From an uncultured Gammaproteobacteria bacterium (GTDB taxonomy: Bacteria; Patescibacteriota; Microgenomatia; JALYQM01), in assembly GCA_964403585.1 (NCBI GenBank), contig CAYOFQ010000001.1, positions 140,456-204,455 on the forward strand: a stretch of DNA of 64,000 bases, in the 5' to 3' direction. The notes below the pieces were generated by a model. The model searched no databases. It was given only the letters and a program-made list of their open reading frames with translations, and was not told where the DNA came from. The number at the start of each line of letters is the position of its first letter. The first letter of the stretch is position 1. This document shows, one piece after another, positions 1 to 64,000 of the stretch. The position numbers and the translations under genes are program-made.

Positions 1-2861
1 GGGAAGAACAGCGGGATGGTGCTACGAGATCCTCAATTTGGACACAAAAATTGCAGTCAAGCGATGGAACCAAATTATGGCCGGATGGTACAGATAATAC
101 GCTTACGTCAACTGGTGCATTAAGCATTTCTCGTCTGTCTACCAGTAGTGGAGCTGATGCCAAATCAAATGCCTTACAAAATGGTAAAGTGTTAGTAACC
201 GGTGGCTCTTCGGCAGCTTCTCAAACACAAGTGGAATTATATGATCCGGCATCCGGTACCTTTACGCTTGGTCCTGCCACCACCTACACGCACCAGCAGC
301 ATGCTACCACTGAATTGTTTAACGGCAATATCTTGGTTACCGGTAGCAGAGTAGATACTGTCGCAGGTTCATCATCATCTGCAGAAATATATAATCCACT
401 TACAAACACCGTTTCCGCCGCATCACCCATGGTGTCTCAACGGTATAATCATACTGCTACAACATTGAAAAACGGCAAAGTACTCATTGTTGGATCTGAA
501 TCAAGCGCTACGGGAATGACGACATCAGAAATTTTCGACCCTTCTACCAGCACCTTTAGCACAGGCCCTTCGACACAATACCCCAGATATGGTCATGCAT
601 CAGTCTTAATACCAAACGGTAAAGTCATGGTAATTGGCGCTGCTGCAAATAACTCCGGACGATCTATTGCCGAAATTTACGACCCGCAAACAAATACATT
701 TAGTGCGGTCAGTAACCCAAGCATGTCAATGCAGTTCCCCTCAGCCGTCGTAATGAAAAATGGCAAGGTGCTTGCATTAGGTACAAATACCTCCACAGCA
801 TCAGTAGCAGAAATATACGATCCTGCGGCTAATTCATGGACACGGACAGGGCTGACTGTAATGGGAACTTCCACCTATGGAAGTCTGGTGAATTTACCTA
901 ATGGTAAAATAGCAATGTTCGGGGGAGGCGCCAGTGTTAATAATGAGACAATTTCACAAATTTACGACCCCGCTGTAAACACATGGTCGGCAGGCCCTAC
1001 CTTAAATAATAATCGCTATTGGACCCAACTCCAGTATTTACCATTAGAAAATAAAGTCCTATTAACTAATGCCTCCAGCAATGGCACCTCAGCAGAATTA
1101 TTCACCCCGGCTTCGGATATGCCGGTCAGCGCTTACAATTATAAAAACTCAGTAGTAACCGAAAATGCCGACATGAACACTTCCTTGGGCATATTCTTTA
1201 AAAAGCCAAAACTTGCCGTAGATAGTAATGGTGACACTATCATTGTCTGGCAGGAAAATAAGAATGAGCTCGCTCAATTCCAGGGGCTTGCTCATAATTA
1301 TGATGCCAATGCATACCTGCTATATGGTAAGACCCCGGCTGCCAGCGGAAAACATAGCACAGGACTCGGATCGGGTGCTACACCCGTCTTACTATCACCG
1401 GCAGTAGAGATCGTTGGACAGAAAATCTGTAGTAGATCCTCAGGCTGTGATACAGGTACAACAAGCGGGGAACGTCAATGGGGAAATGATCAAAGCATAA
1501 AAAATGTAAACAGCCCTGAAGAGATATATATTTCTGCAACACGTAATGCCCAAAACGTAAATATAATAAGTGATACCACCAATACCATTATTACGTATGA
1601 TAGTGACTCACCAAGCGCTACAGACATGTCCTCAGGAGGAAGACCGAACACTAAAAACAAAAAAGTGTACGCACAAAAGCTGGATCAAAACGGGAATACC
1701 CTGTTAAGTAATCCATGGGTGCAAAACAACTCGTTACTTCTCACAGACCGGTCAAACCCCTTGGTTACATTACTTAATGACGGGAATGTGTTAATTGCGG
1801 GAAGCAGCACTGCCGCGGCAGGATCTTCAGCAGAAACGTATGACCCGCTTACAGGAATAAGTACAGCAACAGGGAACAATTTACGTGCAAGCAGAGGGCT
1901 TGCCTCTGCTAATTTGCTTTCAAGCGGTAAAGTAATAATTGCTGGGGGCAGCTTCAATAGCACTGCAGAACTTTATGATCCTTCCTTACGAACCTTCAGT
2001 GCTACAACGGGAAATATGAGGAGCATGCGAGCTGAGACAATCGGAACGCTGCTTAAAAACGGAAAAGTATTGTATGCCGGCGGGGATACTTCATCCTCAG
2101 GCTATGCCAGCAGCGCTGAAGTTTATGACCCAGCTACCAACACGTTCACCCTTGTCTCTTCCTTAACCAGAGGAGTTCGGTACGCGCACCGTGCTGTTCT
2201 TCTCCCGAATGGAAAGGTACTGGTAACTGGTGGGAGTAACGCATCAGGTACATTATCAACGGCCGAGATATATGACGCGCTCGCAAACACGTGGACTTCT
2301 GCGGGCAATATGTTTTTTCCAAGGAACAGGTTCACATTAACTCCATTAAGAGACGGGAGAGCTATTGCAATAGGTGGTTTTACAGATGCAACGACACGCA
2401 CATCCACCGCCGAAATTTACGATCCACTAACTAATACTTGGACATTAACTGGCTCGTTAGTAGGAGGTATCAGGGCACGGCACTCGGCTGTAGCATTACC
2501 AAATGGAAAAGTCCTGGTAATAGCTGGAACTAGCTTAAGCTCAGCAGAAATCTTTGATCCGGTTGCAGAAACATTTACTCTTGCCGGTAACCTGGCTGAT
2601 CAAAGATTCGCTCATGATTCAGTTGTATTAGCAGACGGGAGAGTCTTTGTGACAGGCGACGGCCCGAATTCTTCAGCTGAACTGTACTCAATCGATCAAG
2701 CGGTTACCAAATCAATAGCCACGCAAACCACTAATATTGCCGCAACGACATCAAATAAACGGCAGCGACAGCAAGCGGCACCAACTGGACCACACCTTCT
2801 AACACCGCGGCTTCAGATAACGGATATGCAATTTATAACAGTACAGCTCAAGATTATCTGA
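1..2861 (+). CDS. Giant secreted Kelch/beta-propeller repeat protein, 5'-truncated by the window edge. The frame is open from position 3, and the 'start' at 51 is only a TTG picked by the ORF track. The 3' end is probably frameshifted into the next ORF.
   Basis: More than 20 tandem Kelch-type blades with the recurring motif NGKVLV.GG....S.E[IL]YDP..N.[FW]. Ser/Thr-rich. No start codon or signal peptide at the N-terminus. Confidence 0.6.
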   Translation, partial: EEQRDGATRSSIWTQKLQSSDGTKLWPDGTDNTLTSTGALSISRLSTSSGADAKSNALQNGKVLVTGGSSAASQTQVELYDPASGTFTLGPATTYTHQQHATTELFNGNILVTGSRVDTVAGSSSSAEIYNPLTNTVSAASPMVSQRYNHTATTLKNGKVLIVGSESSATGMTTSEIFDPSTSTFSTGPSTQYPRYGHASVLIPNGKVMVIGAAANNSGRSIAEIYDPQTNTFSAVSNPSMSMQFPSAVVMKNGKVLALGTNTSTASVAEIYDPAANSWTRTGLTVMGTSTYGSLVNLPNGKIAMFGGGASVNNETISQIYDPAVNTWSAGPTLNNNRYWTQLQYLPLENKVLLTNASSNGTSAELFTPASDMPVSAYNYKNSVVTENADMNTSLGIFFKKPKLAVDSNGDTIIVWQENKNELAQFQGLAHNYDANAYLLYGKTPAASGKHSTGLGSGATPVLLSPAVEIVGQKICSRSSGCDTGTTSGERQWGNDQSIKNVNSPEEIYISATRNAQNVNIISDTTNTIITYDSDSPSATDMSSGGRPNTKNKKVYAQKLDQNGNTLLSNPWVQNNSLLLTDRSNPLVTLLNDGNVLIAGSSTAAAGSSAETYDPLTGISTATGNNLRASRGLASANLLSSGKVIIAGGSFNSTAELYDPSLRTFSATTGNMRSMRAETIGTLLKNGKVLYAGGDTSSSGYASSAEVYDPATNTFTLVSSLTRGVRYAHRAVLLPNGKVLVTGGSNASGTLSTAEIYDALANTWTSAGNMFFPRNRFTLTPLRDGRAIAIGGFTDATTRTSTAEIYDPLTNTWTLTGSLVGGIRARHSAVALPNGKVLVIAGTSLSSAEIFDPVAETFTLAGNLADQRFAHDSVVLADGRVFVTGDGPNSSAELYSIDQAVTKSIATQTTNIAATTSNKRQRQQAAPTGPHLLTPRLQITDMQFITVQLKII

Positions 2862-3013
2862 AGTTAACCAACTTTGGATTTACTACAAGCGATGTACCAA
2901 CTAATGCCACAATTACAGGAGTAACTGCAACAATCGAAGGTAACGCCACGTCTGGCGCAGGTTCTGCAACAACCTCAGGTCCAAACAGTCCTGCAAGTGG
3001 AAACGATTGTAGC

Positions 3014-5842
3014 TTGAGCAATGCTACAGGTACTGTTTTATGGACAACATATACTAGCTGTGCAACAAGCAATAATGGATATGCAAATGCGTCTCTTGAT
3101 GGAACAACTTCGCAATATCTCACAGCATCGAATTTTGGATTTAGTATACCAACAACGGCAACTATTAACGGAATAACGGTAGGGGTTGAGCGTCATTCTA
3201 GTGGTACCGGTAACGGCGGTATTGATGATGCTGCTGTCCGTATTATAAAGGGAGGCACAATTGGAGCAACTAATGCAACGCTCTTAACCGACTGGCCAAC
3301 CACAGTGGACACATATTATACCTACGGCAGCAGCAGTTCGCTCTGGGGAGAGACATGGACACCTGCAGATATTAATGCCGCCAATTTCGGCTTTGCTCTA
3401 TCGGCTACGAAATCTAGTGCAGCGGGAGCAGCAATCACTGCAAGCGTAGACCATATTCGTATCACCGTAACATACACCACTGCCGACGGGAATACCTACG
3501 ACATTTGTTTAACTAAAGACGGTTCGACCTGCACGGGAACAGAAAAAACCAACCAATCATTAAATCAGACTACCGACACAACGACGACTAAAGGAGGTGC
3601 GAGTGACCTGTGGAGTGCCACTTTATCTCCAAGCGATGTAACTTCGTCAAATTTCGGAGTAATGATTCAGGATGCCAATGCCGTAGCATCCGCCCTTAAC
3701 TTTGACCAGGTTCAACTAAAGATAGATTACACCACACCAGTAGATTCCCAAATACCAACCGGTTACTCCGGAACATATTCTCAAAATCCGGATCTGGTAA
3801 AAGACAGCGATGGTAATATTCAATTAGTTTGGGAGTCATGGAGCGCTGAAGGCTTAACTCCAGGCGTAGGGGGAGCTTCCTGGCGGGCCATGACACAAAA
3901 ACTGGATAACCCGTCATCGGGAAGTTTTACCAAACAATACCCTTCAACATCATCAGATACATGGGCAAGTAGTGGAACGATGAGCAACGCGCGCGGGTCC
4001 TTTAGCGGAATAACGCTATCATCAGGCAAAGTGCTTGTCTCGGGAGGAGTAAGCGGTGGAAGCTGGACCTCTACAGCAGAACTCTATGATCCCCATACCG
4101 GTACGTGGACACTAACAGGGCCGATGAACGGGGCAATGACAAATCACCGATTATACAATCTTCCAAATGGGTCAGTAATAGCAGCAGCAAATATTGACGG
4201 GCAGTCCAACTATTTGTATTCCCCAGAAGCTAACACTTGGACCCTGACTGGCTCGCTAATAACTTCTCGTAGCTCAGCAGACAGTATTCAATTAAATAAC
4301 GGTAAGGTGCTCCTGGTCGGAGGATGTAACCTGGCATGTAGTACGGTATATTCATCATCTGAATTGTACAACCCAAGTACTGGTACCTGGACTCAAACCT
4401 CAACAAATATGCCAGCTGCGTTAGCATTCACAAAATTAGTGAAGCTAAACGATGGCTCAGTATTGGCCATGGGAGGATGTGAAACAGGTCCTGATTGCAA
4501 TAGTAATTACACGTTTACGACGGCAATTTATAAATATAATCCGGATACAGAAGTATGGAGCCACCTGGGAGATTTACCAAGTAGCATGAGGAGTGTAAGA
4601 GCGATTACCTTAAATTCTGGAAAAGTTCTTATTACGGGAGGCGAGGAATACGACGGTTCAGTTTCGGTACAGGATGCCAATTATCATTGGACATTTGATC
4701 CATACGCTGGAACTTACACTTCATTGTCGCCCACAGCGTCAATGCCAAGCAACGGTGGAATCCTGTTATCTAGCGGATCAGTGTTGGGAATCACGAGCAC
4801 TACCACTACTTTTGTGTTTGACCCGAGTCTTGAACAGTGGTCAGATGGTCCAAGTCTCTCAACAGCCCGTACTACGCCATTTAAGACACTCTTAAAAACA
4901 GGAAAAGTATTATTAGTTGGCGGAAGCAATACAACTTCATCGGCTGAATTATATACACCAGATCCATCCGAAAAACTGATAGCCGGAAATGACCAGCCAG
5001 GTACAAATCATCAAACCGGGGCCAGAATTTCCGCGGATATTGCTAACGGGACAGCCTATGTAGCTTGGACAGATAGCAGAGTAACAGCACCGACTGATAC
5101 AACTGGAGATAAGAACATCTTCATGCAGCGGCTAAATAGCAGCGGCAATCCTACCTGGCCAAATGGAACAGGAACCAATGGAACATACAATGTTCGCGAC
5201 GTGAGAGTAAACAACACACGAGGAGAGTTGGATACATCTTCACAAGTGAATGTTTCAATCGCAAAATCTATTTACAATAACAACAACGACGACGGAACCT
5301 ATCCGCTACATCTGGCATGGGTAGATACTAAAGACCAAGCCACTATGCCGCTCAATATTTATACCCAGTCCTACGATACGCGAGACCGTACAATGAGTTC
5401 CACTACCTGGACGGCATATTATTACGTTACCGGTAGTCCGAGTAATACTAATTCTATTAAAGTTCAGGTAGGTGCGGTCGAATCAGATGGCGAAACGGCC
5501 AGCTATACCAGTGCCGAATCAACCTACACCGGCGATGGAACCAATGGCGAGAAATCGACCGTATTCTCTAATCTGCCGCCATCGGGCGAAACAACACTCA
5601 CACACCGCAGAATTATTATGAAACTGACGCGCTCTACCGGTTCGATGCAAATTCAATACAACGGCTCAGCCGGCGTAGCAGATACCCGCTTGAATACGGG
5701 CATGGTTGTCCCTGAGCGAACTCTCATGCTGGCACTGCTCATCCCGTTACTACCGGGACTGGTATTCTATAACGGACGCCGGCGAGCAGGGATATTCCAA
5801 ATTAATAAAGGGAGTGCCACTAAATCCGCCGGGAAAAAGTAA
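3014..5842 (+). CDS. Kelch-repeat surface protein with an N-terminal repeated module of about 45 aa and a C-terminal exosortase-type sorting signal. Frame 1 is open from 2759 with no ATG/GTG before TTG 3014, so this is probably the continuation of the upstream ORF.
   Basis: Kelch blades (SAELYDP, SSELYNP and similar). A repeated module with the core motif 'S/ANFGF' occurs about 5 times. The tail 5701-5842 reads VPERT + hydrophobic helix LMLALLIPLLPGLVFY + NGRRRAG. Confidence 0.6.
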   Translation: MSNATGTVLWTTYTSCATSNNGYANASLDGTTSQYLTASNFGFSIPTTATINGITVGVERHSSGTGNGGIDDAAVRIIKGGTIGATNATLLTDWPTTVDTYYTYGSSSSLWGETWTPADINAANFGFALSATKSSAAGAAITASVDHIRITVTYTTADGNTYDICLTKDGSTCTGTEKTNQSLNQTTDTTTTKGGASDLWSATLSPSDVTSSNFGVMIQDANAVASALNFDQVQLKIDYTTPVDSQIPTGYSGTYSQNPDLVKDSDGNIQLVWESWSAEGLTPGVGGASWRAMTQKLDNPSSGSFTKQYPSTSSDTWASSGTMSNARGSFSGITLSSGKVLVSGGVSGGSWTSTAELYDPHTGTWTLTGPMNGAMTNHRLYNLPNGSVIAAANIDGQSNYLYSPEANTWTLTGSLITSRSSADSIQLNNGKVLLVGGCNLACSTVYSSSELYNPSTGTWTQTSTNMPAALAFTKLVKLNDGSVLAMGGCETGPDCNSNYTFTTAIYKYNPDTEVWSHLGDLPSSMRSVRAITLNSGKVLITGGEEYDGSVSVQDANYHWTFDPYAGTYTSLSPTASMPSNGGILLSSGSVLGITSTTTTFVFDPSLEQWSDGPSLSTARTTPFKTLLKTGKVLLVGGSNTTSSAELYTPDPSEKLIAGNDQPGTNHQTGARISADIANGTAYVAWTDSRVTAPTDTTGDKNIFMQRLNSSGNPTWPNGTGTNGTYNVRDVRVNNTRGELDTSSQVNVSIAKSIYNNNNDDGTYPLHLAWVDTKDQATMPLNIYTQSYDTRDRTMSSTTWTAYYYVTGSPSNTNSIKVQVGAVESDGETASYTSAESTYTGDGTNGEKSTVFSNLPPSGETTLTHRRIIMKLTRSTGSMQIQYNGSAGVADTRLNTGMVVPERTLMLALLIPLLPGLVFYNGRRRAGIFQINKGSATKSAGKK

Positions 5843-5986
5843 AATGTTATACACAAAAAGTTATCCACAAATAAAAAAGCCTTTATTTAGGGATATAACT
5901 GGAGAACAAAAAATACATATCCTATAACATATAAATAACTGTCTTAGAATTCACAGGCTAAAACTGGTATATAAAGAAAGCTACCT

Positions 5987-8233
5987 ATGCGCAAAATAAT
6001 TTTAATTCTGGCTGTTTTTCTAGGCATCTTTACGGCATATGCCGTAACCACATCTCCATACCTGCAGGCAGGGGACAGTACTGAAATGGCAGCCTCGGCC
6101 ATTACCCTCGGCGTGCCACACCAGCCGAGCTACCCGTTGTACATTCTCGCCGCGCATGCGGTAACCAAGCTGCCAATACCGTATCTTCCGGACATCCCGC
6201 CGATAAATTATTTTAGATATAATATCGATCAAAATAATAAATATAGTATCTTAATATATCGAACAGGTCTTTCTTCTGCATTATTTCAGGCAGCTGCTGC
6301 CACATACTTTTTTTTAATTCTGCTCCAGATTAATAGAATCAGGGGAGGGGAGATAAGCCCGGTCAATAGTTTTGGAGCAATTCTTATTGCGTTATTTGTG
6401 ACAGCACTCTACGCGTTCTCTGAAACAATCTGGCTGTATGCTACTAAGCCCGAGGTATTCGCCTTAAACAATCTTTTTGCCATGGCATTGCTGTTCTACG
6501 CCTTACGCTGGTACACCGATAGCCACAAAGCCAAAATATCCGCCAGGTATTTTCTCCTCCTTGGACTTGCGTTTAGCCATCATCAGACAATTATTTTGCT
6601 GTTTCCAGTTCTATTCGCTATCTATCTCTTTAAAAAGCAGCAACTGGAAAATACGTCGATTCCCAGGATACTCTGGCGCTGGGTCAGCTATCCGTTTGAT
6701 CGCAAATTTAATAAATCATTCCCGTTTATGTTCTGCTTCTTTCTGGCAATTTTACCTTTTTTCATTGCCTTATGGATGCTTGCGCAAAGATATCCATTCA
6801 TCAATTGGGGCGAAGTTAGCGGTCCAGTAAGTTTAGTGCGAGCACTGATTCGTGCCGATTACGGCTCTATTGGAGCTTATCTTACAAATATCGAAAGTCC
6901 GACCGTCGCGGCCGACCAGATTCCTTTTTTTGCCCAGCACTTGTTAACCGACTTTTCTCTGTACGTAATAATCCTGGCAGTCCTTGGGACAATTATCTTG
7001 TACCGTACCAGCAAGCGCCTCTGGCTGGCATTGATGCTGTTCTTTCTCATTGCCGGACCAATTTTTATAATGTACGCCAATTTCTCCTTGGAAGGGGATT
7101 TCTCTAAGGCTACTGTCGTCCGCTTTTACATGTTACCCGAGATACCGATACTCATCTTCATGTTTGCAAGTCTTGTCACAATGTATCAAAAGATCCGTGA
7201 GCTCGATGTCAAAGACGCAATAGAATCTATCGACTACCAAAAAATCGGCACCGGCATTTTTCTGCTACTGGCTGGGGCCATTACCATTCATAGTATCTAC
7301 CAAAACAAACCCAATTTTGACAATCTTACCTACGCCTTTGCTAAAACCGCCATAGCTCAAACGGAAGATAACGCCATGATCTTAGTCACCGGAGACATCC
7401 CGAACATGGTGATGCAGTATATGCAGGCGGTCGAAGGGGAGAAAAAGAACCGCATCATATTTTCACCTGGTCAGTTTCATTTGGCCTGGTTTCAAAAACA
7501 GTTGCGCTCCCGCTATCCGACATTAAAAATCCCTGACCCGCTTCCCGGCAAGCGCTTCACCTCTCCCAGTCAGGTTATAGATGCCAATTTTGGCAAACAG
7601 CCCATCTATATTGTTACCGATTTTGTCGAAATCGACCCGCTGATTCAGGAGAAGTATGTGTTGTGGCCAAAGAATTTGCTGCTCAAAGTTGAAGCGAAAG
7701 GGGTAGATTATAAACTGGAAAAATATCTTGCCGAAAATGATGCACTTTTTCAGTCCCTTAATTTACAGGAATTCGCCAAGCTGAAGTCCCGCAAGTATCA
7801 GCTCGAATCACCACTGGTCTTTTACTATTCACGCCACTTCTACAACCTCGGGGCTGTGTTTAATACAGTCCATCGCTATCAGGATGCCATCACACAGTTC
7901 AAACGGGCACTGACAATTGACGCCGAACTGGCTGATGCATATAAGGCGCTTGGTACAATATATTATTTCACTGAAGATTTTGAACCGAAGGATCCTCAGG
8001 CTGCACTTGAATATTTATACCGCTACCTGCAAACCACTGACGGCCGGTCAATAGATCAGATCACTGCCGTCCAAAACAGCATTAATAAGATTAATGAAGA
8101 TCTCAAAAAGGCCGAGGAGGAAGAGAAGAAAGCTGCAGAGGACGATCAAAAGCCGTCCGTGGACCAGCAGGAAGCATCGGAGTCGGCAGAAAGCTCACCT
8201 TCGGCCAAATTAGAGGATGACATTAAAAAATAA
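5987..8233 (+). CDS. DUF2723 / TMEM260-like polytopic GT-C glycosyltransferase (putative protein O-mannosyltransferase-like) with a C-terminal TPR and acidic tail
   Basis: N-terminal signature TTSPYLQAGDSTEMA...LGVPHQPSYPLYIL matches the DUF2723 hallmark (xWxDxGE ... GxxHPPGxPLY). At least 10 predicted TM helices. TPR-like segment ALTIDAELADAYKALGTIYY. Confidence 0.65.
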   Translation: MRKIILILAVFLGIFTAYAVTTSPYLQAGDSTEMAASAITLGVPHQPSYPLYILAAHAVTKLPIPYLPDIPPINYFRYNIDQNNKYSILIYRTGLSSALFQAAAATYFFLILLQINRIRGGEISPVNSFGAILIALFVTALYAFSETIWLYATKPEVFALNNLFAMALLFYALRWYTDSHKAKISARYFLLLGLAFSHHQTIILLFPVLFAIYLFKKQQLENTSIPRILWRWVSYPFDRKFNKSFPFMFCFFLAILPFFIALWMLAQRYPFINWGEVSGPVSLVRALIRADYGSIGAYLTNIESPTVAADQIPFFAQHLLTDFSLYVIILAVLGTIILYRTSKRLWLALMLFFLIAGPIFIMYANFSLEGDFSKATVVRFYMLPEIPILIFMFASLVTMYQKIRELDVKDAIESIDYQKIGTGIFLLLAGAITIHSIYQNKPNFDNLTYAFAKTAIAQTEDNAMILVTGDIPNMVMQYMQAVEGEKKNRIIFSPGQFHLAWFQKQLRSRYPTLKIPDPLPGKRFTSPSQVIDANFGKQPIYIVTDFVEIDPLIQEKYVLWPKNLLLKVEAKGVDYKLEKYLAENDALFQSLNLQEFAKLKSRKYQLESPLVFYYSRHFYNLGAVFNTVHRYQDAITQFKRALTIDAELADAYKALGTIYYFTEDFEPKDPQAALEYLYRYLQTTDGRSIDQITAVQNSINKINEDLKKAEEEEKKAAEDDQKPSVDQQEASESAESSPSAKLEDDIKK

Positions 8234-8245
8234 AGCATATATACT

Positions 8246-9793
8246 TTGAATATGGATGGTGAAGAAACAGAAAGTTACTCGTCAGTTGTAGCTGAACCAA
8301 AGATCGATTATGCCGTAAAAGAAAACGATCCCAAAGCAGAGCTTCGCTCGGTTGTGGAGAGGTTCACCAGGAAATTAGCAGATAAAGATAATCCACCTGA
8401 AGCAGTAGAGACATATACGCAAGCAGCGACGCAATTCCTCAAAATAGCTTGGGAATGTGGTCAAGCCTATGAAGCAGCCGAGAAGCTCGCTAAACTGGAA
8501 GGGAAACGGGCTTCAGCCGCTGCAGATGTCCTGGTAAATTTGATGAAGGAACAATTAGGATCATCGGTTAAGTGGGATTATAGCGTGGAGTACCAGTATA
8601 AAAAATTCGTCACCGAAGCTACTGTCGCCTACAAACAAATTGAGTACCCTGATGACCGGTCAGGAACATACAGGGACCCATTCGCTGCTGTGACTGAATT
8701 GTTTGATGATAATAGTATTCTTGTCGATAGTTATAAAAGCAAAGCCCTCTGGTACAAAGGTCTTTCAGATTTCTACGCCGAGGTCGTAAAAAAATCTCCC
8801 AACCAGGGTGGAGTAGTGTACCTCAAACATCAGGAGCAGTATCAAGCTAATGCGCAAGTATTTCGGACTATGGAAAAAGAATATCGTAAGCTACGTCATG
8901 ATATTGCCTATGATGTGATGTATAGCGAAGCAGAGACAGAGGATCCTGCTCACTGGGTAATGGCTAATGCCAACGCGCTCCGTAGATTTAGGTTCGTTTT
9001 AAAGCGGCAGGATCAGGCACTCTCTGAGCAATCACAGGCGGAAACAATGCCCAGTTTGATTTCAGATAAGCCACCGGTCCACAGTACAATTGATCATAAA
9101 TTAATTGACGAGATCGAAGCGGGTAAACACGAACTGTCAGGTGCGGTAAGAACCAAAGCTCTCGTTGAATTATTTTCTCTCCTGAACAATATAAAAGAAC
9201 AACCCCGCGGCAAATGGATTTATTTTTATGCGGGGGAGGATGGTGTTGTTACCTCAGGATTATTAACCAACGGTGTCGAAGAAGTTATTACCGTCACGCC
9301 AAATAATAGAGCAGATTATTATCAAAAAGTTGAAGAGAAAACCCGTGCTTACTCAGGAAAAGATAGTATTGAGATAACCGCGCTATCTACCACCACCGAA
9401 GAGTTCGCTCAGACGATGCTAGCAATGAAGAGAGGAGAATTGCCAAATATACCGGCCGAACAACTTGCCCAATATCAGGATATCTTTGATGCGCTGCAAA
9501 ACTATCAAGTGCAGGGAATTCTTGCCATACGACCGGTGTTATACGAAAAACGCAAACTTTCCGCAGATATTCATCGAAGTCGTGCACTCAATCCCAGAGG
9601 CGATACTGCACGCGCCTACGACGCTACTTCAGTGAATCTTTTATATAAGTTCGCCCGTCAATTCAAAATTCCTTTAACATATATTTATCCGGGCGATAGC
9701 TACATCTCGACTATGTACCGGGACGGAGCCGAGAATAACCGCTTTGACGTAATTGCTGGCTCCTATGATGGCGTCTTACTCACTACTGCATAA
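8246..9793 (+). CDS. Hypothetical soluble protein (515 aa) with no recognisable domain, embedded in the glycosyltransferase cluster
   Basis: Long ORF with good coding texture, start 13 bp after the upstream stop. No TM segment and no motif I can recognise. Confidence 0.5.
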   Translation: MNMDGEETESYSSVVAEPKIDYAVKENDPKAELRSVVERFTRKLADKDNPPEAVETYTQAATQFLKIAWECGQAYEAAEKLAKLEGKRASAAADVLVNLMKEQLGSSVKWDYSVEYQYKKFVTEATVAYKQIEYPDDRSGTYRDPFAAVTELFDDNSILVDSYKSKALWYKGLSDFYAEVVKKSPNQGGVVYLKHQEQYQANAQVFRTMEKEYRKLRHDIAYDVMYSEAETEDPAHWVMANANALRRFRFVLKRQDQALSEQSQAETMPSLISDKPPVHSTIDHKLIDEIEAGKHELSGAVRTKALVELFSLLNNIKEQPRGKWIYFYAGEDGVVTSGLLTNGVEEVITVTPNNRADYYQKVEEKTRAYSGKDSIEITALSTTTEEFAQTMLAMKRGELPNIPAEQLAQYQDIFDALQNYQVQGILAIRPVLYEKRKLSADIHRSRALNPRGDTARAYDATSVNLLYKFARQFKIPLTYIYPGDSYISTMYRDGAENNRFDVIAGSYDGVLLTTA

Positions 9794-9843
9794 CTATGCA
9801 AGCTTGACTATCTTCATTCGAAAGCTCTACACTAAAGTACACT

Positions 9844-10707
9844 ATGCTCGATGATCTTCGTGGCTATTTTATGATGCTCTGTTACTCGGTTATTGAAACC
9901 CGGGTTGCTCGGGCGGTACTCGGCTGTTCGGTAATCATTGTACTGAGTTTCATATCACTACGGTTATTTGGCGGGTATGTCAATGCACCGCGCCCCACGA
10001 TTTTTATTACTTCCCCTCAAGCCGACGCGCTGGTAACAGACAAGCAAATACTGGTGAAGGGTAGGGTAGTACCACAGGACAGTGAAGTAACGGTTAATGG
10101 TCAGAAAGTTATCTCCAACGGTGACGGGACATTTTCCCAAATGGTCCAGGTCGCTGCCGGAGCCAATGTTATTAAATTTGAAGCCAGTTACTATGGAAGA
10201 AAATCCGGAGCTTTGCATACTGCTACCCGCATCTTAACTGAGGAGGAAAAAGCAGAGCAGACCGCCGCACTGCTAAAAGAAAAAGAAAAAGTCAAAGCCG
10301 ACGCGAATCAGCTCGCTACAGCCTTGCAAAGTGATGTCCTGGGCACTAGTGTCTCACCCAGTCCCCAACCGACCGCGACACCGGCACCGTCTTTACCGGC
10401 CGAAACAGATATTGATAAATTCAAACTGCCGCTCGGTGGCATGATCATGACTCAAAACGAAGTTAAGAAAAATGGTGAAACGATTCTTACCGGAATATTT
10501 AAAAATACCACCGGCAAAACACTACGCTGGGTGAAGATCAAAGCCGATTTCAAAAATACTGCCAATAGTCTGATAGACTCTAAGACCGGAGCGATCACGC
10601 TACCCGATCAGCATCTTGCTCCGGGTACCGAAGTAGAGTATACCGTACCGGCGACTATCAGTACCTATAACGATTTCGAGCTCAGGGTAGCATATGAGGC
10701 GCTATGA
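9844..10707 (+). CDS. Membrane-anchored protein with a probable Ig-like/beta-sandwich ectodomain and a Pro/Thr linker. Function unknown.
   Basis: N-terminal hydrophobic anchor, a beta-rich segment (VTDKQILVKGRVVPQDSEVTVNGQKVISNGDGTF), PT-rich linker. Stop overlaps the downstream start. Confidence 0.45.
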   Translation: MLDDLRGYFMMLCYSVIETRVARAVLGCSVIIVLSFISLRLFGGYVNAPRPTIFITSPQADALVTDKQILVKGRVVPQDSEVTVNGQKVISNGDGTFSQMVQVAAGANVIKFEASYYGRKSGALHTATRILTEEEKAEQTAALLKEKEKVKADANQLATALQSDVLGTSVSPSPQPTATPAPSLPAETDIDKFKLPLGGMIMTQNEVKKNGETILTGIFKNTTGKTLRWVKIKADFKNTANSLIDSKTGAITLPDQHLAPGTEVEYTVPATISTYNDFELRVAYEAL

Positions 10708-13163
10708 AACGCATCGTACCATATCTTATAATCATTCTCTCCGTCATTATTTTCTTTCCTAAAATTTTCTTTGCCGGTCATACCTTTATCTCTTCCGGCA
10801 TGGTTTCTACCGACTTGTATTTATTTAACTATCCGCTGAAGAGTCTTATGCATCAGACCATGCTGCAAGGCCGTGGGATTCCCTTGTGGACCGATTTAAT
10901 AGGCAACGGGTATCCAATCTTCGCCGAAGGACAAATGGGCGCGTTTTACCCGCTGCACTTGCTTTTCTTCGCTTTGCCATTCTCCACAATCCATCTTTTT
11001 AATGCGAATCTTATGCTTCACTATATACTTACCGGTATATTTACATATCTTTATATAAAAAATTGTATCAAATTATCACAAAGAGCATCAGTACTGGGAG
11101 CCTTTATATTCACTTTCTCGGGATATATGCTGACTCATTTACACCAGGTTAATATTATTCTTGAATTAACATACTTTCCGTTAAATTTACTTATTGCAGA
11201 GACCATAATTAAAATAAACCATGACACAAAACGATCAAAACTGGTGCTGAGTTTCTTAATACTCACACTCAGTTTATTTCTACAAATGACTGCCGGCCAC
11301 ATCGAAATGGTTTATTACAATCTTCTTTTTACCGGAATCTATGTCGTAATTCGCTTCTTTTTTGACCCAACGACCAGAACTAAAGTAGGCTCGAAGATTC
11401 TGCTATCTGTTACTGCTTTGCTGGTTACTACCATGCTGGCCTTACCACAATTATTCGCAACCTACGAGCTGGTTAAGTTCTCTCAACGCGAGTCCGGCAT
11501 TTCGTACGAATCAACCACCGGAACACTTTGGCCAATCGAGACCTTAATACTTTTTATAAATCCCAAAGCCTATGATGTTTATCGAGCCGAACCGGGGTAC
11601 AGTCCAAATAAGGCCGAGACAGTCAATATTGGCGCACTTTATCCGTATGTTGGAATCATTCCGCTACTCTTAACTATCTTTGCTATTTCCGGAATCTCTA
11701 AGAAAGAATCAATCAGTATCGCCGGTGAGTTGCCACGGAAAATTTGGACTGCTACTTTCTTAACGCTCCTGGTCTTTACGTATCTCTATGCGGTTGGCAG
11801 ATCAACACAGTTATTCTCTGTTGTCTGGGAAGTTATCCCGGGGATGAAGTTCTTTAGATTCCCGGTGAAAGCCATATATATTATTGAATTTTGTTTAGCT
11901 ATTTTAGCTAGTATTGGTTTACAGAAAATTGAAGAAAGTATTATTAATAAAACAAAAAACAATCAAACAAAAATTACCCAAAAAAGGCAATTATTACACA
12001 ATAAAACCGACGAAAAAATTAAGGCGGAAGAGGGGGTGCAAGGGAATAATGCGGGAAAAATTTCTTTAGCAACAATAGTAACTGTTCTGATAATTTCAGT
12101 CTGTTTTCTCGATCTGTGGGTCTTTAACCGGCCCACCCAGCCAACTATACCTGCCTCGGACTGGCTCCAAACTCCGGACTTTGCTGAGTATATAAATAGT
12201 CAGGAGTTGGATTGCAATTGTCCTGCTCAGGCAGGCTTCCGGAATTGGCGCAGCTACTCACACGGCACCAACAATATTGACTATACCCGTATCTTCGACT
12301 TCCCGCTGCAAAAAGACCTGCAAAATATCCTGCACATGGACTTTAACATGATCCACAATGTTGCGCTGAATAGAGAATGGGCAGTATTATTTCTTCAGCG
12401 GCAGACACTGCTCAATCGATTTAATACCCAGATCGATTTTGACACCGGCGTGCTCACTTTGCCGCCGGAAATGAAAAAGTCATTAGATCTTCAGTCTGTC
12501 CGCTATCTGATATCCGATCTTAAAATTGACGACCCCAATCTTGAACTGGTAAAAACGCATCAGTTCTCATCCAAGGTCAACCATGTCATTTTTATTGCCG
12601 GCTCAACCGACGCCAAATACTTTCCAACTGACCATGCCTACTTATACCGTAATAAGTCATACTATCCGAGGGTGACCATTACTCCGCAATCGCAGGCAAT
12701 CTATCTGACCGCTCAAGACAAGCAAGCCGGCAATATTCTCCAAACCGTCCTCTCTCCGGATTTTGATCCTGCCAAACAAACGATTATTGAAAAAAGCGAA
12801 ACTGTCTCTACTGCTGCCCAACAGTCGGAAACATCAATAAAAGCAGACTATCAAATTCTTTCATACACCGACCAGGATATGGAAATCCAAATCAACACCG
12901 ATCAGCCCGCGTACTTTACCCTTGCCGATACATATTATCCCGGCTGGACCGCTACTCTGGATAACCGGGAAGTCGAAGTCCTTAAGGCGAACTACGCCTT
13001 CAAGTCTGTTGCTGTTCCCGCCGGCTCACACCGGCTGCGCCTAAGTTTCACTCCCACACAATGGAATGTCACCCGAGTTATCGTACTCGCTGGATGGAGT
13101 GTCATAGCAACCGGGAGTATTTACCTGCTAATCAACTTCATAAAATCAAAGAAAAGAGTATAA
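10704..13163 (+). CDS. YfhO-family polytopic membrane glycosyltransferase (GT-C fold)
   Basis: N-terminal motif LWTDLIGNGYPIFAEGQMGAFYPLHLLFF. C-terminal YYPGWTATLDNREVEVLKANYAFKSVAVPAGSHRLRLSFTP. Many TM helices, 819 aa. Confidence 0.6.
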   Translation: MKRIVPYLIIILSVIIFFPKIFFAGHTFISSGMVSTDLYLFNYPLKSLMHQTMLQGRGIPLWTDLIGNGYPIFAEGQMGAFYPLHLLFFALPFSTIHLFNANLMLHYILTGIFTYLYIKNCIKLSQRASVLGAFIFTFSGYMLTHLHQVNIILELTYFPLNLLIAETIIKINHDTKRSKLVLSFLILTLSLFLQMTAGHIEMVYYNLLFTGIYVVIRFFFDPTTRTKVGSKILLSVTALLVTTMLALPQLFATYELVKFSQRESGISYESTTGTLWPIETLILFINPKAYDVYRAEPGYSPNKAETVNIGALYPYVGIIPLLLTIFAISGISKKESISIAGELPRKIWTATFLTLLVFTYLYAVGRSTQLFSVVWEVIPGMKFFRFPVKAIYIIEFCLAILASIGLQKIEESIINKTKNNQTKITQKRQLLHNKTDEKIKAEEGVQGNNAGKISLATIVTVLIISVCFLDLWVFNRPTQPTIPASDWLQTPDFAEYINSQELDCNCPAQAGFRNWRSYSHGTNNIDYTRIFDFPLQKDLQNILHMDFNMIHNVALNREWAVLFLQRQTLLNRFNTQIDFDTGVLTLPPEMKKSLDLQSVRYLISDLKIDDPNLELVKTHQFSSKVNHVIFIAGSTDAKYFPTDHAYLYRNKSYYPRVTITPQSQAIYLTAQDKQAGNILQTVLSPDFDPAKQTIIEKSETVSTAAQQSETSIKADYQILSYTDQDMEIQINTDQPAYFTLADTYYPGWTATLDNREVEVLKANYAFKSVAVPAGSHRLRLSFTPTQWNVTRVIVLAGWSVIATGSIYLLINFIKSKKRV

Positions 13164-13170
13164 TCCAGGT

Positions 13171-13512
13171 ATGAACAAAGTTGGAACATTTAATGTCGCT
13201 GTCGCAGTCTGTATCGAAAAAGGGGATAAAATTCTCATTACGCAACGCTCACTCAAACGAGATCATGCTCCGGGCGAGTGGGAAGGAGGTATTACCGGCA
13301 GGATCGACCAGGGAGAAACCTGTGAGGAAGCTGCCCACCGTGAAGTTAAAGAAGAAACAGGACTCGAAGTAGACTTAATTGCTCCGTTCCATACCTTTCA
13401 CTTTTACCGGGGTACTGAGAAAGCTGAGCATATTGGTATTAGTTTCTGGGCCAAATACAAAAGTGGTATCAACTATGAACTCTCTCCATCAGGAAATTCT
13501 CGAACTGCTTAA
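13171..13512 (+). CDS. Nudix hydrolase (small)
   Basis: Nudix box GRIDQGETCEEAAHREVKEETGLEV (GX5EX7REVXEEXG). Confidence 0.7.
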   Translation: MNKVGTFNVAVAVCIEKGDKILITQRSLKRDHAPGEWEGGITGRIDQGETCEEAAHREVKEETGLEVDLIAPFHTFHFYRGTEKAEHIGISFWAKYKSGINYELSPSGNSRTA

Positions 13513-14194
13513 GCAGCATGCCACCGTAGATGTTCCCCAGGAAATTAATCTTCGCTATCACGGTAATACCCATTATTATTATGGTTTGCGCGTTCCGTTA
13601 AAACGACAACTAGTCAGTTCTTTTGTGAAGTCTCACCCGGAGCTAACCCCGCAATCCTTTGCAGAACTTATAACCAGCTTGGTAGAGGGACCTTCCTATG
13701 AAGAAAAAACGTTTGGCGGACATTTAGTTGAAACTGCCACTAAGCTGCGTCGTCAATTAGATCCAAACCTGCTTGATCACTGGCTTGATAATCTTGTCGG
13801 TTGGGCGGAAATCGACACATTCTGTCAATCCTCGTTTACTGCCGAAGAATTGCTCACCAACTGGGATACCTGGCAGGAACTGTTACGGAATTTTGCTAAA
13901 GATCCAAATATTTCCAAGCGCCGTGCCAGCCTGGTCTTACTCATAAAATCAGTGGGAACATCACCGGATTCGAAACTTTCTCAGTTGGCATTCGAAAATA
14001 TCCGGGCACTACAACACGAAAAAGACATCCTTATTACCAAAGCCATCTCCTGGCTATTGCGCACCTTGATCAAGTATCATCAGGAAGAAGTTACCGAGTA
14101 TCTCGAAAAGAACCGCGATAAACTGCCAAAAATAGCTGTTCGCGAAACTGCTATAAAATTGAAATACGGGATCAAAAACTATAAAGGAGTTTGA
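13475..14194 (+). CDS. DNA alkylation repair protein (AlkC/AlkD-like HEAT-repeat glycosylase family). ATG 13475 is preferred over the overlapping longer ORF starting at 13379.
   Basis: Similar to the DNA_alkylation family: LRYHGNTHYYYGLRVP ... HWLDNLVGWAEIDTF ... SKRRASLVLL ... KAISWLLR. Confidence 0.5.
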   Translation: MNSLHQEILELLKQHATVDVPQEINLRYHGNTHYYYGLRVPLKRQLVSSFVKSHPELTPQSFAELITSLVEGPSYEEKTFGGHLVETATKLRRQLDPNLLDHWLDNLVGWAEIDTFCQSSFTAEELLTNWDTWQELLRNFAKDPNISKRRASLVLLIKSVGTSPDSKLSQLAFENIRALQHEKDILITKAISWLLRTLIKYHQEEVTEYLEKNRDKLPKIAVRETAIKLKYGIKNYKGV

Positions 14195-14198
14195 AAAG

Positions 14199-14855
14199 AT
14201 GAAATTGTTATTAACTTCTTCAGGGCTTACTAATGAATCAATAGTTACGGCCCTGGTCGAACTACTTAATCAACCATTAGACAGGACTAAGCTTGCCTTT
14301 ATTCCGACAGCCGCTAATATTGAAGAAGGGGACAAGTCGTGGGTCATCGACGACCTGAACAATTGCCGTAAGTGCGGGTTCAGTGAAATAGATATCGTAG
14401 ATTTTTCTGCCATACCTCAGGATGAGTGGCTACCACGGTTTGAAACTGCAGATGTACTACTGTTTGAAGGTGGAAACACGAGTTATTTATTAAAAAAAGT
14501 CCTTGAACACGGCCTGGCGCACAAACTGCCTGAGTTATTGAAAAGTAAAGTATATGTGGGGATTAGTGCTGGCAGTATGATTACCGCACCGCGGGTTTCT
14601 CTCAGCTACGATAAAATACTCTACCACGAAGAAACAGGACACCTTCAGGAAGATACTGCCTTAAACTATGTGAAATTCCAGATCCGTCCACACTTGAACT
14701 CACCAATTTTTCCCAAGGTCACCGGTGAATTACTGTCGCAAATTGCCACAGAGATCCCTGACACCTTCTATGCTATAGATGACCAGACAGCTATCCAGGT
14801 AATTGACGGTCAAATCCGGGTAGTTTCTGAAGGACTCTGGAAGAAGTATAATTAA
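14199..14855 (+). CDS. Peptidase S51 family (dipeptidase E / cyanophycinase-like)
   Basis: MKLLLTSSG...LAFIPTAA...LLFEGGNTSYLL...YVGISAGSMI, a typical S51 Ser nucleophile context. Confidence 0.65.
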   Translation: MKLLLTSSGLTNESIVTALVELLNQPLDRTKLAFIPTAANIEEGDKSWVIDDLNNCRKCGFSEIDIVDFSAIPQDEWLPRFETADVLLFEGGNTSYLLKKVLEHGLAHKLPELLKSKVYVGISAGSMITAPRVSLSYDKILYHEETGHLQEDTALNYVKFQIRPHLNSPIFPKVTGELLSQIATEIPDTFYAIDDQTAIQVIDGQIRVVSEGLWKKYN

Positions 14856-14859
14856 AACT

Positions 14860-15435
14860 ATGTCAATCGAATACGAAGCAACGTTTGCCAATATTGATAA
14901 GTACAAAATGCGTGCAGTTCTGAAGCAGTCTGGAGCACAACTGGTACGCCCGGAGTTCTTGCAAAAACGAATCGTATATAATCTTCCCAAAGGAAGCCAG
15001 CTGAATTCAGGTTGGGTACGCGTGCGCGACGAAGGAGATAAAATCACCCTGAGCGTCAAATATCTCGACGGTGACAGAATCGAGAACCAGCATGAGATTT
15101 ATCTGGTGGTAAGTAGTTTCTCCGAAGCCGATGCTTTGGTAAAAACGTTAGGTTGTGAACAGAAATCATATCAGGAGACCAGACGGGAGTTATGGAAACT
15201 GGACCAGGTGGAAATAACCACCGACGAATGGCCGTTTCTTGAACCAATTATCGAAATAGAAGGGCATTCCGAAGCCGAAGTAAAAGACTGTGCCGAAAAA
15301 CTCGGCTTAAACTACGCCGAGGCTATCTTCGGTGCAATTGACAGTGTGTACAGCCGAAAGTACGGCATCAGCGCCGACCGAATAAATAATCACACTCCGG
15401 AAATTCTATTTAATAGTACTAATCCTTTTTTATAA
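14860..15435 (+). CDS. CYTH-domain protein (CyaB-like class IV adenylyl cyclase / triphosphate tunnel metalloenzyme)
   Basis: N-terminal IEYEATF (EXEXK-like), WVRVRDEGDKITLSVKY, about 190 aa. Confidence 0.55.
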   Translation: MSIEYEATFANIDKYKMRAVLKQSGAQLVRPEFLQKRIVYNLPKGSQLNSGWVRVRDEGDKITLSVKYLDGDRIENQHEIYLVVSSFSEADALVKTLGCEQKSYQETRRELWKLDQVEITTDEWPFLEPIIEIEGHSEAEVKDCAEKLGLNYAEAIFGAIDSVYSRKYGISADRINNHTPEILFNSTNPFL

Positions 15436-15436
15436 T

Positions 15437-15895
15437 ATGCGAACAATCAACCGAACTATCGTCTCCGCCTTATTAATTTCGCAGGATAATAAGCTCTTTA
15501 TGGGTAAAAAAGATCCGAAAGGTGGTGGAGTGTATAGTGATTGCTGGCACATTCCGGGTGGAGGAATAGAGACAGGAGAAGATCAAATAGCTGCCTTAAT
15601 TCGCGAAATTAGCGAAGAAACCGGCATTGACATCTCCCACCTTCCTATCACGCTAGTGAGTAATGACGGAACAGGGGAGTCAGAAAAAACGCTTCAGGAA
15701 ACAGGGGAGACGGTCTTGGTCAAAATGCAGTTCAATGTTTATAGGGTAAATCTTTCCGAACCGGCCGAAAGTATACCAGTGCAGTTGAGTGACGATCTGG
15801 TGGAATACCACTGGTTCGATAGTACCAAATTAGATCAAGTTAAATTAACTCCGCCCTCGGTTGAATTATTTAAAAAACTTGGCTATATAGCGTAA
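15437..15895 (+). CDS. Nudix hydrolase
   Basis: Nudix box GGGIETGEDQIAALIREISEETGI. Confidence 0.7.
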   Translation: MRTINRTIVSALLISQDNKLFMGKKDPKGGGVYSDCWHIPGGGIETGEDQIAALIREISEETGIDISHLPITLVSNDGTGESEKTLQETGETVLVKMQFNVYRVNLSEPAESIPVQLSDDLVEYHWFDSTKLDQVKLTPPSVELFKKLGYIA

Positions 15896-15897
15896 CT

Positions 15898-16536
15898 ATG
15901 CACCCTGAGATTCGACTCATTTGTTTTGATCTAAATAAAACCCTGATCCGGGAGAACACCTGGTATAATCTCAATCTTGCCCTGGGCGTTTCGCACGCCG
16001 AAGATCAGGCGCTGCTTCAGCAATATGAAGCAGGCACATTAAGGTATCATTCCTGGCTGGATATATTGATGAAAAAATACCAGGAAAGTGGAACGGCGAA
16101 CAGGGAAACTATCGAACGGGTAGTGCGCAGGTACACGTTCTTACCCGGAGCACGCGAAGCGGTTCACTATGTTAAAAAGCAGGGATATCACACTGCCTTA
16201 GTCACAGGAGCTATGGATATTCTAGCTGAAGAAGTTGCGCTAGAGCTTGGCATCGACCACTGGCGGGCACATCATCAGTTCATATTTGATACGGAAAACC
16301 GGCTGACAGACATTACCATTCTTGGTGATGAACAGCAAACGAAAGTCGATCAGCTGCAGGAAATTTGTAATGAATTGGATATTTCGCTGACACAATGTGC
16401 CTGTGTTGGCGACGGCGACAACGATGTCGCGCTCTTTAAAGCTACAGCGCATGGAATTACGTTTAAAGAGTCGCGCGTGGCATCGCAAGCCTGGCGTGTT
16501 ATTGCCGATTTAACGGAATTAAGTACGGTAGTATAA
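15898..16536 (+). CDS. HAD-superfamily hydrolase (HAD-IB / phosphoserine-phosphatase-like)
   Basis: Motif I CFDLNKTL, motif II LVTGA, motif IV GDGDNDVALFK. Confidence 0.65.
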   Translation: MHPEIRLICFDLNKTLIRENTWYNLNLALGVSHAEDQALLQQYEAGTLRYHSWLDILMKKYQESGTANRETIERVVRRYTFLPGAREAVHYVKKQGYHTALVTGAMDILAEEVALELGIDHWRAHHQFIFDTENRLTDITILGDEQQTKVDQLQEICNELDISLTQCACVGDGDNDVALFKATAHGITFKESRVASQAWRVIADLTELSTVV

Positions 16537-16543
16537 TCTGTAC

Positions 16544-17086
16544 ATGCAACAAGTTACCTTGGAACTTACTTTGACCGGATACATCGGCAATCTTCGAAGG
16601 GATCGGCATGCAGTTCTTATTCCGCAATACCCTGACGGGAGATTTCTTATCGGTGAAAAAAAATACTTGTACCCGCCTGGGATTTACCGCCTTATCGGCG
16701 GCGGGGTCGAAGCAGGGGAAACTCCCGAAGAAGCAATCATTCGCGAAGCTGCAGAAGAACTTGGTATTACTATTGACTCAAGTGAAATAATCCCCTTGGT
16801 GGAAATTAAAACCGACGCTACAACCCCGGACAACCGGTATAGTTTTATTACGTATATTTTCTTGTATAAATTATCGCCGAATGCCCAAATCACTCCCGCC
16901 GACGACTTATCCGGCGTCAAAATAATGGCTCTGGAGGAAATACCTGAACTTGTTACTAACTACACCAATCTTAAAGATGATGATATTTTCAAAGATGGAG
17001 AGTATCAACACTCCTGGGGAGACTACGGCAAAATCTATGGGCCTATTCACCGGATCGTCTACGAACTTCTAAAGGCACGCACTTAA
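16544..17086 (+). CDS. Nudix hydrolase
   Basis: Nudix box GGGVEAGETPEEAIIREAAEELGI. Confidence 0.7.
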   Translation: MQQVTLELTLTGYIGNLRRDRHAVLIPQYPDGRFLIGEKKYLYPPGIYRLIGGGVEAGETPEEAIIREAAEELGITIDSSEIIPLVEIKTDATTPDNRYSFITYIFLYKLSPNAQITPADDLSGVKIMALEEIPELVTNYTNLKDDDIFKDGEYQHSWGDYGKIYGPIHRIVYELLKART

Positions 17087-17883
17087 GCATTCTCAAATCG
17101 CTTACTAATTTCGTCTAGCTTGTTTTGGATATAACTTTCTTTTTCGTACATCAATTCCAGTTTATTTTCCATTTCCTTTTCCTCACGTTGAAGATCTTCA
17201 ATTTTCTTTTCTTCATTTTTTCGTTCGTCCTTAATATCCATTTCCACTAAGTAAGAGGAAATACTGGCTGTCACAATACCGAAAATCGAAACACCGAAGA
17301 TAATCAGCAGAACCGCCAGAGCCCGACCGTTCGGCGTCTTCGGATACACATCTCCATATCCAACCGTCGCCACAGTAACTACTGAAAACCACAACGCGTC
17401 TGCAAAATTCTTAAATAAAGAGTCGGGAGTTTTTTCAAACATGAGGAACAAGTCTGCCGAAAGAATCACCAGTACAATACTGAAGAGCAGTATTTCAAAA
17501 ATACGATATCGCCTAAAAGCCGGAAATCGATGATTGGCTTGCTCGGCAAAAACTAAAATACCGAACCGGGAGAACGGGAATAGTCGTAAAGGGCGAAGAA
17601 AGGGAAACAGAATAATAAAGATGACTAAGAAATCCCGTTTGAGGTAATTCCACTTATTTTTTGCAGTCAACAGCTTTAATACAAACTCAATAAGGAACGC
17701 TACCCACAAAACCGTATACAGAACATCTGTTAAGTGTACAAATGTCGAATCAACAAATACATTCCATAGCAATAAAATGAGTAATGCAATGGAAAAGATA
17801 AGCAACGCTCTCTCAACAATATACGCCAGGTCTCGAAGGGTAAAAGGATCCTGATGAACTCTGGCATGTTGTTCTGACGACAT
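17083..17883 (-). CDS. Potassium channel family protein with a C-terminal coiled-coil. Start at the internal ATG (MSSEQ...) is preferred, to avoid overlapping the divergent gene.
   Basis: Selectivity filter TVATVGYGDVYP. Several TM helices including an Arg-containing S4-like helix. Lys/Glu-rich coiled-coil tail. Confidence 0.75.
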   Translation of the reverse strand: MSSEQHARVHQDPFTLRDLAYIVERALLIFSIALLILLLWNVFVDSTFVHLTDVLYTVLWVAFLIEFVLKLLTAKNKWNYLKRDFLVIFIILFPFLRPLRLFPFSRFGILVFAEQANHRFPAFRRYRIFEILLFSIVLVILSADLFLMFEKTPDSLFKNFADALWFSVVTVATVGYGDVYPKTPNGRALAVLLIIFGVSIFGIVTASISSYLVEMDIKDERKNEEKKIEDLQREEKEMENKLELMYEKESYIQNKLDEISKRFENA

Positions 17884-17922
17884 ATATAAGTAGTATTGCA
17901 AAGTCCATTCAAATTTGCAAAG

Positions 17923-19920
17923 ATGCTTGCTATGAGACACCTGCCACTTCTTCCACCACTCGTTCTGTTCTGTTTCTTCTTTTCGCTCTACCTCTTTACC
18001 ATGCCACCGACAGTATACTGGCAGGATGCCGGCATCTATTTGTCTGGGTTGTATGTTGGGGGGAATGTGTACCCACCAGGGTTCCCGCTATATATGGTGT
18101 TTGGCAAAATATGGACACAGATTATACCCACGGAGCTTTTTACTCAAAAAGTCCATGCCTTCTCAGCTTGGGCAGGCGCAATTTCGAGCGTGTTAGGCTA
18201 TGTCATTACCATGGAATTTATAAACAGTAAAAGTACTCTGTTTAGAAAGAAAAAGGTATTACAAGGGAGCAATATTGAAGGAGAAAGCATTGCAGGTAAA
18301 GTCGATCCGGTCGACAGTAAACCAATCGGTAAACAGGTGGCCGCAATTGTTTCCGCACTATTAATTGGACTCAATTTTAATTTGTGGGCCCAGGCCATCA
18401 ATGCCGAAGTATACGCGTTACACGTATTAATCTTTTCTTGGATAGTATATTTAATCATACTATTAGGAAAAGAGGGGAGAATCGAAAAAGAAATAAACTC
18501 AAAACAAAAGAGGATAGTTATTGTCATAGCAATAATTTATGGATTGTCATTTGCTAACCATCCCATGACCATTGTTCTGGCACCGGTATTCATAGGTATC
18601 GCTTTTTACCAAAAAAATATTTTCTACCACACCAGATTACTTGTAATCGCCGCATTGCTTTTCGGAATATCCGGAGTCGGGTTCTATGCGTATCTGCCGC
18701 TTACGGCCAATACACACCCAATCATCAATTGGGGCAATCCAAACAATGTGAGCAGATTTATTAAGCATGTTACCGGTGAAGCATACGTAACGGGAGAACA
18801 AAGTTTTGTTTTCACCGACCTTACAAGATACAAAGCTGCACTGGAGGAGTTCACCTGGGAATTCGGCTATACCGGATTAGTACTTGCCTTAATCGGATTT
18901 GTATTATTAACTAAGAGCGATCGATTCTTAGCAGCGCTTAGTGCAGTAATTATTATTTTTCACCTCATTTTTGCTGTATTATATAAACAAACTACCGAAT
19001 ATAACTCCTGGTTATTACCGGCGCATATGATACTCGCCATACTAATAGGATACGCGGTATATGGAATATTTTCTGAGCTAAGAACTAATCTCCAGGGAAA
19101 AACGTATACACTGCCAATACTCGGACTGGTAAGTACCATATTGTTTACCTCATTTATCATCCCGCATTGGACAGCAAATCTCAATGAGCTCAACCGTAGC
19201 GCATATTATTATGCGGAAGATTTCGGCCGGAATATTCTTGGGAATTTGGATCCCAATAGCCTCATTATTATGACCGGGGATCAGGAATCATCCACCGTCA
19301 TGTACTTGCAAACGGTAAAACAGTTCCGAACTGATGTACTGGCTTTCAAAAACATTGAGGTAGATGAATTGCAAACCGCCGAAGGTCGTGCTGAGCTTAG
19401 CAGAAGATACCCCGGTCTCATAGTTCCACCGGAAAATACAGACTCCGAACAGGTAAAAGACTCTTCACGGTACCTGAACCGGTTAATTGACGCCAATATT
19501 TCCAGTCGCTCAGTCTACCTTATGACCAAAAGCCTTTTTGCACTGGATACAAAATATGGACTTATTCCGGCTGCAGCCATGTATAAAGTTGTCCCGTTAA
19601 ATTGCACAGACTGCAATACAGATATTGATCTGAAATACTGGAAATTTACATTCCATGACCCGAACTATTATCAAAAGAAGGAACGGCCGTTAATGTCGCT
19701 TAAGGATGCCAGTGCTCCGGGAGGAACACGACGAGTGCAGTATATTCAACACATGATCAATTTTGAGCTGCAGTCCTGGAAAAACCTCGGCGATTATTAC
19801 TACCTGAAAGGGGAATGCAAAAATGCTGTCGACAGTTATAATAAAATGGTTAGGATTAATAAAAATATATTCAATGAATTACCTCAAGTTAAGGAAAATA
19901 GTACCGCGTGTTACAGGTAA
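17923..19920 (+). CDS. DUF2723 / TMEM260-like GT-C glycosyltransferase (second paralog). ATG 17923 is preferred over TTG 17896.
   Basis: PPTVYWQDAGIYLSGLYVGGNVYPPGFPLYMVFG matches the DUF2723 signature. Polytopic. Confidence 0.65.
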   Translation: MLAMRHLPLLPPLVLFCFFFSLYLFTMPPTVYWQDAGIYLSGLYVGGNVYPPGFPLYMVFGKIWTQIIPTELFTQKVHAFSAWAGAISSVLGYVITMEFINSKSTLFRKKKVLQGSNIEGESIAGKVDPVDSKPIGKQVAAIVSALLIGLNFNLWAQAINAEVYALHVLIFSWIVYLIILLGKEGRIEKEINSKQKRIVIVIAIIYGLSFANHPMTIVLAPVFIGIAFYQKNIFYHTRLLVIAALLFGISGVGFYAYLPLTANTHPIINWGNPNNVSRFIKHVTGEAYVTGEQSFVFTDLTRYKAALEEFTWEFGYTGLVLALIGFVLLTKSDRFLAALSAVIIIFHLIFAVLYKQTTEYNSWLLPAHMILAILIGYAVYGIFSELRTNLQGKTYTLPILGLVSTILFTSFIIPHWTANLNELNRSAYYYAEDFGRNILGNLDPNSLIIMTGDQESSTVMYLQTVKQFRTDVLAFKNIEVDELQTAEGRAELSRRYPGLIVPPENTDSEQVKDSSRYLNRLIDANISSRSVYLMTKSLFALDTKYGLIPAAAMYKVVPLNCTDCNTDIDLKYWKFTFHDPNYYQKKERPLMSLKDASAPGGTRRVQYIQHMINFELQSWKNLGDYYYLKGECKNAVDSYNKMVRINKNIFNELPQVKENSTACYR

Positions 19921-22241
19921 TAATCATGACCAAACTTAAATCGATTTTTCCCATAGTAATACTGCTTTTTATTGTCTGTACCGTATTTAGTCCATATCTT
20001 TTCGGCTATATCGGAATAACGCCTAATGTCGGTACTAACGATAATGTCGATTTACAAGTTCCGTTTCGGCAAGTACTTCAGGAAAGCCTTCTGAAACGCC
20101 GCCTTCCGCTATGGGAACCACGAATCTCTACCGGTTTTCCGTTATTTGCCGAGGGCCAAATCGGTGCACTATATCTACCGAATTTACTATTCGCCGCCTT
20201 ACCGGTTCCTGCCTATTACTCGGTGAGTTTAAGCATTGTTTTTGCCGTATTCTTGTCCGCAGTAAATATGTATTTCTTTTTAAACGAATTCTTGAATAAT
20301 CGGGGAGAGGAACATTCTTCCCGTAACCGGGTATTCGCTTTAATTGGCGCAATATTCTGGTCTCAGGCAGGAGTTCAGTTCAATCATACTGCCCATCTTA
20401 ATGTACTGAATGTCTTTTCCTGGTTGCCATTTGAACTCTGGATCATAGAACGACGCTTAAATGAAAAAGATTCATATTTTAAAACGGTCGGGCTGTTAGC
20501 GTTGCCGGTCATGCTGCAAATCTTTGCGGGACACCCTCAATTCGCTTCGTATTGCTTCTTGTTTATCGCACTCTACTGGTTTCTGAATCAGGTCATGTTG
20601 AAAACTACCTTAAAATTTAATGCCCTGCTGCTCAATGGACTGGTAGTCGGGGGGGCCATACTGTTAGGCATACTTCTGGCCTCGGTCCAATTATTCCCAA
20701 CGGTTGAATTTACGTTTAATTCCACTCGCCAAACCGGCCTGGATGAAGAATCAATTAATTTTCTTGCCTTTAGAGTGCAGGATTTACGGACCCTGGTAAC
20801 GCCGTTTTACGATTTCTCCTATGAACCGCGTACCCCGGCCAGATTGGATAGTGTGAGCTGGCCTTTTGATGAGCGGTACAGCTATTTTGGGCTTATACCG
20901 CTATCTTTAGCGATGCTGTCAATTGCCTTTGTCATCAGAAAACGTCAGGCTTTGGTATTTTTAATTTTAGGAGTAATGTTTCTGTTGCTCTCCTTGGGGA
21001 ACCAGACGCCGATCGGGGGGTTACTTAAAATACCACCGTTGAACTTATTCCGTATTCCCACCAAGTTCACCACGTTAGCTCAACTCAGCTTTGTTATTCT
21101 GGCAACCTACGGGTTAAAGAGCATGATTGAATTATTAATAAGACCAAAAGGGGAGAGTATCGCTAAAAACGTCCGTATCGGGCTGGCGGTGCTGGTTATA
21201 CTCACAAGTTTGGATACCGGCACTAAACTATATAAACTCTATCCGATCCAGAAAGGCGAATGGTGGTACGAAAAGCCTGAAACCGTTAAAGTATACGAAA
21301 AAGAACTGCAGAAAAATCCTCAGGGCAAAATAATTGGCTACCAGAATTATCGCATTTTTGGCCAGGACTATAATATCCAAATGCATAAACAGTATTTAGA
21401 ACAGGATCCAAAACTATGGGATACGTTGCAAATGCAAGTCTTTAAAAATAACCGGGCCATTTTGCCTGCCTTTGATATGTTAACCTATGATGTTCCACTT
21501 GTAGACAATGCGGTAAACTCAGCGGGATTAAAAGTAAAATGGTATTCACAAATCGAAAAACAAATTTTCTTTGCACCAAGTATTCCGGCTGATAATAACA
21601 CGGTTGATTATAACGATCAGTACTGGAAATTTTTACGGTTAACCGGGACAAAATATCTGCTGCATAATGACAATTTGTCGTTGAAAAACGTTGAACTAGT
21701 GGGAAAAACAAACTATACAACCGGACAGGATCAAATTGCGATATATAAGCTTAAAAATCCGCTGCCTTTTATACATACACCTCAAAATATTCATAAAGTT
21801 GACGATGAACAAACCTATCAAGCCGTTTCCGGAATACAGTTTAATCCGGCAACAGAAATAATTATTCCCAAAACTAATAGTCAACAAGTTCATTTTAATA
21901 CTAATAGCAATCCAACAGAAATTTCAGTGAAACAGCCGGTTCCTGAACAGTTACAAATTAATGTAACAAATGCATCGCCAACACTTATATTTATAAGTCA
22001 AACATATTTTCCTGGATGGACCGCCACGGTTGACGGACAATCGGTGCCGGTAATTCGCGCCAATCATGCCTTTCAGGCAGTATCCATTCCAGACCCTGGG
22101 ACCCATACTATTGAACTTCAGTACCAACCCCAAAGTCTTCGTATCGGGCTGTATATAACGACGGCTGCCTTAGTGGTGTACATTGGCATCCTTATTTTTG
22201 ACACGATCGCTCATAAAAGCCGACCAAATACTCAGCCATAA
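19908..22241 (+). CDS. YfhO-family membrane glycosyltransferase (second paralog)
   Basis: LWEPRISTGFPLFAEGQIGALYLPNLLF and C-terminal TYFPGWTATVDGQSVPVIRANHAFQAVSIPDPGTHTIELQYQP. Confidence 0.6.
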   Translation: MLQVIIMTKLKSIFPIVILLFIVCTVFSPYLFGYIGITPNVGTNDNVDLQVPFRQVLQESLLKRRLPLWEPRISTGFPLFAEGQIGALYLPNLLFAALPVPAYYSVSLSIVFAVFLSAVNMYFFLNEFLNNRGEEHSSRNRVFALIGAIFWSQAGVQFNHTAHLNVLNVFSWLPFELWIIERRLNEKDSYFKTVGLLALPVMLQIFAGHPQFASYCFLFIALYWFLNQVMLKTTLKFNALLLNGLVVGGAILLGILLASVQLFPTVEFTFNSTRQTGLDEESINFLAFRVQDLRTLVTPFYDFSYEPRTPARLDSVSWPFDERYSYFGLIPLSLAMLSIAFVIRKRQALVFLILGVMFLLLSLGNQTPIGGLLKIPPLNLFRIPTKFTTLAQLSFVILATYGLKSMIELLIRPKGESIAKNVRIGLAVLVILTSLDTGTKLYKLYPIQKGEWWYEKPETVKVYEKELQKNPQGKIIGYQNYRIFGQDYNIQMHKQYLEQDPKLWDTLQMQVFKNNRAILPAFDMLTYDVPLVDNAVNSAGLKVKWYSQIEKQIFFAPSIPADNNTVDYNDQYWKFLRLTGTKYLLHNDNLSLKNVELVGKTNYTTGQDQIAIYKLKNPLPFIHTPQNIHKVDDEQTYQAVSGIQFNPATEIIIPKTNSQQVHFNTNSNPTEISVKQPVPEQLQINVTNASPTLIFISQTYFPGWTATVDGQSVPVIRANHAFQAVSIPDPGTHTIELQYQPQSLRIGLYITTAALVVYIGILIFDTIAHKSRPNTQP

Positions 22242-22930
22242 TCAAAAAAGCCGTTAAAACGAACTACAGGGGCTCGACATTAAAAATGAGCCTAAATAAG
22301 CCAAAAACAGCAATTTAAGAGTAGGAATTTAGTCATAAATGTACTGCAGAGAGAAATCCCGGTCAGCGAAAGGCGAATAACCTGCACAGCCGACCAGCAC
22401 TTCGATTTATTAATCATTTCACCGTACCTAAAAAACAATAAGAATTACTGAACTGCGTAATCCGCAGAGTCTCTTTATGCGCATGTCGCACAATATAGAA
22501 AAGCGCGCAAAAAAAATCTGGGAGTAGTTCTGCGTTGATGCGCGTGTAAGATTTTAAACAAACGGCTAAACAGCTGCCTTAAGCCTACGCTCAAAATGAG
22601 AAAAAAGATAGGGAAGTTGAACTCAAATTTATCACCAGGAAGAGGGTAATGCTAAACCGGGTTTTCACGGCGTGAAAAAGGCGAGTGGCAGAGAGTTTGA
22701 GCGTACAGGGGTAGAAAATCTACTCATATTAGAGATGACTTAAATATGTGGATAACTTTGCAAATGGGAAGGGTGATATAGTTTGCACATGATATAGTCT
22801 GCACAAAGCCCAAAACACAATAGATCCGGAGAAGTGTTTAGATATACCAGGTAGTAGCGAAATAAACAGGCTGGCATTTTACCGGTAAAGAAAAAATTGA
22901 GTAATGTATTTTTTAATTTGTCTACATCAG

Positions 22931-25300
22931 CTATGAAGCAGCCACCATTCCCCTGTCAGCTCTCCCCTTTTTTATCTGCCTAAGTATGAAATATGTAAGT
23001 AAGGTGACCAATGTCGCAAAAGAAATCCCACTGCCCACATAGAATGCTATAGGCTCATAAGCCCAGATAACGGTATGGCTGCCTGGTGGCACCTTAACAG
23101 CGCGCATTACTAAATTAACCTTTAGAATAGGGTTTTCTTTACCATCAATATATGCTTTCCATCCGGGATAATAGGTATCCGAGAAAACCAGATACGCCTC
23201 ACTCCTACTCTCTGTCTTCATGGATACCATCGTAGACTGGTAATCAACAATCGATACGGAATGCGCTTTATTAAAGGAAACTCGGTCAAAATTACTCGAA
23301 GAGCTCGCTTCTTTCTCATCACTCCTCCCTATTGTCTCGCTGTATGCATATTTTTCCGGAGCAATCGCCGGATCTAATAGTTCGGTAAGGACAGCATCCG
23401 GTTGAGCACGCTTACGAATATCTGAAACAAAGAATGCCCGCGGCTGTACGAATTCATTTTTGTAAACCTGAAGCGGCACACCAAAGGAAGAATCAAGTGT
23501 ATACGATTGTGAAAGTAAAAAGTTCGGCGACGGAAAATCACTAAAACTATAAATATACTTTACATTCCACAGACCCAGGATCCTGCTCAGATACGAGCCC
23601 GGTAAATTGTTTTTGGTGAGAAAGTTCTCCAGAAACGCCCGCTCTTTAAGCCCTAAGCCGCCTTCAAACCATCCGCGATCGGTAAAGGAATACATATGAT
23701 AAAGCGCTGCGAAGTTCCCCGGAATAGCTTTTTGCAGCGAAAAGATCGCCTTCTCTCCCTTCTTCCAACCCAACGCTCCAAACGGATTCTGCATATATTG
23801 TGTCATCGGGTAAATACGATACAAATAAGAATCCTTTTTCTGTAGCTCTTTCACAGATTCCGGTACTGCCAGATACTTCCCTACCGGGTAGTAACCAATG
23901 TACTGATCTGCAAAAACCGAAAGATCAAGGAGAATAACTCCCAGTATTAAAATAGTTGTAACTGTAGGAGAAAAAGGCCATGAAAAAACATAATCGCTAC
24001 TATCCTCTTTTCTTAGATTCCCCTGTATGCGACTTCGCTCGAGCCGCTGGAATAATCGCTCTATTGCCCATCCGGCCAGAACACTCAATGACAATAATGT
24101 CAGTAAGTTAAACCGCGTCGGAAAACGGAATAAAGTCATTCCTGGGATGTTGTAATACAGTACCGAAAATAGAAAGGAGTAACTTCCCATGGAGAGAATA
24201 AAAAACAAAACAGCCGAAAGTACATAAAACCGGAAGTAATAGTTAAAAAGGAATTCACCTGTTTTTCTGTTTCGGATACGGAAAAACAATAGAACAACCA
24301 CGAGGACCAAAGGTAATAATCCTATGTACAGAACATTCTCCCACCATATACCGTCAAGCTGAATATCACCCCGGTAACTGCCTGTGGCAGGATTCCCTAA
24401 AAAGAAAGGCGCAAATAAAGTCGCCAGAAAATGAGGCCGTAAGGGATATGCCGTCGCCACTTCATAGGAAAAATCTTGTCGGGAGGACAAAGCCGTCAAC
24501 TCGTATGTAGGTAATAACTGGGCAGCTGCCAGGCCAATTGCTACTACCCCGCTAATTCCTACGCCAATAATCGTCTTAAGAAGTGCTAGTGTCAGCGAAG
24601 TACTCGCCACCTTCTTCCGCGACTGCATATATAACAGGAATAGTTCACCTGAGATTAGCCATAAACACATAATTACCGAAAAGTAGAACATATGCGGGTG
24701 ACCGGCCAAAACTTGTAGACCCCAAACAATTCCCAGCCACACAAACCGGGAGAGATTAAAATCGGTAAAATACCGGCGTAGTAGCCAAAAACACCAGGGC
24801 AAATATGCAGCAACCGCAATCATATTAATATGTTTCAACCGTGCCACAAAAAAGGACCCAAACATAAAAATAATCGCACTGGCCAACGCACCTCGCTTCC
24901 CCATCAACGGCAATGTCCGTGCAAATGTATACATTCCACACCCTGCTATCATAAAACTAATCAATATGCTGTAGTTAAGGCTTAAAACAGGAGAAAGAAA
25001 GGCAAGGAGGATGTGTGGCGGATACAAAGGACCGCTCTGACCTTCGGCTAAAACAGGAAACCCGTTCGAAAGGTATGGGCTCCATAACGGAAACTGGCCA
25101 TGCGTATATGCTTCGTGCAAAATAGATTTGAAAGGTAAATGCAGCTCTAATAGATCCGAACCGGAAAAGTCACCCAAGGCAAAAACATTCTGCCCAAGCA
25201 CAACCGGCCGGAATAATACCAGCGGCAAAAATATCAGAAGAATATACGGAAAATACCGACTGTGTACGATCCCGAACAACCGTGCTTTCCAACGAGACAT
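22931..25300 (-). CDS. YfhO-family membrane glycosyltransferase (third paralog). Start at the internal ATG (MSRWKARLF...).
   Basis: LWSPYLSNGFPVLAEGQSGPLYPPHILL and C-terminal DTYYPGWKAYIDGKENPILKVNLVMRAVKVPPGSHTVIWAYEP. Confidence 0.6.
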   Translation of the reverse strand: MSRWKARLFGIVHSRYFPYILLIFLPLVLFRPVVLGQNVFALGDFSGSDLLELHLPFKSILHEAYTHGQFPLWSPYLSNGFPVLAEGQSGPLYPPHILLAFLSPVLSLNYSILISFMIAGCGMYTFARTLPLMGKRGALASAIIFMFGSFFVARLKHINMIAVAAYLPWCFWLLRRYFTDFNLSRFVWLGIVWGLQVLAGHPHMFYFSVIMCLWLISGELFLLYMQSRKKVASTSLTLALLKTIIGVGISGVVAIGLAAAQLLPTYELTALSSRQDFSYEVATAYPLRPHFLATLFAPFFLGNPATGSYRGDIQLDGIWWENVLYIGLLPLVLVVVLLFFRIRNRKTGEFLFNYYFRFYVLSAVLFFILSMGSYSFLFSVLYYNIPGMTLFRFPTRFNLLTLLSLSVLAGWAIERLFQRLERSRIQGNLRKEDSSDYVFSWPFSPTVTTILILGVILLDLSVFADQYIGYYPVGKYLAVPESVKELQKKDSYLYRIYPMTQYMQNPFGALGWKKGEKAIFSLQKAIPGNFAALYHMYSFTDRGWFEGGLGLKERAFLENFLTKNNLPGSYLSRILGLWNVKYIYSFSDFPSPNFLLSQSYTLDSSFGVPLQVYKNEFVQPRAFFVSDIRKRAQPDAVLTELLDPAIAPEKYAYSETIGRSDEKEASSSSNFDRVSFNKAHSVSIVDYQSTMVSMKTESRSEAYLVFSDTYYPGWKAYIDGKENPILKVNLVMRAVKVPPGSHTVIWAYEPIAFYVGSGISFATLVTLLTYFILRQIKKGRADRGMVAAS

Positions 25301-25357
25301 ACTACCAAGTATAACATTCGGTGGAGTACAATAGTCGAAATAATATATACTTTCTTT

Positions 25358-27124
25358 ATGGGCGAAGAAGGCGAACCAGTAAGTACTGCACCTGCAGTTG
25401 AAAATACCAATAATCAGGAAGCCGAACCACACTCAGCCGGGGATGTTATTCCGGTGTTTAATGCGGCAGTTGCCGCGCTCAATGGAGCCAGCGGTCCAAT
25501 CGCCGATGCTATAAATGTCGCGCTCGATCATCAGACAACTGCCATACTCCTGGATAAGGCTGCCGATGTCCGGGCGCACTGGCAGGAAATAAAATCTGTC
25601 CACGCCCGGGTAGAAAAATATATAAAAATTAAACAGGTGCGCAGGGATACATTTTGGCAGTATATTAATGCCTATAACGATGAAAAATCGCAGCACCCGC
25701 GGGAGTCAGTGGCATCAGATAGCCTGGAAATATCACACTACGAAAATCAGTATAACCCGGACACCTTACCGCGTAAAAACGGCATAAACCGTGCCGATGG
25801 TACTAAACTATTACATTATTTCGAGATAAATGGCGCGAGCGCTCTCGAAAAACTTGCCCGGAACAATGAAGATAAAGAAGAAATCACCAGAGGTAAATTA
25901 AAAGGCATGCGCGTGGAAGTAATCCAGGCGGCTGTTGAATACAATCGGTCATTACAGTTACAAGTACTGAAAGAAGTCCAACAACTCCCACCCGATCCTG
26001 AACCGGCAGCTCCTCCCGCCGAGCCTGTAGCAGTTCTGCGAACTCCGGAGCCGGTTATCGAAGACGATGACGATGAAGAAACACCGGTGGCTTTGGCACC
26101 TATTCCAAAAGATGCCCATGGTTTGGCACTGCGAATCAAAGGAATCCGTTCGAGAATTAATTACCTGGGACACATGGCCCTGGTTAGCGTAGCACTGGCA
26201 GGTGCGATGGTCACCCTTCAGTCAAGCGGGTCAGCCGAACAACAAGCCTTATTGAATCTGAACAACAATACCCGCAGCGCCGCTGCCCCTCTCCCCGACT
26301 ATAGTGGTCGTGACGACGAATACAATCGCTGGACGCATAGCCAAAAGCAAATGGAAAAAGCAGCATTGAAACCTGCACCGGTACGTGCAGTAATGGGCGA
26401 AAAAGTTGCCAAAGCTGAAGAATCAAATCTCGTCTATCAGGCCAGTGCCGCTGAGTTACAGGCATGGAAAATAGTTGACCATGAGCATCCACTATCCATG
26501 GACTTCGTTGCCCAAACGGTAGATATAACCGCCGATGGTATTCCCAGTAATAAGGGCGAATTGCACGCCAGCCCGGATGTAGTACCCGACTTACAGCAAT
26601 TATTTAAAGATGCCCGGGCCGCGGGACATAAAGATTTAGTAGTGTCCAGTGGTGAACGAGACATCGCCTATCAGCAGAACTTATATGAACACGACAAATC
26701 AGGTTTTACAGCAGTTCCCGGAGAATCGCAACATCACACCGGGTATGCCCTGGATTTTTCCAGTAGCGAGATAGATTACCGTGTAGATAATCAGGCTGGG
26801 TTCGAGAATATCGATGCCGGAAAATTTCTAGCCCAACATGCCCACGAATACGGTTTCATCCAGTCCTATGATTACGAATCCTGGCATTTTCTGTGGGTCG
26901 GCAAGCCGTTGGCTAAACTCTACCACCAGATGAAAACCAATGGCTGGGAAGGGGATGTTTTTGCCCTGCAACGCTATATCGACCAAAACCAAAAACCGTT
27001 CTCCATCGACAAGCAGGGGAATCTAATTCCGAATAAGAATCTTAAAGACGGCCGTGCCTTGTTAGCATATTACAATCAGGGGCAAAACCACCTGGCTCAG
27101 TCCTCCTCTACTCCTAACTCCTAA
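25358..27124 (+). CDS. Membrane-anchored peptidase M15B (VanY-like D,D-carboxypeptidase) with a long N-terminal region and a Pro/Glu/Asp linker
   Basis: C-terminal catalytic motifs SGERDIAYQQ, ESQHHTGYALDF (SxHxxGxAxD) and EYGFIQSYDYESWHF. One TM (MALVSVALAGAMV). Confidence 0.65.
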   Translation: MGEEGEPVSTAPAVENTNNQEAEPHSAGDVIPVFNAAVAALNGASGPIADAINVALDHQTTAILLDKAADVRAHWQEIKSVHARVEKYIKIKQVRRDTFWQYINAYNDEKSQHPRESVASDSLEISHYENQYNPDTLPRKNGINRADGTKLLHYFEINGASALEKLARNNEDKEEITRGKLKGMRVEVIQAAVEYNRSLQLQVLKEVQQLPPDPEPAAPPAEPVAVLRTPEPVIEDDDDEETPVALAPIPKDAHGLALRIKGIRSRINYLGHMALVSVALAGAMVTLQSSGSAEQQALLNLNNNTRSAAAPLPDYSGRDDEYNRWTHSQKQMEKAALKPAPVRAVMGEKVAKAEESNLVYQASAAELQAWKIVDHEHPLSMDFVAQTVDITADGIPSNKGELHASPDVVPDLQQLFKDARAAGHKDLVVSSGERDIAYQQNLYEHDKSGFTAVPGESQHHTGYALDFSSSEIDYRVDNQAGFENIDAGKFLAQHAHEYGFIQSYDYESWHFLWVGKPLAKLYHQMKTNGWEGDVFALQRYIDQNQKPFSIDKQGNLIPNKNLKDGRALLAYYNQGQNHLAQSSSTPNS

Positions 27125-27127
27125 CCA

Positions 27128-27721
27128 TTATTTTTCCAGCAAGTGGTTATAACTAATCGACCAGAAAACAAACAACCATATAACAATAAGCAGGGTACTG
27201 CCATAATCATGGAAGATCAGGGCGGGGAGTCTCCCCCACCAGTGGGCCACCAGCACAATGACACTAATACGGAGGACATTCATCCAAAAGGTACCCAATA
27301 AACCGAATATGACGGTAATAATTTTAGATTTTAGGCTATAGCTCCCCTGCAGGCCGGTAAATAATGTTAATATAAACAGCAAAAAAGACTGCCAGCCAAT
27401 ACAGTTCCAGGATATATACACAATCGTTCCTCCGGCAGTAACCGCATTTTGCTGCACGCTTAATGTTTGTTGTGATTGACTCGTCACTACACCAAATAAA
27501 TTCAATACGACTGCCACCATGCGAACCAGATAGGGAACCAGCGTATCGCGTATTCCGGCGTACCACCCTGCCCGCTCGACAATCTTTGTTAAAATTTCGT
27601 TAAATGTCGTAACGAATGGCAGAAACATCAACATCAGAACCAAAACAACAAATATTAATTGAAATGTGGATTTTTCAACTAATAACGGCTCTTCATAGTT
27701 AATTACTGGCTGTTCTTCCAT
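27128..27721 (-). CDS. Short exosortase/archaeosortase-family membrane protein (putative)
   Basis: Polytopic 197 aa. Candidate catalytic Cys context ISWNCIGWQSF, NxxR motif WMNVLRIS, and conserved His (LVAHWWG / HDYG). Confidence 0.45.
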   Translation of the reverse strand: MEEQPVINYEEPLLVEKSTFQLIFVVLVLMLMFLPFVTTFNEILTKIVERAGWYAGIRDTLVPYLVRMVAVVLNLFGVVTSQSQQTLSVQQNAVTAGGTIVYISWNCIGWQSFLLFILTLFTGLQGSYSLKSKIITVIFGLLGTFWMNVLRISVIVLVAHWWGRLPALIFHDYGSTLLIVIWLFVFWSISYNHLLEK

Positions 27722-27751
27722 CGTGACGCTACTGTAGTATATACTTAGTAT

Positions 27752-28081
27752 ATGGTCAAATGGTTCATCGTCAACGTCATCACACTCCTGATCCTGGCCC
27801 GCTTCCTACCCGGATTCACCATAACACAGTGGCAAAACGCCATTGTTGCGGTACTAATAATAGGTCTAATTAATATCACTATTAAGCCTATACTTAAGCT
27901 TCTCACCCTTCCTATTACCATCCTGACACTCGGTCTCTTTTCGTGGGTAATCAATGCGTTAATGTTGTTACTTGCTGCTCGCTTCACACCGGGATTTGAA
28001 ATCGACGGATTCCTTACTGCACTCATTGCCTCTCTCCTGCTCAGTTTCATCACCTCGGCGCTGAGTAATGTAAGCAAATAA
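27752..28081 (+). CDS. Phage-holin-4_2 / DUF360 family small membrane protein
   Basis: 109 aa, 4 TM. LLPGFTI ... LTLPITILTLGLFSWVINALMLLLAARFTPGFEIDGF matches the DUF360 pattern. Confidence 0.55.
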   Translation: MVKWFIVNVITLLILARFLPGFTITQWQNAIVAVLIIGLINITIKPILKLLTLPITILTLGLFSWVINALMLLLAARFTPGFEIDGFLTALIASLLLSFITSALSNVSK

Positions 28082-28124
28082 TGATATAATCCGTCCACTA
28101 GAAATTAAAAGTAAAGGAGTTCCT

Positions 28125-28496
28125 ATGTCAGATACCGACACTAAAACTGTAGTCGAAGAACATGACCACCAGCATGTCGACTGCAACTGTGAGAATGGAG
28201 ATTGTGAGTGCTGCCAGGAAGGATGCGCCTGCCCGAACGATGAGTGTTTATGCGGATGGGATACCGAGGATACCCAGGCCGAAAAATACGCCCTGCTTGC
28301 CGAAGAAGCCTATGAAGAACTTATCAAGGAAAAGCTCAAGAAGAAGTTCCTGGAAAATGAAGCAGATTTGGATAAAGTCGTGGATATCGCTTTCCGGGCT
28401 GCCATGCACCGCTGGGACGAAATCGACCGCGGCGAATACGACGGCGAAATCTGGGACAAATTCGAAGAAGAACTCCAGGCTGTATGGAAGAAATAA
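28125..28496 (+). CDS. Small acidic protein with an N-terminal His/Cys-rich metal-binding (metallothionein-like) cluster
   Basis: HDHQHVDCNCENGDCECCQEGCACPNDECLCGW has 10 Cys in 28 aa. Good SD (aaaggag) 8 nt upstream. Confidence 0.55.
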   Translation: MSDTDTKTVVEEHDHQHVDCNCENGDCECCQEGCACPNDECLCGWDTEDTQAEKYALLAEEAYEELIKEKLKKKFLENEADLDKVVDIAFRAAMHRWDEIDRGEYDGEIWDKFEEELQAVWKK

Positions 28497-28797
28497 TATA
28501 GATAAGCGAAGTTTAGTTCGGATTTGCGCAGCCGAACTTCCGCCCTGGGTATCGCATATGGATGAAGGTAGCTCGTGTTCAAACAAAACGTTAAGTTCGG
28601 AAGCCTGGAGCTTGTGAGGGGAGCAAAACGAACAAACGAGCGGTTTAATGCATCTAAACAAAGCTTTCTCTCTGAACACTACGCCGACACGCTAATGCTT
28701 CACTACGTTCAGCATTTAAAGCTCTGCTTTGCCGGCTCAAAGGTATGGCAAAGAAGGTCGGCTTAAGTATATCAGCTTCGAAAGTATCATAATAAAG

Positions 28798-28838
28798 CAT
28801 CAAAAAAGGAGCCCTTTTCAGGACTCCTTTTTTTTGAA
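28798..28838. terminator. Bidirectional intrinsic terminator between convergent genes
   Basis: aaaaaaggagcccttttcaggactcctttttttt: a GC stem (aggagcc/ggactcct, one bulge) flanked by an A-run on one side and T8 on the other. Confidence 0.55.
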
Positions 28839-28861
28839 CGAATTATGAAACTAAGTGAAAC

Positions 28862-29239
28862 TTAGTAATCGCGTCCACCGCGGTATCCACCACGATCTCC
28901 GCCGCCACGATGTCCGCCGCCATTGCCGCCGCGTCCACCACCGAATCCTCCGCGTGATCCGCCACCGAAACCGCCGGAGCGTTGTGGTCGATCTTCCTGA
29001 GGTCGAGCTTCATTTACAACAATTGTTCTTCCGTCTACATCAGTACCGTTAAGAGACAAAGCGTTCTGGGCTTCTTCTTCTGATCCCATTTCAACAAAAC
29101 CGAAACCTTTGCTTCGTCCTGTGAATTTATCAACAATAATAGTAGCAGAAACAACGTTTCCTGCCTGAGCAAAAAGCTCTTGTAATTGAGCGTTCTGCAT
29201 TGCATATGGCAGTCCGCCTACGAATAACTTAGTAGCCAT
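28862..29239 (-). CDS. RRM-domain RNA-binding protein with a Gly/Arg-rich tail (Rbp-type)
   Basis: RNP-2 LFVGGL, RNP-1 KGFGFVEM, C-terminal RGGFGGGRGGNGGGHRGGGDRGGYRGG. Confidence 0.8.
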   Translation of the reverse strand: MATKLFVGGLPYAMQNAQLQELFAQAGNVVSATIIVDKFTGRSKGFGFVEMGSEEEAQNALSLNGTDVDGRTIVVNEARPQEDRPQRSGGFGGGSRGGFGGGRGGNGGGHRGGGDRGGYRGGRDY

Positions 29240-29616
29240 GTACGGCTCCTTTTAACTGAGTAGTAAGCTATCATCCTCTTACAGTACAAATAACTTTTCT
29301 CTGATGATCGAGAGCTATCCGGGGATTCTTGCAAAGCTTAACAGGATACGTTCACTACCTGAATAACTGGCTTGTTTCACTTAAATAGCCCCTCTATAAT
29401 AACGTATTAAAGGCAAAAACACAATGAGCAGTATTAGAGGCTAATATTAACATAAACCGACAATATCACCTTTTATACAAGTAAAAAATAACAAATAAAA
29501 ATGAAAAAAGAGGGCATAAACCGATCATGGTCATTTTAACCCTTGCATTTATTTCTGATTTTGATTAGTATAGTGGAGATATATCGTTAATGATAATAAT
29601 AATTAAGCAATAGAGA

Positions 29617-29650
29617 TTGACAAATAAATAGTTACAGATTATATTTGTCA
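29617..29650 (+). promoter_or_regulatory. Sigma70-type promoter TTGACA-17-TATATT upstream of the HU gene, overlapped by an inverted repeat (possible operator)
   Basis: -35 29617-29622, 17-nt spacer, -10 29640-29645. Inverted repeat tgacaaata(N15)tatttgtca spans both elements. Confidence 0.45.
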
Positions 29651-29733
29651 TCCAGTAAAAGTAACGTAACAAGATCTTATTACAATTATTTTAATTACTA
29701 AAAATCTCTGCCTAAAGTAGGAGGCACGTCTAT

Positions 29734-30018
29734 ATGACAAAAAATGATTTAATAGATAATGTAGCAGAAAATGTAGGGTTAACAAAAAAGACTTCTCGCG
29801 AAGTTGTAGAATACATCCTTGAAACAGTCAAAAAGACCCTTGCAAGCGGAGATAAAGTAGTACTTACCGGTTTTGGTACGTTTACTGTTCGCAAGCGCAA
29901 ATCAAGAAAAGGTGTAAACCCGCAGACTAAGCAGGGCATTACTATTGCCGGACGCAATCTTCCTGGTTTCACCGCAGGTAAAGATTTCAAGAAGCAAGTT
30001 AACTCAAAATCAAAGTAA
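29734..30018 (+). CDS. hup: HU/IHF-family DNA-binding protein
   Basis: GFGTFTVRKRKSRKGVNPQTKQGITIAGRNLPGFTAGKDFKK matches the HU arm. SD aggagg 11 nt upstream. Confidence 0.85.
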   Translation: MTKNDLIDNVAENVGLTKKTSREVVEYILETVKKTLASGDKVVLTGFGTFTVRKRKSRKGVNPQTKQGITIAGRNLPGFTAGKDFKKQVNSKSK

Positions 30019-30035
30019 TTGATAATGAAATGAAA

Positions 30036-30072
30036 AATCTGAGCCTGTCAATCGACAGGCTCAGATTTTATC
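30036..30072 (+). terminator. Rho-independent terminator after hup
   Basis: ctgagcctgtc-aatc-gacaggctcag (11-bp perfect stem) followed by attttat. Confidence 0.65.
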
Positions 30073-30075
30073 AGT

Positions 30076-30513
30076 ATGACAGAAAAGAAGATCTTCTACC
30101 CCGGATTTATTCAATTGCTTGTAGACACATACTACTTGGATGAAACACGCGAGTATGAACTTGGGCATCGGAATGCCACAATAAAAGAGGCTAACGAAAG
30201 GCTTCGCCAAATACAAACTGACTCTGAACAGTTAGCTGCAGTTGCTGGTGAAATTGAACGAATTCTTCGTGAGTTAACAGCCAAACAAAGGCAAGCAATA
30301 TACTTGCGGTATCGGCTGTATGATCCTCCCAAGGAGGATGAGCCAACCCTACACGATTTCAGCTATGTGGGAAAGTATCTGGGGGGAAGTCCAATCGAAA
30401 GCCAAACTGCATCAGCACACACGAAAGCTGCTTTAAAAAATATGCGAAAAATTTCCGAACGGGGAAATGGTATCTCCGGATTTAGATTCGAAAGAAGACG
30501 TATAAATTATTAG
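30076..30513 (+). CDS. Small protein with a sigma-70 region-4-like HTH (putative transcription regulator)
   Basis: LTAKQRQAIYLRY ... VGKYLGGSPIESQTASAHTKAALKNMRKI resembles ECF sigma region 4. Confidence 0.35.
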   Translation: MTEKKIFYPGFIQLLVDTYYLDETREYELGHRNATIKEANERLRQIQTDSEQLAAVAGEIERILRELTAKQRQAIYLRYRLYDPPKEDEPTLHDFSYVGKYLGGSPIESQTASAHTKAALKNMRKISERGNGISGFRFERRRINY

Positions 30514-30531
30514 GATGATATACTACTTCTA

Positions 30532-31401
30532 ATGGAACCTACCCAACTACCGGATAAGCTCAGCACTCTCGTATTCCTACGCAGAAATGAAGAAGTCGTC
30601 CTGGCAATGAAAAAACGTGATCTCGGTAAAGGGAAATGGAATGGCGCGGGAGGTAAAGTAAATCCTGACGAATCAGTCCTACAAGCAGCTATTCGTGAAA
30701 CCAAAGAAGAAATCGGTGTTACACCAATCAAACTGGAACAAACGGCCTTACTCAATATCTATTATATCGACAAACAACAACCTGAAGTTTGGGAGATCCA
30801 CGTATTTATTTGTACCGAGTGGGAAGGCGAGCCACAGGAATCTGAAGAAATGCGTCCGCAGTGGTTCAAATTAGACAACCTCCCCTTTCAGGATATGTGG
30901 CCTGACGATAACTATTGGTTGCTAAAAGCTTTAACGGACGAAAAAGTAATCGGAGATTTTATTTTTCGTGACGGTAAAATACTTTCATATAAAATGGCTC
31001 CCATGCCCTCCCCTAATCCGCTGGCAGTAACAATTATTTGTATAAACGAAGACGGAGATCTGCTACTTAAGAACAGAACTAAAGAACCTGACAAAGGTAA
31101 GTGGGAATTAATCGGTGGCCATGTCAAGACCGGTGAACGCCTCATTGAAGCCGTGCAACGAATTTTGCAAGATAAAGTGAATATCCACGAGACACTCTCG
31201 ATTGAATTTACCGGACACTACTACGACGACCCAAACCGTCACCCTGGCAATCCCTGTCTTCCGCTCACCTTCAAAGTGCGTACACCAAATGCGCATTTAA
31301 AAGAAATCAAAAATGCCTCCTGGTTCGAACCTAAATTATTATCTGAACTTGAATACGCCCTGGATGATAAACAAATGCTTCTGGACATCGGAATTCTGTG
31401 A
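30532..31401 (+). CDS. Tandem Nudix hydrolase (MutT-like N-domain plus a second degenerate Nudix domain)
   Basis: Box 1 GGKVNPDESVLQAAIRETKEEIGV. Second domain GGHVKTGERLIEAVQRILQDKV. Confidence 0.65.
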   Translation: MEPTQLPDKLSTLVFLRRNEEVVLAMKKRDLGKGKWNGAGGKVNPDESVLQAAIRETKEEIGVTPIKLEQTALLNIYYIDKQQPEVWEIHVFICTEWEGEPQESEEMRPQWFKLDNLPFQDMWPDDNYWLLKALTDEKVIGDFIFRDGKILSYKMAPMPSPNPLAVTIICINEDGDLLLKNRTKEPDKGKWELIGGHVKTGERLIEAVQRILQDKVNIHETLSIEFTGHYYDDPNRHPGNPCLPLTFKVRTPNAHLKEIKNASWFEPKLLSELEYALDDKQMLLDIGIL

Positions 31402-31418
31402 TGTATATACTAGTCCGC

Positions 31419-31571
31419 ATGAATAAGAAAGAAACCAAAGATAAGGAATCAAAGGCCGAGCTACCAACCAAAGACGAAATCCAGCAGCTATCCGCAGAAC
31501 AATTTCAGCAGTTGCTCAAAGACGTCAAAAAGCGCAAGTACCAGGGAATATCCTCATTAATGAAAAAGTAA
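31419..31571 (+). CDS. Small Lys-rich ORF (50 aa), not in the ORF track
   Basis: ATG 31419 to TAA 31571: MNKKETKDKESKAELPTKDEIQQLSAEQFQQLLKDVKKRKYQGISSLMKK. Fills an otherwise empty 170-bp gap. Confidence 0.3.
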   Translation: MNKKETKDKESKAELPTKDEIQQLSAEQFQQLLKDVKKRKYQGISSLMKK

Positions 31572-32225
31572 CTATTTCTTCAAACTCTGGAACTCCGGTT
31601 TGGTAAGGAACGGATTTGGCGGCTTAACACCTGTCTCATAAGCCTTCTGTAATTCATCAATAAATCCGCTCAAAAAAGCATAGGGTTCACTAACACTCAT
31701 CAGCCGGTTCAGGGTATTACTCCACAAATAATCTATCCACTCATAACGCAACCCCTGGTATTTCCACTCCAGAGCTTCTATCAGGAGTGCCGTAATATCC
31801 GAAATCGCGAGAATTGCTGACTCGTCCGCTGAAAGGTTATCTTCATTGGTCTCCAGTGTTAAGTATTCTGCAACGTACAATCGTATTGATTCACTGGCCT
31901 GTTGCTCGGCCTGTCTGGTAGCCTTGCGTATATCCATATCGGTAAAGTACGATTTATAGCTCGGGCTGCCCGAAGGAATATCCAGTAAAATACTCTCATT
32001 CCAGTCGTGAGTAACTGCGACCTTCAAGAGATTTTCAAAGTTAATTGAGTAACCCTGCTTCTTAAAAACTTCGCCAAACAAGAGCGTCAAGGACACGACT
32101 TTAAAATTGTGCTCGGCTACCGAATCTGTCCGGTTGGGATCAATGCCGGCAAACATCACACCACCGGTGCGCGGCATTCGACTGAGGTTATCAAGTACTT
32201 GGACTAATGTTAGTAATTTCTTCAT
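31572..32225 (-). CDS. HD-domain phosphohydrolase, YfbR-like 5'-deoxynucleotidase family
   Basis: RMPRTGG...SVAEHNFKV...VTHDWNESILLDIP matches the YfbR pattern (RxGW...ESVAEHS...HD..E). Confidence 0.6.
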   Translation of the reverse strand: MKKLLTLVQVLDNLSRMPRTGGVMFAGIDPNRTDSVAEHNFKVVSLTLLFGEVFKKQGYSINFENLLKVAVTHDWNESILLDIPSGSPSYKSYFTDMDIRKATRQAEQQASESIRLYVAEYLTLETNEDNLSADESAILAISDITALLIEALEWKYQGLRYEWIDYLWSNTLNRLMSVSEPYAFLSGFIDELQKAYETGVKPPNPFLTKPEFQSLKK

Positions 32226-32237
32226 CTATTAATTATA

Positions 32238-33449
32238 TCAGCTCAGTTTTGCAACCAATTCCTCCCGTGTTAGTGTTTCTTGCGTACGATTCTGTAAGTC
32301 TTTCAGTTGGCATTTTCCCTGCTCTGCTTCATCGGGACCAATAATAACAACGTAGGGAATTCCTTTCTGATCGGCATATTTTAGTTGTTTTTCCAGTTTA
32401 GAAGCCGGGTTAGGGAAGACTTCGGTATTAATTCCTTGAGCGCGTAACTGTGCTGCAATCTGTAGAGATTGTGCTACGAGTTCAGGCGAAAACACAGCAA
32501 CTAAGACCTGCGTTAACGTCTTAAATTCAGGAATAAGACCAAATTCCTCTGCCGCTTCTAAAGTTCGATCAAATCCCAGGCCAAATCCGGTGGCAGGAAT
32601 CGTCTGTCCGGAAATATTCTCCACCAGCTTATCGAATCGCTCCCCGCCCAGCACTGAACCACCGCTTGAACCGGGAATTTCAACCTCCCAGATCGGTCCA
32701 GTGGAATATGAAAAAGAGCGGGCGATAGTCGGATCAAATCGATACCAGCGTTCATCAAAACCACTATCTTTAAGATAGTTGAGAATGAAAGTAATCGTCT
32801 CATTAGGTTGCATATTCATAACGTACGAAAAATAATTTTGCGCCTGATTCCGCTCTATTCCTTTTGCGACCATCTCTTCAATCACTCCCTGTTCTCCAAT
32901 CTTCTTCAGCTTGTCTATGGCAGCAATAGCCACGTAGGGAATGTCCTTCAATAAGGCACGATCATTAATAAGTACCGTAGCCTGTTTAAAACCTAATTCA
33001 CGGTAAATATCCAAAGAAAGCGCAATTACTTCCGCGTCCGCCATCGGTGAGTTTACCCCGAAGATATCTGCATCACACTGGAGAAACTCACGGTAGCGGC
33101 CTTTTTGAGGTTTTTCAGCTCTGAATGAGCTCTGAATCTGATACCGCTTAAAAGGAAACACAATCTGGTTCTGGTATTGAGCAACTACCCGGCATGTTGG
33201 AACTGTTTGATCATAACGAAGAGCTATGTTTCTTCCTCCCGGATCTTCGAATTTGAAAAACAATTTTTCATCTTCACCAACTTGTCCTTCAAAAATCTCA
33301 AGCGGTTCAATAGTCGGTGTTTCAAGTGGGTCATATCCCCATTTTTCAAATACCCCGATTATCTTTTTCTTTAACCAATTTCGTTTCAAAGCATCCACGG
33401 GCAAAAAATCCCTGGTTCCTTTAACATTTTGCGCGAGTTGATTTGACAT
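32238..33449 (-). CDS. hisS: Histidyl-tRNA synthetase
   Basis: GTRDFLP near the N-terminus, class II motif 2 FRAEKPQKGRYREFLQCDADIFG, motif 3 region GGERFDKL. Confidence 0.8.
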   Translation of the reverse strand: MSNQLAQNVKGTRDFLPVDALKRNWLKKKIIGVFEKWGYDPLETPTIEPLEIFEGQVGEDEKLFFKFEDPGGRNIALRYDQTVPTCRVVAQYQNQIVFPFKRYQIQSSFRAEKPQKGRYREFLQCDADIFGVNSPMADAEVIALSLDIYRELGFKQATVLINDRALLKDIPYVAIAAIDKLKKIGEQGVIEEMVAKGIERNQAQNYFSYVMNMQPNETITFILNYLKDSGFDERWYRFDPTIARSFSYSTGPIWEVEIPGSSGGSVLGGERFDKLVENISGQTIPATGFGLGFDRTLEAAEEFGLIPEFKTLTQVLVAVFSPELVAQSLQIAAQLRAQGINTEVFPNPASKLEKQLKYADQKGIPYVVIIGPDEAEQGKCQLKDLQNRTQETLTREELVAKLS

Positions 33450-33458
33450 AAATACTCC

Positions 33459-34100
33459 TTATTGAATTTGTACTACTTTGGCTGAAATAGTAAAAGCCTC
33501 AGTATCTTTATTAATAGTAATTATTCCTCCACTAGGTTGCAGTACCTCAGTACAATTTGTAAGTAAAGAAAGCGCCACACTCCCTGAGCCACAAGCACTC
33601 TCCTCCACACACGAGTCAGTCTCTCGGACATAGATAGTAGGGTAGAGTACGTCGTTTTTATACAGCAGTAATCCAAAGGCTGGTAAGCCATAAGTACGTG
33701 CTAAATCTTTCAGGAACAACCGTTTATCTTGTGGACTTTCATTCATATAAATATACCCTATGCCTTCAAACAATACGGTTGACTGAACAATTGAATACCG
33801 CAACGGTAATGTGATAATCGTAAGATCATCAATATTTACAAATTCAACTGCACTGTTCACACCGCTGGTATAAAAAGCGCCACGCATGCCAAACGTCGAA
33901 GCAAAGGCAAGCGTCCCGTTTATACTTAATTCTCCACCCATCATCTCAAAAGCAGGCAACCCGGCTTTTGTTGACACATAACCGACCTGCTCAACCTGAG
34001 CCAGGAACAAAGAATTTAATGTTGCCCGATCGAGATCGTCACTATCCCAAACAATTATGGTCGTATTGCCATTAGCAATAAGATATTTCTGTGTTTGCAT
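33459..34100 (-). CDS. DapF/PhzF-fold epimerase-like protein (diaminopimelate-epimerase-like). ATG 34100 is preferred, with a gggag SD.
   Basis: LIANGNTTIIVWD (like DapF GLGNDFxVVD) and the second catalytic-Cys motif ESACGSGSVAL. Confidence 0.45.
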   Translation of the reverse strand: MQTQKYLIANGNTTIIVWDSDDLDRATLNSLFLAQVEQVGYVSTKAGLPAFEMMGGELSINGTLAFASTFGMRGAFYTSGVNSAVEFVNIDDLTIITLPLRYSIVQSTVLFEGIGYIYMNESPQDKRLFLKDLARTYGLPAFGLLLYKNDVLYPTIYVRETDSCVEESACGSGSVALSLLTNCTEVLQPSGGIITINKDTEAFTISAKVVQIQ

Positions 34101-34413
34101 AAAAAACTCCCGTTCTTTAAACTCCACTAAAAAATAATCCAGTGAAATCTAAGGAACGAGAGTCAAGGAAGCTTCGCTTCCGCAGATCCAGCCGATAGGC
34201 TGGAAACCGCCTTTATAAAAAAAGAGACCTCCCGCGGTCCCATCCTTATTCTAATAAGTATTACTACTTAAAAGCTCTTGGCACCGCTCTCCATCTCAAA
34301 TGAGACGACAAGGGCTGTTGTACTTTACGGCTCAACTCCCGTAGCATATTTTGATGCTCAGCTCGTGGATCGTGACTCCACTGATAACGCTTTATACGTA
34401 TTCAATTAGGGGA
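34101..34413 (-). promoter_or_regulatory. T-box riboswitch leader (probable His specificity) upstream of the DapF-like-hisS operon, including an intrinsic terminator at 34217-34245
   Basis: The minus-strand RNA contains AAUAAGGAUGGGACCGCGG (rc of 34232-34250), 17/19 identical to the T-box consensus AAUUAGGGUGGNACCGCGG, with a UGGG bulge complementary to CCCA. This is followed by hairpin GGGACC-GCGGGA-GGUCUC + U7. CAC codons occur in the upstream stem region. Confidence 0.55.
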
Positions 34414-34443
34414 ATAATAGCACATATATCCTATAGTTGTCAA
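34414..34443 (-). promoter_or_regulatory. Sigma70-type promoter TTGACA-18-TATTAT driving the T-box leader
   Basis: -35 is the rc of 34438-34443, -10 is the rc of 34414-34419, spacer 18 nt. Confidence 0.45.
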
Positions 34444-34446
34444 ATT

Positions 34447-34983
34447 TTAGTGCTTAAATGTATCAAAATCACCTCGCCAAAATCGTTCAATGAAAGATTG
34501 TGAACCTTTTCCAAACGGCATCTTCAGCTCCAGCATCAAATCATATTCTTCTTTATCTACAAAGTGGATATCTGCCAGTTCCTGATTATTCATAATAATC
34601 GGTTGCCCCGTGTACTTTCCCATATATTTATACGAAAAATACGAAGTATATTTATAACGCGTATACTCTTTACAGACAAATGTCAGTTCACAATCAAACC
34701 CCGCTTCTTCCAGAAGTTCGGCATGAGCCGTTTGTAACGGTGTCATGCCATGGATACAATGCCCTGCAGCGGTAACTGCCCAATATAACGGGTTGGTACG
34801 CTTCATTGCACTGCGCTGCTGTAATAATAAACGGTTCATCTCATCGTAAATTAAAATTGAAGACTGTCGGTAGGTAAAAAAAGGGTTAGTATCTGCTTGA
34901 AGACGGACGACTTCCCCAATGACTTTATCACTTTTGTCGACCAGGTCGAGTATTTCGTCAGGAGCGTTAGTCTTGTCCCGCAT
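34447..34983 (-). CDS. Nudix hydrolase (IDI-like subfamily)
   Basis: GHCIHGMTPLQTAHAELLEEAGF Nudix-box variant, 178 aa. Confidence 0.55.
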   Translation of the reverse strand: MRDKTNAPDEILDLVDKSDKVIGEVVRLQADTNPFFTYRQSSILIYDEMNRLLLQQRSAMKRTNPLYWAVTAAGHCIHGMTPLQTAHAELLEEAGFDCELTFVCKEYTRYKYTSYFSYKYMGKYTGQPIIMNNQELADIHFVDKEEYDLMLELKMPFGKGSQSFIERFWRGDFDTFKH

Positions 34984-35033
34984 ACCCGCATTTTAGCACA
35001 TTGACTTAAGAGTAAAAGACACAACGAAGACAA

Positions 35034-35062
35034 TTGCATAAATAGTATATCAATACTATAAT
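35034..35062 (+). promoter_or_regulatory. Sigma70-type promoter TTGCAT-17-TATAAT
   Basis: -35 35034-35039, -10 35057-35062, 33 nt upstream of ATG 35095. SD ggagg. Confidence 0.45.
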
Positions 35063-35094
35063 AAATATATACAACAATAAAACTAGGAGGCTGT

Positions 35095-35418
35095 ATGATC
35101 GGGTTAGTCGCCATAATACTTATTATCCTCTGGTTTCTTGGATATATCCGGATTGAATCAATTCCAATCCCTGACATGTTTCTTTTCCAATTTAATGGAC
35201 GGTCAGTAAGTCTATGGGACGTTCTGATTTTCTTGGTGGTTTGCTGGGCAATTGCGGTCCTGCCTACTCCAATACGTCAAATAGCTGGCGTCTTATTAGC
35301 TTTATGGTTGCTGGCCTTATTCGGTATTATTGCTATCACCGGATTTTCTCAGGTTATTATTATCGCCATAATTGTCGGCCTGCTTTACGCCTTGTTCTCC
35401 AGAAGGACAGTCCTCTAA
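35095..35418 (+). CDS. Small membrane protein, lmo0937-like motif in tandem
   Basis: Two copies of the pattern hydrophobic-helix-WFLGYI / LWLLALFGII ... LFSRR. Confidence 0.45.
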   Translation: MIGLVAIILIILWFLGYIRIESIPIPDMFLFQFNGRSVSLWDVLIFLVVCWAIAVLPTPIRQIAGVLLALWLLALFGIIAITGFSQVIIIAIIVGLLYALFSRRTVL

Positions 35419-36359
35419 TGAGTCAGGGTCTCGTCTTGTACCTGGGAAGATAATATCTCCATATTCGTAATAAGTTTAGGATTCTGGTCAAGCCGGACAA
35501 ATTGCTCGACTTCAATTTCATCCATGGCCGCTTTACCTGCACCGTCAGTATGCATTGAAGTCAATGTCGAGACAACAGACTGTTTTAGATTTAGGTCGAA
35601 ATCTTTCCTGAAAGAGACGACATGAGGTGCAATAGATTCGGTAGTATCAATAATTTTGAAATAGCCGTCAAACTCAGCACTGTCTTCTTTGTAATTCGAA
35701 TTGCTCATGGCTCCGGCTACAGAAGTTCCTTTATATAAATGTTTGATCGTTACTTCGTTATCTCCCGTAAAATAATAGCCAATTTCATCGGCAGCCACTT
35801 TAGAGGATGGTCCTTCCTTTTCAACCACTTTGAACCCTCTGCGGATGAGATCTGCCTTTGGCAAAAAATAGGATGAAGCTGACTCAGGCTCTTTAAAGGC
35901 AATCGTTTTTCCGACGAGATCGGCGATATTTTTTATGGAACTTTTCTGCGGAACTATAAATACCGAGCTATACGCAGACTCACCGTTTTCAACTGTTCCG
36001 AGGACTGCTTCTGTTTGCGCGACTGAATGGAGTGAAAAACTGGCAAAGGGGTTTTCAATGATCATGTCCTGTTTGTTCTGCCGTAATAACACCGCCATCT
36101 CTAAAGCGGTTCGGGCAAACACCAGTTCAACATCCTTAACCCCAAGCTTGGTTTTTAAATAACCCTTCATAAGTGTATATCCATCAGTCGAATCTTTTAT
36201 CGAGTCGGTAATGGCACCGATCCGCAGGACAGTATTTTTATACGGCGAGGGGCGAAACACTGAAGTTATCGCAGTGAGTGTATGGGAGGTATACACAAAG
36301 TAAGACGCACCACTGAGAACCAGTAGTAGAATAAAAAGGATAAGATACTGTTTTCGCAT
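35415..36359 (-). CDS. PhnD/SsuA-type periplasmic substrate-binding protein (phosphonate-ABC-like), membrane anchored, with no transporter partner nearby
   Basis: GESAYSSVFIVPQKSSIKNIADLVGKTIAFKEPESASSYFLP is typical of PhnD. N-terminal TM. Internal ATG (MRKQYL) preferred; the longer ORF extends to 36401. Confidence 0.5.
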   Translation of the reverse strand: MRKQYLILFILLLVLSGASYFVYTSHTLTAITSVFRPSPYKNTVLRIGAITDSIKDSTDGYTLMKGYLKTKLGVKDVELVFARTALEMAVLLRQNKQDMIIENPFASFSLHSVAQTEAVLGTVENGESAYSSVFIVPQKSSIKNIADLVGKTIAFKEPESASSYFLPKADLIRRGFKVVEKEGPSSKVAADEIGYYFTGDNEVTIKHLYKGTSVAGAMSNSNYKEDSAEFDGYFKIIDTTESIAPHVVSFRKDFDLNLKQSVVSTLTSMHTDGAGKAAMDEIEVEQFVRLDQNPKLITNMEILSSQVQDETLTH

Positions 36360-36469
36360 ACTTTTACTGTATAGTAGAACGCAACACCAGGCATATTGCA
36401 ATAAGAAAAATTAGAACTTCCTGAATTCACCCGACATAGTGTACAATGACCAAAATAAGGAACGCATTT

Positions 36470-37546
36470 ATGAAAGTCGGACTCTATTCTCCATACTTTA
36501 ATATTTTAGGCGGAGGAGAAAAATACATCCTCACTATTGCCGAAGTACTTAGTTATGATCATCATGTTGAGGTTATCGTTCCTCCGGGAAAGGTTGAATT
36601 TGAAACCCAAAAGGAACGTGTTCACCGCCGGTTCGCCGATGTCGATTTACACAAGGTCCACCTCATTCGTGGGCCTTTTGATAATTCGTCGAATTGGCGC
36701 GAACGGGCCAATTTCACCAAGCAATACGACCTTTTCTTCTATGTGACAGATGGAAGTTTTTTTTGGTCCCGCGCCAAGAAGAACGCGGTCATTATTCAGT
36801 CGCCGGACACCTTAAGTCTCAGTAAAATTCTCGACAAGATCAAGCTCTCCCGGTGGCAGGTGAAAATTTGTTATTCACACTACGTACAGCATTGGCTGGA
36901 GTACAAACACGGGTTTGAAGCACAGGTCCTTCCGCCGGCTATTGATCCCGGTGCATATACGCACGGTAAAAAGGAAAACGTCATTATTGCAGTTGGAAGA
37001 TTCTCCAAAAGACCCCACGATAAAAAGCAACTTCGCATGATTCGTGCCTATAAAGATATGGTTGATGAAGGACTGCTTAAGGGATGGAGATTTATCATGA
37101 TGGGGGGCTTATCCCAGGATGATCATGAGTATTACCAGCAGGTTGTTACCGAAGCAAAAGGGTATCCAATTGAGGTAATTGCTAACTCGGATTTTGAAAC
37201 ACTGTTGGAGAATTACACTAAAGCAAAAATTTATTGGCATGCCACCGGATTCGAAGAAGATCTTCAAAAGCTTCCTGAACGAGCTGAGCACTTTGGTATC
37301 ACCACGGTCGAGGCGATGGCTTCCGGTGCCGTACCGGTCGTCGTAAATGCCGGCGGCCAGCCGGAAATAGTTTGGGAAGGCCATAATGGATTTTTGTGGG
37401 AATCTATCGATGAACTTAAACAAAAGACCATGACCCTCGTGAACGATGAACACCGCCGGGAACGCATGGCTATCGCTGCCCGGAAAAAGTCCTTTGATTT
37501 TGATAAAAAAACTTTCCGCAAGAAACTCTACGAAGTGTTATTATAG
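36470..37546 (+). CDS. Glycosyltransferase family 4 (GT-B, retaining)
   Basis: C-terminal EX7E-type motif region HFGITTVEAMASGAVPVVVNAGGQPEIV. Start at ATG 36470, which has an SD. Confidence 0.65.
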   Translation: MKVGLYSPYFNILGGGEKYILTIAEVLSYDHHVEVIVPPGKVEFETQKERVHRRFADVDLHKVHLIRGPFDNSSNWRERANFTKQYDLFFYVTDGSFFWSRAKKNAVIIQSPDTLSLSKILDKIKLSRWQVKICYSHYVQHWLEYKHGFEAQVLPPAIDPGAYTHGKKENVIIAVGRFSKRPHDKKQLRMIRAYKDMVDEGLLKGWRFIMMGGLSQDDHEYYQQVVTEAKGYPIEVIANSDFETLLENYTKAKIYWHATGFEEDLQKLPERAEHFGITTVEAMASGAVPVVVNAGGQPEIVWEGHNGFLWESIDELKQKTMTLVNDEHRRERMAIAARKKSFDFDKKTFRKKLYEVLL

Positions 37547-37550
37547 GAGC

Positions 37551-38225
37551 ATGACGTATATAATACTGAGTGTATCAGTCGTTTTACTAGTAATAACTGG
37601 CTGCACACCCAAGCCGTTTGATCCTCCAAACGGAGATAATCGCCAGAACATTCCTGTCAGCTCTCCAACCGCCACGCCATTCGAGCAAACTGCCTCGCCC
37701 AGTTCATTCATAAACGGAGATTATATTTCCTACAAATTGAAAGTTAAATTTAATGTCAATACCAAAGCTCCCGAAAAAGCCTGGGTAAAAGAAGAAGGTA
37801 ACAAAATCTATGTCGTCCCCGGAGACGTAAATACGAAATATACCGAAGGACAATGGCTGGAGGTTTTTACTAAGCAGCAAAATGAAGAGATCAAGACTGC
37901 CATGCAAAAGCAATTTTTAACTGGAATATCGGAAAAGGACTGTTTTATTGATGAATACCGCGGAGGTGTTGGTAAGGAGTCCACTAATTCCAGAGCCAAA
38001 GGGTATCAATACTATTTCATCAACTATCCGGGATCAGACAATTTTGAAAACTGGAACAACAATAAATGTCCGGAGCAGTACCGTGCCACCAACGGCATTC
38101 GGTATTTTGTTTACGATCCAAAGCACCCGACACGATATGTTTACCTGGATATCGGTCAATATCCGATCATGTCAGGAGTCGGTGAAAATATAGTTTGGCA
38201 GGACACCCTTCGGTTTATAGACTAA
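37551..38225 (+). CDS. Lipoprotein, function unknown
   Basis: Lipobox LLVITGC after the SD aggag. The ORF-track start 37446 overlaps the upstream gene and is rejected. Confidence 0.5.
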   Translation: MTYIILSVSVVLLVITGCTPKPFDPPNGDNRQNIPVSSPTATPFEQTASPSSFINGDYISYKLKVKFNVNTKAPEKAWVKEEGNKIYVVPGDVNTKYTEGQWLEVFTKQQNEEIKTAMQKQFLTGISEKDCFIDEYRGGVGKESTNSRAKGYQYYFINYPGSDNFENWNNNKCPEQYRATNGIRYFVYDPKHPTRYVYLDIGQYPIMSGVGENIVWQDTLRFID

Positions 38226-38243
38226 ATTCGGTATAATGCTTTT

Positions 38244-40889
38244 GTGAAACAGAAATATCTCATACCGCTGCTGGTAACGGCTATCGTTCTGCTCCTTCCA
38301 TTTGTATATAAACTGCCAATTCCGGCGGACGCGATTCCCGGTCTGTATTGGCCCATGAAAGACCATGATTTTGGCTATTCAAACGGCGTACCGGTTAAAA
38401 ACCCGCTCATAACTGACCCGGTTCGGCAGCAATTTGCCTGGAAATATCTCGCCATCAAAGAGTTTAAGCAAGGCAATTGGCCGCTCTGGAATCCCTACAA
38501 TTTCTCGGGAACGCCACTATTGGCAAATTTTCAAACCGGAGCATTCTACCCTCTGAATATCCTCTTCTTTACACCAAATCCGGGATTAGCCGATGATCTT
38601 CATTGGTTTGCTATTCAATGGTCGTGGTATATTTATCTGCAATCTGTGCTATCCGCGCTCTTTCTCTTCCTCTATCTTAAAAAAATTGGCTTGGATAAAC
38701 GTGCTGCCATCTTAGGCGGGATTACCTTTGCTTTTTCCGGATTTAACGTTGGTTGGTGGGAGTGGGGGAATTTAATCCATACGCTCCTCTGGTTCCCGCT
38801 GATTCTCTATGCCATCGAATGTCTGGTCGAAAAGGACCCGGTCGAAGTTCAAGGAACAACCGCGTACCGTAAATCGCTTTGGGGCACATTTCTTACCGTA
38901 GATAAGAACAGACTAATTCTACTTTTTGCTCTTTTTGCCAGTTTCACGGCAGGTCATTTGCAAACCCATCTGCTGGTGCTTATTAACACAATGTTTTATA
39001 TTTTGTATAAGATCCCGCTCATCCAGGTTATTGGAATCAAAATCAAAACAGAGTTCACCCATCGCCGCATGTACTATTGGCTGCAGTTAACACAAGTAGG
39101 GGTATTGTATCTCTTGCTAATCGCAGTACAGGCATTACCGACACTCGACTTTCTGCAGAAAAGTGCCCGCGATGTTGATCTTACCGGATGGCAGCGCAAA
39201 GACTGGTTTTACCCCTTCGAGCATTTTGTCAGCCTGATTGCACCCGACTACTTCGGTAACCCGACAACCTACAATTACTGGGGTGTGTGGAATTATGGCG
39301 AATTTTCGGCATATATCGGAATCTTACCGTTGCTCCTGGCTTTATCGGTAATCATTCAGTTTCTCTTCGATAAATGGCGAAAAGTTGGACATCGAAGTTC
39401 CATCAATCTTACCCATCGTGAGCCCGTCCAGGAAACATTGGATATTATGCAGGAGAATACCGGTATTGGTTTCTTTATGTTCTGTTTGTTTATTAACCTG
39501 GTACTCATAACCCGCAATCCTATTACCGAAAGCTTTTATCGCTACAACATTCCCTTCTTGGCCGGTACACAGCCTTCCCGGGGTATCGCCATTGTTGACT
39601 TTTCATTGGTTGTACTTGCTGCAGTCGGTTGTAATCAGATCATCAAAGTTTTCTCTGATCGGAAAAAGTCACAGGCGGTATTTATCGGCATCAAAACGAA
39701 TATTAACTATGCCTACCTGCTTGCGATTATTGGAATAGGCGTACTTTGGGTTATCACCTTGCTTAAACTGTCGCCGTTACTGGGAGTTCTGGATAAAGCT
39801 CCCGATTTTGACGTTTTCCGCATCTCCAGGAATAATCTTATCCTCCCGACAATACTTATCTTTCTTGCTTTTATTTTGTTGAGGATGTATTTCAAGCGCG
39901 CCGAAAAAGTCTACGCCAGTGATTCTGAAGAACTGACCATTCCACCTTCCACCAAAATAATTCTTTTGGCAATTGTGGCGATTACTTTTTTTGATCTGGC
40001 CCGTTACTGGTATAAATTCGAATCGTTCTCTAAGCCAGAGTTATTATACCCGCAGTCACAGTTGCTGGACAAAGTAAAAGGCGATCCCGCCAAACGCATC
40101 CAAACTGAAGAAAGCCGAATCTTGCCTCCCAACATGAATATACCCTACGAAATTTATACCGTAGATGGCTATGACCCGTTGTATTACGAGAAATACGGGC
40201 AGTTTATTGGACTTTGGGATCGGGATAAAGCCGATCTGACACCATACAAGGCCAATCGGATCATTACCCCGCATCGACCGAAAAGTGTTGTTGCCAATAT
40301 TTCCGGCGCCGCGCACCTGTTGTCTTTTGGCGACTATACCAAATACGAAAAAATAGACGAGTATGGGATGACAAAACTTTTCAAAATGGATACCGTATTG
40401 CCTCATCTCATGATTTTCCCGGCGATGCGCGGATTCGAAACCGAACAGGAATTAGCTCAGTATATGTTCGGTTCGGGATATGATTATTCATCCGAAGCAC
40501 TGTTTATTATGAAACCGACCCGGGAATTTACCATTCCGGATAACGGGGCATACGTTCGACTCGGCAGTCGAAATCACACGGTCGAATTGGTCGAATACAC
40601 TCCCACCAAAATCGCCATCCAAGCTTCGCTAAAGGAAGCCCCGGGACTCTTGTACCTTGCAGATACCTTTGATGAAGGATGGAAGGCCACTATTGATGGG
40701 GTGCCCGCACCAATCATTCGAACTAACTTTGCCTTCCGTGGCTTACAACTTTCACCGGGTGATCACCGTATTCGCATGTGGTATATGCCGGAAAGCTTCT
40801 CTGTAGGTTTAAAAGCAACTCTGGTTGGCACAGGGTTGCTGGTACTGCTCCTCGGATTAAGCTCAAAAAAGTTTCGCAAAATACCGTAA
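38244..40889 (+). CDS. YfhO-family membrane glycosyltransferase (fourth paralog)
   Basis: LWNPYNFSGTPLLANFQTGAFYPLNILFF and C-terminal DTFDEGWKATIDGVPAPIIRTNFAFRGLQLSPGDHRIRMWYMP. Confidence 0.6.
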   Translation: MKQKYLIPLLVTAIVLLLPFVYKLPIPADAIPGLYWPMKDHDFGYSNGVPVKNPLITDPVRQQFAWKYLAIKEFKQGNWPLWNPYNFSGTPLLANFQTGAFYPLNILFFTPNPGLADDLHWFAIQWSWYIYLQSVLSALFLFLYLKKIGLDKRAAILGGITFAFSGFNVGWWEWGNLIHTLLWFPLILYAIECLVEKDPVEVQGTTAYRKSLWGTFLTVDKNRLILLFALFASFTAGHLQTHLLVLINTMFYILYKIPLIQVIGIKIKTEFTHRRMYYWLQLTQVGVLYLLLIAVQALPTLDFLQKSARDVDLTGWQRKDWFYPFEHFVSLIAPDYFGNPTTYNYWGVWNYGEFSAYIGILPLLLALSVIIQFLFDKWRKVGHRSSINLTHREPVQETLDIMQENTGIGFFMFCLFINLVLITRNPITESFYRYNIPFLAGTQPSRGIAIVDFSLVVLAAVGCNQIIKVFSDRKKSQAVFIGIKTNINYAYLLAIIGIGVLWVITLLKLSPLLGVLDKAPDFDVFRISRNNLILPTILIFLAFILLRMYFKRAEKVYASDSEELTIPPSTKIILLAIVAITFFDLARYWYKFESFSKPELLYPQSQLLDKVKGDPAKRIQTEESRILPPNMNIPYEIYTVDGYDPLYYEKYGQFIGLWDRDKADLTPYKANRIITPHRPKSVVANISGAAHLLSFGDYTKYEKIDEYGMTKLFKMDTVLPHLMIFPAMRGFETEQELAQYMFGSGYDYSSEALFIMKPTREFTIPDNGAYVRLGSRNHTVELVEYTPTKIAIQASLKEAPGLLYLADTFDEGWKATIDGVPAPIIRTNFAFRGLQLSPGDHRIRMWYMPESFSVGLKATLVGTGLLVLLLGLSSKKFRKIP

Positions 40890-40898
40890 AGGAATCGT

Positions 40899-41843
40899 AT
40901 GAACAAAAGCATTTCAATTATCATCCCGAATTATAATGGGGCCGAAATTCTACCCCAGAATCTCCCTTTGGTTATCAAAGTGGCTGAAAAGTATCAGGCC
41001 GGAATTATTATCGTCGACGACAAGTCCAAAGATAATTCAGTTGAGATCCTCAAAAGGGATTTTCCTCAGATAAAACTAATTGAAAAAGAAAAAAATGAAG
41101 GATTCTCCTCTACGGTAAACTTGGGAGTCAAAAATGCCCAAACCGAGTTAGTGTGTCTTCTTAATAGCGATGTTATCCTTACCGAAAACTGTCTGGACCC
41201 GCTTTTCGCGCACTTCGACGATCCGTTAACCGCCGGAGTTGCAATGATGGACATCTCGGACAACGAAGATGAACGGTTTGGGAGCCTGCATGGCCGGGGA
41301 AAATTTATTTTTCATAAAGGCTTTTTACTGCATTGGCAGTTGGGGGATAAGACGGAATTAAAGTCGGGGATTACCGGCTGGGTATCCTGTGGCTCCGGCA
41401 TGTTCTCCCGCAAAATTTGGAATGAGCTTGGAGGATTGGATGAATTACTCAACCCCTTTTATTTCGAAGACGTGGACTACGGATATCGCGCCTGGAAATG
41501 CGGATTCAAAATGTACTTTGAAAGCCGGTCGCAAGTACAGCACATCCATAAAAAAGGCGCCATTAAATCCAACTATGATGAAAAACGAATTAAAACAATT
41601 AGTTACCGTAACCAGACTCAATTTACCTGGAAGAATCTGAGCGATGTCGATCTAAAGCTTCGCCATTATCTGAATCTCCCGCTTAACCTGGCCTCTGCTT
41701 ACAAAAATCATGACCAGGCGTTCCTTGACGGATTTCGGCAGGCCTGGGCCCGTCGCAATGAAATAATGCTTAAGCATCAGGAACTGCAATCTAAATGTAA
41801 ACTCACTGACCATCAGGTAATTGGCATGTTCTCTAACACCTAA
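40899..41843 (+). CDS. Glycosyltransferase family 2 (probable polyprenyl-phosphate sugar synthase, CsbB/GtrB-like partner of YfhO)
   Basis: SISIIIPNYNGAEIL...IVDDKSKDNS...DVDYGYR. Sits directly downstream of a YfhO gene, as csbB-yfhO does in Bacillus. Confidence 0.6.
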   Translation: MNKSISIIIPNYNGAEILPQNLPLVIKVAEKYQAGIIIVDDKSKDNSVEILKRDFPQIKLIEKEKNEGFSSTVNLGVKNAQTELVCLLNSDVILTENCLDPLFAHFDDPLTAGVAMMDISDNEDERFGSLHGRGKFIFHKGFLLHWQLGDKTELKSGITGWVSCGSGMFSRKIWNELGGLDELLNPFYFEDVDYGYRAWKCGFKMYFESRSQVQHIHKKGAIKSNYDEKRIKTISYRNQTQFTWKNLSDVDLKLRHYLNLPLNLASAYKNHDQAFLDGFRQAWARRNEIMLKHQELQSKCKLTDHQVIGMFSNT

Positions 41844-41863
41844 CGGTTATATATACTGGAAGA

Positions 41864-42091
41864 ATGCATAGGAATAAACTAAAAGCCCGGTCGGCTTTTG
41901 ATATATTTCTTCTTGTCAGCGCGGGGATCTTAGTAACCGGATTTATTTCCGCTTTAGTTGTTTTTGGTAATAAATCTCTGGGAAATTTATCCAAAAGCAG
42001 CACCAGTTCTGCCGCACCTGTATATAGCTTTGCTGCCGATCCGGGGAATACAGCGTATTCTATGTACATCACCGGTATCAAACCGTTATAA
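41864..42091 (+). CDS. Small single-TM protein (75 aa)
   Basis: One hydrophobic helix (FDIFLLVSAGILVTGFISALVVF) with a Ser-rich tail. Same strand as its neighbours. Confidence 0.3.
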   Translation: MHRNKLKARSAFDIFLLVSAGILVTGFISALVVFGNKSLGNLSKSSTSSAAPVYSFAADPGNTAYSMYITGIKPL

Positions 42092-42118
42092 AAGTTAGGA
42101 TATAGTAAAATAGTACAA

Positions 42119-43645
42119 ATGCGGTCAAAACTTATTTTAGTCAGCATACTGCTTATTGCGGCAATACTCCGTCTTTTCGCGCTCGGCATAACCCCACACG
42201 GTATCTATAGCGATGAAGCTTCTCTGGGATACAACGCCTGGTCCATTCTCACTACGGGGCACGACGAATTTGGCAAAAGCTATCCGCTTACCTTTCAGGC
42301 CTTCGCAGAGTACAAACTTCCCGTATATATTTACACTTCAATTCCATTTATTGCCCTCTTCGGGTTGAGTCCTTTTTCTATCCGTATTGTTAGTGCCATT
42401 GCCGGTATTGTCGCAACATACGGCATATATGTATTATGCCGAACATCTTTTCATAAAAACGAAGGTAAGGAGATCATTTCTCTTTCGGCGGCAGCTTTGT
42501 TCGCAGTTTCTCCCTGGAGCATCCATTTCTCGCGCGGTGGTTTTGAAGCCAACTTGGCATTGTGCTTGATCATCTTTGGCGTATATTTATTTATTTCGTA
42601 TACTGAAACATTTCGTCCGTACCATCTGCTCAGTGCAGTATTGCTTTTTGTGCTGGCTTTATATACATACAATGCTGCACGGGTCTTTTTACCCATCTAT
42701 ATAACGATACTGGTTGTAATGTATAGTCATGAACTATTTAAGTCCAAAGATAAACTATTGCCTCTTATTTCGGGCGGAATAATTCTGTTCACGATTCTTT
42801 ATTCCTTAATGGGATCTATTTTTGGCGCCGAATCGGCTCGCGCGAATCAGGTGCTTGAATTGGAGAACAAACAATATGCGCTTGGTCCGCTGCTCGGTGT
42901 ACTGGAAAAGTATCTCACCCACTTTTCCGCGGAGTTTCTTTTTTTCAGTGGCGACGTGCTGGCCAGGCATTCGGTGCGGGAAGTAGGTGAACTACTATTG
43001 CCGCAATTGCTGTTTATTGCGATTGGCGTATACTCGCTCATCACTAACCCTTCCCGAATCTCAGTCGGGATTCTCCTGTGGCTAATTATTGCACCATTGC
43101 CGGCAGCCATCGCCACACCCGTTCCTCATGCTCTCCGTTCGTTGCTCTTGTTGCCGCCACTTACGATTCTTACCGCCGTTGGACTGACTACAGCGTATAA
43201 TTTGATCAGGCAAAAAAGACTGCCTGCCGCTACGTATACCGCCGGGAGTATCTGTTTTATTTTCTTCGCGTATTCTGTATTCACCTACCTCCACGTATAT
43301 TTTAAACACTATGCGTATAAAAGCTCATGGGACTGGGACGAAGATAAAACTGTACTAGGCCAAACACTTGCCACTGAGTATGCCAAAGCACCGCGCATTT
43401 ATATTGAGACAGCTGAACAGAACCAAATCTATCTGAAATTTTTTACTGCATCACAGGGGCAGGCGTTTATTCGATCACGCTACATATTTTTCTCAAATAT
43501 GGATGAAATTTCACCACAAAACGGCGATATCGTTGCAATTAATGGATGGAAAGGGACTCCTGAACAATTATCCGGAGTGAAAGAGTTGAAAATGCGCAAC
43601 AATTCAATCGGATTTAAGGTCGGGGAATGGAGGAGCGATGAATAA
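42119..43645 (+). CDS. PMT_2 / GT39-GT83-like (ArnT/PMT family) lipid-carrier-dependent glycosyltransferase
   Basis: GIYSDEASLGYNAWSIL (DE motif in the first periplasmic loop), polytopic. Confidence 0.6.
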   Translation: MRSKLILVSILLIAAILRLFALGITPHGIYSDEASLGYNAWSILTTGHDEFGKSYPLTFQAFAEYKLPVYIYTSIPFIALFGLSPFSIRIVSAIAGIVATYGIYVLCRTSFHKNEGKEIISLSAAALFAVSPWSIHFSRGGFEANLALCLIIFGVYLFISYTETFRPYHLLSAVLLFVLALYTYNAARVFLPIYITILVVMYSHELFKSKDKLLPLISGGIILFTILYSLMGSIFGAESARANQVLELENKQYALGPLLGVLEKYLTHFSAEFLFFSGDVLARHSVREVGELLLPQLLFIAIGVYSLITNPSRISVGILLWLIIAPLPAAIATPVPHALRSLLLLPPLTILTAVGLTTAYNLIRQKRLPAATYTAGSICFIFFAYSVFTYLHVYFKHYAYKSSWDWDEDKTVLGQTLATEYAKAPRIYIETAEQNQIYLKFFTASQGQAFIRSRYIFFSNMDEISPQNGDIVAINGWKGTPEQLSGVKELKMRNNSIGFKVGEWRSDE

Positions 43646-44291
43646 CTGGCTACTCCATCTTAAAAATCTCATTTGGTGGCCAATTTCCGAGAAAGATCTG
43701 GTTATTTTATTACTTCTCCTGATCATAGCATTGGTCGAATCGACCTATTCGTTTCAGGATCAACTTGGCGGACCGGAAAAGCCGTATTTGGTAATTCTGG
43801 CAATATATAGTATTTTCCTTAGTGTAGGGATATATAAATTCATTCTAAGCAGCAAACCAATGAGCAGGCTTGAAAAAAAATTTTTTGCACTAACCTACTA
43901 CCTGGCTTTTTCCGGGTTTAATATCATTGCCGTAACTTCTCAGGATATCTCTCAACTGGTTCAGCCACTGCTGGTAACGGTCATCATCAAGCTAACTTTT
44001 TTCTATAATCTTACCCGATCATTAATAACCTTTACCGCAACAGCCATGCTCCAACGTATCGAACAGGAAGGAGTTTTAGGTAAAAGCATCTTGACCGGAT
44101 TAGTGACCGATCACCAGCTTTCCGGCAAGGAATCCTTCTTAATCGCAGTGCTAACGGTGATCATTTATTTCGCTTTCAGAGTAAATAGTTATGGAATTCC
44201 GGCTGCCGCCGTATTGACCTATACCTATACGATCATTGCATGTGGACTTATCGGTAATATCCACAGTATCCTTATGCGGAAAAGTCTATGA
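43638..44291 (+). CDS. Polytopic membrane protein of unknown function
   Basis: 217 aa with about 6 TM helices, translationally coupled to both flanking GT39-like genes. Confidence 0.45.
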   Translation: MNNWLLHLKNLIWWPISEKDLVILLLLLIIALVESTYSFQDQLGGPEKPYLVILAIYSIFLSVGIYKFILSSKPMSRLEKKFFALTYYLAFSGFNIIAVTSQDISQLVQPLLVTVIIKLTFFYNLTRSLITFTATAMLQRIEQEGVLGKSILTGLVTDHQLSGKESFLIAVLTVIIYFAFRVNSYGIPAAAVLTYTYTIIACGLIGNIHSILMRKSL

Positions 44292-45943
44292 AAAATAAAA
44301 TAATTATCGGGGTGCTCATTCTGTTCACTTTTATTCTGCGAACCTACCAGCTGGAGAATAATCCTCCCGGTTTTTATTCTGATGAAGCCAGTTATGCGTA
44401 TAATGCCTACTCGATATTAAAAACCGGACGGGATGAGCATGGTGTATTCCTTCCCATAACTGCCGAGGCGTTCGGGGATTATAAACTTCCGGTCATGTTG
44501 TATTCAATTGTTGCTTCATTTGCCCTATTCTCCCCTTCCGAATGGGCAGCCAGGTTACCCGGAGCATTGTATGGAACCGGCACTATACTTGCCCTGTATT
44601 ATCTGATCAAAGAATTACGCGGATCTAATGACTGGAAGATCCCCTTGCTTGCCGGTGCTTTCCTGGCCATCGCACCTGCTCACATTTTCGTTTCGCGGGG
44701 TACCTGGGAGCTGACACCGGCACTTTTCTTTATAACCATCGGCACACTCACTTTCACTAAAGCTCTGCACTCAACAGGAAAAGCTGCCTTATTCAGCATT
44801 GTTTCTGCCGTATCCTTCATTCTCGCTCTATATTCATATAACTCGGCTCGCGTTTTTGTTCCCTTGTTCGGAATCGGATTGATAATCATCTTTTGGCAAG
44901 AAATACGTGTGTTTATGGAATCGCCCGCGAATAGAATAGTGGTGGCTAGCTTAATTCTTGGAGCAATTCTGCTTTGTTTGCCAATTCTTAAATCCATTGG
45001 TGCGCCGGAAGTAACCCAACGGGCTAAATACATAAGTATCTTTTATGATAAGGGGGTTGATTCACGTCTTTTTGAAGCGATTCGTTCGGATTCCGGTCAG
45101 CCGGTAAAACTAACCCAGATCCTGCACAATAAACCAATCTTTTACTCTATGGATTTCCTGAAAAGATATCTTTCCCATTTTGATTTCAATTTCCTTTTTG
45201 TAATCGGCGACACCTTCGAAATATTCCGGCTGGCCGGACTCGGGCTGTTGCCGCTTATTACCTTGCCACTCGTATTTATTGGCGCAATCAGTCTGTATAA
45301 GCAAAACAAACAATTATTTTTACTATTCACACTCTGGCTGGTGATAAGTCCAATTGCTTCATCTTTCACGGTTTTTACACCGAGTGTTTCTCGGGCACAA
45401 AACATGATCATTCCGCTGGTTGTGTTTGCTGCCTATGGTGCTGCACAAGTATATAGAGAAATTGCCGACCGACTGCCGCAAACAAAGCCTATACTGGTCC
45501 CGATTGTTTTAGTTTTATATGGTCTCAACACCGGCTATATCCTAAACCAATACTTTGTTGAAACTCCCAAACTTACTGCCGAAAAATGGAATGACGGGTT
45601 TAAAGAACAGGTAGCGTTCGCTGCCGGGCATCAGGATCAGTACGATAAAATACTTATTTCCAGCACTCAGGCACCGTCATATATTTTCTATGCCTGGAAT
45701 TTGCGGTACGACCCTGCTACGTTTCAAAACGAAGCCCACGTCGATCATACGCCCGACCAGAATGGGTTGAATTTTACCAGTCAGTTCGGTAAATATCACT
45801 TTACAAAAGATATTACCGGAGATCAAAAAAAGATTCCATTGGAGGAAAAAACACTGGTACTCGGGTTTCCTAACGAGTTAGTTCTACCAAATAAAGATTT
45901 TTATTCGCGTAATCGGCAGAAAGTAGCCGAGGCCAAGGAATAA
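44288..45943 (+). CDS. PMT_2 / GT39-like glycosyltransferase (paralog)
   Basis: GFYSDEASYAYNAYSILKTGRDEHG, polytopic. Confidence 0.6.
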   Translation: MKNKIIIGVLILFTFILRTYQLENNPPGFYSDEASYAYNAYSILKTGRDEHGVFLPITAEAFGDYKLPVMLYSIVASFALFSPSEWAARLPGALYGTGTILALYYLIKELRGSNDWKIPLLAGAFLAIAPAHIFVSRGTWELTPALFFITIGTLTFTKALHSTGKAALFSIVSAVSFILALYSYNSARVFVPLFGIGLIIIFWQEIRVFMESPANRIVVASLILGAILLCLPILKSIGAPEVTQRAKYISIFYDKGVDSRLFEAIRSDSGQPVKLTQILHNKPIFYSMDFLKRYLSHFDFNFLFVIGDTFEIFRLAGLGLLPLITLPLVFIGAISLYKQNKQLFLLFTLWLVISPIASSFTVFTPSVSRAQNMIIPLVVFAAYGAAQVYREIADRLPQTKPILVPIVLVLYGLNTGYILNQYFVETPKLTAEKWNDGFKEQVAFAAGHQDQYDKILISSTQAPSYIFYAWNLRYDPATFQNEAHVDHTPDQNGLNFTSQFGKYHFTKDITGDQKKIPLEEKTLVLGFPNELVLPNKDFYSRNRQKVAEAKE

Positions 45944-45946
45944 CCT

Positions 45947-46525
45947 ATGACTATTGATTCGAATCAGGAATACTTTGAGCAACACTTCAAAGATTTAAAA
46001 TTTGAAAACCAAGGTATACAAGACTTGGTATTGGAAAACTGTACCCTGGATAAAGTAATCTTTACTGACACAACGCTTTCGCGCTGTCGCTTCGACACTA
46101 CCACCTGCAGTAATTGCCAATTTCTTAATGGAAAAATACCGAACGTCACACTGCGGGATACAACCCTGAGAAATTGCAAAATTACCGGAATCGCCTTTTC
46201 CGATACCGACGCGCTCGAGTACCTTACGCTGGAAAATTGCGTCATAACGTATTGCAGTTTCTTTGGATGCAAAATTACTAAGTTGGTAGCTACCAACTGC
46301 ACATTCAAAGAAGTGGATTTTACTGATGCCGATCTTCATGAAGCAAATTTTCAGCATACCGATTTCGAGGGGAGTACATTCCATAACACCATATTGACTA
46401 AGGCTGATCTCTCTCACGCGAAGAACTACCGCATCGATTTCCATACCAATAAAATTTCCAAAGCAAAATTCACGTTGCCCGAGGCCATATCGCTATTGCG
46501 CAGCCTGGATATTAAAGTCTACTGA
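45947..46525 (+). CDS. Pentapeptide-repeat protein
   Basis: Runs of the 5-residue repeat A(D/N)LXX, e.g. NCTFKEVDFTDADLHEANFQHTDFEGSTFHNTILTKADLSHAKN. Confidence 0.65.
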   Translation: MTIDSNQEYFEQHFKDLKFENQGIQDLVLENCTLDKVIFTDTTLSRCRFDTTTCSNCQFLNGKIPNVTLRDTTLRNCKITGIAFSDTDALEYLTLENCVITYCSFFGCKITKLVATNCTFKEVDFTDADLHEANFQHTDFEGSTFHNTILTKADLSHAKNYRIDFHTNKISKAKFTLPEAISLLRSLDIKVY

Positions 46526-46526
46526 T

Positions 46527-46555
46527 TTGAAAAATCTCTACAATAATAGTATAAT
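46527..46555 (+). promoter_or_regulatory. Consensus sigma70 promoter TTGAAA-17-TATAAT
   Basis: -35 46527-46532, -10 46550-46555, 41 nt upstream of the csbD-like ATG. Confidence 0.5.
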
Positions 46556-46596
46556 AAAATCATACATAATAGTTATAGATGGGATAAGGAGCCAGT

Positions 46597-46833
46597 ATGT
46601 CTGTTAACTGGGATTCCATTAAAGGCCGCTGGAATGAGATGAAAGGTGATGCCGAAGTTGCGCTCGGAGATATTACCGATGACGACTGGAAGAAAATCGA
46701 TGGGAATAAAGATCGATTGGTTGCCAAGCTCCAGCAGGCGAAGGGGTGGACAAAGGAGCAAGCTGAAGAAAATGTCGATAACCACTTCAAAAAATATGAT
46801 GAATTTGACGATCGTGACAATACAATTTTTTAA
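46597..46833 (+). CDS. CsbD-family general stress protein
   Basis: KGRWNEMKGDAEVALGDITDDDWKKIDGNKDRLVAKLQQAKGWTKEQAEENVDNHFKKYDEF. Confidence 0.7.
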   Translation: MSVNWDSIKGRWNEMKGDAEVALGDITDDDWKKIDGNKDRLVAKLQQAKGWTKEQAEENVDNHFKKYDEFDDRDNTIF

Positions 46834-46868
46834 ATAAAGAAGCAAAAGTTCCTAAAGCCAAATAAAAA

Positions 46869-46894
46869 CGGCGCGAGGTATGCTCCTCGCGCCG
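46869..46894 (-). terminator. Intrinsic terminator for the Hsp20 gene
   Basis: cggcgcgagg-tatgct-cctcgcgccg hairpin. On the minus strand it is followed by a U-run (the plus strand has aaataaaaa at 46855-46868). Confidence 0.6.
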
Positions 46895-46906
46895 TACTTC
46901 TTGCCA

Positions 46907-47584
46907 TTATGGTGTTGCTCTTTCCTCCAACCCGCTTGCCTGATTACCTGTATCTTCAACTTCAGATTCATCTACATCGGCTACTACCGAATCCACGTTT
47001 CCACTCTCATCAGTCATACTCGATCCGTCGTCAGGAACTATATCCGGTTCACTTTTCCCGGCTAGTTTTGTAGGCTTAGAGTCTTTCTCTTCTGCTTTCA
47101 ACTCTTCTTTTTCTTCAGTTTTTGTCTCCACTTTTTCTTCAGCCGCTTTCTTTGAGCGACCTCCCGAAGCCTTATTTTTAACAGAAATTTTCTTTAGGGT
47201 AGCCGCTCGCATCTTAGGAAAAGCAACAGTAACAATACCATCCGCACAAGTTGCTTCTGGATCTGCGTTGAGATCAACTTCTCCCGGGACTGCGACTTGA
47301 TACGAATATGACGAAGTCATTCTGGTATAACTTTTTCGATCTTTTTTCTCTTCGTCCTTCATCTCACCGTTAATACGCAGAACACCTTGGTGATAGGAAA
47401 TCTCTATATCTTCAACTTTTATGCCCGGCATCGCCGCATCAACATATACAAACTCATCATCTTCAGTAATCGAAAGGCCGGAAGGAACACCATTCTGCTT
47501 TAACCAACTTGTATCATCCTTCAAAGAGGAAAACCGCATCAAAGGAAACGACCAAACCGATGAAGGTACTAACTCGCTAGACAT
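46907..47584 (-). CDS. Hsp20/alpha-crystallin small heat-shock protein with a long Lys/Glu-rich C-terminal extension
   Basis: Alpha-crystallin-domain pattern DEFVYVDAAMPGIKVEDIEISYHQGVLRINGE ... SYTRMTSSYSYQVAVPGEVDLNADPEATCADGIVTVAFPK. Confidence 0.75.
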   Translation of the reverse strand: MSSELVPSSVWSFPLMRFSSLKDDTSWLKQNGVPSGLSITEDDEFVYVDAAMPGIKVEDIEISYHQGVLRINGEMKDEEKKDRKSYTRMTSSYSYQVAVPGEVDLNADPEATCADGIVTVAFPKMRAATLKKISVKNKASGGRSKKAAEEKVETKTEEKEELKAEEKDSKPTKLAGKSEPDIVPDDGSSMTDESGNVDSVVADVDESEVEDTGNQASGLEERATP

Positions 47585-47769
47585 GAAACACTCCTCTCTC
47601 TGCCGTTACTCTTGTCATTAAGAATCTCGGCAGAAAATAAAAATAGGGAAGTGGTAGCGCGCTAACACCCTAATATAAACATACTGCTGTCAGCCTTGTA
47701 AATCCAAAGAATACGGGAAAAAACTAATGCAATAAAGATCACAGACTGGTAAGAGTATAATGAGAGTAT

Positions 47770-48570
47770 ATGGATAATTTAAAAGTTTTCTCGCTTATTT
47801 TTTCAGCAAGTATCTCAATCTTGGTTCCGATTGGTGCAGTTTTCTATGCGCGGAAAAAGCACCTGATAAGTTGGAAATCGGTATTGTGGGGAATTTTTAC
47901 CTGGATCGTTTTTTCCCAAATTCTCGAAAGAGGTGTTCATCTCATGGTTATGAAATATACGCCTATCTTCACCATTCCAATAGCTCTGGGAATTTATGGA
48001 GGGTTAATGGCTGGACTTTTCGAAGAAACCGGACGCTTCCTGGTAATGAAAAAGTGGCTGAAAAACAAACTTGAGTGGAAAGAAGGCTTGGCTTTTGGGC
48101 TTGGACACGGGGGAATTGAAGCAATACTAATTGGAGGATTCGGATCATTTCAAGTGTTCACTATGCTAAGTATTATGCAGTCCGGACAGCTCGAAAAATT
48201 AGAGCTGGGCAAAAACATCCCCCCTGAAATCATGCAGAGCCTTATCGAGTTAACCCAGCAGCCGTGGTACATCTTTTTGCTCATCGGTGTTGAGCGTATG
48301 TTCGCAATGGCTATTCATATAGCGTTATCTATTCTTGTTATTTACGGCATTCGGGAGCGAAAAATAAAGTATCTGTTCTATGCAATTGGAATTCATGCCC
48401 TGGTAGATTTTCCCGCCGCTTTTTATCAAGCCAAAATACTCAATCTCTGGCTTGTCGAAATATATTTAGTCATGGTGCTTATTGCTATGGTCCAATTTAT
48501 TATCAAGTCGAAGAGCTGGTTTTCAAACTCTGTTCAAACTCCTTTAACCGGGCAATCTGCGAAGGGGTAG
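47770..48570 (+). CDS. YhfC/CPBP-like intramembrane metalloprotease (putative)
   Basis: GLFEETGRFLVM (EExxR-like) and GLGHGGIEAIL, polytopic. Confidence 0.4.
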   Translation: MDNLKVFSLIFSASISILVPIGAVFYARKKHLISWKSVLWGIFTWIVFSQILERGVHLMVMKYTPIFTIPIALGIYGGLMAGLFEETGRFLVMKKWLKNKLEWKEGLAFGLGHGGIEAILIGGFGSFQVFTMLSIMQSGQLEKLELGKNIPPEIMQSLIELTQQPWYIFLLIGVERMFAMAIHIALSILVIYGIRERKIKYLFYAIGIHALVDFPAAFYQAKILNLWLVEIYLVMVLIAMVQFIIKSKSWFSNSVQTPLTGQSAKG

Positions 48571-49042
48571 GACTAATAAACGTCCTGACTTTCTGTACGA
48601 GAGCAAAGGCATCCTCATACGTCATGCCGGTGGACATTAAATACGCCATCACCATTGTGGCTCCGCGACCTTCACCATAGTGGCAGTGCACATACGTTTT
48701 TCCGCCTTTCTTAATCTCATCGGTCATAAAAACCACGCCTTTTTGGAGGTCCTCCAGTTTCGGTGCAGTTAAGTCACGGGTCGGCAGGTGGAGTACTTTA
48801 AATTTAGTTAATCGTTCGGCAGCAGGATTGGTCTCGCGCATGCTCACAATTGAGGTTATCCCTAATCGTTCCATATCGCTAATTCCTTTTATGCCATACT
48901 GACCACCAAGGTAAACATAGGGGGTGATCATGCTGCGTTTCGCTTGGGGAAGCCCGACAATCTTCCGGTAGGCATGGTCAATAGCCCGTTGAATCTGAAT
49001 AACAATTTTACGATAAACACTGGTAAACCACGTTATTTTCAT
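48503..49042 (-). CDS. Dual-specificity / protein-tyrosine phosphatase
   Basis: CX5R P-loop VHCHYGEGRGAT. Confidence 0.65.
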   Translation of the reverse strand: MKITWFTSVYRKIVIQIQRAIDHAYRKIVGLPQAKRSMITPYVYLGGQYGIKGISDMERLGITSIVSMRETNPAAERLTKFKVLHLPTRDLTAPKLEDLQKGVVFMTDEIKKGGKTYVHCHYGEGRGATMVMAYLMSTGMTYEDAFALVQKVRTFISPTPSQIARLKEFEQSLKTSSST

Positions 49043-49923
49043 AGCTTAGGTACTAATATTCTAATAGCTGCGGGAAGTATCTCTGCAGATAAATCTTTAG
49101 TTTGGATCTCTGAATCATCAATCATAACCGATTGTTGCTCCGGAATCGTAACAGATAGTTTTTTAGCCTTCCATTGCTCAATTTCATTTTCCGGTTTTTT
49201 CTGCAGCAAAGCACTCCCGGCCAAAGCCACAATTGACGCGACATCGGCACGCTTAATAACTATAACATCGAGTAGCCCATCCGACACGTCAATATCCGGC
49301 ACATACGAGAGTCCGGTAAACCCAATATTCCCGGAATTGGCGATCACCAAAGCCACTCCTTCAGCACTTACCGGCTCACCATCAATTGTTAGGTCATAAC
49401 GAACGGGTTCCGATTGTGCAATATGTTTCACAGCCGTAACTCCATATGCCAATTGACCTAACTTGTCCTTTAAGTCACGGTCAGTTTGAGTTACCATATC
49501 GGCCACAAAACCCGCATTAATACGCACCATAAACAGCGTATCATTTGCTCTGGCCATATCTATTGCCTTGGGTTCACAGGCACCCGTCTTGATCATTTCA
49601 AGCGCTGCAGTTGTTTCGACAGGGATCTTCAACTCTTTAGCCATCACATTAGCGGTTCCTCCGGGGATAATTGCCAGCGGAGTTGTATGCCTGAATAATG
49701 CTTCTGCTACTTCAACGACCGATCCATCACCACCATAGATTCCTACTGCATCAAAGTTTTTTTCTAAGGCCTTTTCGGCAAAAGCAAAGGCATCACCCGC
49801 TTCCTTGGTGACCGAAACATCCCATTCAATCCCGCTTCCTTCAAACGTCTTATTGATCATCGAAAGAATCGGTTCATCCTGCCCGGATGCGGGATTGATA
49901 ATAATATGGATATTTTTTAGCAT
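49039..49923 (-). CDS. DAGK_cat-family lipid kinase (YegS/BmrU-like)
   Basis: IIINPASGQ ... GIYGGDGSVVEV (GGDG motif). Confidence 0.65.
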   Translation of the reverse strand: MLKNIHIIINPASGQDEPILSMINKTFEGSGIEWDVSVTKEAGDAFAFAEKALEKNFDAVGIYGGDGSVVEVAEALFRHTTPLAIIPGGTANVMAKELKIPVETTAALEMIKTGACEPKAIDMARANDTLFMVRINAGFVADMVTQTDRDLKDKLGQLAYGVTAVKHIAQSEPVRYDLTIDGEPVSAEGVALVIANSGNIGFTGLSYVPDIDVSDGLLDVIVIKRADVASIVALAGSALLQKKPENEIEQWKAKKLSVTIPEQQSVMIDDSEIQTKDLSAEILPAAIRILVPKL

Positions 49924-49997
49924 ATAAATATATTATAACATTATATACAGTATACAATGCTAACTCCCAATTAGGGTAACCATGATAAAATTCAGTT

Positions 49998-50546
49998 ATG
50001 AAAGACACCTCCTGGAAACTAATTAGTACGCAAACTCTGTATGAGTCTAAAGGCTTAACAGTCGAACAAAGACAGTACGAATCGGATAACGGTCAAACCA
50101 AAAAGATTCAACTGAAAAAAGAAGGTCCGTTTGTTAATATCTTTGCGCTGACCGAAGAGAACAAAGTCCTTATGATCCGCCAATTCCGCCCCGGACTGGA
50201 CAGGTACATGTATGAGACTCCTGCCGGTTCAATCGATCCTGAGGAAGATCCGGCAGTAGCTGCAGCTCGCGAGTTAAAAGAAGAGACCGGCTATCAAGGG
50301 GAGTTAACTAAAGTTGCCTCACTTTTTGATGCACCGTACTCTACTGCTGAGCGGCATATTTACATTGCCAGAAACTGCCATAAAGTTACTGATCAGTCAC
50401 TCGATGAAGATGAATACATCGAAAATGTCCTGCTCTTAAGCCTGGAAGAATTAAGGGAACGGGTAATTGCCGGCGAAGTCTCAGTACCGGAAACAATTTA
50501 TTTGCCGCTTGAGAAACTTCAGCTTATTGCCTGGAGTAAGGAGTGA
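49998..50546 (+). CDS. Nudix hydrolase (NudF / ADP-ribose pyrophosphatase-like)
   Basis: YETPAGSIDPEEDPAVAAARELKEETGY. Confidence 0.65.
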   Translation: MKDTSWKLISTQTLYESKGLTVEQRQYESDNGQTKKIQLKKEGPFVNIFALTEENKVLMIRQFRPGLDRYMYETPAGSIDPEEDPAVAAARELKEETGYQGELTKVASLFDAPYSTAERHIYIARNCHKVTDQSLDEDEYIENVLLLSLEELRERVIAGEVSVPETIYLPLEKLQLIAWSKE

Positions 50547-51115
50547 AAAAATGCATAAATTCATTTATTGGCATCCCATTGCCGGAAAAGTTTTCCGGTG
50601 AATTTGCGGAATACTCGAAAAAAGTTAAAAGTGTGGAGCCGGGGATAGTCACCGTCTACCCGCATCCGGCCCATATAACATTATTTTATCTGGCAACACA
50701 GACAGAACAAACAATCCATTCTGTTGTGGAACGAATTGCACCACATCTGGGCTTGCTACGTCAAACATCCCTCACGGTCTCCGGTTTGGGATATTTCACT
50801 GATCACCAGCCTCGGGTATTATTCTTGAAAGTTGAACATCCCGAGAACCTGGCACATTACAATTCTCTATTACAGGAACAGTTAAAAAATATCCGAACGG
50901 ATTCCCGCTCCAATAGATTCCATCCGCACCTAACCTTCGGTCGAATTAAGACCGATGACATTCGCGAAAAGTTTATCCAAAAAAAAGGACAATTCGAAAT
51001 TCTCTGTCACCACATTCAGTGGCAATTTGAAATTACCGAGATTGTCCTTTATGGTGTCGATCTTGATCAGCCAAATCCACATCAGGAAAAACTTATCACA
51101 CTAACAATAACTTAA
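50543..51115 (+). CDS. 2H phosphoesterase (LigT-like 2'-5' RNA ligase family)
   Basis: Two HxT/Sx motifs (HITL, HLTF) at the expected spacing. Confidence 0.55.
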   Translation: MKKCINSFIGIPLPEKFSGEFAEYSKKVKSVEPGIVTVYPHPAHITLFYLATQTEQTIHSVVERIAPHLGLLRQTSLTVSGLGYFTDHQPRVLFLKVEHPENLAHYNSLLQEQLKNIRTDSRSNRFHPHLTFGRIKTDDIREKFIQKKGQFEILCHHIQWQFEITEIVLYGVDLDQPNPHQEKLITLTIT

Positions 51116-52098
51116 TCATTTAGTCGATCTTTAATTTCTTCCGCCGTACCCGTCACAAAATCTTTCAGTATCTGCGCTTCATGCTTAATACGTTCAGCCG
51201 CATCACTTGCCTGTTGAGTCATCTCATCCAAATCAGCTCTCACCGACGCATCCGTCGCTGCAGGAGTAGTCTGGTGCATGCTCGGACCGGATGACGTGAT
51301 TGGTGGACTTACTACCGGAACTGTTTTTGGAGTAAATCCGGTTGGAACCGCAGGAGGCACAGGTGGATACTCCCGCGCATTCATAGAGGCACCCATCGGA
51401 GCGGGTTGGTATTGCGGTGTACGGTATTTTGTCATATCTTCCATGCCAATAGTCGGACCGGTAGGTTGTTGAATAGGCTGTTCCTCACCTTCAGTTCGTT
51501 TTTCATCCACCTTTTCTTTTACCTGATCATACGTTTCCTGTGTTTTCGCTTTAGCCTTATTGAATAAAGCGGTCGCTCCACCATCGTCAGGCTGTGCCTC
51601 CACTTCTTCTTTCACTGAAGGTGAAACTAAAATCGTATCATCACCCACGCGGGAAATTCCGGCAGCATCAATTTCTTTACGACCACCTTTCAGGTCATTA
51701 AGCACTCCTTCAGAAACTTCATATTTCTGAATCTGTCCGGATTCCGAATCAAAGAAGAAATCTGTTACCGAACCGAGTTGAGAACCCTCCTCAGTAACTA
51801 TTTTTTTACCGAGTAGAATATCTTTAGCTTTAAAATTTTTAATCGAGTCTGCCGAAACTTCACGAATTATATTGTCCGAATCGATCATAATCGCGTCACT
51901 GCCGATTGAATCGACATCCCGTAACTTAAGCACTTGTGAACTCGCTTTAAACATTCCTCCCGAAGATATCAGCAGGGCGTCGACAACTCCGGTATCCCGG
52001 TTGTACAATACATCGTCTATAGAGTTAATCTCTTTTCCTACCTGTTTGGCTATAACTTTCATGCCTTTTAAGGTACTTCCTTTAACTAACATAGGCAA
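51112..52098 (-). CDS. Tandem PRC-barrel domain protein with a Pro-rich C-terminal region
   Basis: Two PRC-barrel-like segments (GMKVIAKQVGKEINSIDDVLYN... and LLGKKIVTEEGSQLGSVTDFFFD...). Confidence 0.5.
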   Translation of the reverse strand: MPMLVKGSTLKGMKVIAKQVGKEINSIDDVLYNRDTGVVDALLISSGGMFKASSQVLKLRDVDSIGSDAIMIDSDNIIREVSADSIKNFKAKDILLGKKIVTEEGSQLGSVTDFFFDSESGQIQKYEVSEGVLNDLKGGRKEIDAAGISRVGDDTILVSPSVKEEVEAQPDDGGATALFNKAKAKTQETYDQVKEKVDEKRTEGEEQPIQQPTGPTIGMEDMTKYRTPQYQPAPMGASMNAREYPPVPPAVPTGFTPKTVPVVSPPITSSGPSMHQTTPAATDASVRADLDEMTQQASDAAERIKHEAQILKDFVTGTAEEIKDRLND

Positions 52099-52188
52099 CT
52101 CCTTGGTAAAAAAGATAAACTTTACAATAATAATATAATATATTAGTATAATAACAATTAATAAAGCACAAGTAAATGAAGGGGAGCC

Positions 52189-54087
52189 ATGAAGATCAAA
52201 GTCTATCGCATCATAACAGCAGTAGTATTTCTCCTGTCTATAACCCTAGCACAGGTCGTTACCCCGGCCGGAGCGGCTATAAGTGATTGGCAAAGGGGCG
52301 CGAGTATTGAGTCTTTTGGTGCAGGAGATTTCGGCACCGATAATTTCAAACAATCGGTTACCAATCTGGCAGCCACCGGTGCTAATTACGTCACGCTTAT
52401 CATTCCCTACGTACAATCGTCAACCACATCCACAGATATTCGCAATGCCACCGGCACTCCTTCCGACGATACCTTAAAGAATGCTATTAACTTCGCTCAT
52501 TCTAAAGGGCTAAAAGTAATGCTCAAGCCGCATCTTGAACCGCAAACTGGAGAATGGCGGGCTTATATTAACCCTTCCGATCGAACGAGCTGGTTTACCA
52601 ACTATGGCACCATGCTCAATCATTTGGCGGATATCGCTCAGTCCACAGGTGTCGAAGAGATGTGCCTCGGTGCCGAACTGTACAGCATGTCCGCGTATAC
52701 CCAGAACAGTAGTAATTCCCAAAATTGGCGCAACCTCATTGCCGCAGTCCGAACCAGATATTCCGGACTTCTTACATACAGTGCCAACTTCCAGGGACCT
52801 GCCGAAAAAGATGTCATCGATTTTTGGAATGACCTGGACTTTATTGGAGTGTCAGCTTATTATCCGCTCGATGCCAATAATGCTAATCCTACTGTTGAGT
52901 CGCTTAAAAATAATTGGAGCTCGGTTAACACGAATGAAATACTGCCTTTATATAATCGCTGGAATAAACCAATCCTCTTTACCGAAGTCGGCTATCGCAG
53001 TGTGCACGGCGCCCATATCGAGCCATTCGCCTATTGGCGCAACGATTACGCCGACCAGGACGAACAGGCCCGGGATTATGAAGCCCTGTTCTCATATTGG
53101 AATACCCAGTCTCATCTGAAAGGCATTCATCTGTGGAATTGGGAAAGCAATCCGAACGCCGGTGGGGCGGGGAGCACCAGCTATACGCCTCAAAATAAAA
53201 AAGCCGAAACCATTATGAAGCAGTATTGGGGTGGTGTAGCACCGCAACCTTCGGCATCGGTATCGCCGTCGCCGTCAGTAACTTCAACGCCTGTACCGAC
53301 AACTAATCCCAATACACCTTACTCGATTACAGCGTCGGTAACTCCTTCGACACCAACTAAAAACAATCCTGCTCAGGTAACTGTCAACGTCGTCGGCACC
53401 GGAAGCGATGTCATTATCGATACGGAAATATATAACGCCCAGGGACAAATGGTCTACCAAAAATTCTTCGAGCACCAGAATCTTTCTTCTACCCCTACGA
53501 GTCACCAGTTCAGCTGGACACCCGCTTCGGTCGGAAGTTTTGTCATCAAGGTCGGAGTATTTAATGCCAATTGGAACGGCTTAAGATACTGGCAGGACAA
53601 TGCTCTAACTTTTACAGTTAAGGAGACCGCTTCACCGACACTCGCACCGACTGCCACCCCAACAACCACGCCAAGCCCGAGTCCCACAGTAACTCCCAAA
53701 CCAAGCACCACCCCGGTAGTTACCGCAACACCAACTCCAACGATAACTCCGACACCGAAGCCAAGTACAACGCCTTCAACCCAACCGACTGGCACGATTA
53801 ACGTCTGGTGGCCAACCGACAGTGCGACCATATCCGGAGTACAACCGTTTAAGGCACAACTAAGCAACTACCAGTTAAGCACCTACACCATGTATTGGCA
53901 GGTTGACGGTGGTCAGCTTAATATCATGGCCGACAGTTATCAGGATGCACCACACAAAGAAAGTTTGGTTGATGTTTCCGGCTGGAACTGGAGAGGTACT
54001 GGTCCGTACACCGTCAATTTTATGGCTAAAAATCCACAGGGAAATGTTCTGGCAACAAAGTCCGTAAATGTCTCAATTGTGCGATAG
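52189..54087 (+). CDS. Secreted TIM-barrel glycoside hydrolase (clan GH-A-like) with Pro/Thr-rich linkers and a C-terminal beta-rich domain
   Basis: Signal peptide. LFTEVGY (nucleophile-Glu context), GAELYS, and aromatic-rich catalytic region. Linker TPTTTPSPSPTVTPKPSTTP... Confidence 0.45.
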   Translation: MKIKVYRIITAVVFLLSITLAQVVTPAGAAISDWQRGASIESFGAGDFGTDNFKQSVTNLAATGANYVTLIIPYVQSSTTSTDIRNATGTPSDDTLKNAINFAHSKGLKVMLKPHLEPQTGEWRAYINPSDRTSWFTNYGTMLNHLADIAQSTGVEEMCLGAELYSMSAYTQNSSNSQNWRNLIAAVRTRYSGLLTYSANFQGPAEKDVIDFWNDLDFIGVSAYYPLDANNANPTVESLKNNWSSVNTNEILPLYNRWNKPILFTEVGYRSVHGAHIEPFAYWRNDYADQDEQARDYEALFSYWNTQSHLKGIHLWNWESNPNAGGAGSTSYTPQNKKAETIMKQYWGGVAPQPSASVSPSPSVTSTPVPTTNPNTPYSITASVTPSTPTKNNPAQVTVNVVGTGSDVIIDTEIYNAQGQMVYQKFFEHQNLSSTPTSHQFSWTPASVGSFVIKVGVFNANWNGLRYWQDNALTFTVKETASPTLAPTATPTTTPSPSPTVTPKPSTTPVVTATPTPTITPTPKPSTTPSTQPTGTINVWWPTDSATISGVQPFKAQLSNYQLSTYTMYWQVDGGQLNIMADSYQDAPHKESLVDVSGWNWRGTGPYTVNFMAKNPQGNVLATKSVNVSIVR

Positions 54088-54253
54088 TCTAGAATATAAG
54101 GTTCAGAAGAATTGTGAGAACAATCGAGATAATTATTGACGGCCATAACAGAAATTTAAATTGTACAAATCCATATTCATTCATAATGATAGTATAAGTA
54201 AAAATGGTCTGTACAATACGGCAAATGGATAAGAATACCGTAAGAACTAACAC

Positions 54254-56101
54254 TTAACTGGCACCGCCTCCACCGCCGCCTCCACCACCACCGCCGCCGC
54301 CGGAGAAGCCGCCACCAGAACCGGAACTGAACGAAGAGTTCATCGCCGTAGTGAGGGAAGTAAAGCTGTTTGAAATACTGGAAGCAAAGCCGGCATTGAA
54401 ATCACCAACCGAACCCGCAGAATGGTTTCCGGTTGAATAAAACCATGCCGGATGCACCGCCTGCGGATCTGCTCCCAGAATCAGCGGAAGGTATTCTGCC
54501 ACTTTCTTGGCCAACCCAAACGCGGTTCCATAGACTAGAAAGTCCTCCCAAATAATAACAGCCTGGGGAGCAGTTTCTTTGAAATGGGAAAAGTCATTGA
54601 GATAGTTTCTGAAACCGGTCCATTCGGCAGCGTCATGAACGGCTGTCTTATCCCAACGCAAAAAAAGTTTGCCGATAAAGCTAACCGGGATAGAAATAAA
54701 AATCGCGCCGAATACGAGTATATGTATAAATGCTTCCGTGGCAAAAATAAATTGCCAGAAGAAGACCAGCAAGAGAAGCATAATTACGATAGTGGTCGAC
54801 ACAGTGAAAACAGTTCGCATACGTTTGCTGCCTGGTTCAATAAAAGCATTATGGTCGGCGGCTTCTTTAACTGATTTTTTCCAGCTCTCAAAAAATGACT
54901 TAGTTCCGCGCGGATCGTTTTTCATTCGCTCGGTAAGATCATCCATACTAACAGCATCGGCACCGGCAAATACAAAATCCAGCAGGGACTGTTCATAGGT
55001 GTACAGTGTGACTTTAGGCCGGTCATTTAACGGGATCAAATGCAGAGTATAGCGGAAGGCCAGTTGGTCATTAAGATGGAGAAATGACTCTTTGGTGTAC
55101 GGCTCTTCTTGGATCTTAATAAAACCGCGCCGTGCTAAGTCCATAATTGTCGCCGAAAAAACGTTTGTATCGGGATCGGAACCCTGACTCACTAATTGTT
55201 GTACCAGTGCCGGGGTAAGTTTAGCCGGAGGGAACTTAACGTACTCCGGAACATCTTGCACCGCGTATTCTTTACCATGTTTCTTCCATGCAAAAAACCA
55301 CCCGACTCCCCATAACACAAGAAAAATAATCATTCCGGCTATTCCAATGACAAGTAGTCGTGCCTGAAGCACGGTTTTTTCCTGAAAAGCTTTCTCTTCG
55401 GCTTGTACAGTTTCAGTCCGGTTACCGCCTAGGGATACTCCGTTCAAGAGTGAGGAGGGGAATAACTGCCTGATCTCTATAAATGTCTCTGCCGGGACAT
55501 TGGTGACCCTGAAGGATGTGGTTTTTCCGTCAAGTATGGTGGCTTGTCCATTGAGCGGGCCGTGTCCCCACACTTTTATTTGATTCTGATCAACTATCTC
55601 AGGCAAGTGTACAGTAACATTCACCTGATCAGTACGTACGCCCCAGCCGTCCCCGATCATTTGCCAGTAAAACTCACCCACATCGTCATATTTATTGACC
55701 GCTCCTGAAACCGTGTACTTCAAGACAAAGGATTTATTCTCATTGTAGGCATCATAATGACCCTCTATATGCACCGTCGATCCGTTGTCGGTCACAGAAT
55801 AAGTATTAGATGTTGCACTTGAGTCCAGCGTATAGGGGATAAACGAAGAGGAACTTTTTTCACCGAGCGTAATACCAGATAATCGGTACGCTCCTTTCAG
55901 CGGAATATCCCAATATATGTTGTGAAATGTACCGTCAAAATAACCGGTTCGGGTTTCTTCAATCAGTACTGATCGGTCTCGATTAATCTGGGCCTCAATT
56001 GAAACCGACGGAAAGTAATAGCTTTTTGCCATGGCCGGCCGCGGCCACATAACTACTATCCCTAAAAGTACAGCAATAACAGTAAGTTTTTTCATACCCA
56101 T
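54254..56101 (-). CDS. DUF2207-family membrane protein with a poly-Gly C-terminus
   Basis: Signal peptide, ectodomain SYYFPSVSIEAQINRDRSVLIEETRTGYFDGTF, central TM segments, C-terminal SGSGGGFSGGGGGGGGGGGGG. Confidence 0.6.
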   Translation of the reverse strand: MGMKKLTVIAVLLGIVVMWPRPAMAKSYYFPSVSIEAQINRDRSVLIEETRTGYFDGTFHNIYWDIPLKGAYRLSGITLGEKSSSSFIPYTLDSSATSNTYSVTDNGSTVHIEGHYDAYNENKSFVLKYTVSGAVNKYDDVGEFYWQMIGDGWGVRTDQVNVTVHLPEIVDQNQIKVWGHGPLNGQATILDGKTTSFRVTNVPAETFIEIRQLFPSSLLNGVSLGGNRTETVQAEEKAFQEKTVLQARLLVIGIAGMIIFLVLWGVGWFFAWKKHGKEYAVQDVPEYVKFPPAKLTPALVQQLVSQGSDPDTNVFSATIMDLARRGFIKIQEEPYTKESFLHLNDQLAFRYTLHLIPLNDRPKVTLYTYEQSLLDFVFAGADAVSMDDLTERMKNDPRGTKSFFESWKKSVKEAADHNAFIEPGSKRMRTVFTVSTTIVIMLLLLVFFWQFIFATEAFIHILVFGAIFISIPVSFIGKLFLRWDKTAVHDAAEWTGFRNYLNDFSHFKETAPQAVIIWEDFLVYGTAFGLAKKVAEYLPLILGADPQAVHPAWFYSTGNHSAGSVGDFNAGFASSISNSFTSLTTAMNSSFSSGSGGGFSGGGGGGGGGGGGGAS

Positions 56102-56184
56102 AGGATAATCTGTGAGCTGGTTACTTGCAATGAGCAGGAAAAAGTATGACAATAAAGCGGTACAATTTCTCACGAAAGGAATAT

Positions 56185-56511
56185 ATGAGATACCTGGGGA
56201 TAAGTTTACTCCTTATTAGTACGTTTATCTTTTCCGCCTGTACTACTGTACCGCAGGTACCTGCTACCAGTGCAACCCCGGTGGCTACGAGTACTTCGCC
56301 AAGCACTCAGATAGATTCCGATGACGATAAGCCAATGTGTGCTTCCTGTACCGCCGATGACTCCGGCAATTGTGATTATAATGAAATATGTGCTTTTGGT
56401 GCCGGACGTCCGGACGGAGTGTGCGTACCGGAACCGTCTCCCAACCAAAAATATACAACTGACGATATAAATTCACTCTGCGGAACTAACTATCGGGAGC
56501 AGGGGCAATAA
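56185..56511 (+). CDS. Cys-rich secreted lipoprotein
   Basis: Lipobox IFSAC with SD aaagga. The mature part has 6 Cys (CASCTADDSGNCDYNEICAFG...GVCVP...LCG). Confidence 0.5.
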   Translation: MRYLGISLLLISTFIFSACTTVPQVPATSATPVATSTSPSTQIDSDDDKPMCASCTADDSGNCDYNEICAFGAGRPDGVCVPEPSPNQKYTTDDINSLCGTNYREQGQ

Positions 56512-56524
56512 AGGAAAAGACACT

Positions 56525-57217
56525 ATGGCACATACAGAACAGCATAAAAATTCCACTGCCCTTAGAGACATCATCTTAGGTGGCCAGGACGGGTTAGTAA
56601 ATGTGTTGGGTGTTATCTTGGGCGTAGCAGCCGCGACCGACGACAAACGTGTCTTGATTGCGGCCGGTCTCGCCGCCGCCTTTGCCGAATCGATCTCCAT
56701 GGCTGCAGTCGCTTATACCTCATTTATTTCCGAACGGGATCATTATCTTAAAGAGCGCCGGCGTGAAGAGGACGAGGTGCGAACCGTACCGGAAATAGAA
56801 AAGCAGGAGATCAGGGACATCTACGCGGCTAAAGGATTTGAAGGAGAATTACTGGACAAGATTGTTGAAAAAATAACTTCCAATAACAAAGTTTGGGTAG
56901 ATACCATGATGGAAGAGGAACTGCACCTGGAACCCGTAGAAACGAAAGACGTTCTTCGCACATCCCTGGTCGTTGGTATCGCCGCAATTATCGGATCACT
57001 TATTCCTTTATTCCCGTATTTCTTTTTGTCAGGAGGTCCGGCCTTTTATCTCTCACTCTTTATTAGTGGACTATCGTTATTTGCTGTCGGCGCCTATCAG
57101 GCCAAAACGCTTGTCGGGGACTGGCGCAAACAGGGAGTTCAAATGGTCATAATCGGTTTGGGTGCCGCTCTCATCGCTTTTCAAATCGCCGGTCTCTTTG
57201 GAGCCTCACCGCAATAA
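56525..57217 (+). CDS. VIT1/CCC1-family Fe/Mn transporter
   Basis: ILGGQDGLVNVLGVILGVAAA at the N-terminus and 5 TM helices. Confidence 0.7.
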   Translation: MAHTEQHKNSTALRDIILGGQDGLVNVLGVILGVAAATDDKRVLIAAGLAAAFAESISMAAVAYTSFISERDHYLKERRREEDEVRTVPEIEKQEIRDIYAAKGFEGELLDKIVEKITSNNKVWVDTMMEEELHLEPVETKDVLRTSLVVGIAAIIGSLIPLFPYFFLSGGPAFYLSLFISGLSLFAVGAYQAKTLVGDWRKQGVQMVIIGLGAALIAFQIAGLFGASPQ

Positions 57218-57263
57218 TCATTACTCTTGATCGGGACGAGATAATCCTTTATATTCTTCAGTA

Positions 57264-58313
57264 ATGAGTAAAATGAAAAGTAAGAACATCGTGATCCGTA
57301 ATTCGGACGGTTTCTCCTATCATGAAGGCGTACAAGCCTACATTAATCTTAAGCGCGAAGTCACTGAAGCGGGGATATTTAAGCGGTCATATCTCTACTA
57401 CACCTTCCTTCTGAGCTTTGTATTCGCTGGGTTTACTGCCACACTCATATTCATGATAATGGCCCGTTCCAATCTGTGGATTACGGTCTGGGGATTGGCT
57501 TTTGCGTTTTTCGCCGTGCATATTGGCGGCATTATGCATGATGCCGGTCACCGGGCCATGTTTAAAACATCCAAGTGGAATGATGTTGTGGGCATGATTA
57601 GCGGAGCACTCCTTGCTCAAAGTTACAGTTTCTGGCGTTACAAGCACGATCAGCACCACGCACACACCAATCAGGAGGACGAAGATCCGGATATCGATAT
57701 ACCGTTGCTCTCTTTTACCAAAGAACGCTATGAGGCACGTACCGGATTATTTAAATTACTCCGCCCCTACCAGGCCTGGTTGTATTATCCGCTCAGTTTT
57801 CTGGTTGTCTTTTCACCACGGGTAGGGAGCAGCAAATACTTTATTCAAAATTTTAAGGCGAAACGCTGGTGGGAAGTTGTAGTTTTTGTTTTAGGATTAT
57901 TTGTCTGGTTTATACTACCGTTTATAATATTCCCTTTTTCTAAGGCAATATTGTTATTTATAGTCGTAAATGCCGCCATGGGAGTATATTTCATTAACGT
58001 TTTTGCACCCAATCACAAAGGCATGCCCGAAATCGCCAAGGGAGTAAAGTTATCGTTCTTCCATCAGCAGGTTCTAACTTCGCGCAATATACACGACGAC
58101 CCTGTTTCGGATTTTCTGTACATGGGGTTGAATTATCAAATCGAGCACCATCTTTTTCCCGGCTGTCCCCGCAACAAATTACATAAATTAGCACAGATTG
58201 TCCGTAGGTTCTGCCATGAGCATAAAATTGAGTATACACAGGTAAGCTTCATTGAAACTAACCGTATCATTATTTCCGAATTACACAAAATTGCCAAAGA
58301 GAGTCGGAAGTAA
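57264..58313 (+). CDS. Membrane fatty-acid (acyl-lipid/sphingolipid-type) desaturase
   Basis: Three His boxes HDAGHRA, HDQHHAH, QIEHHLFP. Confidence 0.8.
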   Translation: MSKMKSKNIVIRNSDGFSYHEGVQAYINLKREVTEAGIFKRSYLYYTFLLSFVFAGFTATLIFMIMARSNLWITVWGLAFAFFAVHIGGIMHDAGHRAMFKTSKWNDVVGMISGALLAQSYSFWRYKHDQHHAHTNQEDEDPDIDIPLLSFTKERYEARTGLFKLLRPYQAWLYYPLSFLVVFSPRVGSSKYFIQNFKAKRWWEVVVFVLGLFVWFILPFIIFPFSKAILLFIVVNAAMGVYFINVFAPNHKGMPEIAKGVKLSFFHQQVLTSRNIHDDPVSDFLYMGLNYQIEHHLFPGCPRNKLHKLAQIVRRFCHEHKIEYTQVSFIETNRIIISELHKIAKESRK

Positions 58314-58364
58314 TCGTGGATATTGCAACCGGTAAATTATCGTGTCATAGTTAAATAAAGTACT

Positions 58365-61300
58365 ATGGCATCCTATAAAACTCGAACTAAAAAATCATTT
58401 TTAAAAAGTAATTCCTTCCTGTACATTTCCGGTGTCGTGGCTTCGTTCGCCATCCTGTGTGCAATACTCTCTGCTTTTAACGTTTTTAATGTGCGCAGTA
58501 GTGTCCTCGGGTGGTGGGGTACAAGTCGTGTCGATACTTTGTATTTGCCCCAGGGGAATCGCAATTTCACCGGCGGAAGTGTCATTTCCATGAATTCCAC
58601 CGAGGAACCGGCAATAACGATCGCCGATAGCCCGGACTATAGCAGCAAATCTCCAAGCCCGGCACCGACTAGTGTTACCATCGATGTTTATGAAACCGAC
58701 GCTAACTTTTTACTGAAATATTTAACCCATGATAAAGACTCAAACCAGGTCAATAAGACCTTTGACGTAAGTCAGCTTAATCGGACAGCCAATTTTACTC
58801 ACGATTTAACCAAAGGCTCACGGGTAGTACTCCCTTTGGGCGAAAAAGGAATATTTTTCATCAGAGCGACAGCAGGAAGTATCTTTCATGATGCCATGAT
58901 CGTTCGTTCAAATTTTGGTGTTACGGTGAAAGATGGTAAAAATGAATTCATTTTTTGGGGACAGAACTACAAAACGAAACGAAGTATCTCCTCAGGGACA
59001 GTTAAAATATACAACCTTAAAGAGCAAGTCACGGTAACGTCCAGCGGAACTTTTGACAGTTCGGGAATAGCCAAGGCCGATATTGTGCCTGATGCCGATG
59101 TTGCTTTAGCCGAAGTGGATGGGGAGTACGCTCTCATTCCCATAAACATGCAGTATCTCAACCTCAATTATAATTACATTTCGTATTCCAAGAGTACCAA
59201 TAACACCAAATATTTTGTTTTTACCGATCGTCCGTTATACCGGCCGGGTGATTCGGTTAACTTCAAAGCCATCCTGCGTGAAGATGACGACGCGATCTAT
59301 TCCATCCCCACTGGAACAGCCCGGGTCAGAATCTATCGTGGATACGATGAGAACAATACCATCTACGATAAAAACTTCCCCATTGATAACGGTGCTGTCT
59401 TTGGCGAAATCAAACTTCCCGCCGATGCCCGCACCGGAGATTATCTGATGAAAGTTAGCTTCAATAATCAGGATGATGACTTTTACCAAAACACCACAGC
59501 CTTCCAGATAGAGTACTTCAAGAAGCCTGAATATTTCCTCGATATCGAAGCACCGCAATCTCAACTTATTCAGGGTGATTCGCTCTCGTTCACCGTCAAG
59601 GGCTCCTTTTTCTCAGGACAACCATTGAACAAAGAAAAAATTTCCTATCAGATCAACACCTCCGATTACTGGGATTACAGTTATTACACCGATCAATCAA
59701 TTTTCCTGAACGATGATTACCGCTACGGGTACTTCAGCGGCAAAAAACTCATGAATGAAGAAGTCTTATTGGACGACCGTGGCGAAGCCAAGGTAACACT
59801 CTCAACCAAAGGCAAAAATAATCCCAGTAAGAGTAATATATATTCAATTGAGGCAAGTTTAACCAATAAGTCACTTGCCCCGGCTTTCGCGCGCAAGAAT
59901 GTGCTGGTCTATGCAGGTGAATTTGGGATATATCGTACAGAATATCAGTGGAGTAGTGAAGTAAATAAACCGGTGGCGATGCCATTAATGCTGGCTAAAC
60001 GAATCAGCAATGCCTCGGTCGGCAATAAGACACTCAAAGCAACAGTTAAGCGCGACGCCTGGATTCCGTACCAGGAGCCAAACAAAAAATATCTTTCCTA
60101 TCGTCACGAGACCGAAGATCTTCCTGCTATCCAGGCAACAACATCCCCCGACGGCAAAGCACAACTCAATTTCATTCCAACTAAGCCTGGTTCATATACG
60201 TTTGTCGTAACAACACAGGATAGTAGGGGAAACCAAATCAGCAACACTTTTTATCAGTACATCACCAAGGAAGGTGAACCGACGTATCGTGGCGACTACG
60301 GTTCTTCTGCACCAAAGCTCAGCCTGAGTCAGGACAAGGAACAGTATCGTCCAAGTGATGCGTTACGCTTAACAATCAATTCCGAAGTACCAGATCGGGA
60401 CGTACTACTAACATTCCAGCGTAATTATGTACACAGATATCAGGTGGTGAGAGTCGACGGTAAGTCTAAAGTAGTCGACATCCCGCTCCAGAACGATGAT
60501 CTCCCTAACTTTTATCTTCAGGCAATGAGCTTTGATCAGCATGAATTGGATCGGGACAATATTAATATCAAAATGGATACCATTATTAAAAAGATCAATG
60601 TCAAAGTGACTCCGGAACGGGGAACGTATGGCCCGGGTGATACGGCGACTGTCATGGTTGAAACCACCGACTATACGGGCTCGCCAATTCCTGCCGAAAC
60701 CGCTCTGTGGAGTGTTGATAAAGCCATCTTCGAATTGACTGAAAACAATCTGGGCGACATTCATAGCCAATTCTGGGCGGAACGATATGATGGCACACGA
60801 CTGAATCATTCACTTGAGGGCATCGAAAGTGAGCCGTTTGGTGGGGGCGGGGGCTGCTTCGTTGCGGGAACAAAAATTCTCATGGGTGACGGTTCTACTA
60901 AAAATATCGAAGACGTTAAAGTAGGCGACGTTATTCTTACTAAAGCCGGTCGCGGCGATAGTCAGTTGGTTAAAGCACGGGTTGCCGATGTGCATCAGGC
61001 CCGGGAAAGCGATCTTATTATTTTAAACGGATCGTTACAGTTGACTGGTAATCACATTTTATCGGTCAATAACACCTGGAAACCCGCACAGGAAGTAACT
61101 ATAGGTGATGAGTTGATTCTATCCAACGGAAAAAAACAAACCGTTACCTCCATTGAATACCAGCGCGGCGAACAGGATGTCTATAATCTGGAAATCGAAA
61201 AATACCATACATTCTTTGCTAATAACTTTTGGGTCCATAATCAAAAAGGCGGCGAGCCGTTGGCCCGTGGAGTCTTTAAGGACGTGGCCTATTGGAACCC

Positions 61301-63539
61301 GCGTGTATATACCGACAGCACCGGCCGTGCTAAGGTAAGTTTCAAAATTCCGGATAATCTCACTACCTGGGTCGTTGCCGCAGTCAGTAATACGTCTGAT
61401 ACCAAAGTAGGACAAACAACAGCCGAAATTAAGGTTTCCAAGGATATCGTCATGCGGCCGATCCTGCCCAATGTCTTTAAGGCAGGTGACGAAATAATCG
61501 TTGGTGCGTTCGTTGAAAACTTTACCGACAATCAGCAGACTGTCGATTTGGACCTCGCTTTCGATTCTGGTACAGTGCAACAATCTGCGTTTTCCGCCCA
61601 GGTAATTCCTGCGCATGATCGTAAAGAGTTTACTTGGAAACTCAAACCGGAAAAGGAAAACAAAAAAGCAAAACTGACATTTTCAGCCAAAAATACTCAG
61701 GATAAAAAACTGAGCGACACGATAATTAGTGAAATACCGGTGTACTCATTTGGTTTCATGGAGAAAACGTCCCAGGTCGCCGACGGTGCAACTACCTTTA
61801 ACACCAATCTTGCCCCGGATCTCAACAAAGAGAAATCTGCCTTGACGCTCTCAATCGCACCATCATTACTGCAGACATTACCAACTTCGGCTAAGTATCT
61901 CATTGAATACCCGTATGGATGTGTCGAACAAACAACCAGCAGATTCGCCCCGGCAGTAATAGCGAAATCCAATCCGGAATTGTTTGCTGAAGCGATGCAA
62001 GGCAAAGACGTGAACGACATGATCCAGAAAGGCGTTGCCCGGCTTGAACAATTGCAGCTGCCATCAGGTGGCTGGAGTTGGTGGTTTGACGCCAAACCGG
62101 ATTATTTTGTTACCGGGTATGTCGTTGAATACCTGATGCAAGCTCAGAAATTAGGCATTACAGTCCCACCGGAAATGCTCTCCAGTGCCAAATACTTTTT
62201 AGAGCGTGATGATGTAAGTTATTATGACCCGAACCTCGGAAAATACCAGGATGTTACTCCAACACTGGAAACTACTATCCTTAAGACCTATGCCTTGACG
62301 ATGATTCAGTCACCAAAGGCTAAAAAAGAAATTACTATGTTTGCCGGGCTAACTCCGGATCTGGTTGCCATTGCAACACTGACCAATGCCTTAAATGGGT
62401 ATACTGAACCCAATAAACATGGACTAACGCATCTTATTAGTATGGCCAAACCGCAGGGTGATGCGTTGTATTGGGAAGGAGGAAATGAGGTTCACTTCGG
62501 TTCCAAGAACGCTACTACCGCACTTGCTATCCGTGCCATTCTTACTGCTAAAGGAGATAGTACGACTGCCACTAAAGCGATCAGATATTTAACCCGCAGC
62601 CGTGAATCATACTACTGGTCAAATACCTTTGCGACAGCCCAGGTTCTGCGCACTATTTCGGAATTCTCACAGTACGAAAATGCCGGTAGCCCTAATTATT
62701 CGTATACGGTGCTGGCCGACGGCAAAGAAATAAGTAAAGGCCAGGTAACCCGGGCCAACCAGAAAATCAAAGATATTACTATCCCGTTAACCGGTAATCC
62801 GCCCAAAATAACCGTGCAGAAACAAGGTGAAGGCGCACTCTATTCGACCCTACTTGCCGAACAATACCACACCGACAAAAAGAGTGCTGCCGTACAGCAC
62901 CCTTTACGGGTCACCAGGCAATATTACAATGACACTAACCCCGGCTATTCATTTAAACCGGGTGATGTTGCTATCATCAGCCTTTCAGTCTCAGGATTAA
63001 CTGCCGATGATAACTACGCCGTTATCCAGGATGAACTTCCTTCCGGAATGGTACCGATTAATGAACGCTTTAAGAACGAACAGTCAAGTAACGACTACAG
63101 TGGATATTATTACTATCCGTTTTACAATACCGATCGTGAATATACCGAAAACGGCGTGATACTTACTGCGTACCACGTCTATTCCGGCACTAATACGTAT
63201 TCATACAAAGCCAGAGTCGTGAGTGAAGGGACATTTGCGGTTCCTCCGGCCACTGCTTCGCTTATGTATGCTCCGGAAGTATCAGGTCGCTCCGGTGCCG
63301 AGGTTGTTAAGATTAGCAAAGATGTCCAAAAAGTCAGTGAAACACCCATCTGGCAGGATATTGGTAATCACATAGCTAAAAGTAACCTCTCACCACAAGT
63401 AAAAACCGCGATTGCTTTTGGTGGAAGTATCGCTATTGCCGCGCTGCTTGGTTTAGCAATAAAACTGAACTGGAATACCACCAAAGCAATTTTTAATTCA
63501 ATCAAAAAAAGAATCAAGCCGCAGCCTAAACAGGAGTAA
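58365..63539 (+). CDS. Bacterial alpha-2-macroglobulin family protein with an N-terminal signal-anchor, a C-terminal TM anchor, and a Hint domain inserted at the bait-region position
   Basis: MG-domain motif FVFTDRPLYRPGDSVNFKA. A2M-domain start RGVFKDVAYWNPRVYTD...DNLTTWVVAAVS. Thioester YPYGCVEQ (61920-61931). C-terminal MYAPEVSGRSGAEV. 1724 aa. Confidence 0.8.
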   Translation: MASYKTRTKKSFLKSNSFLYISGVVASFAILCAILSAFNVFNVRSSVLGWWGTSRVDTLYLPQGNRNFTGGSVISMNSTEEPAITIADSPDYSSKSPSPAPTSVTIDVYETDANFLLKYLTHDKDSNQVNKTFDVSQLNRTANFTHDLTKGSRVVLPLGEKGIFFIRATAGSIFHDAMIVRSNFGVTVKDGKNEFIFWGQNYKTKRSISSGTVKIYNLKEQVTVTSSGTFDSSGIAKADIVPDADVALAEVDGEYALIPINMQYLNLNYNYISYSKSTNNTKYFVFTDRPLYRPGDSVNFKAILREDDDAIYSIPTGTARVRIYRGYDENNTIYDKNFPIDNGAVFGEIKLPADARTGDYLMKVSFNNQDDDFYQNTTAFQIEYFKKPEYFLDIEAPQSQLIQGDSLSFTVKGSFFSGQPLNKEKISYQINTSDYWDYSYYTDQSIFLNDDYRYGYFSGKKLMNEEVLLDDRGEAKVTLSTKGKNNPSKSNIYSIEASLTNKSLAPAFARKNVLVYAGEFGIYRTEYQWSSEVNKPVAMPLMLAKRISNASVGNKTLKATVKRDAWIPYQEPNKKYLSYRHETEDLPAIQATTSPDGKAQLNFIPTKPGSYTFVVTTQDSRGNQISNTFYQYITKEGEPTYRGDYGSSAPKLSLSQDKEQYRPSDALRLTINSEVPDRDVLLTFQRNYVHRYQVVRVDGKSKVVDIPLQNDDLPNFYLQAMSFDQHELDRDNINIKMDTIIKKINVKVTPERGTYGPGDTATVMVETTDYTGSPIPAETALWSVDKAIFELTENNLGDIHSQFWAERYDGTRLNHSLEGIESEPFGGGGGCFVAGTKILMGDGSTKNIEDVKVGDVILTKAGRGDSQLVKARVADVHQARESDLIILNGSLQLTGNHILSVNNTWKPAQEVTIGDELILSNGKKQTVTSIEYQRGEQDVYNLEIEKYHTFFANNFWVHNQKGGEPLARGVFKDVAYWNPRVYTDSTGRAKVSFKIPDNLTTWVVAAVSNTSDTKVGQTTAEIKVSKDIVMRPILPNVFKAGDEIIVGAFVENFTDNQQTVDLDLAFDSGTVQQSAFSAQVIPAHDRKEFTWKLKPEKENKKAKLTFSAKNTQDKKLSDTIISEIPVYSFGFMEKTSQVADGATTFNTNLAPDLNKEKSALTLSIAPSLLQTLPTSAKYLIEYPYGCVEQTTSRFAPAVIAKSNPELFAEAMQGKDVNDMIQKGVARLEQLQLPSGGWSWWFDAKPDYFVTGYVVEYLMQAQKLGITVPPEMLSSAKYFLERDDVSYYDPNLGKYQDVTPTLETTILKTYALTMIQSPKAKKEITMFAGLTPDLVAIATLTNALNGYTEPNKHGLTHLISMAKPQGDALYWEGGNEVHFGSKNATTALAIRAILTAKGDSTTATKAIRYLTRSRESYYWSNTFATAQVLRTISEFSQYENAGSPNYSYTVLADGKEISKGQVTRANQKIKDITIPLTGNPPKITVQKQGEGALYSTLLAEQYHTDKKSAAVQHPLRVTRQYYNDTNPGYSFKPGDVAIISLSVSGLTADDNYAVIQDELPSGMVPINERFKNEQSSNDYSGYYYYPFYNTDREYTENGVILTAYHVYSGTNTYSYKARVVSEGTFAVPPATASLMYAPEVSGRSGAEVVKISKDVQKVSETPIWQDIGNHIAKSNLSPQVKTAIAFGGSIAIAALLGLAIKLNWNTTKAIFNSIKKRIKPQPKQE
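60855..61241 (+). other. Hint / mini-intein-like (BIL-type) self-processing domain embedded in the A2M
   Basis: Block A CFVAGTKILMGDG preceded by GGGGG, block B LTGNH, blocks F/G VYNLEIEKYHTFFANNFWVHN. 129 aa with no endonuclease domain. The +1 residue is Gln, not Cys/Ser/Thr. Confidence 0.7.
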
Positions 63540-63545
63540 CTAAAA

Positions 63546-64000
63546 TTAGATTGAGTTAATATAAACTTCCATCGCCCGTTTGGTTTCTTCAAGAAGAGCG
63601 TTATATTCCTCTTGTTGCAAATCGGAGAAAACCGACGACGACATAAAAAACGAACGAATCATGCCAAGCACCACATAACAAATGATAGTCCGCCGGTCCT
63701 CGGAAAGATTCGGATGCTCTTTGGCAATGCGCTGCGATAGCACACCCATAAATTCCTTGTCCATCTCACGGGAAACCACCGCCAGTTCATTATTCATGTG
63801 TACACCAAGGAGCATCTGCTTGAATCCTTTATGGCTATTCCGGAACTCAATCAGTATATCTATAATCAATGAAATCCAGGGCATCAGCGCCATCGCCTCG
63901 GCGTTAGCGGGGAGGCGTTCATCAAAATAAACCAGCAATTTGCGTAAATAACTCTTAGTTAAGGAATGCAGGAGTGCGTCTTTATTGGGAAAATATTGGT
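63546..64000 (-). CDS. TetR/AcrR-family transcriptional regulator, N-terminal HTH beyond the window end
   Basis: The frame is open to the window edge. ...FPNKDALLHSLTKSYL... is typical of the end of a TetR N-domain, followed by a helical ligand domain. The M at 63938 in the ORF track is only a TTG. Confidence 0.45.
   Translation of the reverse strand, partial: QYFPNKDALLHSLTKSYLRKLLVYFDERLPANAEAMALMPWISLIIDILIEFRNSHKGFKQMLLGVHMNNELAVVSREMDKEFMGVLSQRIAKEHPNLSEDRRTIICYVVLGMIRSFFMSSSVFSDLQQEEYNALLEETKRAMEVYINSI

Follow-up and report, generated by a model that had tools for sequence, protein, structure and literature searches.

Background

The YfhO, CsbB and GtlB enzymes characterised so far add sugars to teichoic acids rather than to proteins (PMC5836110, PMC8035078), whereas the YfhO-like proteins PgfM1 and PgfM2 glycosylate an adhesin in its Thr-rich repeats; this adhesin is anchored by sortase and its gene is transcribed together with theirs (bioRxiv 10.1101/2022.10.10.511621). 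PgfM1 and PgfM2 belong to the Pgf system of Streptococcus mutans, which consists of pgfS, pgfM1, pgfE and pgfM2, co-transcribed with the adhesin gene cnm (bioRxiv 10.1101/2022.10.10.511621). TMEM260 bears a TPR domain and O-mannosylates proteins, an activity shown within the TMEM260-like family for the human enzyme only (PMC10214176).

We analysed a 64-kb stretch of DNA (the window) from an uncultured small-genome bacterium in which eight GT-C-type genes lie beside one giant Ser/Thr-rich surface-protein gene and its exosortase-family gene. Uncultured bacteria commonly encode TMEM260-like, YfhO-like and PMT_2-like enzymes; we know of no bacterial TMEM260-like protein with an assigned substrate, nor of a settled attachment target for the substrates of exosortase-family enzymes. 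The locus points to a conserved apparatus, not described before, with which the cell would make a surface coat of sugars.

The giant Kelch protein and its presumed exosortase-family partner

Every gene named in the initial annotation was found in place. The first part of the island contains the following features.

1..5842, forward strand: giant gene, C-terminal ~1,946 aa, a Ser/Thr-rich Kelch beta-propeller array that continues upstream of the window
5705..5842, forward strand: sorting tail of the giant protein (VVPER, followed by the hydrophobic helix TLMLALLIPLLPGLVF, which contains two Pro, and by RRR with a short basic stretch at the terminus), conserved in orthologs
5987..8233, forward strand: T260a, TMEM260-like GT-C with C-terminal TPR (PF11028, 88.2 bits; TPR_1, TPR_11)
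8246..9793, forward strand: soluble protein of 515 aa, family unknown, matching no Pfam or NCBIfam family
9844..10707, forward strand: gdB, membrane-anchored beta-sandwich protein (Glucodextran_B-like plus FxLYD), its stop codon overlapping the Y1 start
10704..13163, forward strand: Y1, YfhO-like GT-C (PF09586, 39.7 bits)
17896..19920 (first ATG 17923), forward strand: T260b, second TMEM260-like GT-C (PF11028, 78.8 bits)
19908..22241, forward strand: Y2, YfhO-like GT-C (PF09586), the copy that was modelled
22931..25300, reverse strand: Y3, YfhO-like GT-C (PF09586, 52.1 bits)
27128..27721, reverse strand: xrt, small exosortase/archaeosortase-family protein of 197 aa with ~5 TM helices (TIGR04178)

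The giant gene has no stop codon from base 3 onwards and so is open at the left window edge. The initial annotation had placed Ser/Thr-rich Kelch surface-protein ORFs here; the Kelch repeats and their composition stand (S+T make up 25.8% over the 1,946 aa of the Kelch region, compared with 9–18% in the other checked proteins of both clusters), whereas the separate ORFs are one gene divided by a 1-nt homopolymer frameshift, and the product, rather than standing alone as a surface protein, is probably the ectodomain of a larger protein that is fused to a processive synthase and ends in an exosortase-type tail. The synthase domain was read from orthologs and xrt-adjacent proteins, the corresponding part of the window gene lying upstream of base 1. 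The intact ortholog P0335 is colinear with window residues 1–1945 at its own residues 1458–3419 (50% identity), and in intact orthologs of 3,134–3,422 aa the Kelch region forms the ectodomain of a cellulose-synthase-like GT2 fusion, its extracellular part being ~2,400 aa long. The ~1,350–1,460 extra N-terminal residues of these orthologs comprise two HTH modules followed by the cellulose-synthase-like GT2 with TM helices; in P0335, P0336 and P0340 this GT2 carries the D,D / DxD / TED / QRxRW motifs and flanking TM helices (BcsA/PgaC/NodC-like).

The sorting tail is kept in P0095, P0335–P0340, P0343, P0345 and P0346, and the giant protein is the sole bearer of such a tail in the window. The same tripartite tail (consensus [IV]xVPEx, Pro-containing helix, R/K run) occurs on 44 ORFs adjoining xrt homologs in metagenome loci. 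When two tails were scanned alone, no NCBIfam sorting-domain family, PEP-CTERM (TIGR02595) included, matched at E <= 10.

The xrt gene lies at the other end of the island from the giant gene, upstream of Y3 on the same strand. Its product passes the family signature TIGR04178 (38.3 bits, cutoff 23), is weak against Pfam Exosortase_EpsH (21.9 against 25.7) and falls in no named subfamily among XrtA-Y, ArtA-E and CrtA-C, the best matches being XrtX (29.2 against a cutoff of 170), XrtG (25 against 102.75) and XrtY (23.6 against 160). A predicted model (pLDDT 82.9) gave no Foldseek match to the PDB at E <= 0.001. Across 35 sequences of 43–89% identity, residues C107 (in WNCIGWQS), R151 and H171 never vary; they correspond to the Cys, Arg and His that the exosortase/archaeosortase family keeps in its TM segments and that are described as catalytic in ArtA and exosortases. 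The protein is 73–90% identical in relatives and has 392 metagenome relatives. Of 61 informative metagenome loci, 35 have a tail-bearing ORF whose end coincides with the start of xrt, and 22 of the 25 tail ORFs that are not cut at the locus start contain the synthase domain, the remaining three being two minus-strand ORFs that reach the locus end and one ORF of 181 aa. Xrt is presumed to be the processing enzyme for the VPE tail.

The GT-C enzymes and their predicted sugar donor

The paralogs classify as GT-C enzymes by Pfam, by structure matches to TMEM260 and by the YfhO-like model. T260a and T260b score well over the PF11028 (DUF2723) gathering score of 24.2 and match the solved TMEM260 structure 9rql at E 3.5e-18 (over aa 8–567) and E 3.4e-13, respectively, the catalytic D52 of TMEM260 aligning with D30 in 'AGDSTE' of T260a and with the D of 'WQDAG' in T260b.

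All four YfhO copies (Y1–Y3, and Y4 in the second cluster) score 39.7–52.1 bits against a PF09586 cutoff of 28.5, in matches that cover only the last 70–90 residues (~743–835) of the 835-position profile; among the 94 Y2 relatives listed, most carry a precomputed PF09586 match. Hydropathy and the AF2 model give the YfhO architecture of an N-terminal multi-TM module, a large extracytoplasmic domain and a single C-terminal TM helix: in the model of Y2, helices run to ~aa 444, followed by a mixed alpha/beta domain (447–739) and a terminal helix (742–771). The polytopic N-terminal module has the GT-C fold, and the structures closest to the model include Pmt4 and Pmt2. In the first extracytoplasmic loop of Y2 lies the acidic residue D45, which does not vary among 37 YfhO-like sequences. 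The Y3 ORF is open to 25432, and its start is placed near 25300 because its orthologs are 787–807 aa long.

The initial annotation had seen paralog redundancy in this set, wrongly: at 19–30% identity to one another, the paralogs fall into separate ortholog groups, every one of them conserved, which fits distinct steps rather than redundancy. Y1 is 24% identical to Y2 over its full length, with an ortholog group at 49–66% (38–40% to the distant relative L043); the T260b group stands at 49–60%, and Y4 is 22–33% identical to Y1–Y3 in local BLAST alignments. Judged by such divergence, the paralogs are ancient.

Further GT-C genes lie in a second cluster (36446–45943).

36446..37546, forward strand: GT4, GT-B fold, cytoplasmic, at the start of the cluster (PF00534, 69.5 bits)
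38244..40889, forward strand: Y4, YfhO-like GT-C (PF09586, 48.4 bits)
40899..41843, forward strand: GT2, soluble, GT-A fold, acceptor uncertain (PF00535, 84.5 bits)
42119..43645, forward strand: P1, PMT_2-type GT-C (PF13231, 35.7 bits)
43638..44291, forward strand: 5-TM protein of 217 aa between P1 and P2, family unknown
44288..45943, forward strand: P2, PMT_2-type GT-C (PF13231, 24.5 bits)

The GT4 has no specific NCBIfam equivalog. For P1 and P2, previously described as PMT_2/GT39-like, the PMT_2 assignment holds, P1 lying above the PF13231 gathering score of 26.1 and P2, just below it, following through its 30% identity to P1 (439 aa, E 4e-47). The GT39 assignment is not supported, as no PMT (PF02366) or MIR domain was found in either. 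Their best NCBIfam match is a weak one to Agl23, and a search by sequence gave no PDB relative for either.

The GT2 at 40899 had been suggested as a source of the polyprenyl-phosphate-sugar donor; it does not look like a DPM1, GtrB or ArnC enzyme. Among solved structures it comes closest to chondroitin synthase (1.5e-12) and ppGalNAc-transferases, its match to DPMS (7.8e-5) is confined to aa 4–92, its ArnC and PgfS matches are weak, and a hydropathy scan found no TM helix. None of the genes in the window can be recognised as encoding a polyprenyl-phosphate-sugar synthase. Two relatives encode a DPMS/ArnC/GtrB-like GT2 between xrt and Y3 (in the JGI contig directly upstream of Y3); the 234-aa GT2 of L005 matches DPMS at 3.2e-23, ArnC at 4e-14 and GtrB at 1.7e-9, and has no homolog in the window. 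From their fold only, we infer that the GT-C enzymes use a polyprenyl-phosphate-linked sugar donor.

Proposed mechanism and nature of the acceptor

We read the island, with about even confidence, as a conserved cell-surface glycoconjugate assembly locus whose GT-C enzymes most likely glycosylate Ser/Thr of the giant ectodomain. The data above show the families, fold, catalytic Asp, tail and conserved gene order; for donors, acceptor, order of action and tail cleavage we infer the following. At the centre would stand one giant membrane protein with cytoplasmic HTH modules, a synthase GT2 with TM helices, extracellular Kelch propellers and the VPE tail, and Xrt would recognise and cleave the 'VPE, helix, Arg-rich' signal. 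GT-C enzymes of three families, encoded in and around the giant gene–xrt span in conserved pairs or sets (TMEM260-TPR with the beta-sandwich protein and YfhO; TMEM260 with YfhO; xrt with YfhO and, in relatives, the DPMS-like GT2), would move sugars from polyprenyl-phosphate carriers on the outer side of the membrane. The most likely acceptor would be Ser/Thr of the giant ectodomain, with TMEM260-like enzymes perhaps adding the first sugar and YfhO-like enzymes extending it or adding more.

A protein acceptor fits the two precedents, TMEM260 and PgfM1/M2; given the synthase domain that the giant protein probably carries, a glycan acceptor is equally at hand. The GT-C enzymes might instead decorate an extracellular polymer, either a polysaccharide or one resembling teichoic acid, much as CsbB/YfhO and GtlA/GtlB act on lipoteichoic acid. 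The product of that synthase is one candidate, and the Kelch ectodomain would then be a scaffold or adhesin rather than the acceptor. The canonical function of YfhO is indeed LTA/WTA glycosylation (PMC5836110, PMC8035078), the GT2 of intact giant orthologs has the full motif set, polysaccharide glycosyltransferases accompany the exosortase systems already known (XrtG, XrtP, PEP-CTERM/EpsH) (PMC12854382), and in most xrt loci the synthase is constant while the ectodomain is short or different. We nevertheless consider this serious alternative possible rather than probable. Both TMEM260-like proteins share homology across the entire GT-C module with an enzyme for which only protein-domain acceptors are known (PMC10214176), the ectodomain is unusually Ser/Thr-rich, and the YfhO-like PgfM proteins are an example of protein glycosylation (bioRxiv 10.1101/2022.10.10.511621). 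In addition, T260a and the 3' end of the giant gene are coupled, T260a coming directly next in four genomes (the window, with a 144-nt gap, L004/L006, L087 and L088); in L088 the giant-gene stop codon overlaps the T260a start codon. This coupling offers a concrete, testable enzyme–substrate pair. The initial annotation's idea of a dedicated surface-protein or envelope O-glycosylation system thus keeps its GT-C classes and conserved cluster, is strengthened by the coupling, and loses the redundancy and the donor role of the GT2; the substrates would be those proposed here.

Glycosylation of the ectodomain would also form part of a bolder and rather improbable picture, a single machine for a surface fibre or sheath, in which the giant protein makes a polysaccharide and displays an O-glycosylated ectodomain of ~2,400 aa, the mini-exosortase covalently joins its C-terminus to that polysaccharide or to a glycolipid, and the three GT-C families decorate the product. 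If true, an exosortase-family enzyme would for the first time have a defined acceptor chemistry, and the machine would be a candidate basis for surface or attachment structures of Patescibacteria-like ultrasmall bacteria. The one-to-one pairing of the xrt family with the synthase fusion, together with its frequent GT-C neighbours, makes it a simple system for the exosortase acceptor question. Should the organism be a Patescibacteria-type episymbiont, a giant glycosylated propeller protein would be an obvious candidate for host attachment.

Conservation and integrity of the island

Eight GT-C genes among ~55 genes are, by an informal judgement from the window alone, far above expectation; conserved gene order in relatives, rather than this count, is the real evidence against chance clustering. 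The island consists of three sub-clusters with variable housekeeping genes in between, and order was compared from the giant gene through xrt (the first part of the island, 1..27721). The core order (giant gene, T260a, gdB, Y1 … T260b, Y2, Y3, xrt) recurs in at least six related genomes and partly in the distant L043, at 46–69% amino acid identity per ortholog group in close relatives and 35–40% in L043, so the expected synteny was confirmed; the intervening genes vary. The gdB–Y1 pair is kept in L003, L004, L005, L086, L087, L088 and L043. The MDV-lineage relatives L003 and L086 retain gdB–Y1 and T260b–Y2–Y3–xrt, with the giant gene and T260a absent at that position. The 515-aa protein at 8246..9793 is absent from the corresponding position in every relative compared and is probably a lineage-specific insertion outside the system. 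The nearest named homologs are labelled Patescibacteria.

A looser explanation is that the GT-C pairs serve unrelated substrates (other surface proteins, lipids or wall polymers), their nearness reflecting a GT-C-rich small genome and inherited synteny. The variable housekeeping genes, the MDV-lineage gap, the divergent and apparently ancient paralogs, and a second cluster 11 kb from the first would all agree with it. We think it improbable, as it sits poorly with an order kept at such divergence in so many genomes and with stop/start overlaps at three junctions (giant gene–T260a in L088, gdB–Y1 and T260b–Y2, where the 3' end of T260b overlaps the Y2 start). Moreover, GT-C-type genes follow xrt in unrelated metagenome loci. 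In relatives xrt and Y3 form an operon (with a gap of 16 nt in L004), a Y3-like gene comes directly after xrt in L043, L047, L019, L044, L057 and L059, and YfhO-like, PMT_2 or other 9–11-TM proteins are encoded within ~1 kb downstream of xrt, mostly adjacent, in ~14 loci; most metagenome xrt loci are without a GT-C gene nearby, many of those loci being short.

The frame of the giant gene switches at ~2755–2758, from frame 3 (up to ~2757) to frame 2 (from 2759), at a run of A3 in the window where the ortholog has A4; ortholog P0095 reads straight across the junction ('..SSNK|TAGSASGTNW..'). The neighbouring genes can be aligned with their orthologs over almost the entire length, and no frameshift was seen in them. 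That the giant gene is a pseudogene and the island a relic is very unlikely, for although the same gene carries two further, different frameshifts in the relative L006, all three lie in homopolymer runs (A3/A4, C7, G4), the usual sites of assembly errors or phase variation, the sequence past each shift stays open and conserved, other genomes have intact genes of 2,250–3,422 aa, and all GT-C genes are intact.

Comparison with known systems

The GT-C fold is common to the locus and to actinobacterial and fungal PMT (GT39) enzymes, and P1 and P2 match PMT_2; without PF02366 or MIR, GT39 membership is unsupported. The likeness to eukaryotic TMEM260/TMTC1-4 extends over the whole GT-C module and the D52-equivalent Asp, and in T260a also to the C-terminal TPR. 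The window proteins are, however, bacterial and ~20% identical to these, and the eukaryotic acceptors are IPT domains, not found in the window, whereas the neighbour of T260a encodes Kelch propellers.

As in the CsbB/YfhO and GtlA/GtlB systems of three-component LTA glycosylation, the YfhO family is present and the logic may be that of a cytoplasmic GT2 with an extracytoplasmic GT-C, a GT2 standing beside Y3 in two relatives (PMC5836110, PMC8035078). Unlike those systems, the window holds no teichoic-acid genes, GtrB-like GT2 or recognisable GtcA/GtrA flippase, and its four divergent YfhO copies are tied to a sorting enzyme and a giant protein.

The XrtG/Firmicu-CTERM system of monoderm Firmicutes and PEP-CTERM systems likewise place a C-terminal-signal protein, an exosortase-family protein and glycosyltransferases in order (PMC12854382), and share with the window a tripartite tail of motif, helix and basic cluster as well as a small enzyme that has several TM segments and in which Cys, Arg and His are conserved. 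They differ in that Xrt scores far under every subfamily cutoff, its tail is unmatched by NCBIfam sorting models, the signal-bearing protein is itself fused to a GT2 synthase, and the downstream enzymes are of GT-C types.

Like the Pgf system, the island encodes YfhO-type GT-C enzymes beside a Ser/Thr-rich surface protein with a C-terminal sorting signal. Several GT-C paralogs are required for full modification in Pgf and a GT2 partner is present (bioRxiv 10.1101/2022.10.10.511621), a further likeness. The NCBIfam PgfM2 model is the only named model matched by Y2 and the better of two matched by Y3, although these matches are weak and confined to the C-terminus (25–36 bits against a cutoff of 1500). 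The window differs from Pgf in lacking a GtrB-like PgfS and the PgfE epimerase, in an exosortase-type anchor signal instead of LPXTG/sortase, in its additional TMEM260-like and PMT_2-like enzymes, and in a proposed substrate that is probably fused to a synthase. The combination is a variation on the known Pgf, TMEM260 and XrtG systems.

Glycosyltransferase genes and their fold

Every gene named in the initial annotation was recovered in the window by ORF listing and Pfam/NCBIfam scans. The genes fall into a first cluster, running from the giant Ser/Thr-rich Kelch gene (1–5842) to the small exosortase-family gene xrt, and a second at 36446–45943, with sub-clusters separated by ordinary genes (NUDIX hydrolases, a HAD phosphatase, an S51 peptidase, a K+ channel, HisRS and others).

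Table. Glycosyltransferase genes and xrt (gathering score for PF09586, 28.5; PMT_2 threshold, 26.1)
5987–8233 (+), T260a, TMEM260-like; PF11028, 88 bits; TPR repeats at the C-terminus
10704–13163, Y1, YfhO-like; the four YfhO-like proteins score 40–52 bits to YfhO PF09586
17896–19920 (+), T260b, TMEM260-like; PF11028, 79 bits
19908–22241, Y2, YfhO-like
22931–25300 (-), Y3, YfhO-like
27128–27721 (-), xrt; 197 aa, ~5 TM helices; exosortase/archaeosortase signature model, 38.3 bits (cutoff 23)
36446, GT4
38244–40889, Y4, YfhO-like
40899, GT2
42119–43645, P1; PMT_2, 35.7 bits
44288–45943, P2; PMT_2, 24.5 bits, slightly below 26.1; clearly homologous to P1 (E 4e-47)

T260a and T260b match the solved human TMEM260 (9rql) with E values of 3.5e-18 (residues 8–567) and 3.4e-13 respectively, and an Asp in each aligns to D52, which has been named the likely catalytic residue of TMEM260 (PMC10214176). 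The PF09586 match is restricted to the last 70–90 residues of each YfhO-like protein, hence the fold was tested directly; as sequence searches found no solved relative for either the YfhO profile or P1, fold comparison was used. An AlphaFold2 model of Y2, built from a 37-sequence alignment, reached pLDDT 88.9 and pTM 0.92. Classification of the paralogs as GT-C proteins is borne out, by sequence for T260a and T260b and, for the YfhO-like proteins, by the fold modelled for Y2. The label 'GT39-like' for the PMT_2 pair is unsupported, since P1 and P2 have no PMT or MIR domain in Pfam and no solved structure related by sequence. Between them, and overlapping both, lies 43638–44291 (+), encoding 217 aa with ~5 TM helices and without a family match in Pfam or NCBIfam; judging from its position, the product could be a small flippase or belong to the GT-C pair as a subunit.

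Close relatives share 46–69% identity within an ortholog group, falling to 35–40% for the distant metagenome contig L043, compared to 19–30% between paralog groups (with a few local matches of 31–35%). The GT-C copies are old and have been maintained one by one rather than being recent duplicates, and the 'paralog redundancy' suggested initially does not describe them.

A giant Kelch gene, probably fused to a polysaccharide synthase

The Kelch proteins, initially described as surface proteins, represent a single giant gene split by a change of frame. Already at base 3 of the window the first Kelch frame is open, so the gene must start upstream; the second is open from 2759, with its earliest start codon 85 codons further on. 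The ortholog P0095 reads continuously across the junction ('..SSNK|TAGSASGTNW..'), where the window DNA (~2755–2758) has AAA and the ortholog AAAA. Using the last 310 residues as query, a profile-free search identified orthologs with an intact gene of 2,250–3,422 aa. One of these, P0335, matches the fused protein of the window in a single block (residues 1–1945 to 1458–3419, 50% identity), and P0335, P0336 and P0340 each carry an additional 1,350–1,460 N-terminal residues comprising two HTH modules, TM helices and a GT2 domain with the motifs DDSTDE, DADF, TED and RQRQRW, related, among solved proteins, to cellulose synthase BcsA and chondroitin synthase. Precomputed Pfam annotations of intact orthologs place Glycos_transf_2, Glyco_tranf_2_3 and Glyco_trans_2_3 before the Kelch repeats. 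Because intact orthologs carry GT2 before the Kelch repeats, the 5.8 kb in the window (Ser+Thr 25.8% in the Kelch part) is probably the extracellular part of a synthase fusion, its own synthase part being predicted upstream of the window from the orthologs.

The frameshift may stem from a sequencing error, from variation or heterogeneity among strains, or from phase variation of the surface protein; the gene is intact in other genomes. An alternative genetic code was rejected as the cause, since the other genes are normal in table 11 and the split is a frame change and not an in-frame stop, and a programmed -1 frameshift seems unlikely as the site (A AAT AAA C) is no canonical slippery heptamer. 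Two independent assemblies show the giant gene out of frame at homopolymer runs: A3 versus A4 for the window, and C7 and G4 for locus L006 (at ~3700 and ~1840). No frameshift was noticed in the genes beside it, which align to orthologs over near full length.

Transposase-like HTH modules (HTH_Tnp_1, HTH_28), one or two of them, open many synthase fusions and precede the membrane-embedded GT2 (the P0335, P0336 and P0340 N-termini; L067 4290–9998; L043 1942–4446; L009, L037, L084), and this combination of HTH modules with a polysaccharide synthase is an unusual pairing.

Conservation of gene order in the first cluster

Orthologous islands were recovered from GCA_964535655.1 (L001/L004/L006), two MDV MAGs (L003, L086), CAZGHS01 (L005), GCA_964462765.1 (L087), JGI 3300043411 (L088), JGI 3300071358 (gene list only) and metagenome contig L007. 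Conservation of the cluster in relatives, which had been left for checking, is evident in their shared order: giant gene, T260a with TPR, a 287-aa membrane-anchored beta-sandwich protein, Y1, variable genes, K+ channel (-), T260b, Y2, Y3 (-), variable genes and xrt (-). The stop of the giant gene overlaps the start of T260a in L088, the beta-sandwich gene (9844–10707) overlaps Y1 and T260b overlaps Y2 in the window, and 16 nt separate xrt from Y3 in L004. The distant contig L043 (xrt 47% identical) has a compact xrt-Y3 / Y1-beta-sandwich-T260a block, and in ~14 metagenome loci a Y3-like, PMT_2 or Pfam-less 9–11-TM gene lies within ~1 kb downstream of xrt, mostly adjacent. The giant gene and T260a are absent at this site from the MDV lineage. 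Nearest named homologs are labelled 'Patescibacteria group', with one 'Chloroflexi'; the relatives themselves carry the label 'bacterium' or, implausibly, 'uncultured Gammaproteobacteria'.

Two genes of the window are absent from all relatives: 8246–9793 (+), a 515-aa protein without family inserted between T260a and the beta-sandwich gene, and 25262–27124 (+), a lineage-specific VanY-type D-Ala-D-Ala carboxypeptidase gene. The latter interrupts the xrt-Y3 operon; xrt and Y3 are contiguous in relatives. The convergent Y2 and Y3 are separated by a 690-nt gap (22242–22930; about 500–615 nt in relatives) whose only ORFs are a short, overlapping pair lying on the other strand or out of frame. The gap has no Rfam family and a single weak terminator-like hairpin at 22453–22467.

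The sorting tail and its presumed exosortase

The giant protein ends in '…VVPER TLMLALLIPLLPGLVF YNG RRR…', a VPE tail conserved in all orthologs. Its layout is similar to PEP-CTERM, but no NCBIfam sorting model matches it. The xrt product falls far under the cutoff of every named exosortase subfamily, and a PDB fold search with its model gave no solved structure that resembles it. Of all genes in the region, xrt is the best conserved (73–90% identity in relatives), and Cys107, Arg151 and His171 are invariant in 35 sequences.

A metagenome scan identified 392 relatives of xrt. Among the 61 loci with sufficient upstream sequence, an ORF with this tripartite tail ends at the xrt start codon in 35, often with an ATGA overlap, and 22 of the 25 tail ORFs uncut at the locus start contain a synthase domain (39–56% identical to P0335). 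NCBIfam matches of these fusions are PgaC, CelA and NodC, and weakly the XrtP- and XrtG-associated glycosyltransferases. Since tail ORFs abut xrt and carry synthase domains at these frequencies, the general module is 'synthase, variable ectodomain, VPE tail' plus a dedicated mini-exosortase. In the lineage of the window the ectodomain is a giant Kelch array, with the GT-C island lying between the giant gene and xrt; xrt locus L028 also holds a tail-bearing Kelch giant.

Many metagenome contigs contain a pair of xrt paralogs, either in tandem or separated by a few kb (L009, L021, L025, L028, L034, L053, L067, L068, L081), and in some, e.g. L009, each is preceded by its own tail-bearing synthase fusion. 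Adjoining xrt, and divergent from it in every close relative, is a 109-aa Phage_holin_4_2-like membrane protein (27752–28081 (+), 61–82% identical), followed in most close relatives by a 123-aa protein (28125–28496 (+), 78% identical).

Other genes in the window

The gene at 58365–63539 (+) encodes a 1,724-aa bacterial alpha-2-macroglobulin with a Hint/intein-like insert (~aa 828–960; Pfam Hom_end_hint, PT-HINT, Intein_splicing) between the bait-region and A2M domains. A 222-aa product of 33459–34127 (-), adjoining HisRS (32238–33449), weakly matches histidine racemases (HisR, CntK). NUDIX hydrolase genes are unusually many for 64 kb, with five direct Pfam matches (one a double domain) and one via an L086 ortholog (13171–13512, 15437–15895, 16544–17086, 30532–31401, 34447–34983, 49998–50546). 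NCBIfam gave nothing above chance level for the sorting tail or for five small products with weak or no assignment (27752–28081, 28125–28496, 8246–9793, 37446–38225 and 43638–44291). No Rfam families and no tRNA genes were found in the window.

Donor supply and proposed function

The GT2 at 40899 had been suggested to make the polyprenyl-P-sugar donor. This was rejected from its best-hit pattern and missing TM helices: among solved proteins it is closest to chondroitin synthase and polypeptide GalNAc-transferases, with a weak match to DPMS. Two relatives have a 227–234-aa GT2 between xrt and Y3, immediately upstream of Y3 in the JGI contig, which among solved proteins is most like dolichol-phosphate-mannose synthase (3e-23), ArnC and GtrB; together with Y3 it forms the classic GT2/GT-C pairing. 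No homolog was found in the window by tblastn, and the donor synthase must therefore be elsewhere in the source genome.

Beyond what is observed, namely the fold and families, the catalytic Asp, the tail, and the gene order with its conservation, we propose that the GT-C enzymes would act on the external side of the membrane with polyprenyl-phosphate sugars and that xrt would remove the tail helix. The YfhO-like partners may attach sugars or extend them, in the way of PgfM1 and PgfM2 on the Thr-rich adhesin Cnm (bioRxiv 10.1101/2022.10.10.511621). Because T260a, a TPR-bearing TMEM260 homolog, is coupled to the giant gene and the ectodomain is S/T-rich, the substrate may be protein, and we give O-glycosylation an even chance. 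The surface-protein or cell-envelope O-glycosylation system proposed initially is partly supported, its acceptor being inferred. The strongest alternative is that a polymer is decorated, the acceptor being either a teichoic-acid-like chain or what the synthase itself makes; this is the activity of characterised YfhO-type enzymes (PMC5836110, PMC8035078), and we regard it as possible but rather less probable than protein O-glycosylation. A loose neighbourhood or a decaying locus takes up the small probability that is left.

Comparison with known systems

In the literature searched we found no description of this exosortase family or its fusion substrates, nor any account of this system in work on exosortases together with Patescibacteria/CPR. 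Nearest to it among known systems are the S. mutans Pgf operon, TMEM260 and the TMTC enzymes, CsbB/YfhO, and XrtG/Firmicu-CTERM, the last with the gene order signal protein, exosortase, two glycosyltransferases (PMC12854382). Scores of the locus to the PgfM2, XrtG, XrtX and XrtG/XrtP-associated GT2 models are all far under the cutoffs. The locus belongs to none of these systems, but it works as a combination of Pgf, TMEM260/TMTC, CsbB/YfhO and XrtG would.

Follow-up and report, generated by a model that had tools for sequence, protein, structure and literature searches.

The leader of a histidyl-tRNA synthetase operon from a Patescibacteria genome is very probably a histidine-specific T-box riboswitch of reduced architecture, controlling three genes that encode a histidine racemase-like protein, HisS and an HD-domain protein. 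The leader occupies positions 34443 to 34101 on the minus strand of the window (the whole 64-kb stretch of DNA analysed here), is ~305 nt long and lies directly 5' of the operon. It is distinguished by its host in the Candidate Phyla Radiation (CPR), an ultrashort Stem I that presents the specifier apically, an extra stem (P4), an accessory hairpin in the loop that caps helix A2, a terminator overlapping the ribosome-binding site and, in sister loci, control of tRNA-His.

An earlier note on this DNA, made from the sequence alone, had proposed a T-box responding to tRNA-His at this position, and both parts of that proposal hold up. The T-box hallmarks are present in 6/6 leaders, their helices covary, and a covariance model from which the window was left out matches it with E = 3.6e-10. 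Likewise, histidine specificity is borne out by the CAC in the Stem I loop and by a UGGG that matches C73 of tRNA-His.

The leader, its operon and its host

The features of the leader and of the genes that follow it are as follows.

34414..34443, minus strand: promoter-like site TTGACA-18-TATTAT, with TG preceding the -10 hexamer (11/12 matches)
34360..34391, minus strand: ultrashort Stem I, with basal helix AGC/GCU, apical helix GUGG/CCAC and 9-nt loop AGUCACGAU
within 34360..34391, minus strand: Stem I internal loop GUUAUCA / GA, between the basal and apical helices
34374..34372, minus strand: His specifier CAC with the purine G next to it, in the Stem I apical loop
34343..34358, minus strand: Stem II, a short hairpin whose arms AGCA(U)/(A)UGCU enclose the loop CAAAAU; 4/4 pairs covary (AGCA/UGCU, ACAG/CUGU, CUGA/UCAG)
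34317..34342, minus strand: Stem IIA ACGG/CCGU with loop GAGUUGAG, covarying
within 34317..34342, minus strand: candidate IIB pseudoknot, loop GUUG with CAAC at 34320..34317; 79% of cells pair and 3/4 pairs covary
34283..34314, minus strand: extra stem P4, flanked by the IIA/B element and Stem III, with an invariant internal loop (UC...GAGC)
34251..34279, minus strand: purine motif AAGAG (34279..34275), Stem III (34274..34251, GUAA loop) and AA; flanks invariant in 6/6 leaders
34229..34250, minus strand: T-box sequence, comprising AAU, A1 5' strand AAGGA (34247..34243), bulge UGGGACC (34242..34236) and A2 5' strand GCGGGAG (34235..34229)
34217..34241, minus strand: small hairpin H1, GGGACC-GCGGGA-GGUCUC at 34241..34224, then U7 at 34223..34217; terminator pattern, core -8.4 kcal/mol
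34167..34211, minus strand: two additional hairpins in the loop capping A2, in this genome only; the A2 loop measures 66 nt here and 14 to 41 nt in other members
34151..34162, minus strand: antiterminator 3' strand CUCUCGUUCCUU, with CUCUCGU (pairing with GCGGGAG, basal G•U) and UCCUU (pairing with AAGGA); invariant in the clade
34101..34163, minus strand: intrinsic terminator; hairpin of 58 nt and ~25 bp at 34163..34106 (-30.4 kcal/mol), with a U6 tract at 34106..34101
33459..34100, minus strand: gene 1, histidine racemase-like protein (CntK_N family), 213 aa, from profile matches and the nearest solved structure
32238..33449, minus strand: hisS, histidyl-tRNA synthetase, 403 aa (TIGR00442, 348 bits against a cut-off of 287); anticodon-binding domain present
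31572..32225, minus strand: gene 3, HD-domain / YfbR-like 5'-deoxynucleotidase-like protein, 217 aa; the same gene lies 3' of hisS in the closest relative

The sigma70-like promoter of the earlier note, TTGACA-18-TATTAT, was found again at 34443..34414, and L008 and L013 each have a TTGACA-type site correspondingly placed 5' of the leader; such a site is also visible in L007 and L019. An operon that includes hisS is likewise present, but hisS is the second of its three genes and not, as had been claimed, the last, the HD/YfbR-like gene (32225..31572) coming after it. Gene 1 had been called a DapF-like epimerase. It more precisely resembles the histidine racemase (CntK/HisR) family, as suggested by its match to NCBIfam HisR (E = 1e-9) and by its nearest solved structure, histidine racemase 9cr1 (E = 5e-8), with which it has the motifs MMGGE(L/F)SxN and CxSG in common. 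We placed its ATG at 34100 because 213-aa homologs span 100% of the protein; this start codon directly abuts the terminator U-run.

The description of the host as CPR-like agrees with its Patescibacteria genome. The best relatives of its HisRS in reference genomes are 64-68% identical and come from Patescibacteria and Candidatus Amesbacteria MAGs. The leader was not found in those four nearest reference loci (L001-L004), where Rfam also gave no match. A short-form HisG gene lies upstream of the racemase-like gene in the closest relatives (P0002, P0003 and P0004, with HisG-racemase-like-HisRS operons). As a separate observation, L001 has a different, AT-rich leader.

A conserved and covarying leader family

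The leader belongs to a family with members at eight more Patescibacteria loci besides the window, drawn from metagenome contigs and from contigs encoding gene 1 homologs; L024 is a second copy of the window and is not independent. Both the core AAUAA(A)GGAUGGGACCGCGGGA and, further downstream, the block CUCUCGUUCC are conserved in L007, L008, L013, L019, L023 and L025/L026, with diverged flanks. L030 and L031 have a long-Stem-I leader with GGUGAAA in its distal loop and GAA-CAC-G in its internal specifier loop, and L031 scores 64.7 bits (E = 8e-14) on the Rfam T-box model RF00230, whose gathering threshold is 93. The core of L031, GGGACCGCGGGA, is the same as that of the window, and the strand CUCUCGUU is also common to both. 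Because the long-Stem-I leader has this core and strand, we regard the window element as related to a canonical CPR His T-box, from which it differs by its reduced Stem I.

Six full-length leaders were fitted by hand to the structure (51 pairs in the antiterminator state; alignment A2), since a MAFFT alignment (A1) misregistered Stem I of L007 and Stem II. In the hand-fitted alignment 95.9% of cells pair, a figure that drops to 35-45% once the 3' partners are shifted 1-3 columns out of register. Changes on both sides are seen in 29/51 pairs, with covariation over 11 helices, and the covariation score is 0.672 versus 0.189 in shuffles, 0/500 of which attain the observed values. RNAalifold run on the raw MAFFT alignment independently gives most of the same helices, with compensatory changes. 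An independent check, free of the weakness of hand-fitting, is provided by R1, a covariance model of the decoding domain only that was built from four type B leaders, with the window and the T-box core left out. R1 finds the window at 34396..34275 with 47.5 bits; its only other matches in 157 kb are L025 and the window copy L024. The specifier loop, the bulge and the purine motifs are invariant across the family although its HisRS proteins are only about 62-77% identical to that of the window.

The decoding domain begins with an unusually small Stem I, both helices of which are 100% paired in the six leaders, with two-sided changes in 4/4 apical and 2/3 basal pairs. Its loop sequence AGUCACG is invariant, so that CAC is followed by G in 6/6 leaders. 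CAC triplets had been pointed out in a candidate stem I hairpin, GUGGA-GUCACGA-UCCAC, which lies at 34381..34365 and does carry the invariant CAC. A His codon is thus presented as expected, but from an ultrashort hairpin with an apical specifier and not from a classical Stem I. The long Stem I with K-turn, specifier internal loop, AG bulge and distal loop (the elbow platform) is absent, and the covarying structure is a hairpin of 3 bp plus 4 bp; in the alignment to RF00230, 6 nt take the place of 75 Stem I model positions. No canonical K-turn is consistently present at the base of Stem I in the leaders compared, the internal loop reading GUU..A /.A with inconsistent tandem G•A pairs.

Downstream of the four-pair Stem II, in which no S-turn motif is recognisable from the sequence, the candidate IIB pseudoknot varies between members (GUUG/CAAC, GUCU/AGAC, GGC/GCC). 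It is supported in 4/6 leaders, with only 2 pairs in L008 and L019. The apical helix of P4 also covaries (GUCUC/GAGAU, ACUC/GAGU, GUCC/GGAC, ACC/GGU), and P4 has no counterpart in the Rfam T-box consensus.

Mutually exclusive pairings, tRNA-His and the level of control

The T-box sequence is invariant in the window, L025, L007, L008, L013, L019 and L023. Located 66 nt downstream of it, CUCUCGUUCCUU pairs with both of its halves and leaves UGGGACC as a 7-nt bulge. Across the six leaders, the A1 and A2 pairings are formed in 100% and 97.6% of cells, and the basal A2 pair (columns 168-205) is G•U in 6/6. Since A1 and A2 are invariant within the clade, this key helix rests on conservation and on one compensatory change, the A1 of L031 being GAAGAA/UUCUUC. 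According to a review (PMC7583486), a T-box discriminator is marked by a purine string 5'-RRRxG-Stem III-AA-3', by a 7-nt bulge whose UGGN binds the NCCA terminus of the tRNA, and by a basal G•U wobble in A2 through which the aminoacyl group is sensed. All of these were found in 6/6 leaders, as AAGAG-Stem III-AA, UGGGACC and the basal G•U, and 9/10 pairs of Stem III covary.

The same strand, CUCUCGUUCCUU, forms the 5' arm of the 58-nt hairpin, whose 3' arm holds the Shine-Dalgarno sequence GGGAG (34111..34107). Sharing of CUCUCGUUCCUU by the antiterminator and the long hairpin is the canonical T-box antiterminator/terminator relation. Folding of the two states, which the earlier note had recommended, does reveal mutually exclusive pairings, but the terminator involved is the hairpin 34163..34106 and not GGGACC/GGUCUC. 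A terminator of this kind occurs in every member (-27 to -34 kcal/mol, or -23 in L007), closing in ..AACGGGAG(G) and followed by U5-U7, with unrelated apical sequences. H1 together with the terminator is the predicted ground state in 7/7 members tested, the antiterminator state lying 10-22 kcal/mol higher.

The likely ligand is encoded close by in the sister loci. A tRNA-His gene lies 3' of the leader terminator in L007, L008, L013, L019, L023, L014 (at a cut end) and L030/L031, at a distance of 1-50 nt in the first six and of about 90 nt in L030/L031, and in L031 the order is T-box, terminator, tRNA-His and a homolog of gene 1. The window itself contains no tRNA gene within its 64 kb. All six tRNA-His genes extracted (L007, L008, L013, L014, L019 and L023) encode G-1, the anticodon GUG and the discriminator C73, and therefore CAC and UGGG both match the ligand. 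The earlier suggestion that UGGG would face a discriminator C is upheld by these genes, UGGG being complementary to C73-C-C-A. C73 of tRNA-His is paired with G-1 (TBDB, PMC7778990); because these pair in mature tRNA-His, the fourth bulge pair must compete with G-1:C73.

We propose the following mechanism, in which tRNA binding and the direction of the switch are predicted. The GUG anticodon of tRNA-His would pair with CAC in the apical loop of the ultrashort Stem I, which lacks a platform for the tRNA elbow; the decoding domain would be completed by Stem II, the IIA/B pseudoknot and P4. An uncharged tRNA would pair through its C73-C-C-A end with UGGG in the 7-nt bulge and stabilise the antiterminator, composed of A1 (AAGGA/UCCUU) and A2 (GCGGGAG/CUCUCGU) with Stem III and the purine flanks. 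The antiterminator would then occupy the 5' arm of the long terminator, so that polymerase reads through into the operon and GGGAG is left free. When uncharged tRNA-His is lacking, H1 would fold over the bulge, the 58-nt terminator with its U6 would form, and transcription would end just 5' of the AUG.

The position of the Shine-Dalgarno sequence raises the alternative that control in this genome is exercised on translation only, as in the actinobacterial ileS T-boxes, with the long hairpin acting as a Shine-Dalgarno sequestrator and not as a terminator. In its favour, GGGAG belongs to the 3' arm and precedes the AUG by 6 nt, and L025 has the same layout with GGAGG, the ATG following directly after the U-tract in both. 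Furthermore, an ultrashort Stem I with an apical specifier, often accompanied by insertions atop A2, is assigned to translational T-boxes, whereas transcriptional ones generally need a long Stem I with an elbow-binding motif for fast tRNA capture (PMC7583486). We nonetheless consider translation-only control unlikely. The hairpin is followed by U6 in the window and by U5-U7 in all members, and a ~25-bp stem with a U-tract is a textbook intrinsic terminator. In addition, the same hairpin stands before a tRNA gene in at least six sister loci, where translational control is impossible. For the type B loci the output must be termination, because the hairpin and U-tract precede a tRNA gene, which cannot be translationally regulated; no promoter-like site was found between leader and tRNA in L008 or L013. 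Termination, rather than translation, would thus probably be the main level of control. A translational layer added alongside termination is plausible in the window and in L025, and for the window we see it as an evenly balanced prospect: in transcripts that escape termination, the ribosome-binding site would be paired.

A second alternative makes H1 (34241..34217) the regulated terminator, blocked by pairing of tRNA-His with UGGG. This had been the view of the earlier note, and the GGGACC/GGUCUC hairpin and its U7 are indeed present. H1 fits a terminator pattern, GGUC followed by a U-run is kept across the reduced-Stem-I clade, and, as the tRNA-binding bulge forms its 5' arm, tRNA and hairpin would be mutually exclusive. 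However, H1 is a weak hairpin of -6.8 to -8.4 kcal/mol, reaching -12.6 only where the stem is extended to 7-8 bp (L013 and L023); two A's separate its stem from the U-run in L007, and it is missing from the canonical relative L031. Moreover, A1 and A2 cannot be built upstream of the U-run, and the discriminator that senses aminoacylation is not yet made when polymerase arrives there. Since the invariant CUCUCGUUCCUU and the -30 kcal/mol terminator would also go unexplained, we judge H1 very unlikely to be the terminator that alternates with the antiterminator.

With the long hairpin as terminator, conservation and energetics point instead to H1 as an accessory element, perhaps an anti-antiterminator or a pause. 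It is located in the loop capping A2, and its U-run can pair back onto AAUAAGGA. In the minimum-energy folds of 6/7 members tested, the U-run pairs back onto AAUAAAGGA, so that H1 masks all of the antiterminator's 5' half at the same time as the long terminator folds. An alignment to RF00230 that places the antiterminator on the 3' arm and U-run of H1 was set aside, as it contains mismatches and otherwise only G•U and A-U pairs; the real partner lies downstream.

Standard models largely overlook the element. The 19-mer AAUAAGGAUGGGACCGCGG, which includes UGGG, is present at 34250..34232 on the minus strand as described, but the 17/19 agreement with the T-box consensus claimed for it becomes 3 mismatches in 17 specified bases against the Rfam consensus. 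A core match of this kind is expected by chance 0.13 times per window; the core motif alone is therefore weak evidence, and draws its weight from its position and from conservation elsewhere. Rfam run on the whole window at the gathering threshold gave no match. A targeted search with RF00230, the check that had been suggested, returned a full-length but weak match (22.4 bits, E = 0.006, below the gathering threshold of 93), whereas R1, built from sister leaders, matches strongly; in the sister locus L008, RF00230 had no match at E up to 10. The standard Rfam T-box model misses this reduced element.

Occurrence of the element is patchy. Many related hisS loci are without it, no T-box was found at the more distant racemase-like loci L027, L028 and L032-L040, and in L035 and L037 tRNA-His, the racemase-like gene and hisS are clustered with no T-box. 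A chance resemblance or decayed relic, that is, a structured 5' UTR without tRNA sensing, would suit this distribution, the Rfam score far under gathering and the chance rate of the core, but it is extremely improbable against covariation over 11 helices, specifier loop, bulge and purine motifs held invariant at ~62-77% HisRS identity, a leave-one-out model match of E = 4e-10 and the fit of both CAC and UGGG to the adjacent tRNA-His.

Several further candidates in the window were rejected. Rfam matches to miRNAs, FopS and STnc540 in the leader are artefacts of the long hairpin and H1. A second core-like site at 51340..51355 falls inside an ORF and is at chance level. A His-rich leader peptide was also considered; by inspection, the sole leader ORF has one His codon and is unconserved across the compared leaders.

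Relation to known attenuators and significance

The element shares with canonical T-boxes (RF00230; Bacillus tyrS and glyQS, Firmicute hisS) a specifier codon followed by a purine, the RRRxG-Stem III-AA string, A1, a 7-nt UGGN+ACC bulge and an A2 with a basal G•U. As in those systems, a single strand serves as the 3' side of the antiterminator and as the 5' side of a U-tract-bearing intrinsic terminator, and the leader is positioned upstream of an aminoacyl-tRNA synthetase gene. It differs from them in having no long Stem I, K-turn, specifier internal loop, AG bulge or distal-loop elbow platform. The specifier is instead carried in an apical loop, Stem II has only 4-5 bp, P4 is extra, and the loop capping A2 (14-66 nt) holds a conserved hairpin and U-run. 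Its RF00230 score (22 bits against a threshold of 93) and its CPR host set it further apart.

A closer resemblance in the decoding domain is seen with the translational class II ileS T-boxes of Actinobacteria (PMC7583486; Mycobacterium tuberculosis ileS, PDB 6UFG). Both have a short Stem I with an apical codon and no elbow contact, both keep Stem II and the IIA/B region, and both carry insertions at the top of A2; in the window, moreover, the ribosome-binding site lies in a strand paired by the OFF-state hairpin. Unlike the class II elements, in which the Shine-Dalgarno sequence is sequestered without an intrinsic terminator, the leaders described here always have U5-U7 after the OFF-state hairpin, with a tRNA gene next in at least six sister loci. 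The conserved U-tract and the tRNA gene that follows therefore argue for a termination output, at least in the sister loci. Further differences are the specificity for His and not Ile, the lack of a recognisable Stem II S-turn, the presence of P4 and the different phylum.

The predicted arrangement of states is also reminiscent of three-hairpin attenuators, such as the trp and his leaders (1:2 / 2:3 / 3:4) and the PyrR-controlled pyr leaders. In each case there are three mutually exclusive pairings. Here, the antiterminator cannot form together with the terminator, and its 5' half is hidden by H1, which accompanies the terminator in the OFF state. The effector would differ, being a tRNA read directly by the RNA and not a ribosome or a protein.

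Taken in this context, the family may represent a T-box class specific to CPR in which transcription is attenuated with no contact to the tRNA elbow, a proposal to which we would give even chances. P4 might compensate for the missing contact, and the A2-loop hairpin with its U-run might serve as an anti-antiterminator, or as a pause buying time for slow tRNA capture. In sister lineages, control of the gene for the riboswitch's own ligand, tRNA-His, together with hisS would constitute an RNA-only autoregulatory loop. Genes lying between tRNA-His and hisS in type B loci are unrelated cargo.

In our literature search, which was limited and is not proof of novelty, we found no paper joining T-boxes with CPR or Patescibacteria and nothing relevant on CPR riboswitches. 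Nor did the papers searched describe a T-box controlling a tRNA gene, or an RNA-only autoregulatory loop of this sort.

The implications, should the proposed mechanism apply, are several. The reach of the T-box mechanism would extend to the Candidate Phyla Radiation. The family would be a natural counter-example to the rule in the field that terminating T-boxes need a long elbow-binding Stem I and that ultrashort ones are translational. In the sister loci, a tRNA gene, and with it the riboswitch's own ligand, would come under T-box control as a new kind of target, which raises the question of how the cell avoids shutting off its supply of tRNA-His. Finally, for organisms of minimal metabolism, the element would tie an uncharacterised histidine racemase-like protein to the homeostasis of histidine and tRNA-His.

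tRNA-His genes behind the T-box terminator

At seven loci from other genomes, the T-box terminator stands directly upstream of a tRNA-His (GUG) gene. Five of these carry the leader with a reduced Stem I (L007, L008, L013, L019 and L023), L031 belongs to a relative with a canonical long Stem I, and L014 is a cut contig end. In L008 and L023 the tRNA begins one base beyond the U-run. In the tRNA-His loci, the riboswitch appears to have the gene of its own ligand under its control. The 64-kb window contains no tRNA gene.

tRNA-His (GUG) genes following a T-box terminator, with the position of the ATG behind them where one adjoins
L007, 1693-1767; ATG at 1769
L008, 964-1036; ATG at 1039
L013, 1652-1723; ATG at 1725
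L019, 1097-1169; ATG at 1172
L023, 117-188; ATG at 191
L014, 66-138
L031, 1313-1389

The five ATG triplets lie 1-3 nt past the tRNA 3' end, a spacing too small for a ribosome-binding site. Processing of the tRNA-His 3' end would leave a downstream mRNA with no leader, or almost none. The ATG in L013 opens an ORF of just 7 codons, and a promoter-like site occupies 1725-1754 ahead of the next gene.

Gene order and alternative upstream regions

The final gene of the window operon encodes an HD/YfbR-like 5'-deoxynucleotidase-like protein, and NUDIX hydrolase genes flank the operon on both sides:
30532-31401, plus strand, NUDIX hydrolase gene
34447-34983, minus strand, NUDIX hydrolase gene
The same NUDIX and YfbR-like neighbours were found again in relatives. 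The window's first gene has its closest relatives in P0002, P0003 and P0004, where short-form HisG (ATP phosphoribosyltransferase) is followed by the racemase-like gene and hisS, and the gap of about 440 nt 5' of HisG could accommodate a T-box leader. Short-form HisG normally requires the HisRS paralog HisZ.

The contig of L029 begins inside a terminator of the His T-box family type (..GAGAACGGGAGGTTTTTTATG, 1-70), behind which lie, in order, a gene for an inosine-uridine nucleoside hydrolase, one unknown gene and the racemase-like gene; the leading gene of the regulon thus differs among loci. In L001, from a UBA1400 genome, the racemase-like gene adjoins hisS behind a different, AT-rich leader with two near-repeat hairpins (AACCAGGUUUAAAAAGGCUGGUU and AACCAGCUGAAAAGGCUGGUUUUUUU, 3030-3130); it could represent another type of attenuator. 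In L034-L037 (e.g. L037 60-400; L035 100-330), tRNA-His has its own TATAAT box and is followed by tandem repeats whose unit takes in the 3' portion of this tRNA (GATTCTCGGCTTCCACC...), then by the racemase-like gene and hisS, with no T-box. Further upstream, L037 carries an interrupted tRNA-like copy as well.

Additional hairpins within the leaders

Two extra hairpins are inserted in the loop atop antiterminator helix A2 of the window leader, stretching the distance from T-box sequence to partner strand to 66 nt:
34167-34211, hairpins GGCGGUUUCCAGCC..GGCUGGAUCUGCGG and GGAAGCGAAGCUUCC
These were found in the window genome alone. In L007 the internal loop of Stem I carries an extra hairpin on its 5' side (about 1395-1445; CCCGAUG-CAC-AUCGGG, nested in CCCC..GGGG); by coincidence or not, the loop of this hairpin also displays CAC.

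What the first reader, a model, noticed from the sequence alone, without database searches (positions are those of the whole stretch)
58365..63539. Alpha-2-macroglobulin whose bait region is replaced by a Hint (intein-like) self-cleaving domain
This ORF has all the bacterial A2M hallmarks: an MG domain with TDRPLYRPGDSV, the A2M domain, the CVEQ thioester at residue 1186, and the C-terminal MYAPE..GRS motif. Residues 831-959 are a complete mini-Hint module carrying blocks A, B, F and G, starting at Gly5-Cys and ending in His-Asn. It sits immediately before the conserved R..F.D.AYW start of the A2M domain and about 227 residues upstream of the thioester Cys. That is the spot where A2Ms normally carry the protease-sensitive bait region. 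Residue +1 after HN is Gln, so canonical protein splicing is impossible. The domain instead resembles bacterial intein-like (BIL) domains, which autocleave at their N- and/or C-termini. Seen in sequence: the motifs, the position and the +1 Gln. Inference: an autoproteolytic module could substitute for, or prime, bait-region cleavage. That would be a self-triggered or constitutively nicked thioester trap. I am not aware of a described A2M with a Hint domain at the bait site.
Basis: partly seen in the sequence, partly recalled or inferred. Interest (0 to 1): 0.9.

Follow-up and report, generated by a model that had tools for sequence, protein, structure and literature searches.

The report
Self-cutting Hint domain inside macroglobulin bait
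A bacterial protease-trap protein (alpha-2-macroglobulin) carries a small, apparently active self-cutting "intein-like" domain exactly in the loop that proteases normally cut to spring the trap; this design is shared by well over a hundred related proteins whose named members are nearly all uncultured ultra-small (CPR) bacteria, and I found no paper describing it.

Summary
ORF 58365-63539 (+) encodes a 1724-aa thioester-type bacterial alpha-2-macroglobulin (A2M). Residues 831-959 form a 129-aa Hint domain between the bait-region domain and the A2M domain. The Hint is inserted into the disordered bait loop rather than replacing it.

It is not a one-off. 119 of the 120 closest homologues, and 118 of 137 long (at least 1450 aa) proteins analysed (mostly 50%-identity representatives), carry it at the same site. 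In the 118 Hint-bearing proteins of that set, Gly-1, Cys1, the block B His and the terminal His-Asn are invariant (block B Thr in 116, Ser in 2). Residue +1 is almost never a nucleophile. By sequence and fold it is a type A bacterial intein-like (BIL / PT-HINT) domain, not a canonical intein.

- A Lys at +2 (rarely +1 or +5) occurs in 118/118 Hint-bearing proteins and in 0/19 Hint-less relatives.
- The closest solved structure is Tetrahymena BIL2, which has Gly-Gly before Cys1 and forms a Lys isopeptide.

Hint-less orthologues as close as 67-72% identity exist.

Best reading: the Hint excises itself. The halves are probably re-joined through an amine. A nicked or self-triggered trap is the main rival. 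No publication describing this was found. It is a new variant of known kinds.

The parts
58365..63539 (+). Whole gene: a 1724-aa thioester-type alpha-2-macroglobulin with an embedded Hint domain, predicted to be membrane-anchored at both ends.
   Evidence: ORF and translation. Pfam architecture. An identical protein, P0001, exists in public data. The fold matches native ECAM and Salmonella A2M.
58413..58487 (+). N-terminal hydrophobic segment (residues ~17-41), read as a signal anchor. No lipobox is evident.
   Evidence: The best 19-residue hydropathy window starts at residue 17 with score 2.25. A comparable N-terminal segment is present in 101/117 Hint-bearing and 17/19 Hint-less relatives. 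The membrane role is inferred.
59208..59507 (+). MG2 domain (residues 282-381), including TDRPLYRPGDSV.
   Evidence: Pfam PF01835, E 2e-13.
60318..60737 (+). A2M bait-region domain (residues 652-791).
   Evidence: Pfam PF07703, E 4e-15.
60786..60854 (+). Upstream bait-loop tether (residues 808-830), ending in G826-G830. Gly-1 and Gly-2 are essentially invariant.
   Evidence: pLDDT is below 50 for 808-828. G-1 is 120/120 and G-2 is 118/120 in close homologues. G-1 is 118/118 in representatives.
60855..61241 (+). Hint domain of type A BIL / PT-HINT kind (C831-N959). It contains Cys1, block B T894-x-x-H897, block F V939-Y-N-L, and H958-N959.
   Evidence: Pfam and NCBIfam matches. AlphaFold2 core pLDDT is above 90. 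Foldseek best hits are BIL2 6y75/6tmm and BIL 2lwy. Residue conservation.
61242..61268 (+). Downstream bait-loop tether (Q960-K961-G962 ... R968). It contains the non-nucleophilic +1 residue, the Hint-linked Lys at +2, and the invariant Arg.
   Evidence: +1 is Q/E/D/G, K+2 is 119/119 and R968 is 120/120. A Lys within +5 is found in 118/118 Hint-bearing versus 0/19 Hint-less proteins. pLDDT is below 50 for 961-975.
61287..61553 (+). A2M (MG) domain (residues 975-1063), starting just after R..FKDVAYWNP.
   Evidence: Pfam PF00207, E 4e-19.
61866..62675 (+). Thioester domain (residues ~1168-1437).
   Evidence: Pfam TED_complement 1168-1280. Helical bundle at model residues 568-837.
61920..61931 (+). 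Thioester motif C1186-V-E-Q1189.
   Evidence: Translation. G-C-x-E-Q is invariant in 120/120 close homologues.
62904..63278 (+). C-terminal bacterial MG10 domain (residues 1514-1638), including MYAPE.
   Evidence: Pfam PF17973, E 3e-21.
63405..63461 (+). C-terminal hydrophobic segment (residues 1681-1699) followed by a basic tail, read as a second membrane anchor.
   Evidence: Hydropathy 2.12 at 1681, followed by KLNWNTTKAIFNSIKKRIKPQPKQE. Present in 101/117 Hint-bearing and 18/19 Hint-less relatives. The membrane role is inferred.

Best explanation
The gene encodes a surface-exposed thioester alpha-2-macroglobulin, anchored by a transmembrane helix at each end. A 129-residue type A bacterial intein-like (BIL / PT-HINT) domain is permanently built into its disordered bait loop.

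Shown:
- the identity of both parts
- the position of the Hint in the bait loop
- the complete and invariant catalytic set (Gly-1, Cys1, T-x-x-H, His-Asn)
- the lack of a +1 nucleophile
- a Lys next to the C-terminal junction that occurs only when the Hint is present
- the family-wide distribution

Inferred:
1. After export and folding, the Hint converts the Gly830-Cys831 peptide bond into a thioester.
2. It cuts the Asn959-Gln960 bond by Asn cyclisation, and so removes itself from the loop.
3. No side-chain nucleophile is available at +1, so the Gly830 acyl group must pass to an amine or to water.
4. I favour an amine in cis. This would be the epsilon-amine of Lys961, giving an isopeptide as reported for the nearest solved relative, BIL2. 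Alternatively it would be the new alpha-amine of residue 960, as proposed for type A BILs.
5. Either way the two halves stay covalently joined. The mature protein is then a protease trap with a short Gly/Lys/Arg bait, equivalent to its Hint-less orthologues.

My confidence that this is an active self-excising BIL in the bait loop is about 0.8. My confidence that re-ligation is the main outcome is about 0.4-0.5. The single confidence figure given for this explanation (0.5) refers to the whole chain including re-ligation.
For: - Architecture and motifs.
- The Hint is folded while both tethers are disordered.
- Bait position: ECAM aligns up to our W804 and resumes about 40 residues after the Hint, and the published disordered ECAM bait R923-L942 lies in that gap. 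Human A2M aligns from precursor ~722-724 directly after N959.
- BIL identity: the profile hits 6tmm/6y75 and 2lwy at about 2e-15, versus 1e-7 for the best true intein. Foldseek ranks BIL2 and C. thermocellum BIL first, with TM 0.81-0.84 and rmsd ~2 A, ahead of inteins and Hedgehog.
- Conservation: in 118 Hint-bearing proteins, G-1, C1, block B His, and H and N at the end are each 118/118. +1 is Q49 D31 E16 G12 K3 S3 N2 L1 A1.
- The Hint is more conserved than the rest of the protein: 44% versus 33% mean pairwise identity.
- 92/120 homologues have only two Cys in total, Hint Cys1 and the thioester Cys.
- Thioester-less members keep the Hint, often as their only Cys.
- Lys at +2/+1/+5 occurs in 118/118 Hint-bearing and 0/19 Hint-less proteins. 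Lys at +2 occurs in only 1/50 of C. thermocellum-type BILs, which also lack Gly at -1.
- Chemical precedent: type A BILs cleave, and can splice by amine attack on the thioester (PMC4031507). BIL2 has GG before Cys1 and forms a K(epsilon-NH2)-C-terminus isopeptide (PMC8616854; GG|C visible).
- Hint-less orthologues with the same flanks, thioester and anchors exist at 67-72% identity. This fits a processed product equivalent to the Hint-less protein.
Against: - No biochemical evidence exists for this family. Excision, its rate and its products are all inferred.
- Reviews state that cleavage products dominate for BIL domains (PMC7664689, PMC4031507). That favours the nicked two-chain outcome.
- The invariant Lys could instead serve catalysis of Asn cyclisation, or lower the pKa of the new N-terminus, or have an unrelated role.
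- The AlphaFold2 models give no reliable geometry for the junctions, because the flanks have low pLDDT.
- Presence/absence polymorphism is also compatible with a functional difference between Hint-bearing and Hint-less proteins.
Confidence: 0.5

Rival explanations
1. Self-cleavage without re-ligation. The Hint cuts at one or both of its ends and the Gly830 thioester is hydrolysed. This leaves a two-chain A2M held together by the shared MG domain and by its two membrane anchors. The result could be a harmless C3/C4-like chain maturation. Alternatively, because bait cleavage is what activates ECAM, it could be a self-triggered trap that exposes its thioester without any protease. Such a trap could act as a timed or constitutive covalent 'harpoon'.
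For: - BIL domains lacking a +1 nucleophile 'produce predominantly cleaved products' (PMC7664689; PMC4031507).
- All residues needed for N- and C-terminal cleavage are invariant.
- Both halves have their own hydrophobic anchor.
- In ECAM, untethering of the bait tail, including Arg956, displaces the thioester domain from the C-terminal MG domain (PMC4498604). Here an invariant Arg968 sits 35 residues (Hint removed) after W804, versus 37 in ECAM.
Against: - Close Hint-less orthologues (67-72% identical) keep the thioester and the anchors. A radically different self-firing mode in sister proteins is therefore less parsimonious.
- This reading does not explain why a Lys next to the junction is invariant only in Hint-bearing proteins.
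- The two anchors are not Hint-specific.
- A constitutively fired thioester would be spent on water, yet the CxEQ motif is invariant in 120/120 close homologues.
Confidence: 0.3
2. Trans-conjugation. The Gly830 thioester made by the Hint is a second warhead. It is attacked by an amine of another molecule, such as a Lys of an attacking protease, a cell-wall or S-layer component, or the surface of a host cell. The membrane-anchored N-terminal half becomes covalently coupled to that molecule, in the way BIL2 'dispenses' a ubiquitin-like domain onto other proteins.
For: - BIL2 conjugates its GG-ended N-flank to other proteins (ubl5, Ras) without ATP (PMC8616854).
- The junction here reads GG|CF, as in BIL2 and Hedgehog.
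- The Hint is retained in members that have lost the CxEQ thioester. It therefore has value independent of the classical warhead.
Against: - There is no evidence for any acceptor.
- An invariant Lys in cis, held next to the active site, would normally outcompete outside amines.
- The poly-Gly run is also present in Hint-less relatives, so it is a host feature and not a Hint adaptation.
Confidence: 0.1
3. An ordinary selfish class 1 mini-intein that splices by the canonical four-step route and has no bearing on A2M function.
For: - Intein-type blocks A, B, F and G are present, and intein_Cterm matches above its cut-off.
- Hint-less and Hint-bearing proteins are interspersed on a crude tree: 17 Fitch changes for 19 Hint-less tips, versus 18.2 when shuffled. 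A clean presence/absence pair also exists.
- Conservation of catalytic residues is expected for any intein trapped in a useful host protein.
Against: - The defining +1 Cys/Ser/Thr is absent in this protein and in 115/118 representatives. The three exceptions have Ser. It is absent in 0/119 close homologues.
- There is no homing endonuclease.
- The insertion site is the least conserved loop of the host, not a conserved active site.
- The Intein_splicing model scores below its cut-off, whereas PT-HINT passes.
- BIL domains are the closest relatives by sequence profile and by fold.
- There is no compositional sign of recent transfer.
Confidence: 0.03
4. A catalytically silent Hint fold that serves only as a structural plug or as a folded, protease-sensitive bait. 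In this reading it is analogous to the anaphylatoxin domain that occupies the same position in complement C3/C4/C5.
For: - A folded domain at the bait position has a precedent in complement proteins (established knowledge of C3/C4/C5 architecture; the model matches C5 and C3 structures).
- The Hint is well folded on flexible tethers.
Against: - Every catalytic residue is invariant across proteins that share only about 33% identity elsewhere.
- Cys1 is often the only Cys, or one of only two, in ~1700 residues.
- A purely structural role would not hold Cys1, the block B His and the terminal His-Asn fixed.
Confidence: 0.05

Closest known systems
Type A bacterial intein-like (BIL) domains / Pfam PT-HINT (PF07591), e.g. 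Clostridium thermocellum BIL (PDB 2lwy)
   Same: - Mini Hint fold (TM 0.84, rmsd 1.9 A).
- Cys1, block B T-x-x-H and C-terminal His-Asn.
- No +1 nucleophile and no endonuclease.
- Sits in a variable region of an exported protein.
- PT-HINT scores above its Pfam cut-off.
   Different: - The host is an A2M, not a toxin or adhesin.
- The flanks are GG|C and HN|x-K-G. C. thermocellum-type BILs have S/K/L/T at -1, Ala at +1, and Lys at +2 in 1/50.
- The domain is fixed at one site across well over a hundred 50%-identity protein clusters, whose named members are mostly CPR bacteria, rather than scattered among polymorphic proteins.
BIL2 of the Tetrahymena thermophila BUBL1 polyubiquitin-like locus (PDB 6y75, 6tmm)
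   Same: - Best structural match (TM 0.81, rmsd ~2.2 A).
- Joint-best profile match.
- Gly-Gly immediately before Cys1-Phe2.
- Terminal His-Asn.
- Reported to transfer the Gly carboxyl to a Lys epsilon-amine (PMC8616854). That is the chemistry the invariant Lys961 suggests here.
   Different: - BIL2 is eukaryotic and cytoplasmic, and is flanked by ubiquitin-like domains.
- Sequence identity is only ~24%.
- Whether the A2M Hint forms an isopeptide is untested.
E. coli ECAM (YfhM) and Salmonella A2M (thioester-type bacterial alpha-2-macroglobulins)
   Same: - Same domain order: MG array, BRD, A2M, CUB-TED with CxEQ, and C-terminal MG10 with a MY-containing motif.
- The model is closest to the native forms 5a42 and 4u48 (TMq 0.47-0.48).
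- Profile E is 1e-48.
- The thioester Cys is at almost the same residue number.
   Different: - ECAM has a ~20-residue disordered bait and no Hint.
- ECAM is a lipoprotein of a diderm periplasm, whereas this protein has a predicted TM helix at each end.
- ECAM is encoded next to pbpC. This gene is not. Most relatives examined have a Memo-like gene downstream instead.
Complement C3/C4/C5
   Same: - Same superfamily.
- A folded extra domain (anaphylatoxin) and a chain-processing site occupy the position that corresponds to the A2M bait.
- Removal of that domain triggers thioester exposure. This rests on established knowledge of these proteins.
   Different: - Processing there is done by external proteases (furin, convertases), not by an autocatalytic domain.
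- The anaphylatoxin fold is unrelated to Hint.
Hedgehog C-terminal autoprocessing domain
   Same: - Hint fold (6tyy and 1at0 among the hits).
- The same G|C-F cleavage tripeptide.
- N-S acyl shift followed by attack of a non-protein-backbone nucleophile.
   Different: - Hedgehog lacks the terminal His-Asn and C-terminal cleavage.
- Hedgehog has a sterol-recognition region.
- The Pfam Hint model scores below its cut-off here.

Membership tests
Thioester-type bacterial alpha-2-macroglobulin (ECAM/YfhM-like) | Array of MG domains, bait-region domain, A2M domain, CUB-TED and C-terminal MG10 in the canonical order. | tested here: met
   Pfam MG2, A2M_BRD, A2M, TED_complement and bMG10 all score above their cut-offs. 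Profile against ECAM gives E 1e-48. Foldseek matches native ECAM and SaA2M with probability 1.00.
Thioester-type bacterial alpha-2-macroglobulin (ECAM/YfhM-like) | CxEQ thioester motif in the TED. | tested here: met
   C1186-V-E-Q. GCxEQ is invariant in 120/120 close homologues. Formation of the bond itself is not testable here.
Thioester-type bacterial alpha-2-macroglobulin (ECAM/YfhM-like) | Exposed, disordered, protease-sensitive bait loop within the BRD. | tested here: inconclusive
   A disordered loop is present at the right place (808-828 and 961-975, pLDDT below 50), but it is interrupted by a folded Hint. Protease sensitivity is not testable here.
Thioester-type bacterial alpha-2-macroglobulin (ECAM/YfhM-like) | N-terminal lipoprotein anchor and genomic pairing with pbpC (PBP1C). 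| tested here: not met
   The protein has hydrophobic helices at both ends and no evident lipobox. Its neighbours are VIT1, a fatty-acid desaturase and TetR. Only the distant Stahlbacteria relative L012 is followed by a PBP transpeptidase.
Thioester-type bacterial alpha-2-macroglobulin (ECAM/YfhM-like) | Protease entrapment with covalent linkage. | not testable with these tools
   Requires biochemistry.
Type A bacterial intein-like domain (BIL / PT-HINT) | Hint fold of mini size without a homing endonuclease. | tested here: met
   129 residues. AlphaFold2 core pLDDT is above 90. The best Foldseek hits are BIL domains. PT-HINT scores above its cut-off.
Type A bacterial intein-like domain (BIL / PT-HINT) | N-terminal Cys (or Ser) nucleophile and block B T-x-x-H. 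| tested here: met
   C831 and T894-G-N-H897. In representatives C1 is 118/118, the block B Thr is T116/S2, and His is 118/118.
Type A bacterial intein-like domain (BIL / PT-HINT) | C-terminal His-Asn (distinguishes type A from type B). | tested here: met
   H958-N959. Both are 118/118. The definition is from PMC4031507.
Type A bacterial intein-like domain (BIL / PT-HINT) | No Cys/Ser/Thr at +1. | tested here: met
   Q960. 0/119 close homologues and 3/118 representatives (Ser) have a nucleophile at +1.
Type A bacterial intein-like domain (BIL / PT-HINT) | Autocatalytic N- and C-terminal cleavage, with or without splicing. | not testable with these tools
   Inferred from the intact catalytic residues only.
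Canonical class 1 intein | Nucleophilic Cys/Ser/Thr at +1 of the C-extein. | tested here: not met
   Gln at +1.
Canonical class 1 intein | Insertion in a highly conserved site of the host protein; sporadic, mobile distribution. | tested here: not met
   The insertion is in the bait loop, the most variable part of A2Ms. It is found at one fixed site in 119/120 close homologues. Its composition is like that of the host gene.
BUBL-type isopeptide-forming BIL | Gly-Gly before Cys1 and a Lys acceptor on the C-terminal side. | tested here: met
   G829-G830|C831 and K961. The Lys is Hint-linked: 118/118 versus 0/19. This tests sequence features only.
BUBL-type isopeptide-forming BIL | Ubiquitin-like N-extein; isopeptide product. 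| tested here: not met
   The N-extein is an A2M MG/BRD region, not a ubiquitin-like domain. The isopeptide product is not testable here.
Hedgehog/Hog autoprocessing domain | Hint followed by a sterol-recognition region, with no C-terminal His-Asn cleavage. | tested here: not met
   The Hint ends in His-Asn and runs straight into the A2M domain. Pfam Hint scores 18.1 bits against a cut-off of 29.7.

The most novel reading that the evidence does not exclude
The Hint may turn the bait loop into a second, self-generated thioester chemistry. One version is a new 'isopeptide splicing' route. In it, the Gly830 thioester is captured by the invariant Lys961 side chain, which produces a branched bait. 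The other version is release of that acyl group onto outside amines, or self-firing of the trap. That would make this a two-warhead or protease-independent covalent trap or adhesin on the surface of host-dependent CPR bacteria.
Probability: 0.3. Interest if true: 0.9.

Novelty: new variant of a known kind. Interest (0 to 1): 0.72.

Why it matters
A2M-family proteins, including complement, are the textbook case of a thioester trap armed by an external protease cutting a bait. BIL/Hint domains are the textbook case of a protein making its own thioester and cutting itself. Here the two are fused at the trigger point.

The fusion has been kept under strong purifying selection across well over a hundred divergent proteins, most of them from a large and poorly understood bacterial radiation. 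If the Hint merely matures the bait, this would be a protein-splicing-type step built into an extracellular defence protein that I have not seen described, and possibly a second natural example of Lys-isopeptide splicing. If the Hint fires or pre-nicks the trap, it is a protease-independent way to activate a thioester protein.

Either outcome can be tested directly with a few mutants and mass spectrometry. The Hint itself may be useful as a ligation tool: it is small and cysteine-poor, works in an extracellular context, and has Gly-Gly / x-Lys-Gly junctions.

Tried and rejected
- **Canonical intein:** rejected on the +1 residue, the insertion site and the profile and fold ranking.
- **Recent horizontal insertion:** no compositional signal. 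Hint GC3 is 0.419, against 0.466 +/- 0.037 for equal-sized windows of the gene.
- **Target-site-like repeat:** an 8-nt direct repeat GAGCCGTT flanks the Hint in frame (60831 and 61254). However, an unrelated 8-mer repeat occurs in the same 561 nt, and about two such pairs are expected by chance, so I do not count it.
- **Counting gains and losses:** the neighbour-joining tree of 137 proteins places the 19 Hint-less proteins as scattered as random labels (17 versus 18.2 changes). The tree of 50%-identity representatives is close to a star. It shows only that Hint-less proteins are not one obvious clade. The firm case is the Moraniibacteriota pair L013/L003.
- **Hint-to-host co-divergence:** only a modest correlation (r = 0.33).
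- **Taxonomy from cluster look-ups:** yielded almost no names.
- **Genome-collection scan:** run with a single protein, it returned only 12 loci.
- **AFDB library:** not available.
- **Operon partner that could explain the Hint:** the Memo-like and PGA_cap genes downstream of most relatives also follow a Hint-less gene, and are absent from this window. They are therefore not Hint-specific.
- **Literature:** five full-text searches and a 2026 A2M review gave no mention of a Hint or intein in an A2M. This library lacks most subscription journals, so absence is not proof.
- **Rest of the window:** no tRNA or Rfam features.


Full report
**1. The observation**

The ORF at 58365-63539 (+) is real and encodes 1724 residues. 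An identical protein is present in public assemblies, on an NCBI contig of 1.57 Mb and a Logan contig of 88 kb.

Pfam gives a complete bacterial alpha-2-macroglobulin (A2M) architecture:
- MG2 at 282-381
- A2M_BRD at 652-791
- A2M at 975-1063
- TED at 1168-1280
- bMG10 at 1514-1638

Between the BRD and the A2M domain Pfam finds a Hint domain. Hom_end_hint matches 831-866 (E 1e-10) and PT-HINT matches 845-959 (E 3e-9). Both are above their curated cut-offs. NCBIfam intein_Cterm matches 938-959 above its cut-off.

**2. Where the Hint sits**

An AlphaFold2 model of residues 601-1660 has mean pLDDT 81.7. In it the Hint is a well-folded unit (pLDDT about 80-93). The segments 808-828 and 961-975 on either side fall below pLDDT 50. 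The model matches native ECAM (5a42) and native Salmonella A2M (4u48) with TMq 0.47-0.48. It matches the protease-activated ECAM forms less well, at 0.32-0.39.

A family profile aligns ECAM up to our W804 and resumes about 40 residues after the Hint. After correcting the chain numbering by the position of the CLEQ cysteine (SEQRES 1165 against native 1187), the unaligned ECAM stretch is native 920-996. The published disordered bait, Arg923-Leu942, lies inside it (PMC4498604). Human A2M aligns from precursor residue ~722-724 immediately after Asn959. By my own knowledge of the UniProt annotation, that is the C-terminal end of the human bait region (690-728).

The Hint is therefore inserted in the bait loop, toward its C-terminal side. 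It does not replace the loop. The invariant Arg968 lies 35 residues after W804 once the Hint is removed. ECAM Arg956 lies 37 residues after the equivalent Phe. In cleaved ECAM that Arg contacts the C-terminal MG domain. This correspondence rests on position only.

**3. What kind of Hint**

With the family profile, the best solved relatives of the insert are the BIL2 domain of the Tetrahymena BUBL1 locus (6tmm/6y75) and the Clostridium thermocellum BIL domain (2lwy), at about 2e-15. Next is the Streptomyces umbrella-toxin protein 8w20. True inteins start at about 1e-7.

A separate AlphaFold2 model of residues 809-975 has a core pLDDT above 90. Its Foldseek ranking is the same: BIL2 (TM 0.81, rmsd ~2.2 A) and 2lwy (TM 0.84, rmsd 1.9 A) come ahead of the DnaB, gp41-1 and RecA inteins and of Hedgehog.

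Type A BILs are defined in the reviews I read by four features: Cys1, a terminal His-Asn, no +1 nucleophile, and predominant cleavage with some splicing through attack of the freed amino group on the thioester (PMC4031507 and PMC7664689). Every sequence-level criterion is met here. The defining +1 Cys/Ser/Thr of canonical inteins is not.

**4. A family trait, not a curiosity of this genome**

Of the 120 best homologues (42-58% identity), 119 carry the Hint at the same site. Those with names are Gottesman-, Davies-, Woyke-, Roizman- and Blackburnbacteria.

An exhaustive search with residues 640-1300 against 1.84 billion cluster representatives gave 2834 proteins at E of 1e-30 or better. I analysed 137 long proteins (at least 1450 aa): mostly the long proteins among the best 150 hits, plus ten from the first search. 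Of these, 118 have the Hint and 19 do not.

A scan of species-representative genomes found the Hint form in contigs labelled Microgenomates, Moraniibacteriota, Paceibacterota and Woesebacteria. A few contigs carry non-CPR labels. One of these, L010 'Pseudomonadales', matches the Woesebacteria contig L009 at all but two residues of the ~260-aa stretch compared. I therefore treat such labels as binning or annotation errors.

Conservation in the 118 Hint-bearing proteins:
- Gly-1: 118/118
- Cys1: 118/118
- block B Thr: 116 (Ser in 2); block B His: 118/118
- block F Asn: 117
- penultimate His and terminal Asn: 118/118
- +1 residue: Q49, D31, E16, G12, K3, S3, N2, L1, A1

The Hint is more conserved than its host, with 44% against 33% mean pairwise identity. 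In 92 of the 120 close homologues the whole ~1700-residue protein contains only two cysteines, Hint Cys1 and the thioester Cys. At least seven representatives have lost the CxEQ motif but keep an intact Hint. One of them is Woesebacteria MBP7875549.1. In most of these seven the Hint cysteine is the only one in the protein. This is the signature of a catalytically used domain.

**5.

(a) A Lys lies next to the C-terminal junction in every Hint-bearing protein: at +2 in 113, at +1 in 3 and at +5 in 2. None of the 19 Hint-less relatives has a Lys between the Gly run and the conserved Arg. As a control I looked at 50 C. thermocellum-type BIL/PT-HINT proteins. They have S/K/L/T at -1, Ala at +1, and Lys at +2 in only one case. 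The GG|C ... HN|x-K-G junctions are therefore specific to the A2M Hints. The poly-Gly run itself is a host feature, because Hint-less relatives read ...AEKGGGGG(D/G)xR....

(b) The closest solved structure, BIL2, has Gly-Gly before Cys1 (visible). [quoted passage not shown] They also report that it conjugates its N-flank to other proteins (PMC8616854 section 2.4, citing Chiarini et al. 2021).

**6. Hint-less relatives**

P0119 and 18 other representatives lack the Hint precisely. They keep the flanks, the thioester (all 19), and in almost all cases the two hydrophobic anchors. The clearest pair comes from two Moraniibacteriota genomes. L013 has the Hint and reads ...MAEGGG[C...HN]GKDGGMRTLF.... 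L003 lacks it and reads ...MAEMGGGGNEDLRTLF.... The two are 67% and 72% identical on either side of the site. That is closer than this window's protein is to its nearest relative (58%).

On a crude neighbour-joining tree the Hint-less proteins are scattered, with 17 changes against 18.2 for shuffled labels and a Hint-bearing root state. That tree is poorly resolved. I conclude only that loss, or less likely gain, happened more than once. The composition of the Hint-coding DNA is ordinary for the gene.

**7. Mechanism**

Shown: the parts, their positions and their conservation.

Inferred:
- The protein is exported and tethered by an N-terminal and a C-terminal hydrophobic helix, the latter followed by a basic tail.
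- It folds as a native-like A2M.
- The Hint performs the N-S acyl shift at Gly830-Cys831 and the Asn959 cyclisation, and so leaves the loop.

The fate of the Gly830 acyl group is the open question. I favour capture by an amine in cis: the Lys961 side chain, or the new N-terminus of residue 960 assisted by Lys961. Four considerations support this:
- the Lys is strictly Hint-linked;
- the nearest solved relative does exactly this chemistry;
- type A BILs are documented to ligate without a nucleophilic side chain;
- interchangeable Hint-less orthologues suggest that the processed product is functionally equivalent to them.

The main rival is hydrolysis, which would give a nicked two-chain protein. 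BIL reviews say that cleavage dominates. Less likely readings are trans-conjugation of the N-terminal half to outside amines, a silent structural domain, and a canonical selfish intein.

**8. Context**

The gene is flanked by a VIT1 transporter and a fatty-acid desaturase upstream, and by a divergent TetR gene downstream. Its closest relative has the same arrangement apart from the desaturase.

In most other relatives examined the A2M gene is followed by a membrane-anchored Memo-like gene. The Memo start overlaps or lies within about 120 nt of the A2M stop. A PGA_cap gene often comes next. This arrangement also follows the Hint-less L003 gene. The window has neither gene. The distant Hint-less Stahlbacteria gene is followed by a PBP transpeptidase, like E. 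coli yfhM-pbpC.

**9. Novelty and score**

A2Ms and BIL domains are both well known. Automatic pipelines already tag these proteins with both sets of Pfam domains.

I found no paper that describes a Hint or intein in an A2M bait region. This covers five full-text searches and a 2026 review of A2M evolution and mechanism. The library lacks most subscription journals.

I rate the finding a new variant of known kinds, with interest 0.72. The combination would surprise both A2M/complement and intein specialists. It is under strong selection in a large, mostly CPR protein family. It also poses a sharp question that can be tested directly. Its function, however, is still inferred.

Noticed in passing
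L014 12244-13152; L015 12066-12938; L005 8210-9115; L006 8299-9201; L007 8207-9121; L008 8174-9073; L010 8238-9143; L003 8160-9086: In most relatives examined the A2M gene is followed on the same strand by a ~300-aa Memo-like (PF01875) gene with an N-terminal hydrophobic segment. Its start overlaps or lies within about 120 nt of the A2M stop. A PGA_cap (CapA-like) gene often comes next. The same arrangement follows the Hint-less L003 gene. The window has no Memo or PGA_cap homologue (tblastn). This looks like a conserved A2M-Memo-PGA_cap cassette of unknown function.
   Followed up: partly
L014 13239-14480: A serpin gene lies two genes downstream of a Hint-bearing A2M in one CPR contig. Two unrelated protease-inhibitor families are therefore encoded side by side.
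   Followed up: no
L012 8136-9044: The distant Hint-less A2M of a Stahlbacteria MAG has a long, ordinary bait. It is followed by a penicillin-binding-protein transpeptidase gene, which mirrors the E. coli yfhM-pbpC pairing.
   Followed up: partly
Proteins P0244 (MBP7875549.1, Woesebacteria), P0248, P0252, P0253, P0255, P0259, P0265: A subgroup of Hint-bearing A2Ms (33-36% identical to the query region) has no CxEQ thioester motif but keeps an intact Hint with GG|C, HN and Lys+2. In six of the seven the Hint Cys is the only cysteine in the protein.
   Followed up: partly
Hint-less relatives P0210, P0216, P0221, P0223, P0228, P0242 and others; L003: The bait of Hint-less family members is a very short, almost pure glycine linker (AEKGGGGG(D)xR). 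That is unusual for a broad-spectrum bait. It raises the question of whether glycyl-glycine endopeptidases are the intended targets.
   Followed up: no
window 60831-60838 and 61254-61261: An 8-nt direct repeat GAGCCGTT (encoding E-P-F / E-P-L) brackets the Hint, 423 nt apart and in frame. The EPL tripeptide after the Hint is unique to this protein among 120 homologues. A second unrelated 8-mer repeat in the same 561 nt shows this is within chance expectation.
   Followed up: yes
window 54254-56173 (-): A DUF2207 membrane protein whose C-terminus ends in a run of 13 consecutive glycines (…SGGGGGGGGGGGGGAS).
   Followed up: no
window 52189-54087 (+): A GH113 glycoside hydrolase followed by long Pro/Thr/Ser-rich linkers and a ~250-aa C-terminal extension with no Pfam match.
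   Followed up: no
window 38244-45943 (+): A run of large multi-pass membrane proteins (881, 508 and 551 aa) resembling YfhO/PMT-type glycosyltransferases, together with a 314-aa ORF that was not scanned against Pfam (a GT2-like role is only my guess from its sequence). Pfam YfhO was confirmed only for the first protein. PMT_2 was seen for the homologous genes of the closest relative, L016.
   Followed up: partly
L009 vs L010; L004; proteins P0082, P0085: Several contigs or proteins carrying this CPR-type gene are labelled as Pseudomonadales, Bdellovibrionales, Limnocylindrales or Nevskiaceae in public records. Over the ~260-aa stretch compared, L010 ('Pseudomonadales') differs from L009 (Woesebacteria) at only two residues, so these labels look like binning or annotation errors.
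   Followed up: no
Protein P0254 (2280 aa): One representative carries the same Hint at residue 1445, behind an extra ~600-residue N-terminal extension.
   Followed up: no
window 1-64000: No tRNA gene and no Rfam family at gathering threshold anywhere in the 64-kb window.
   Followed up: yes
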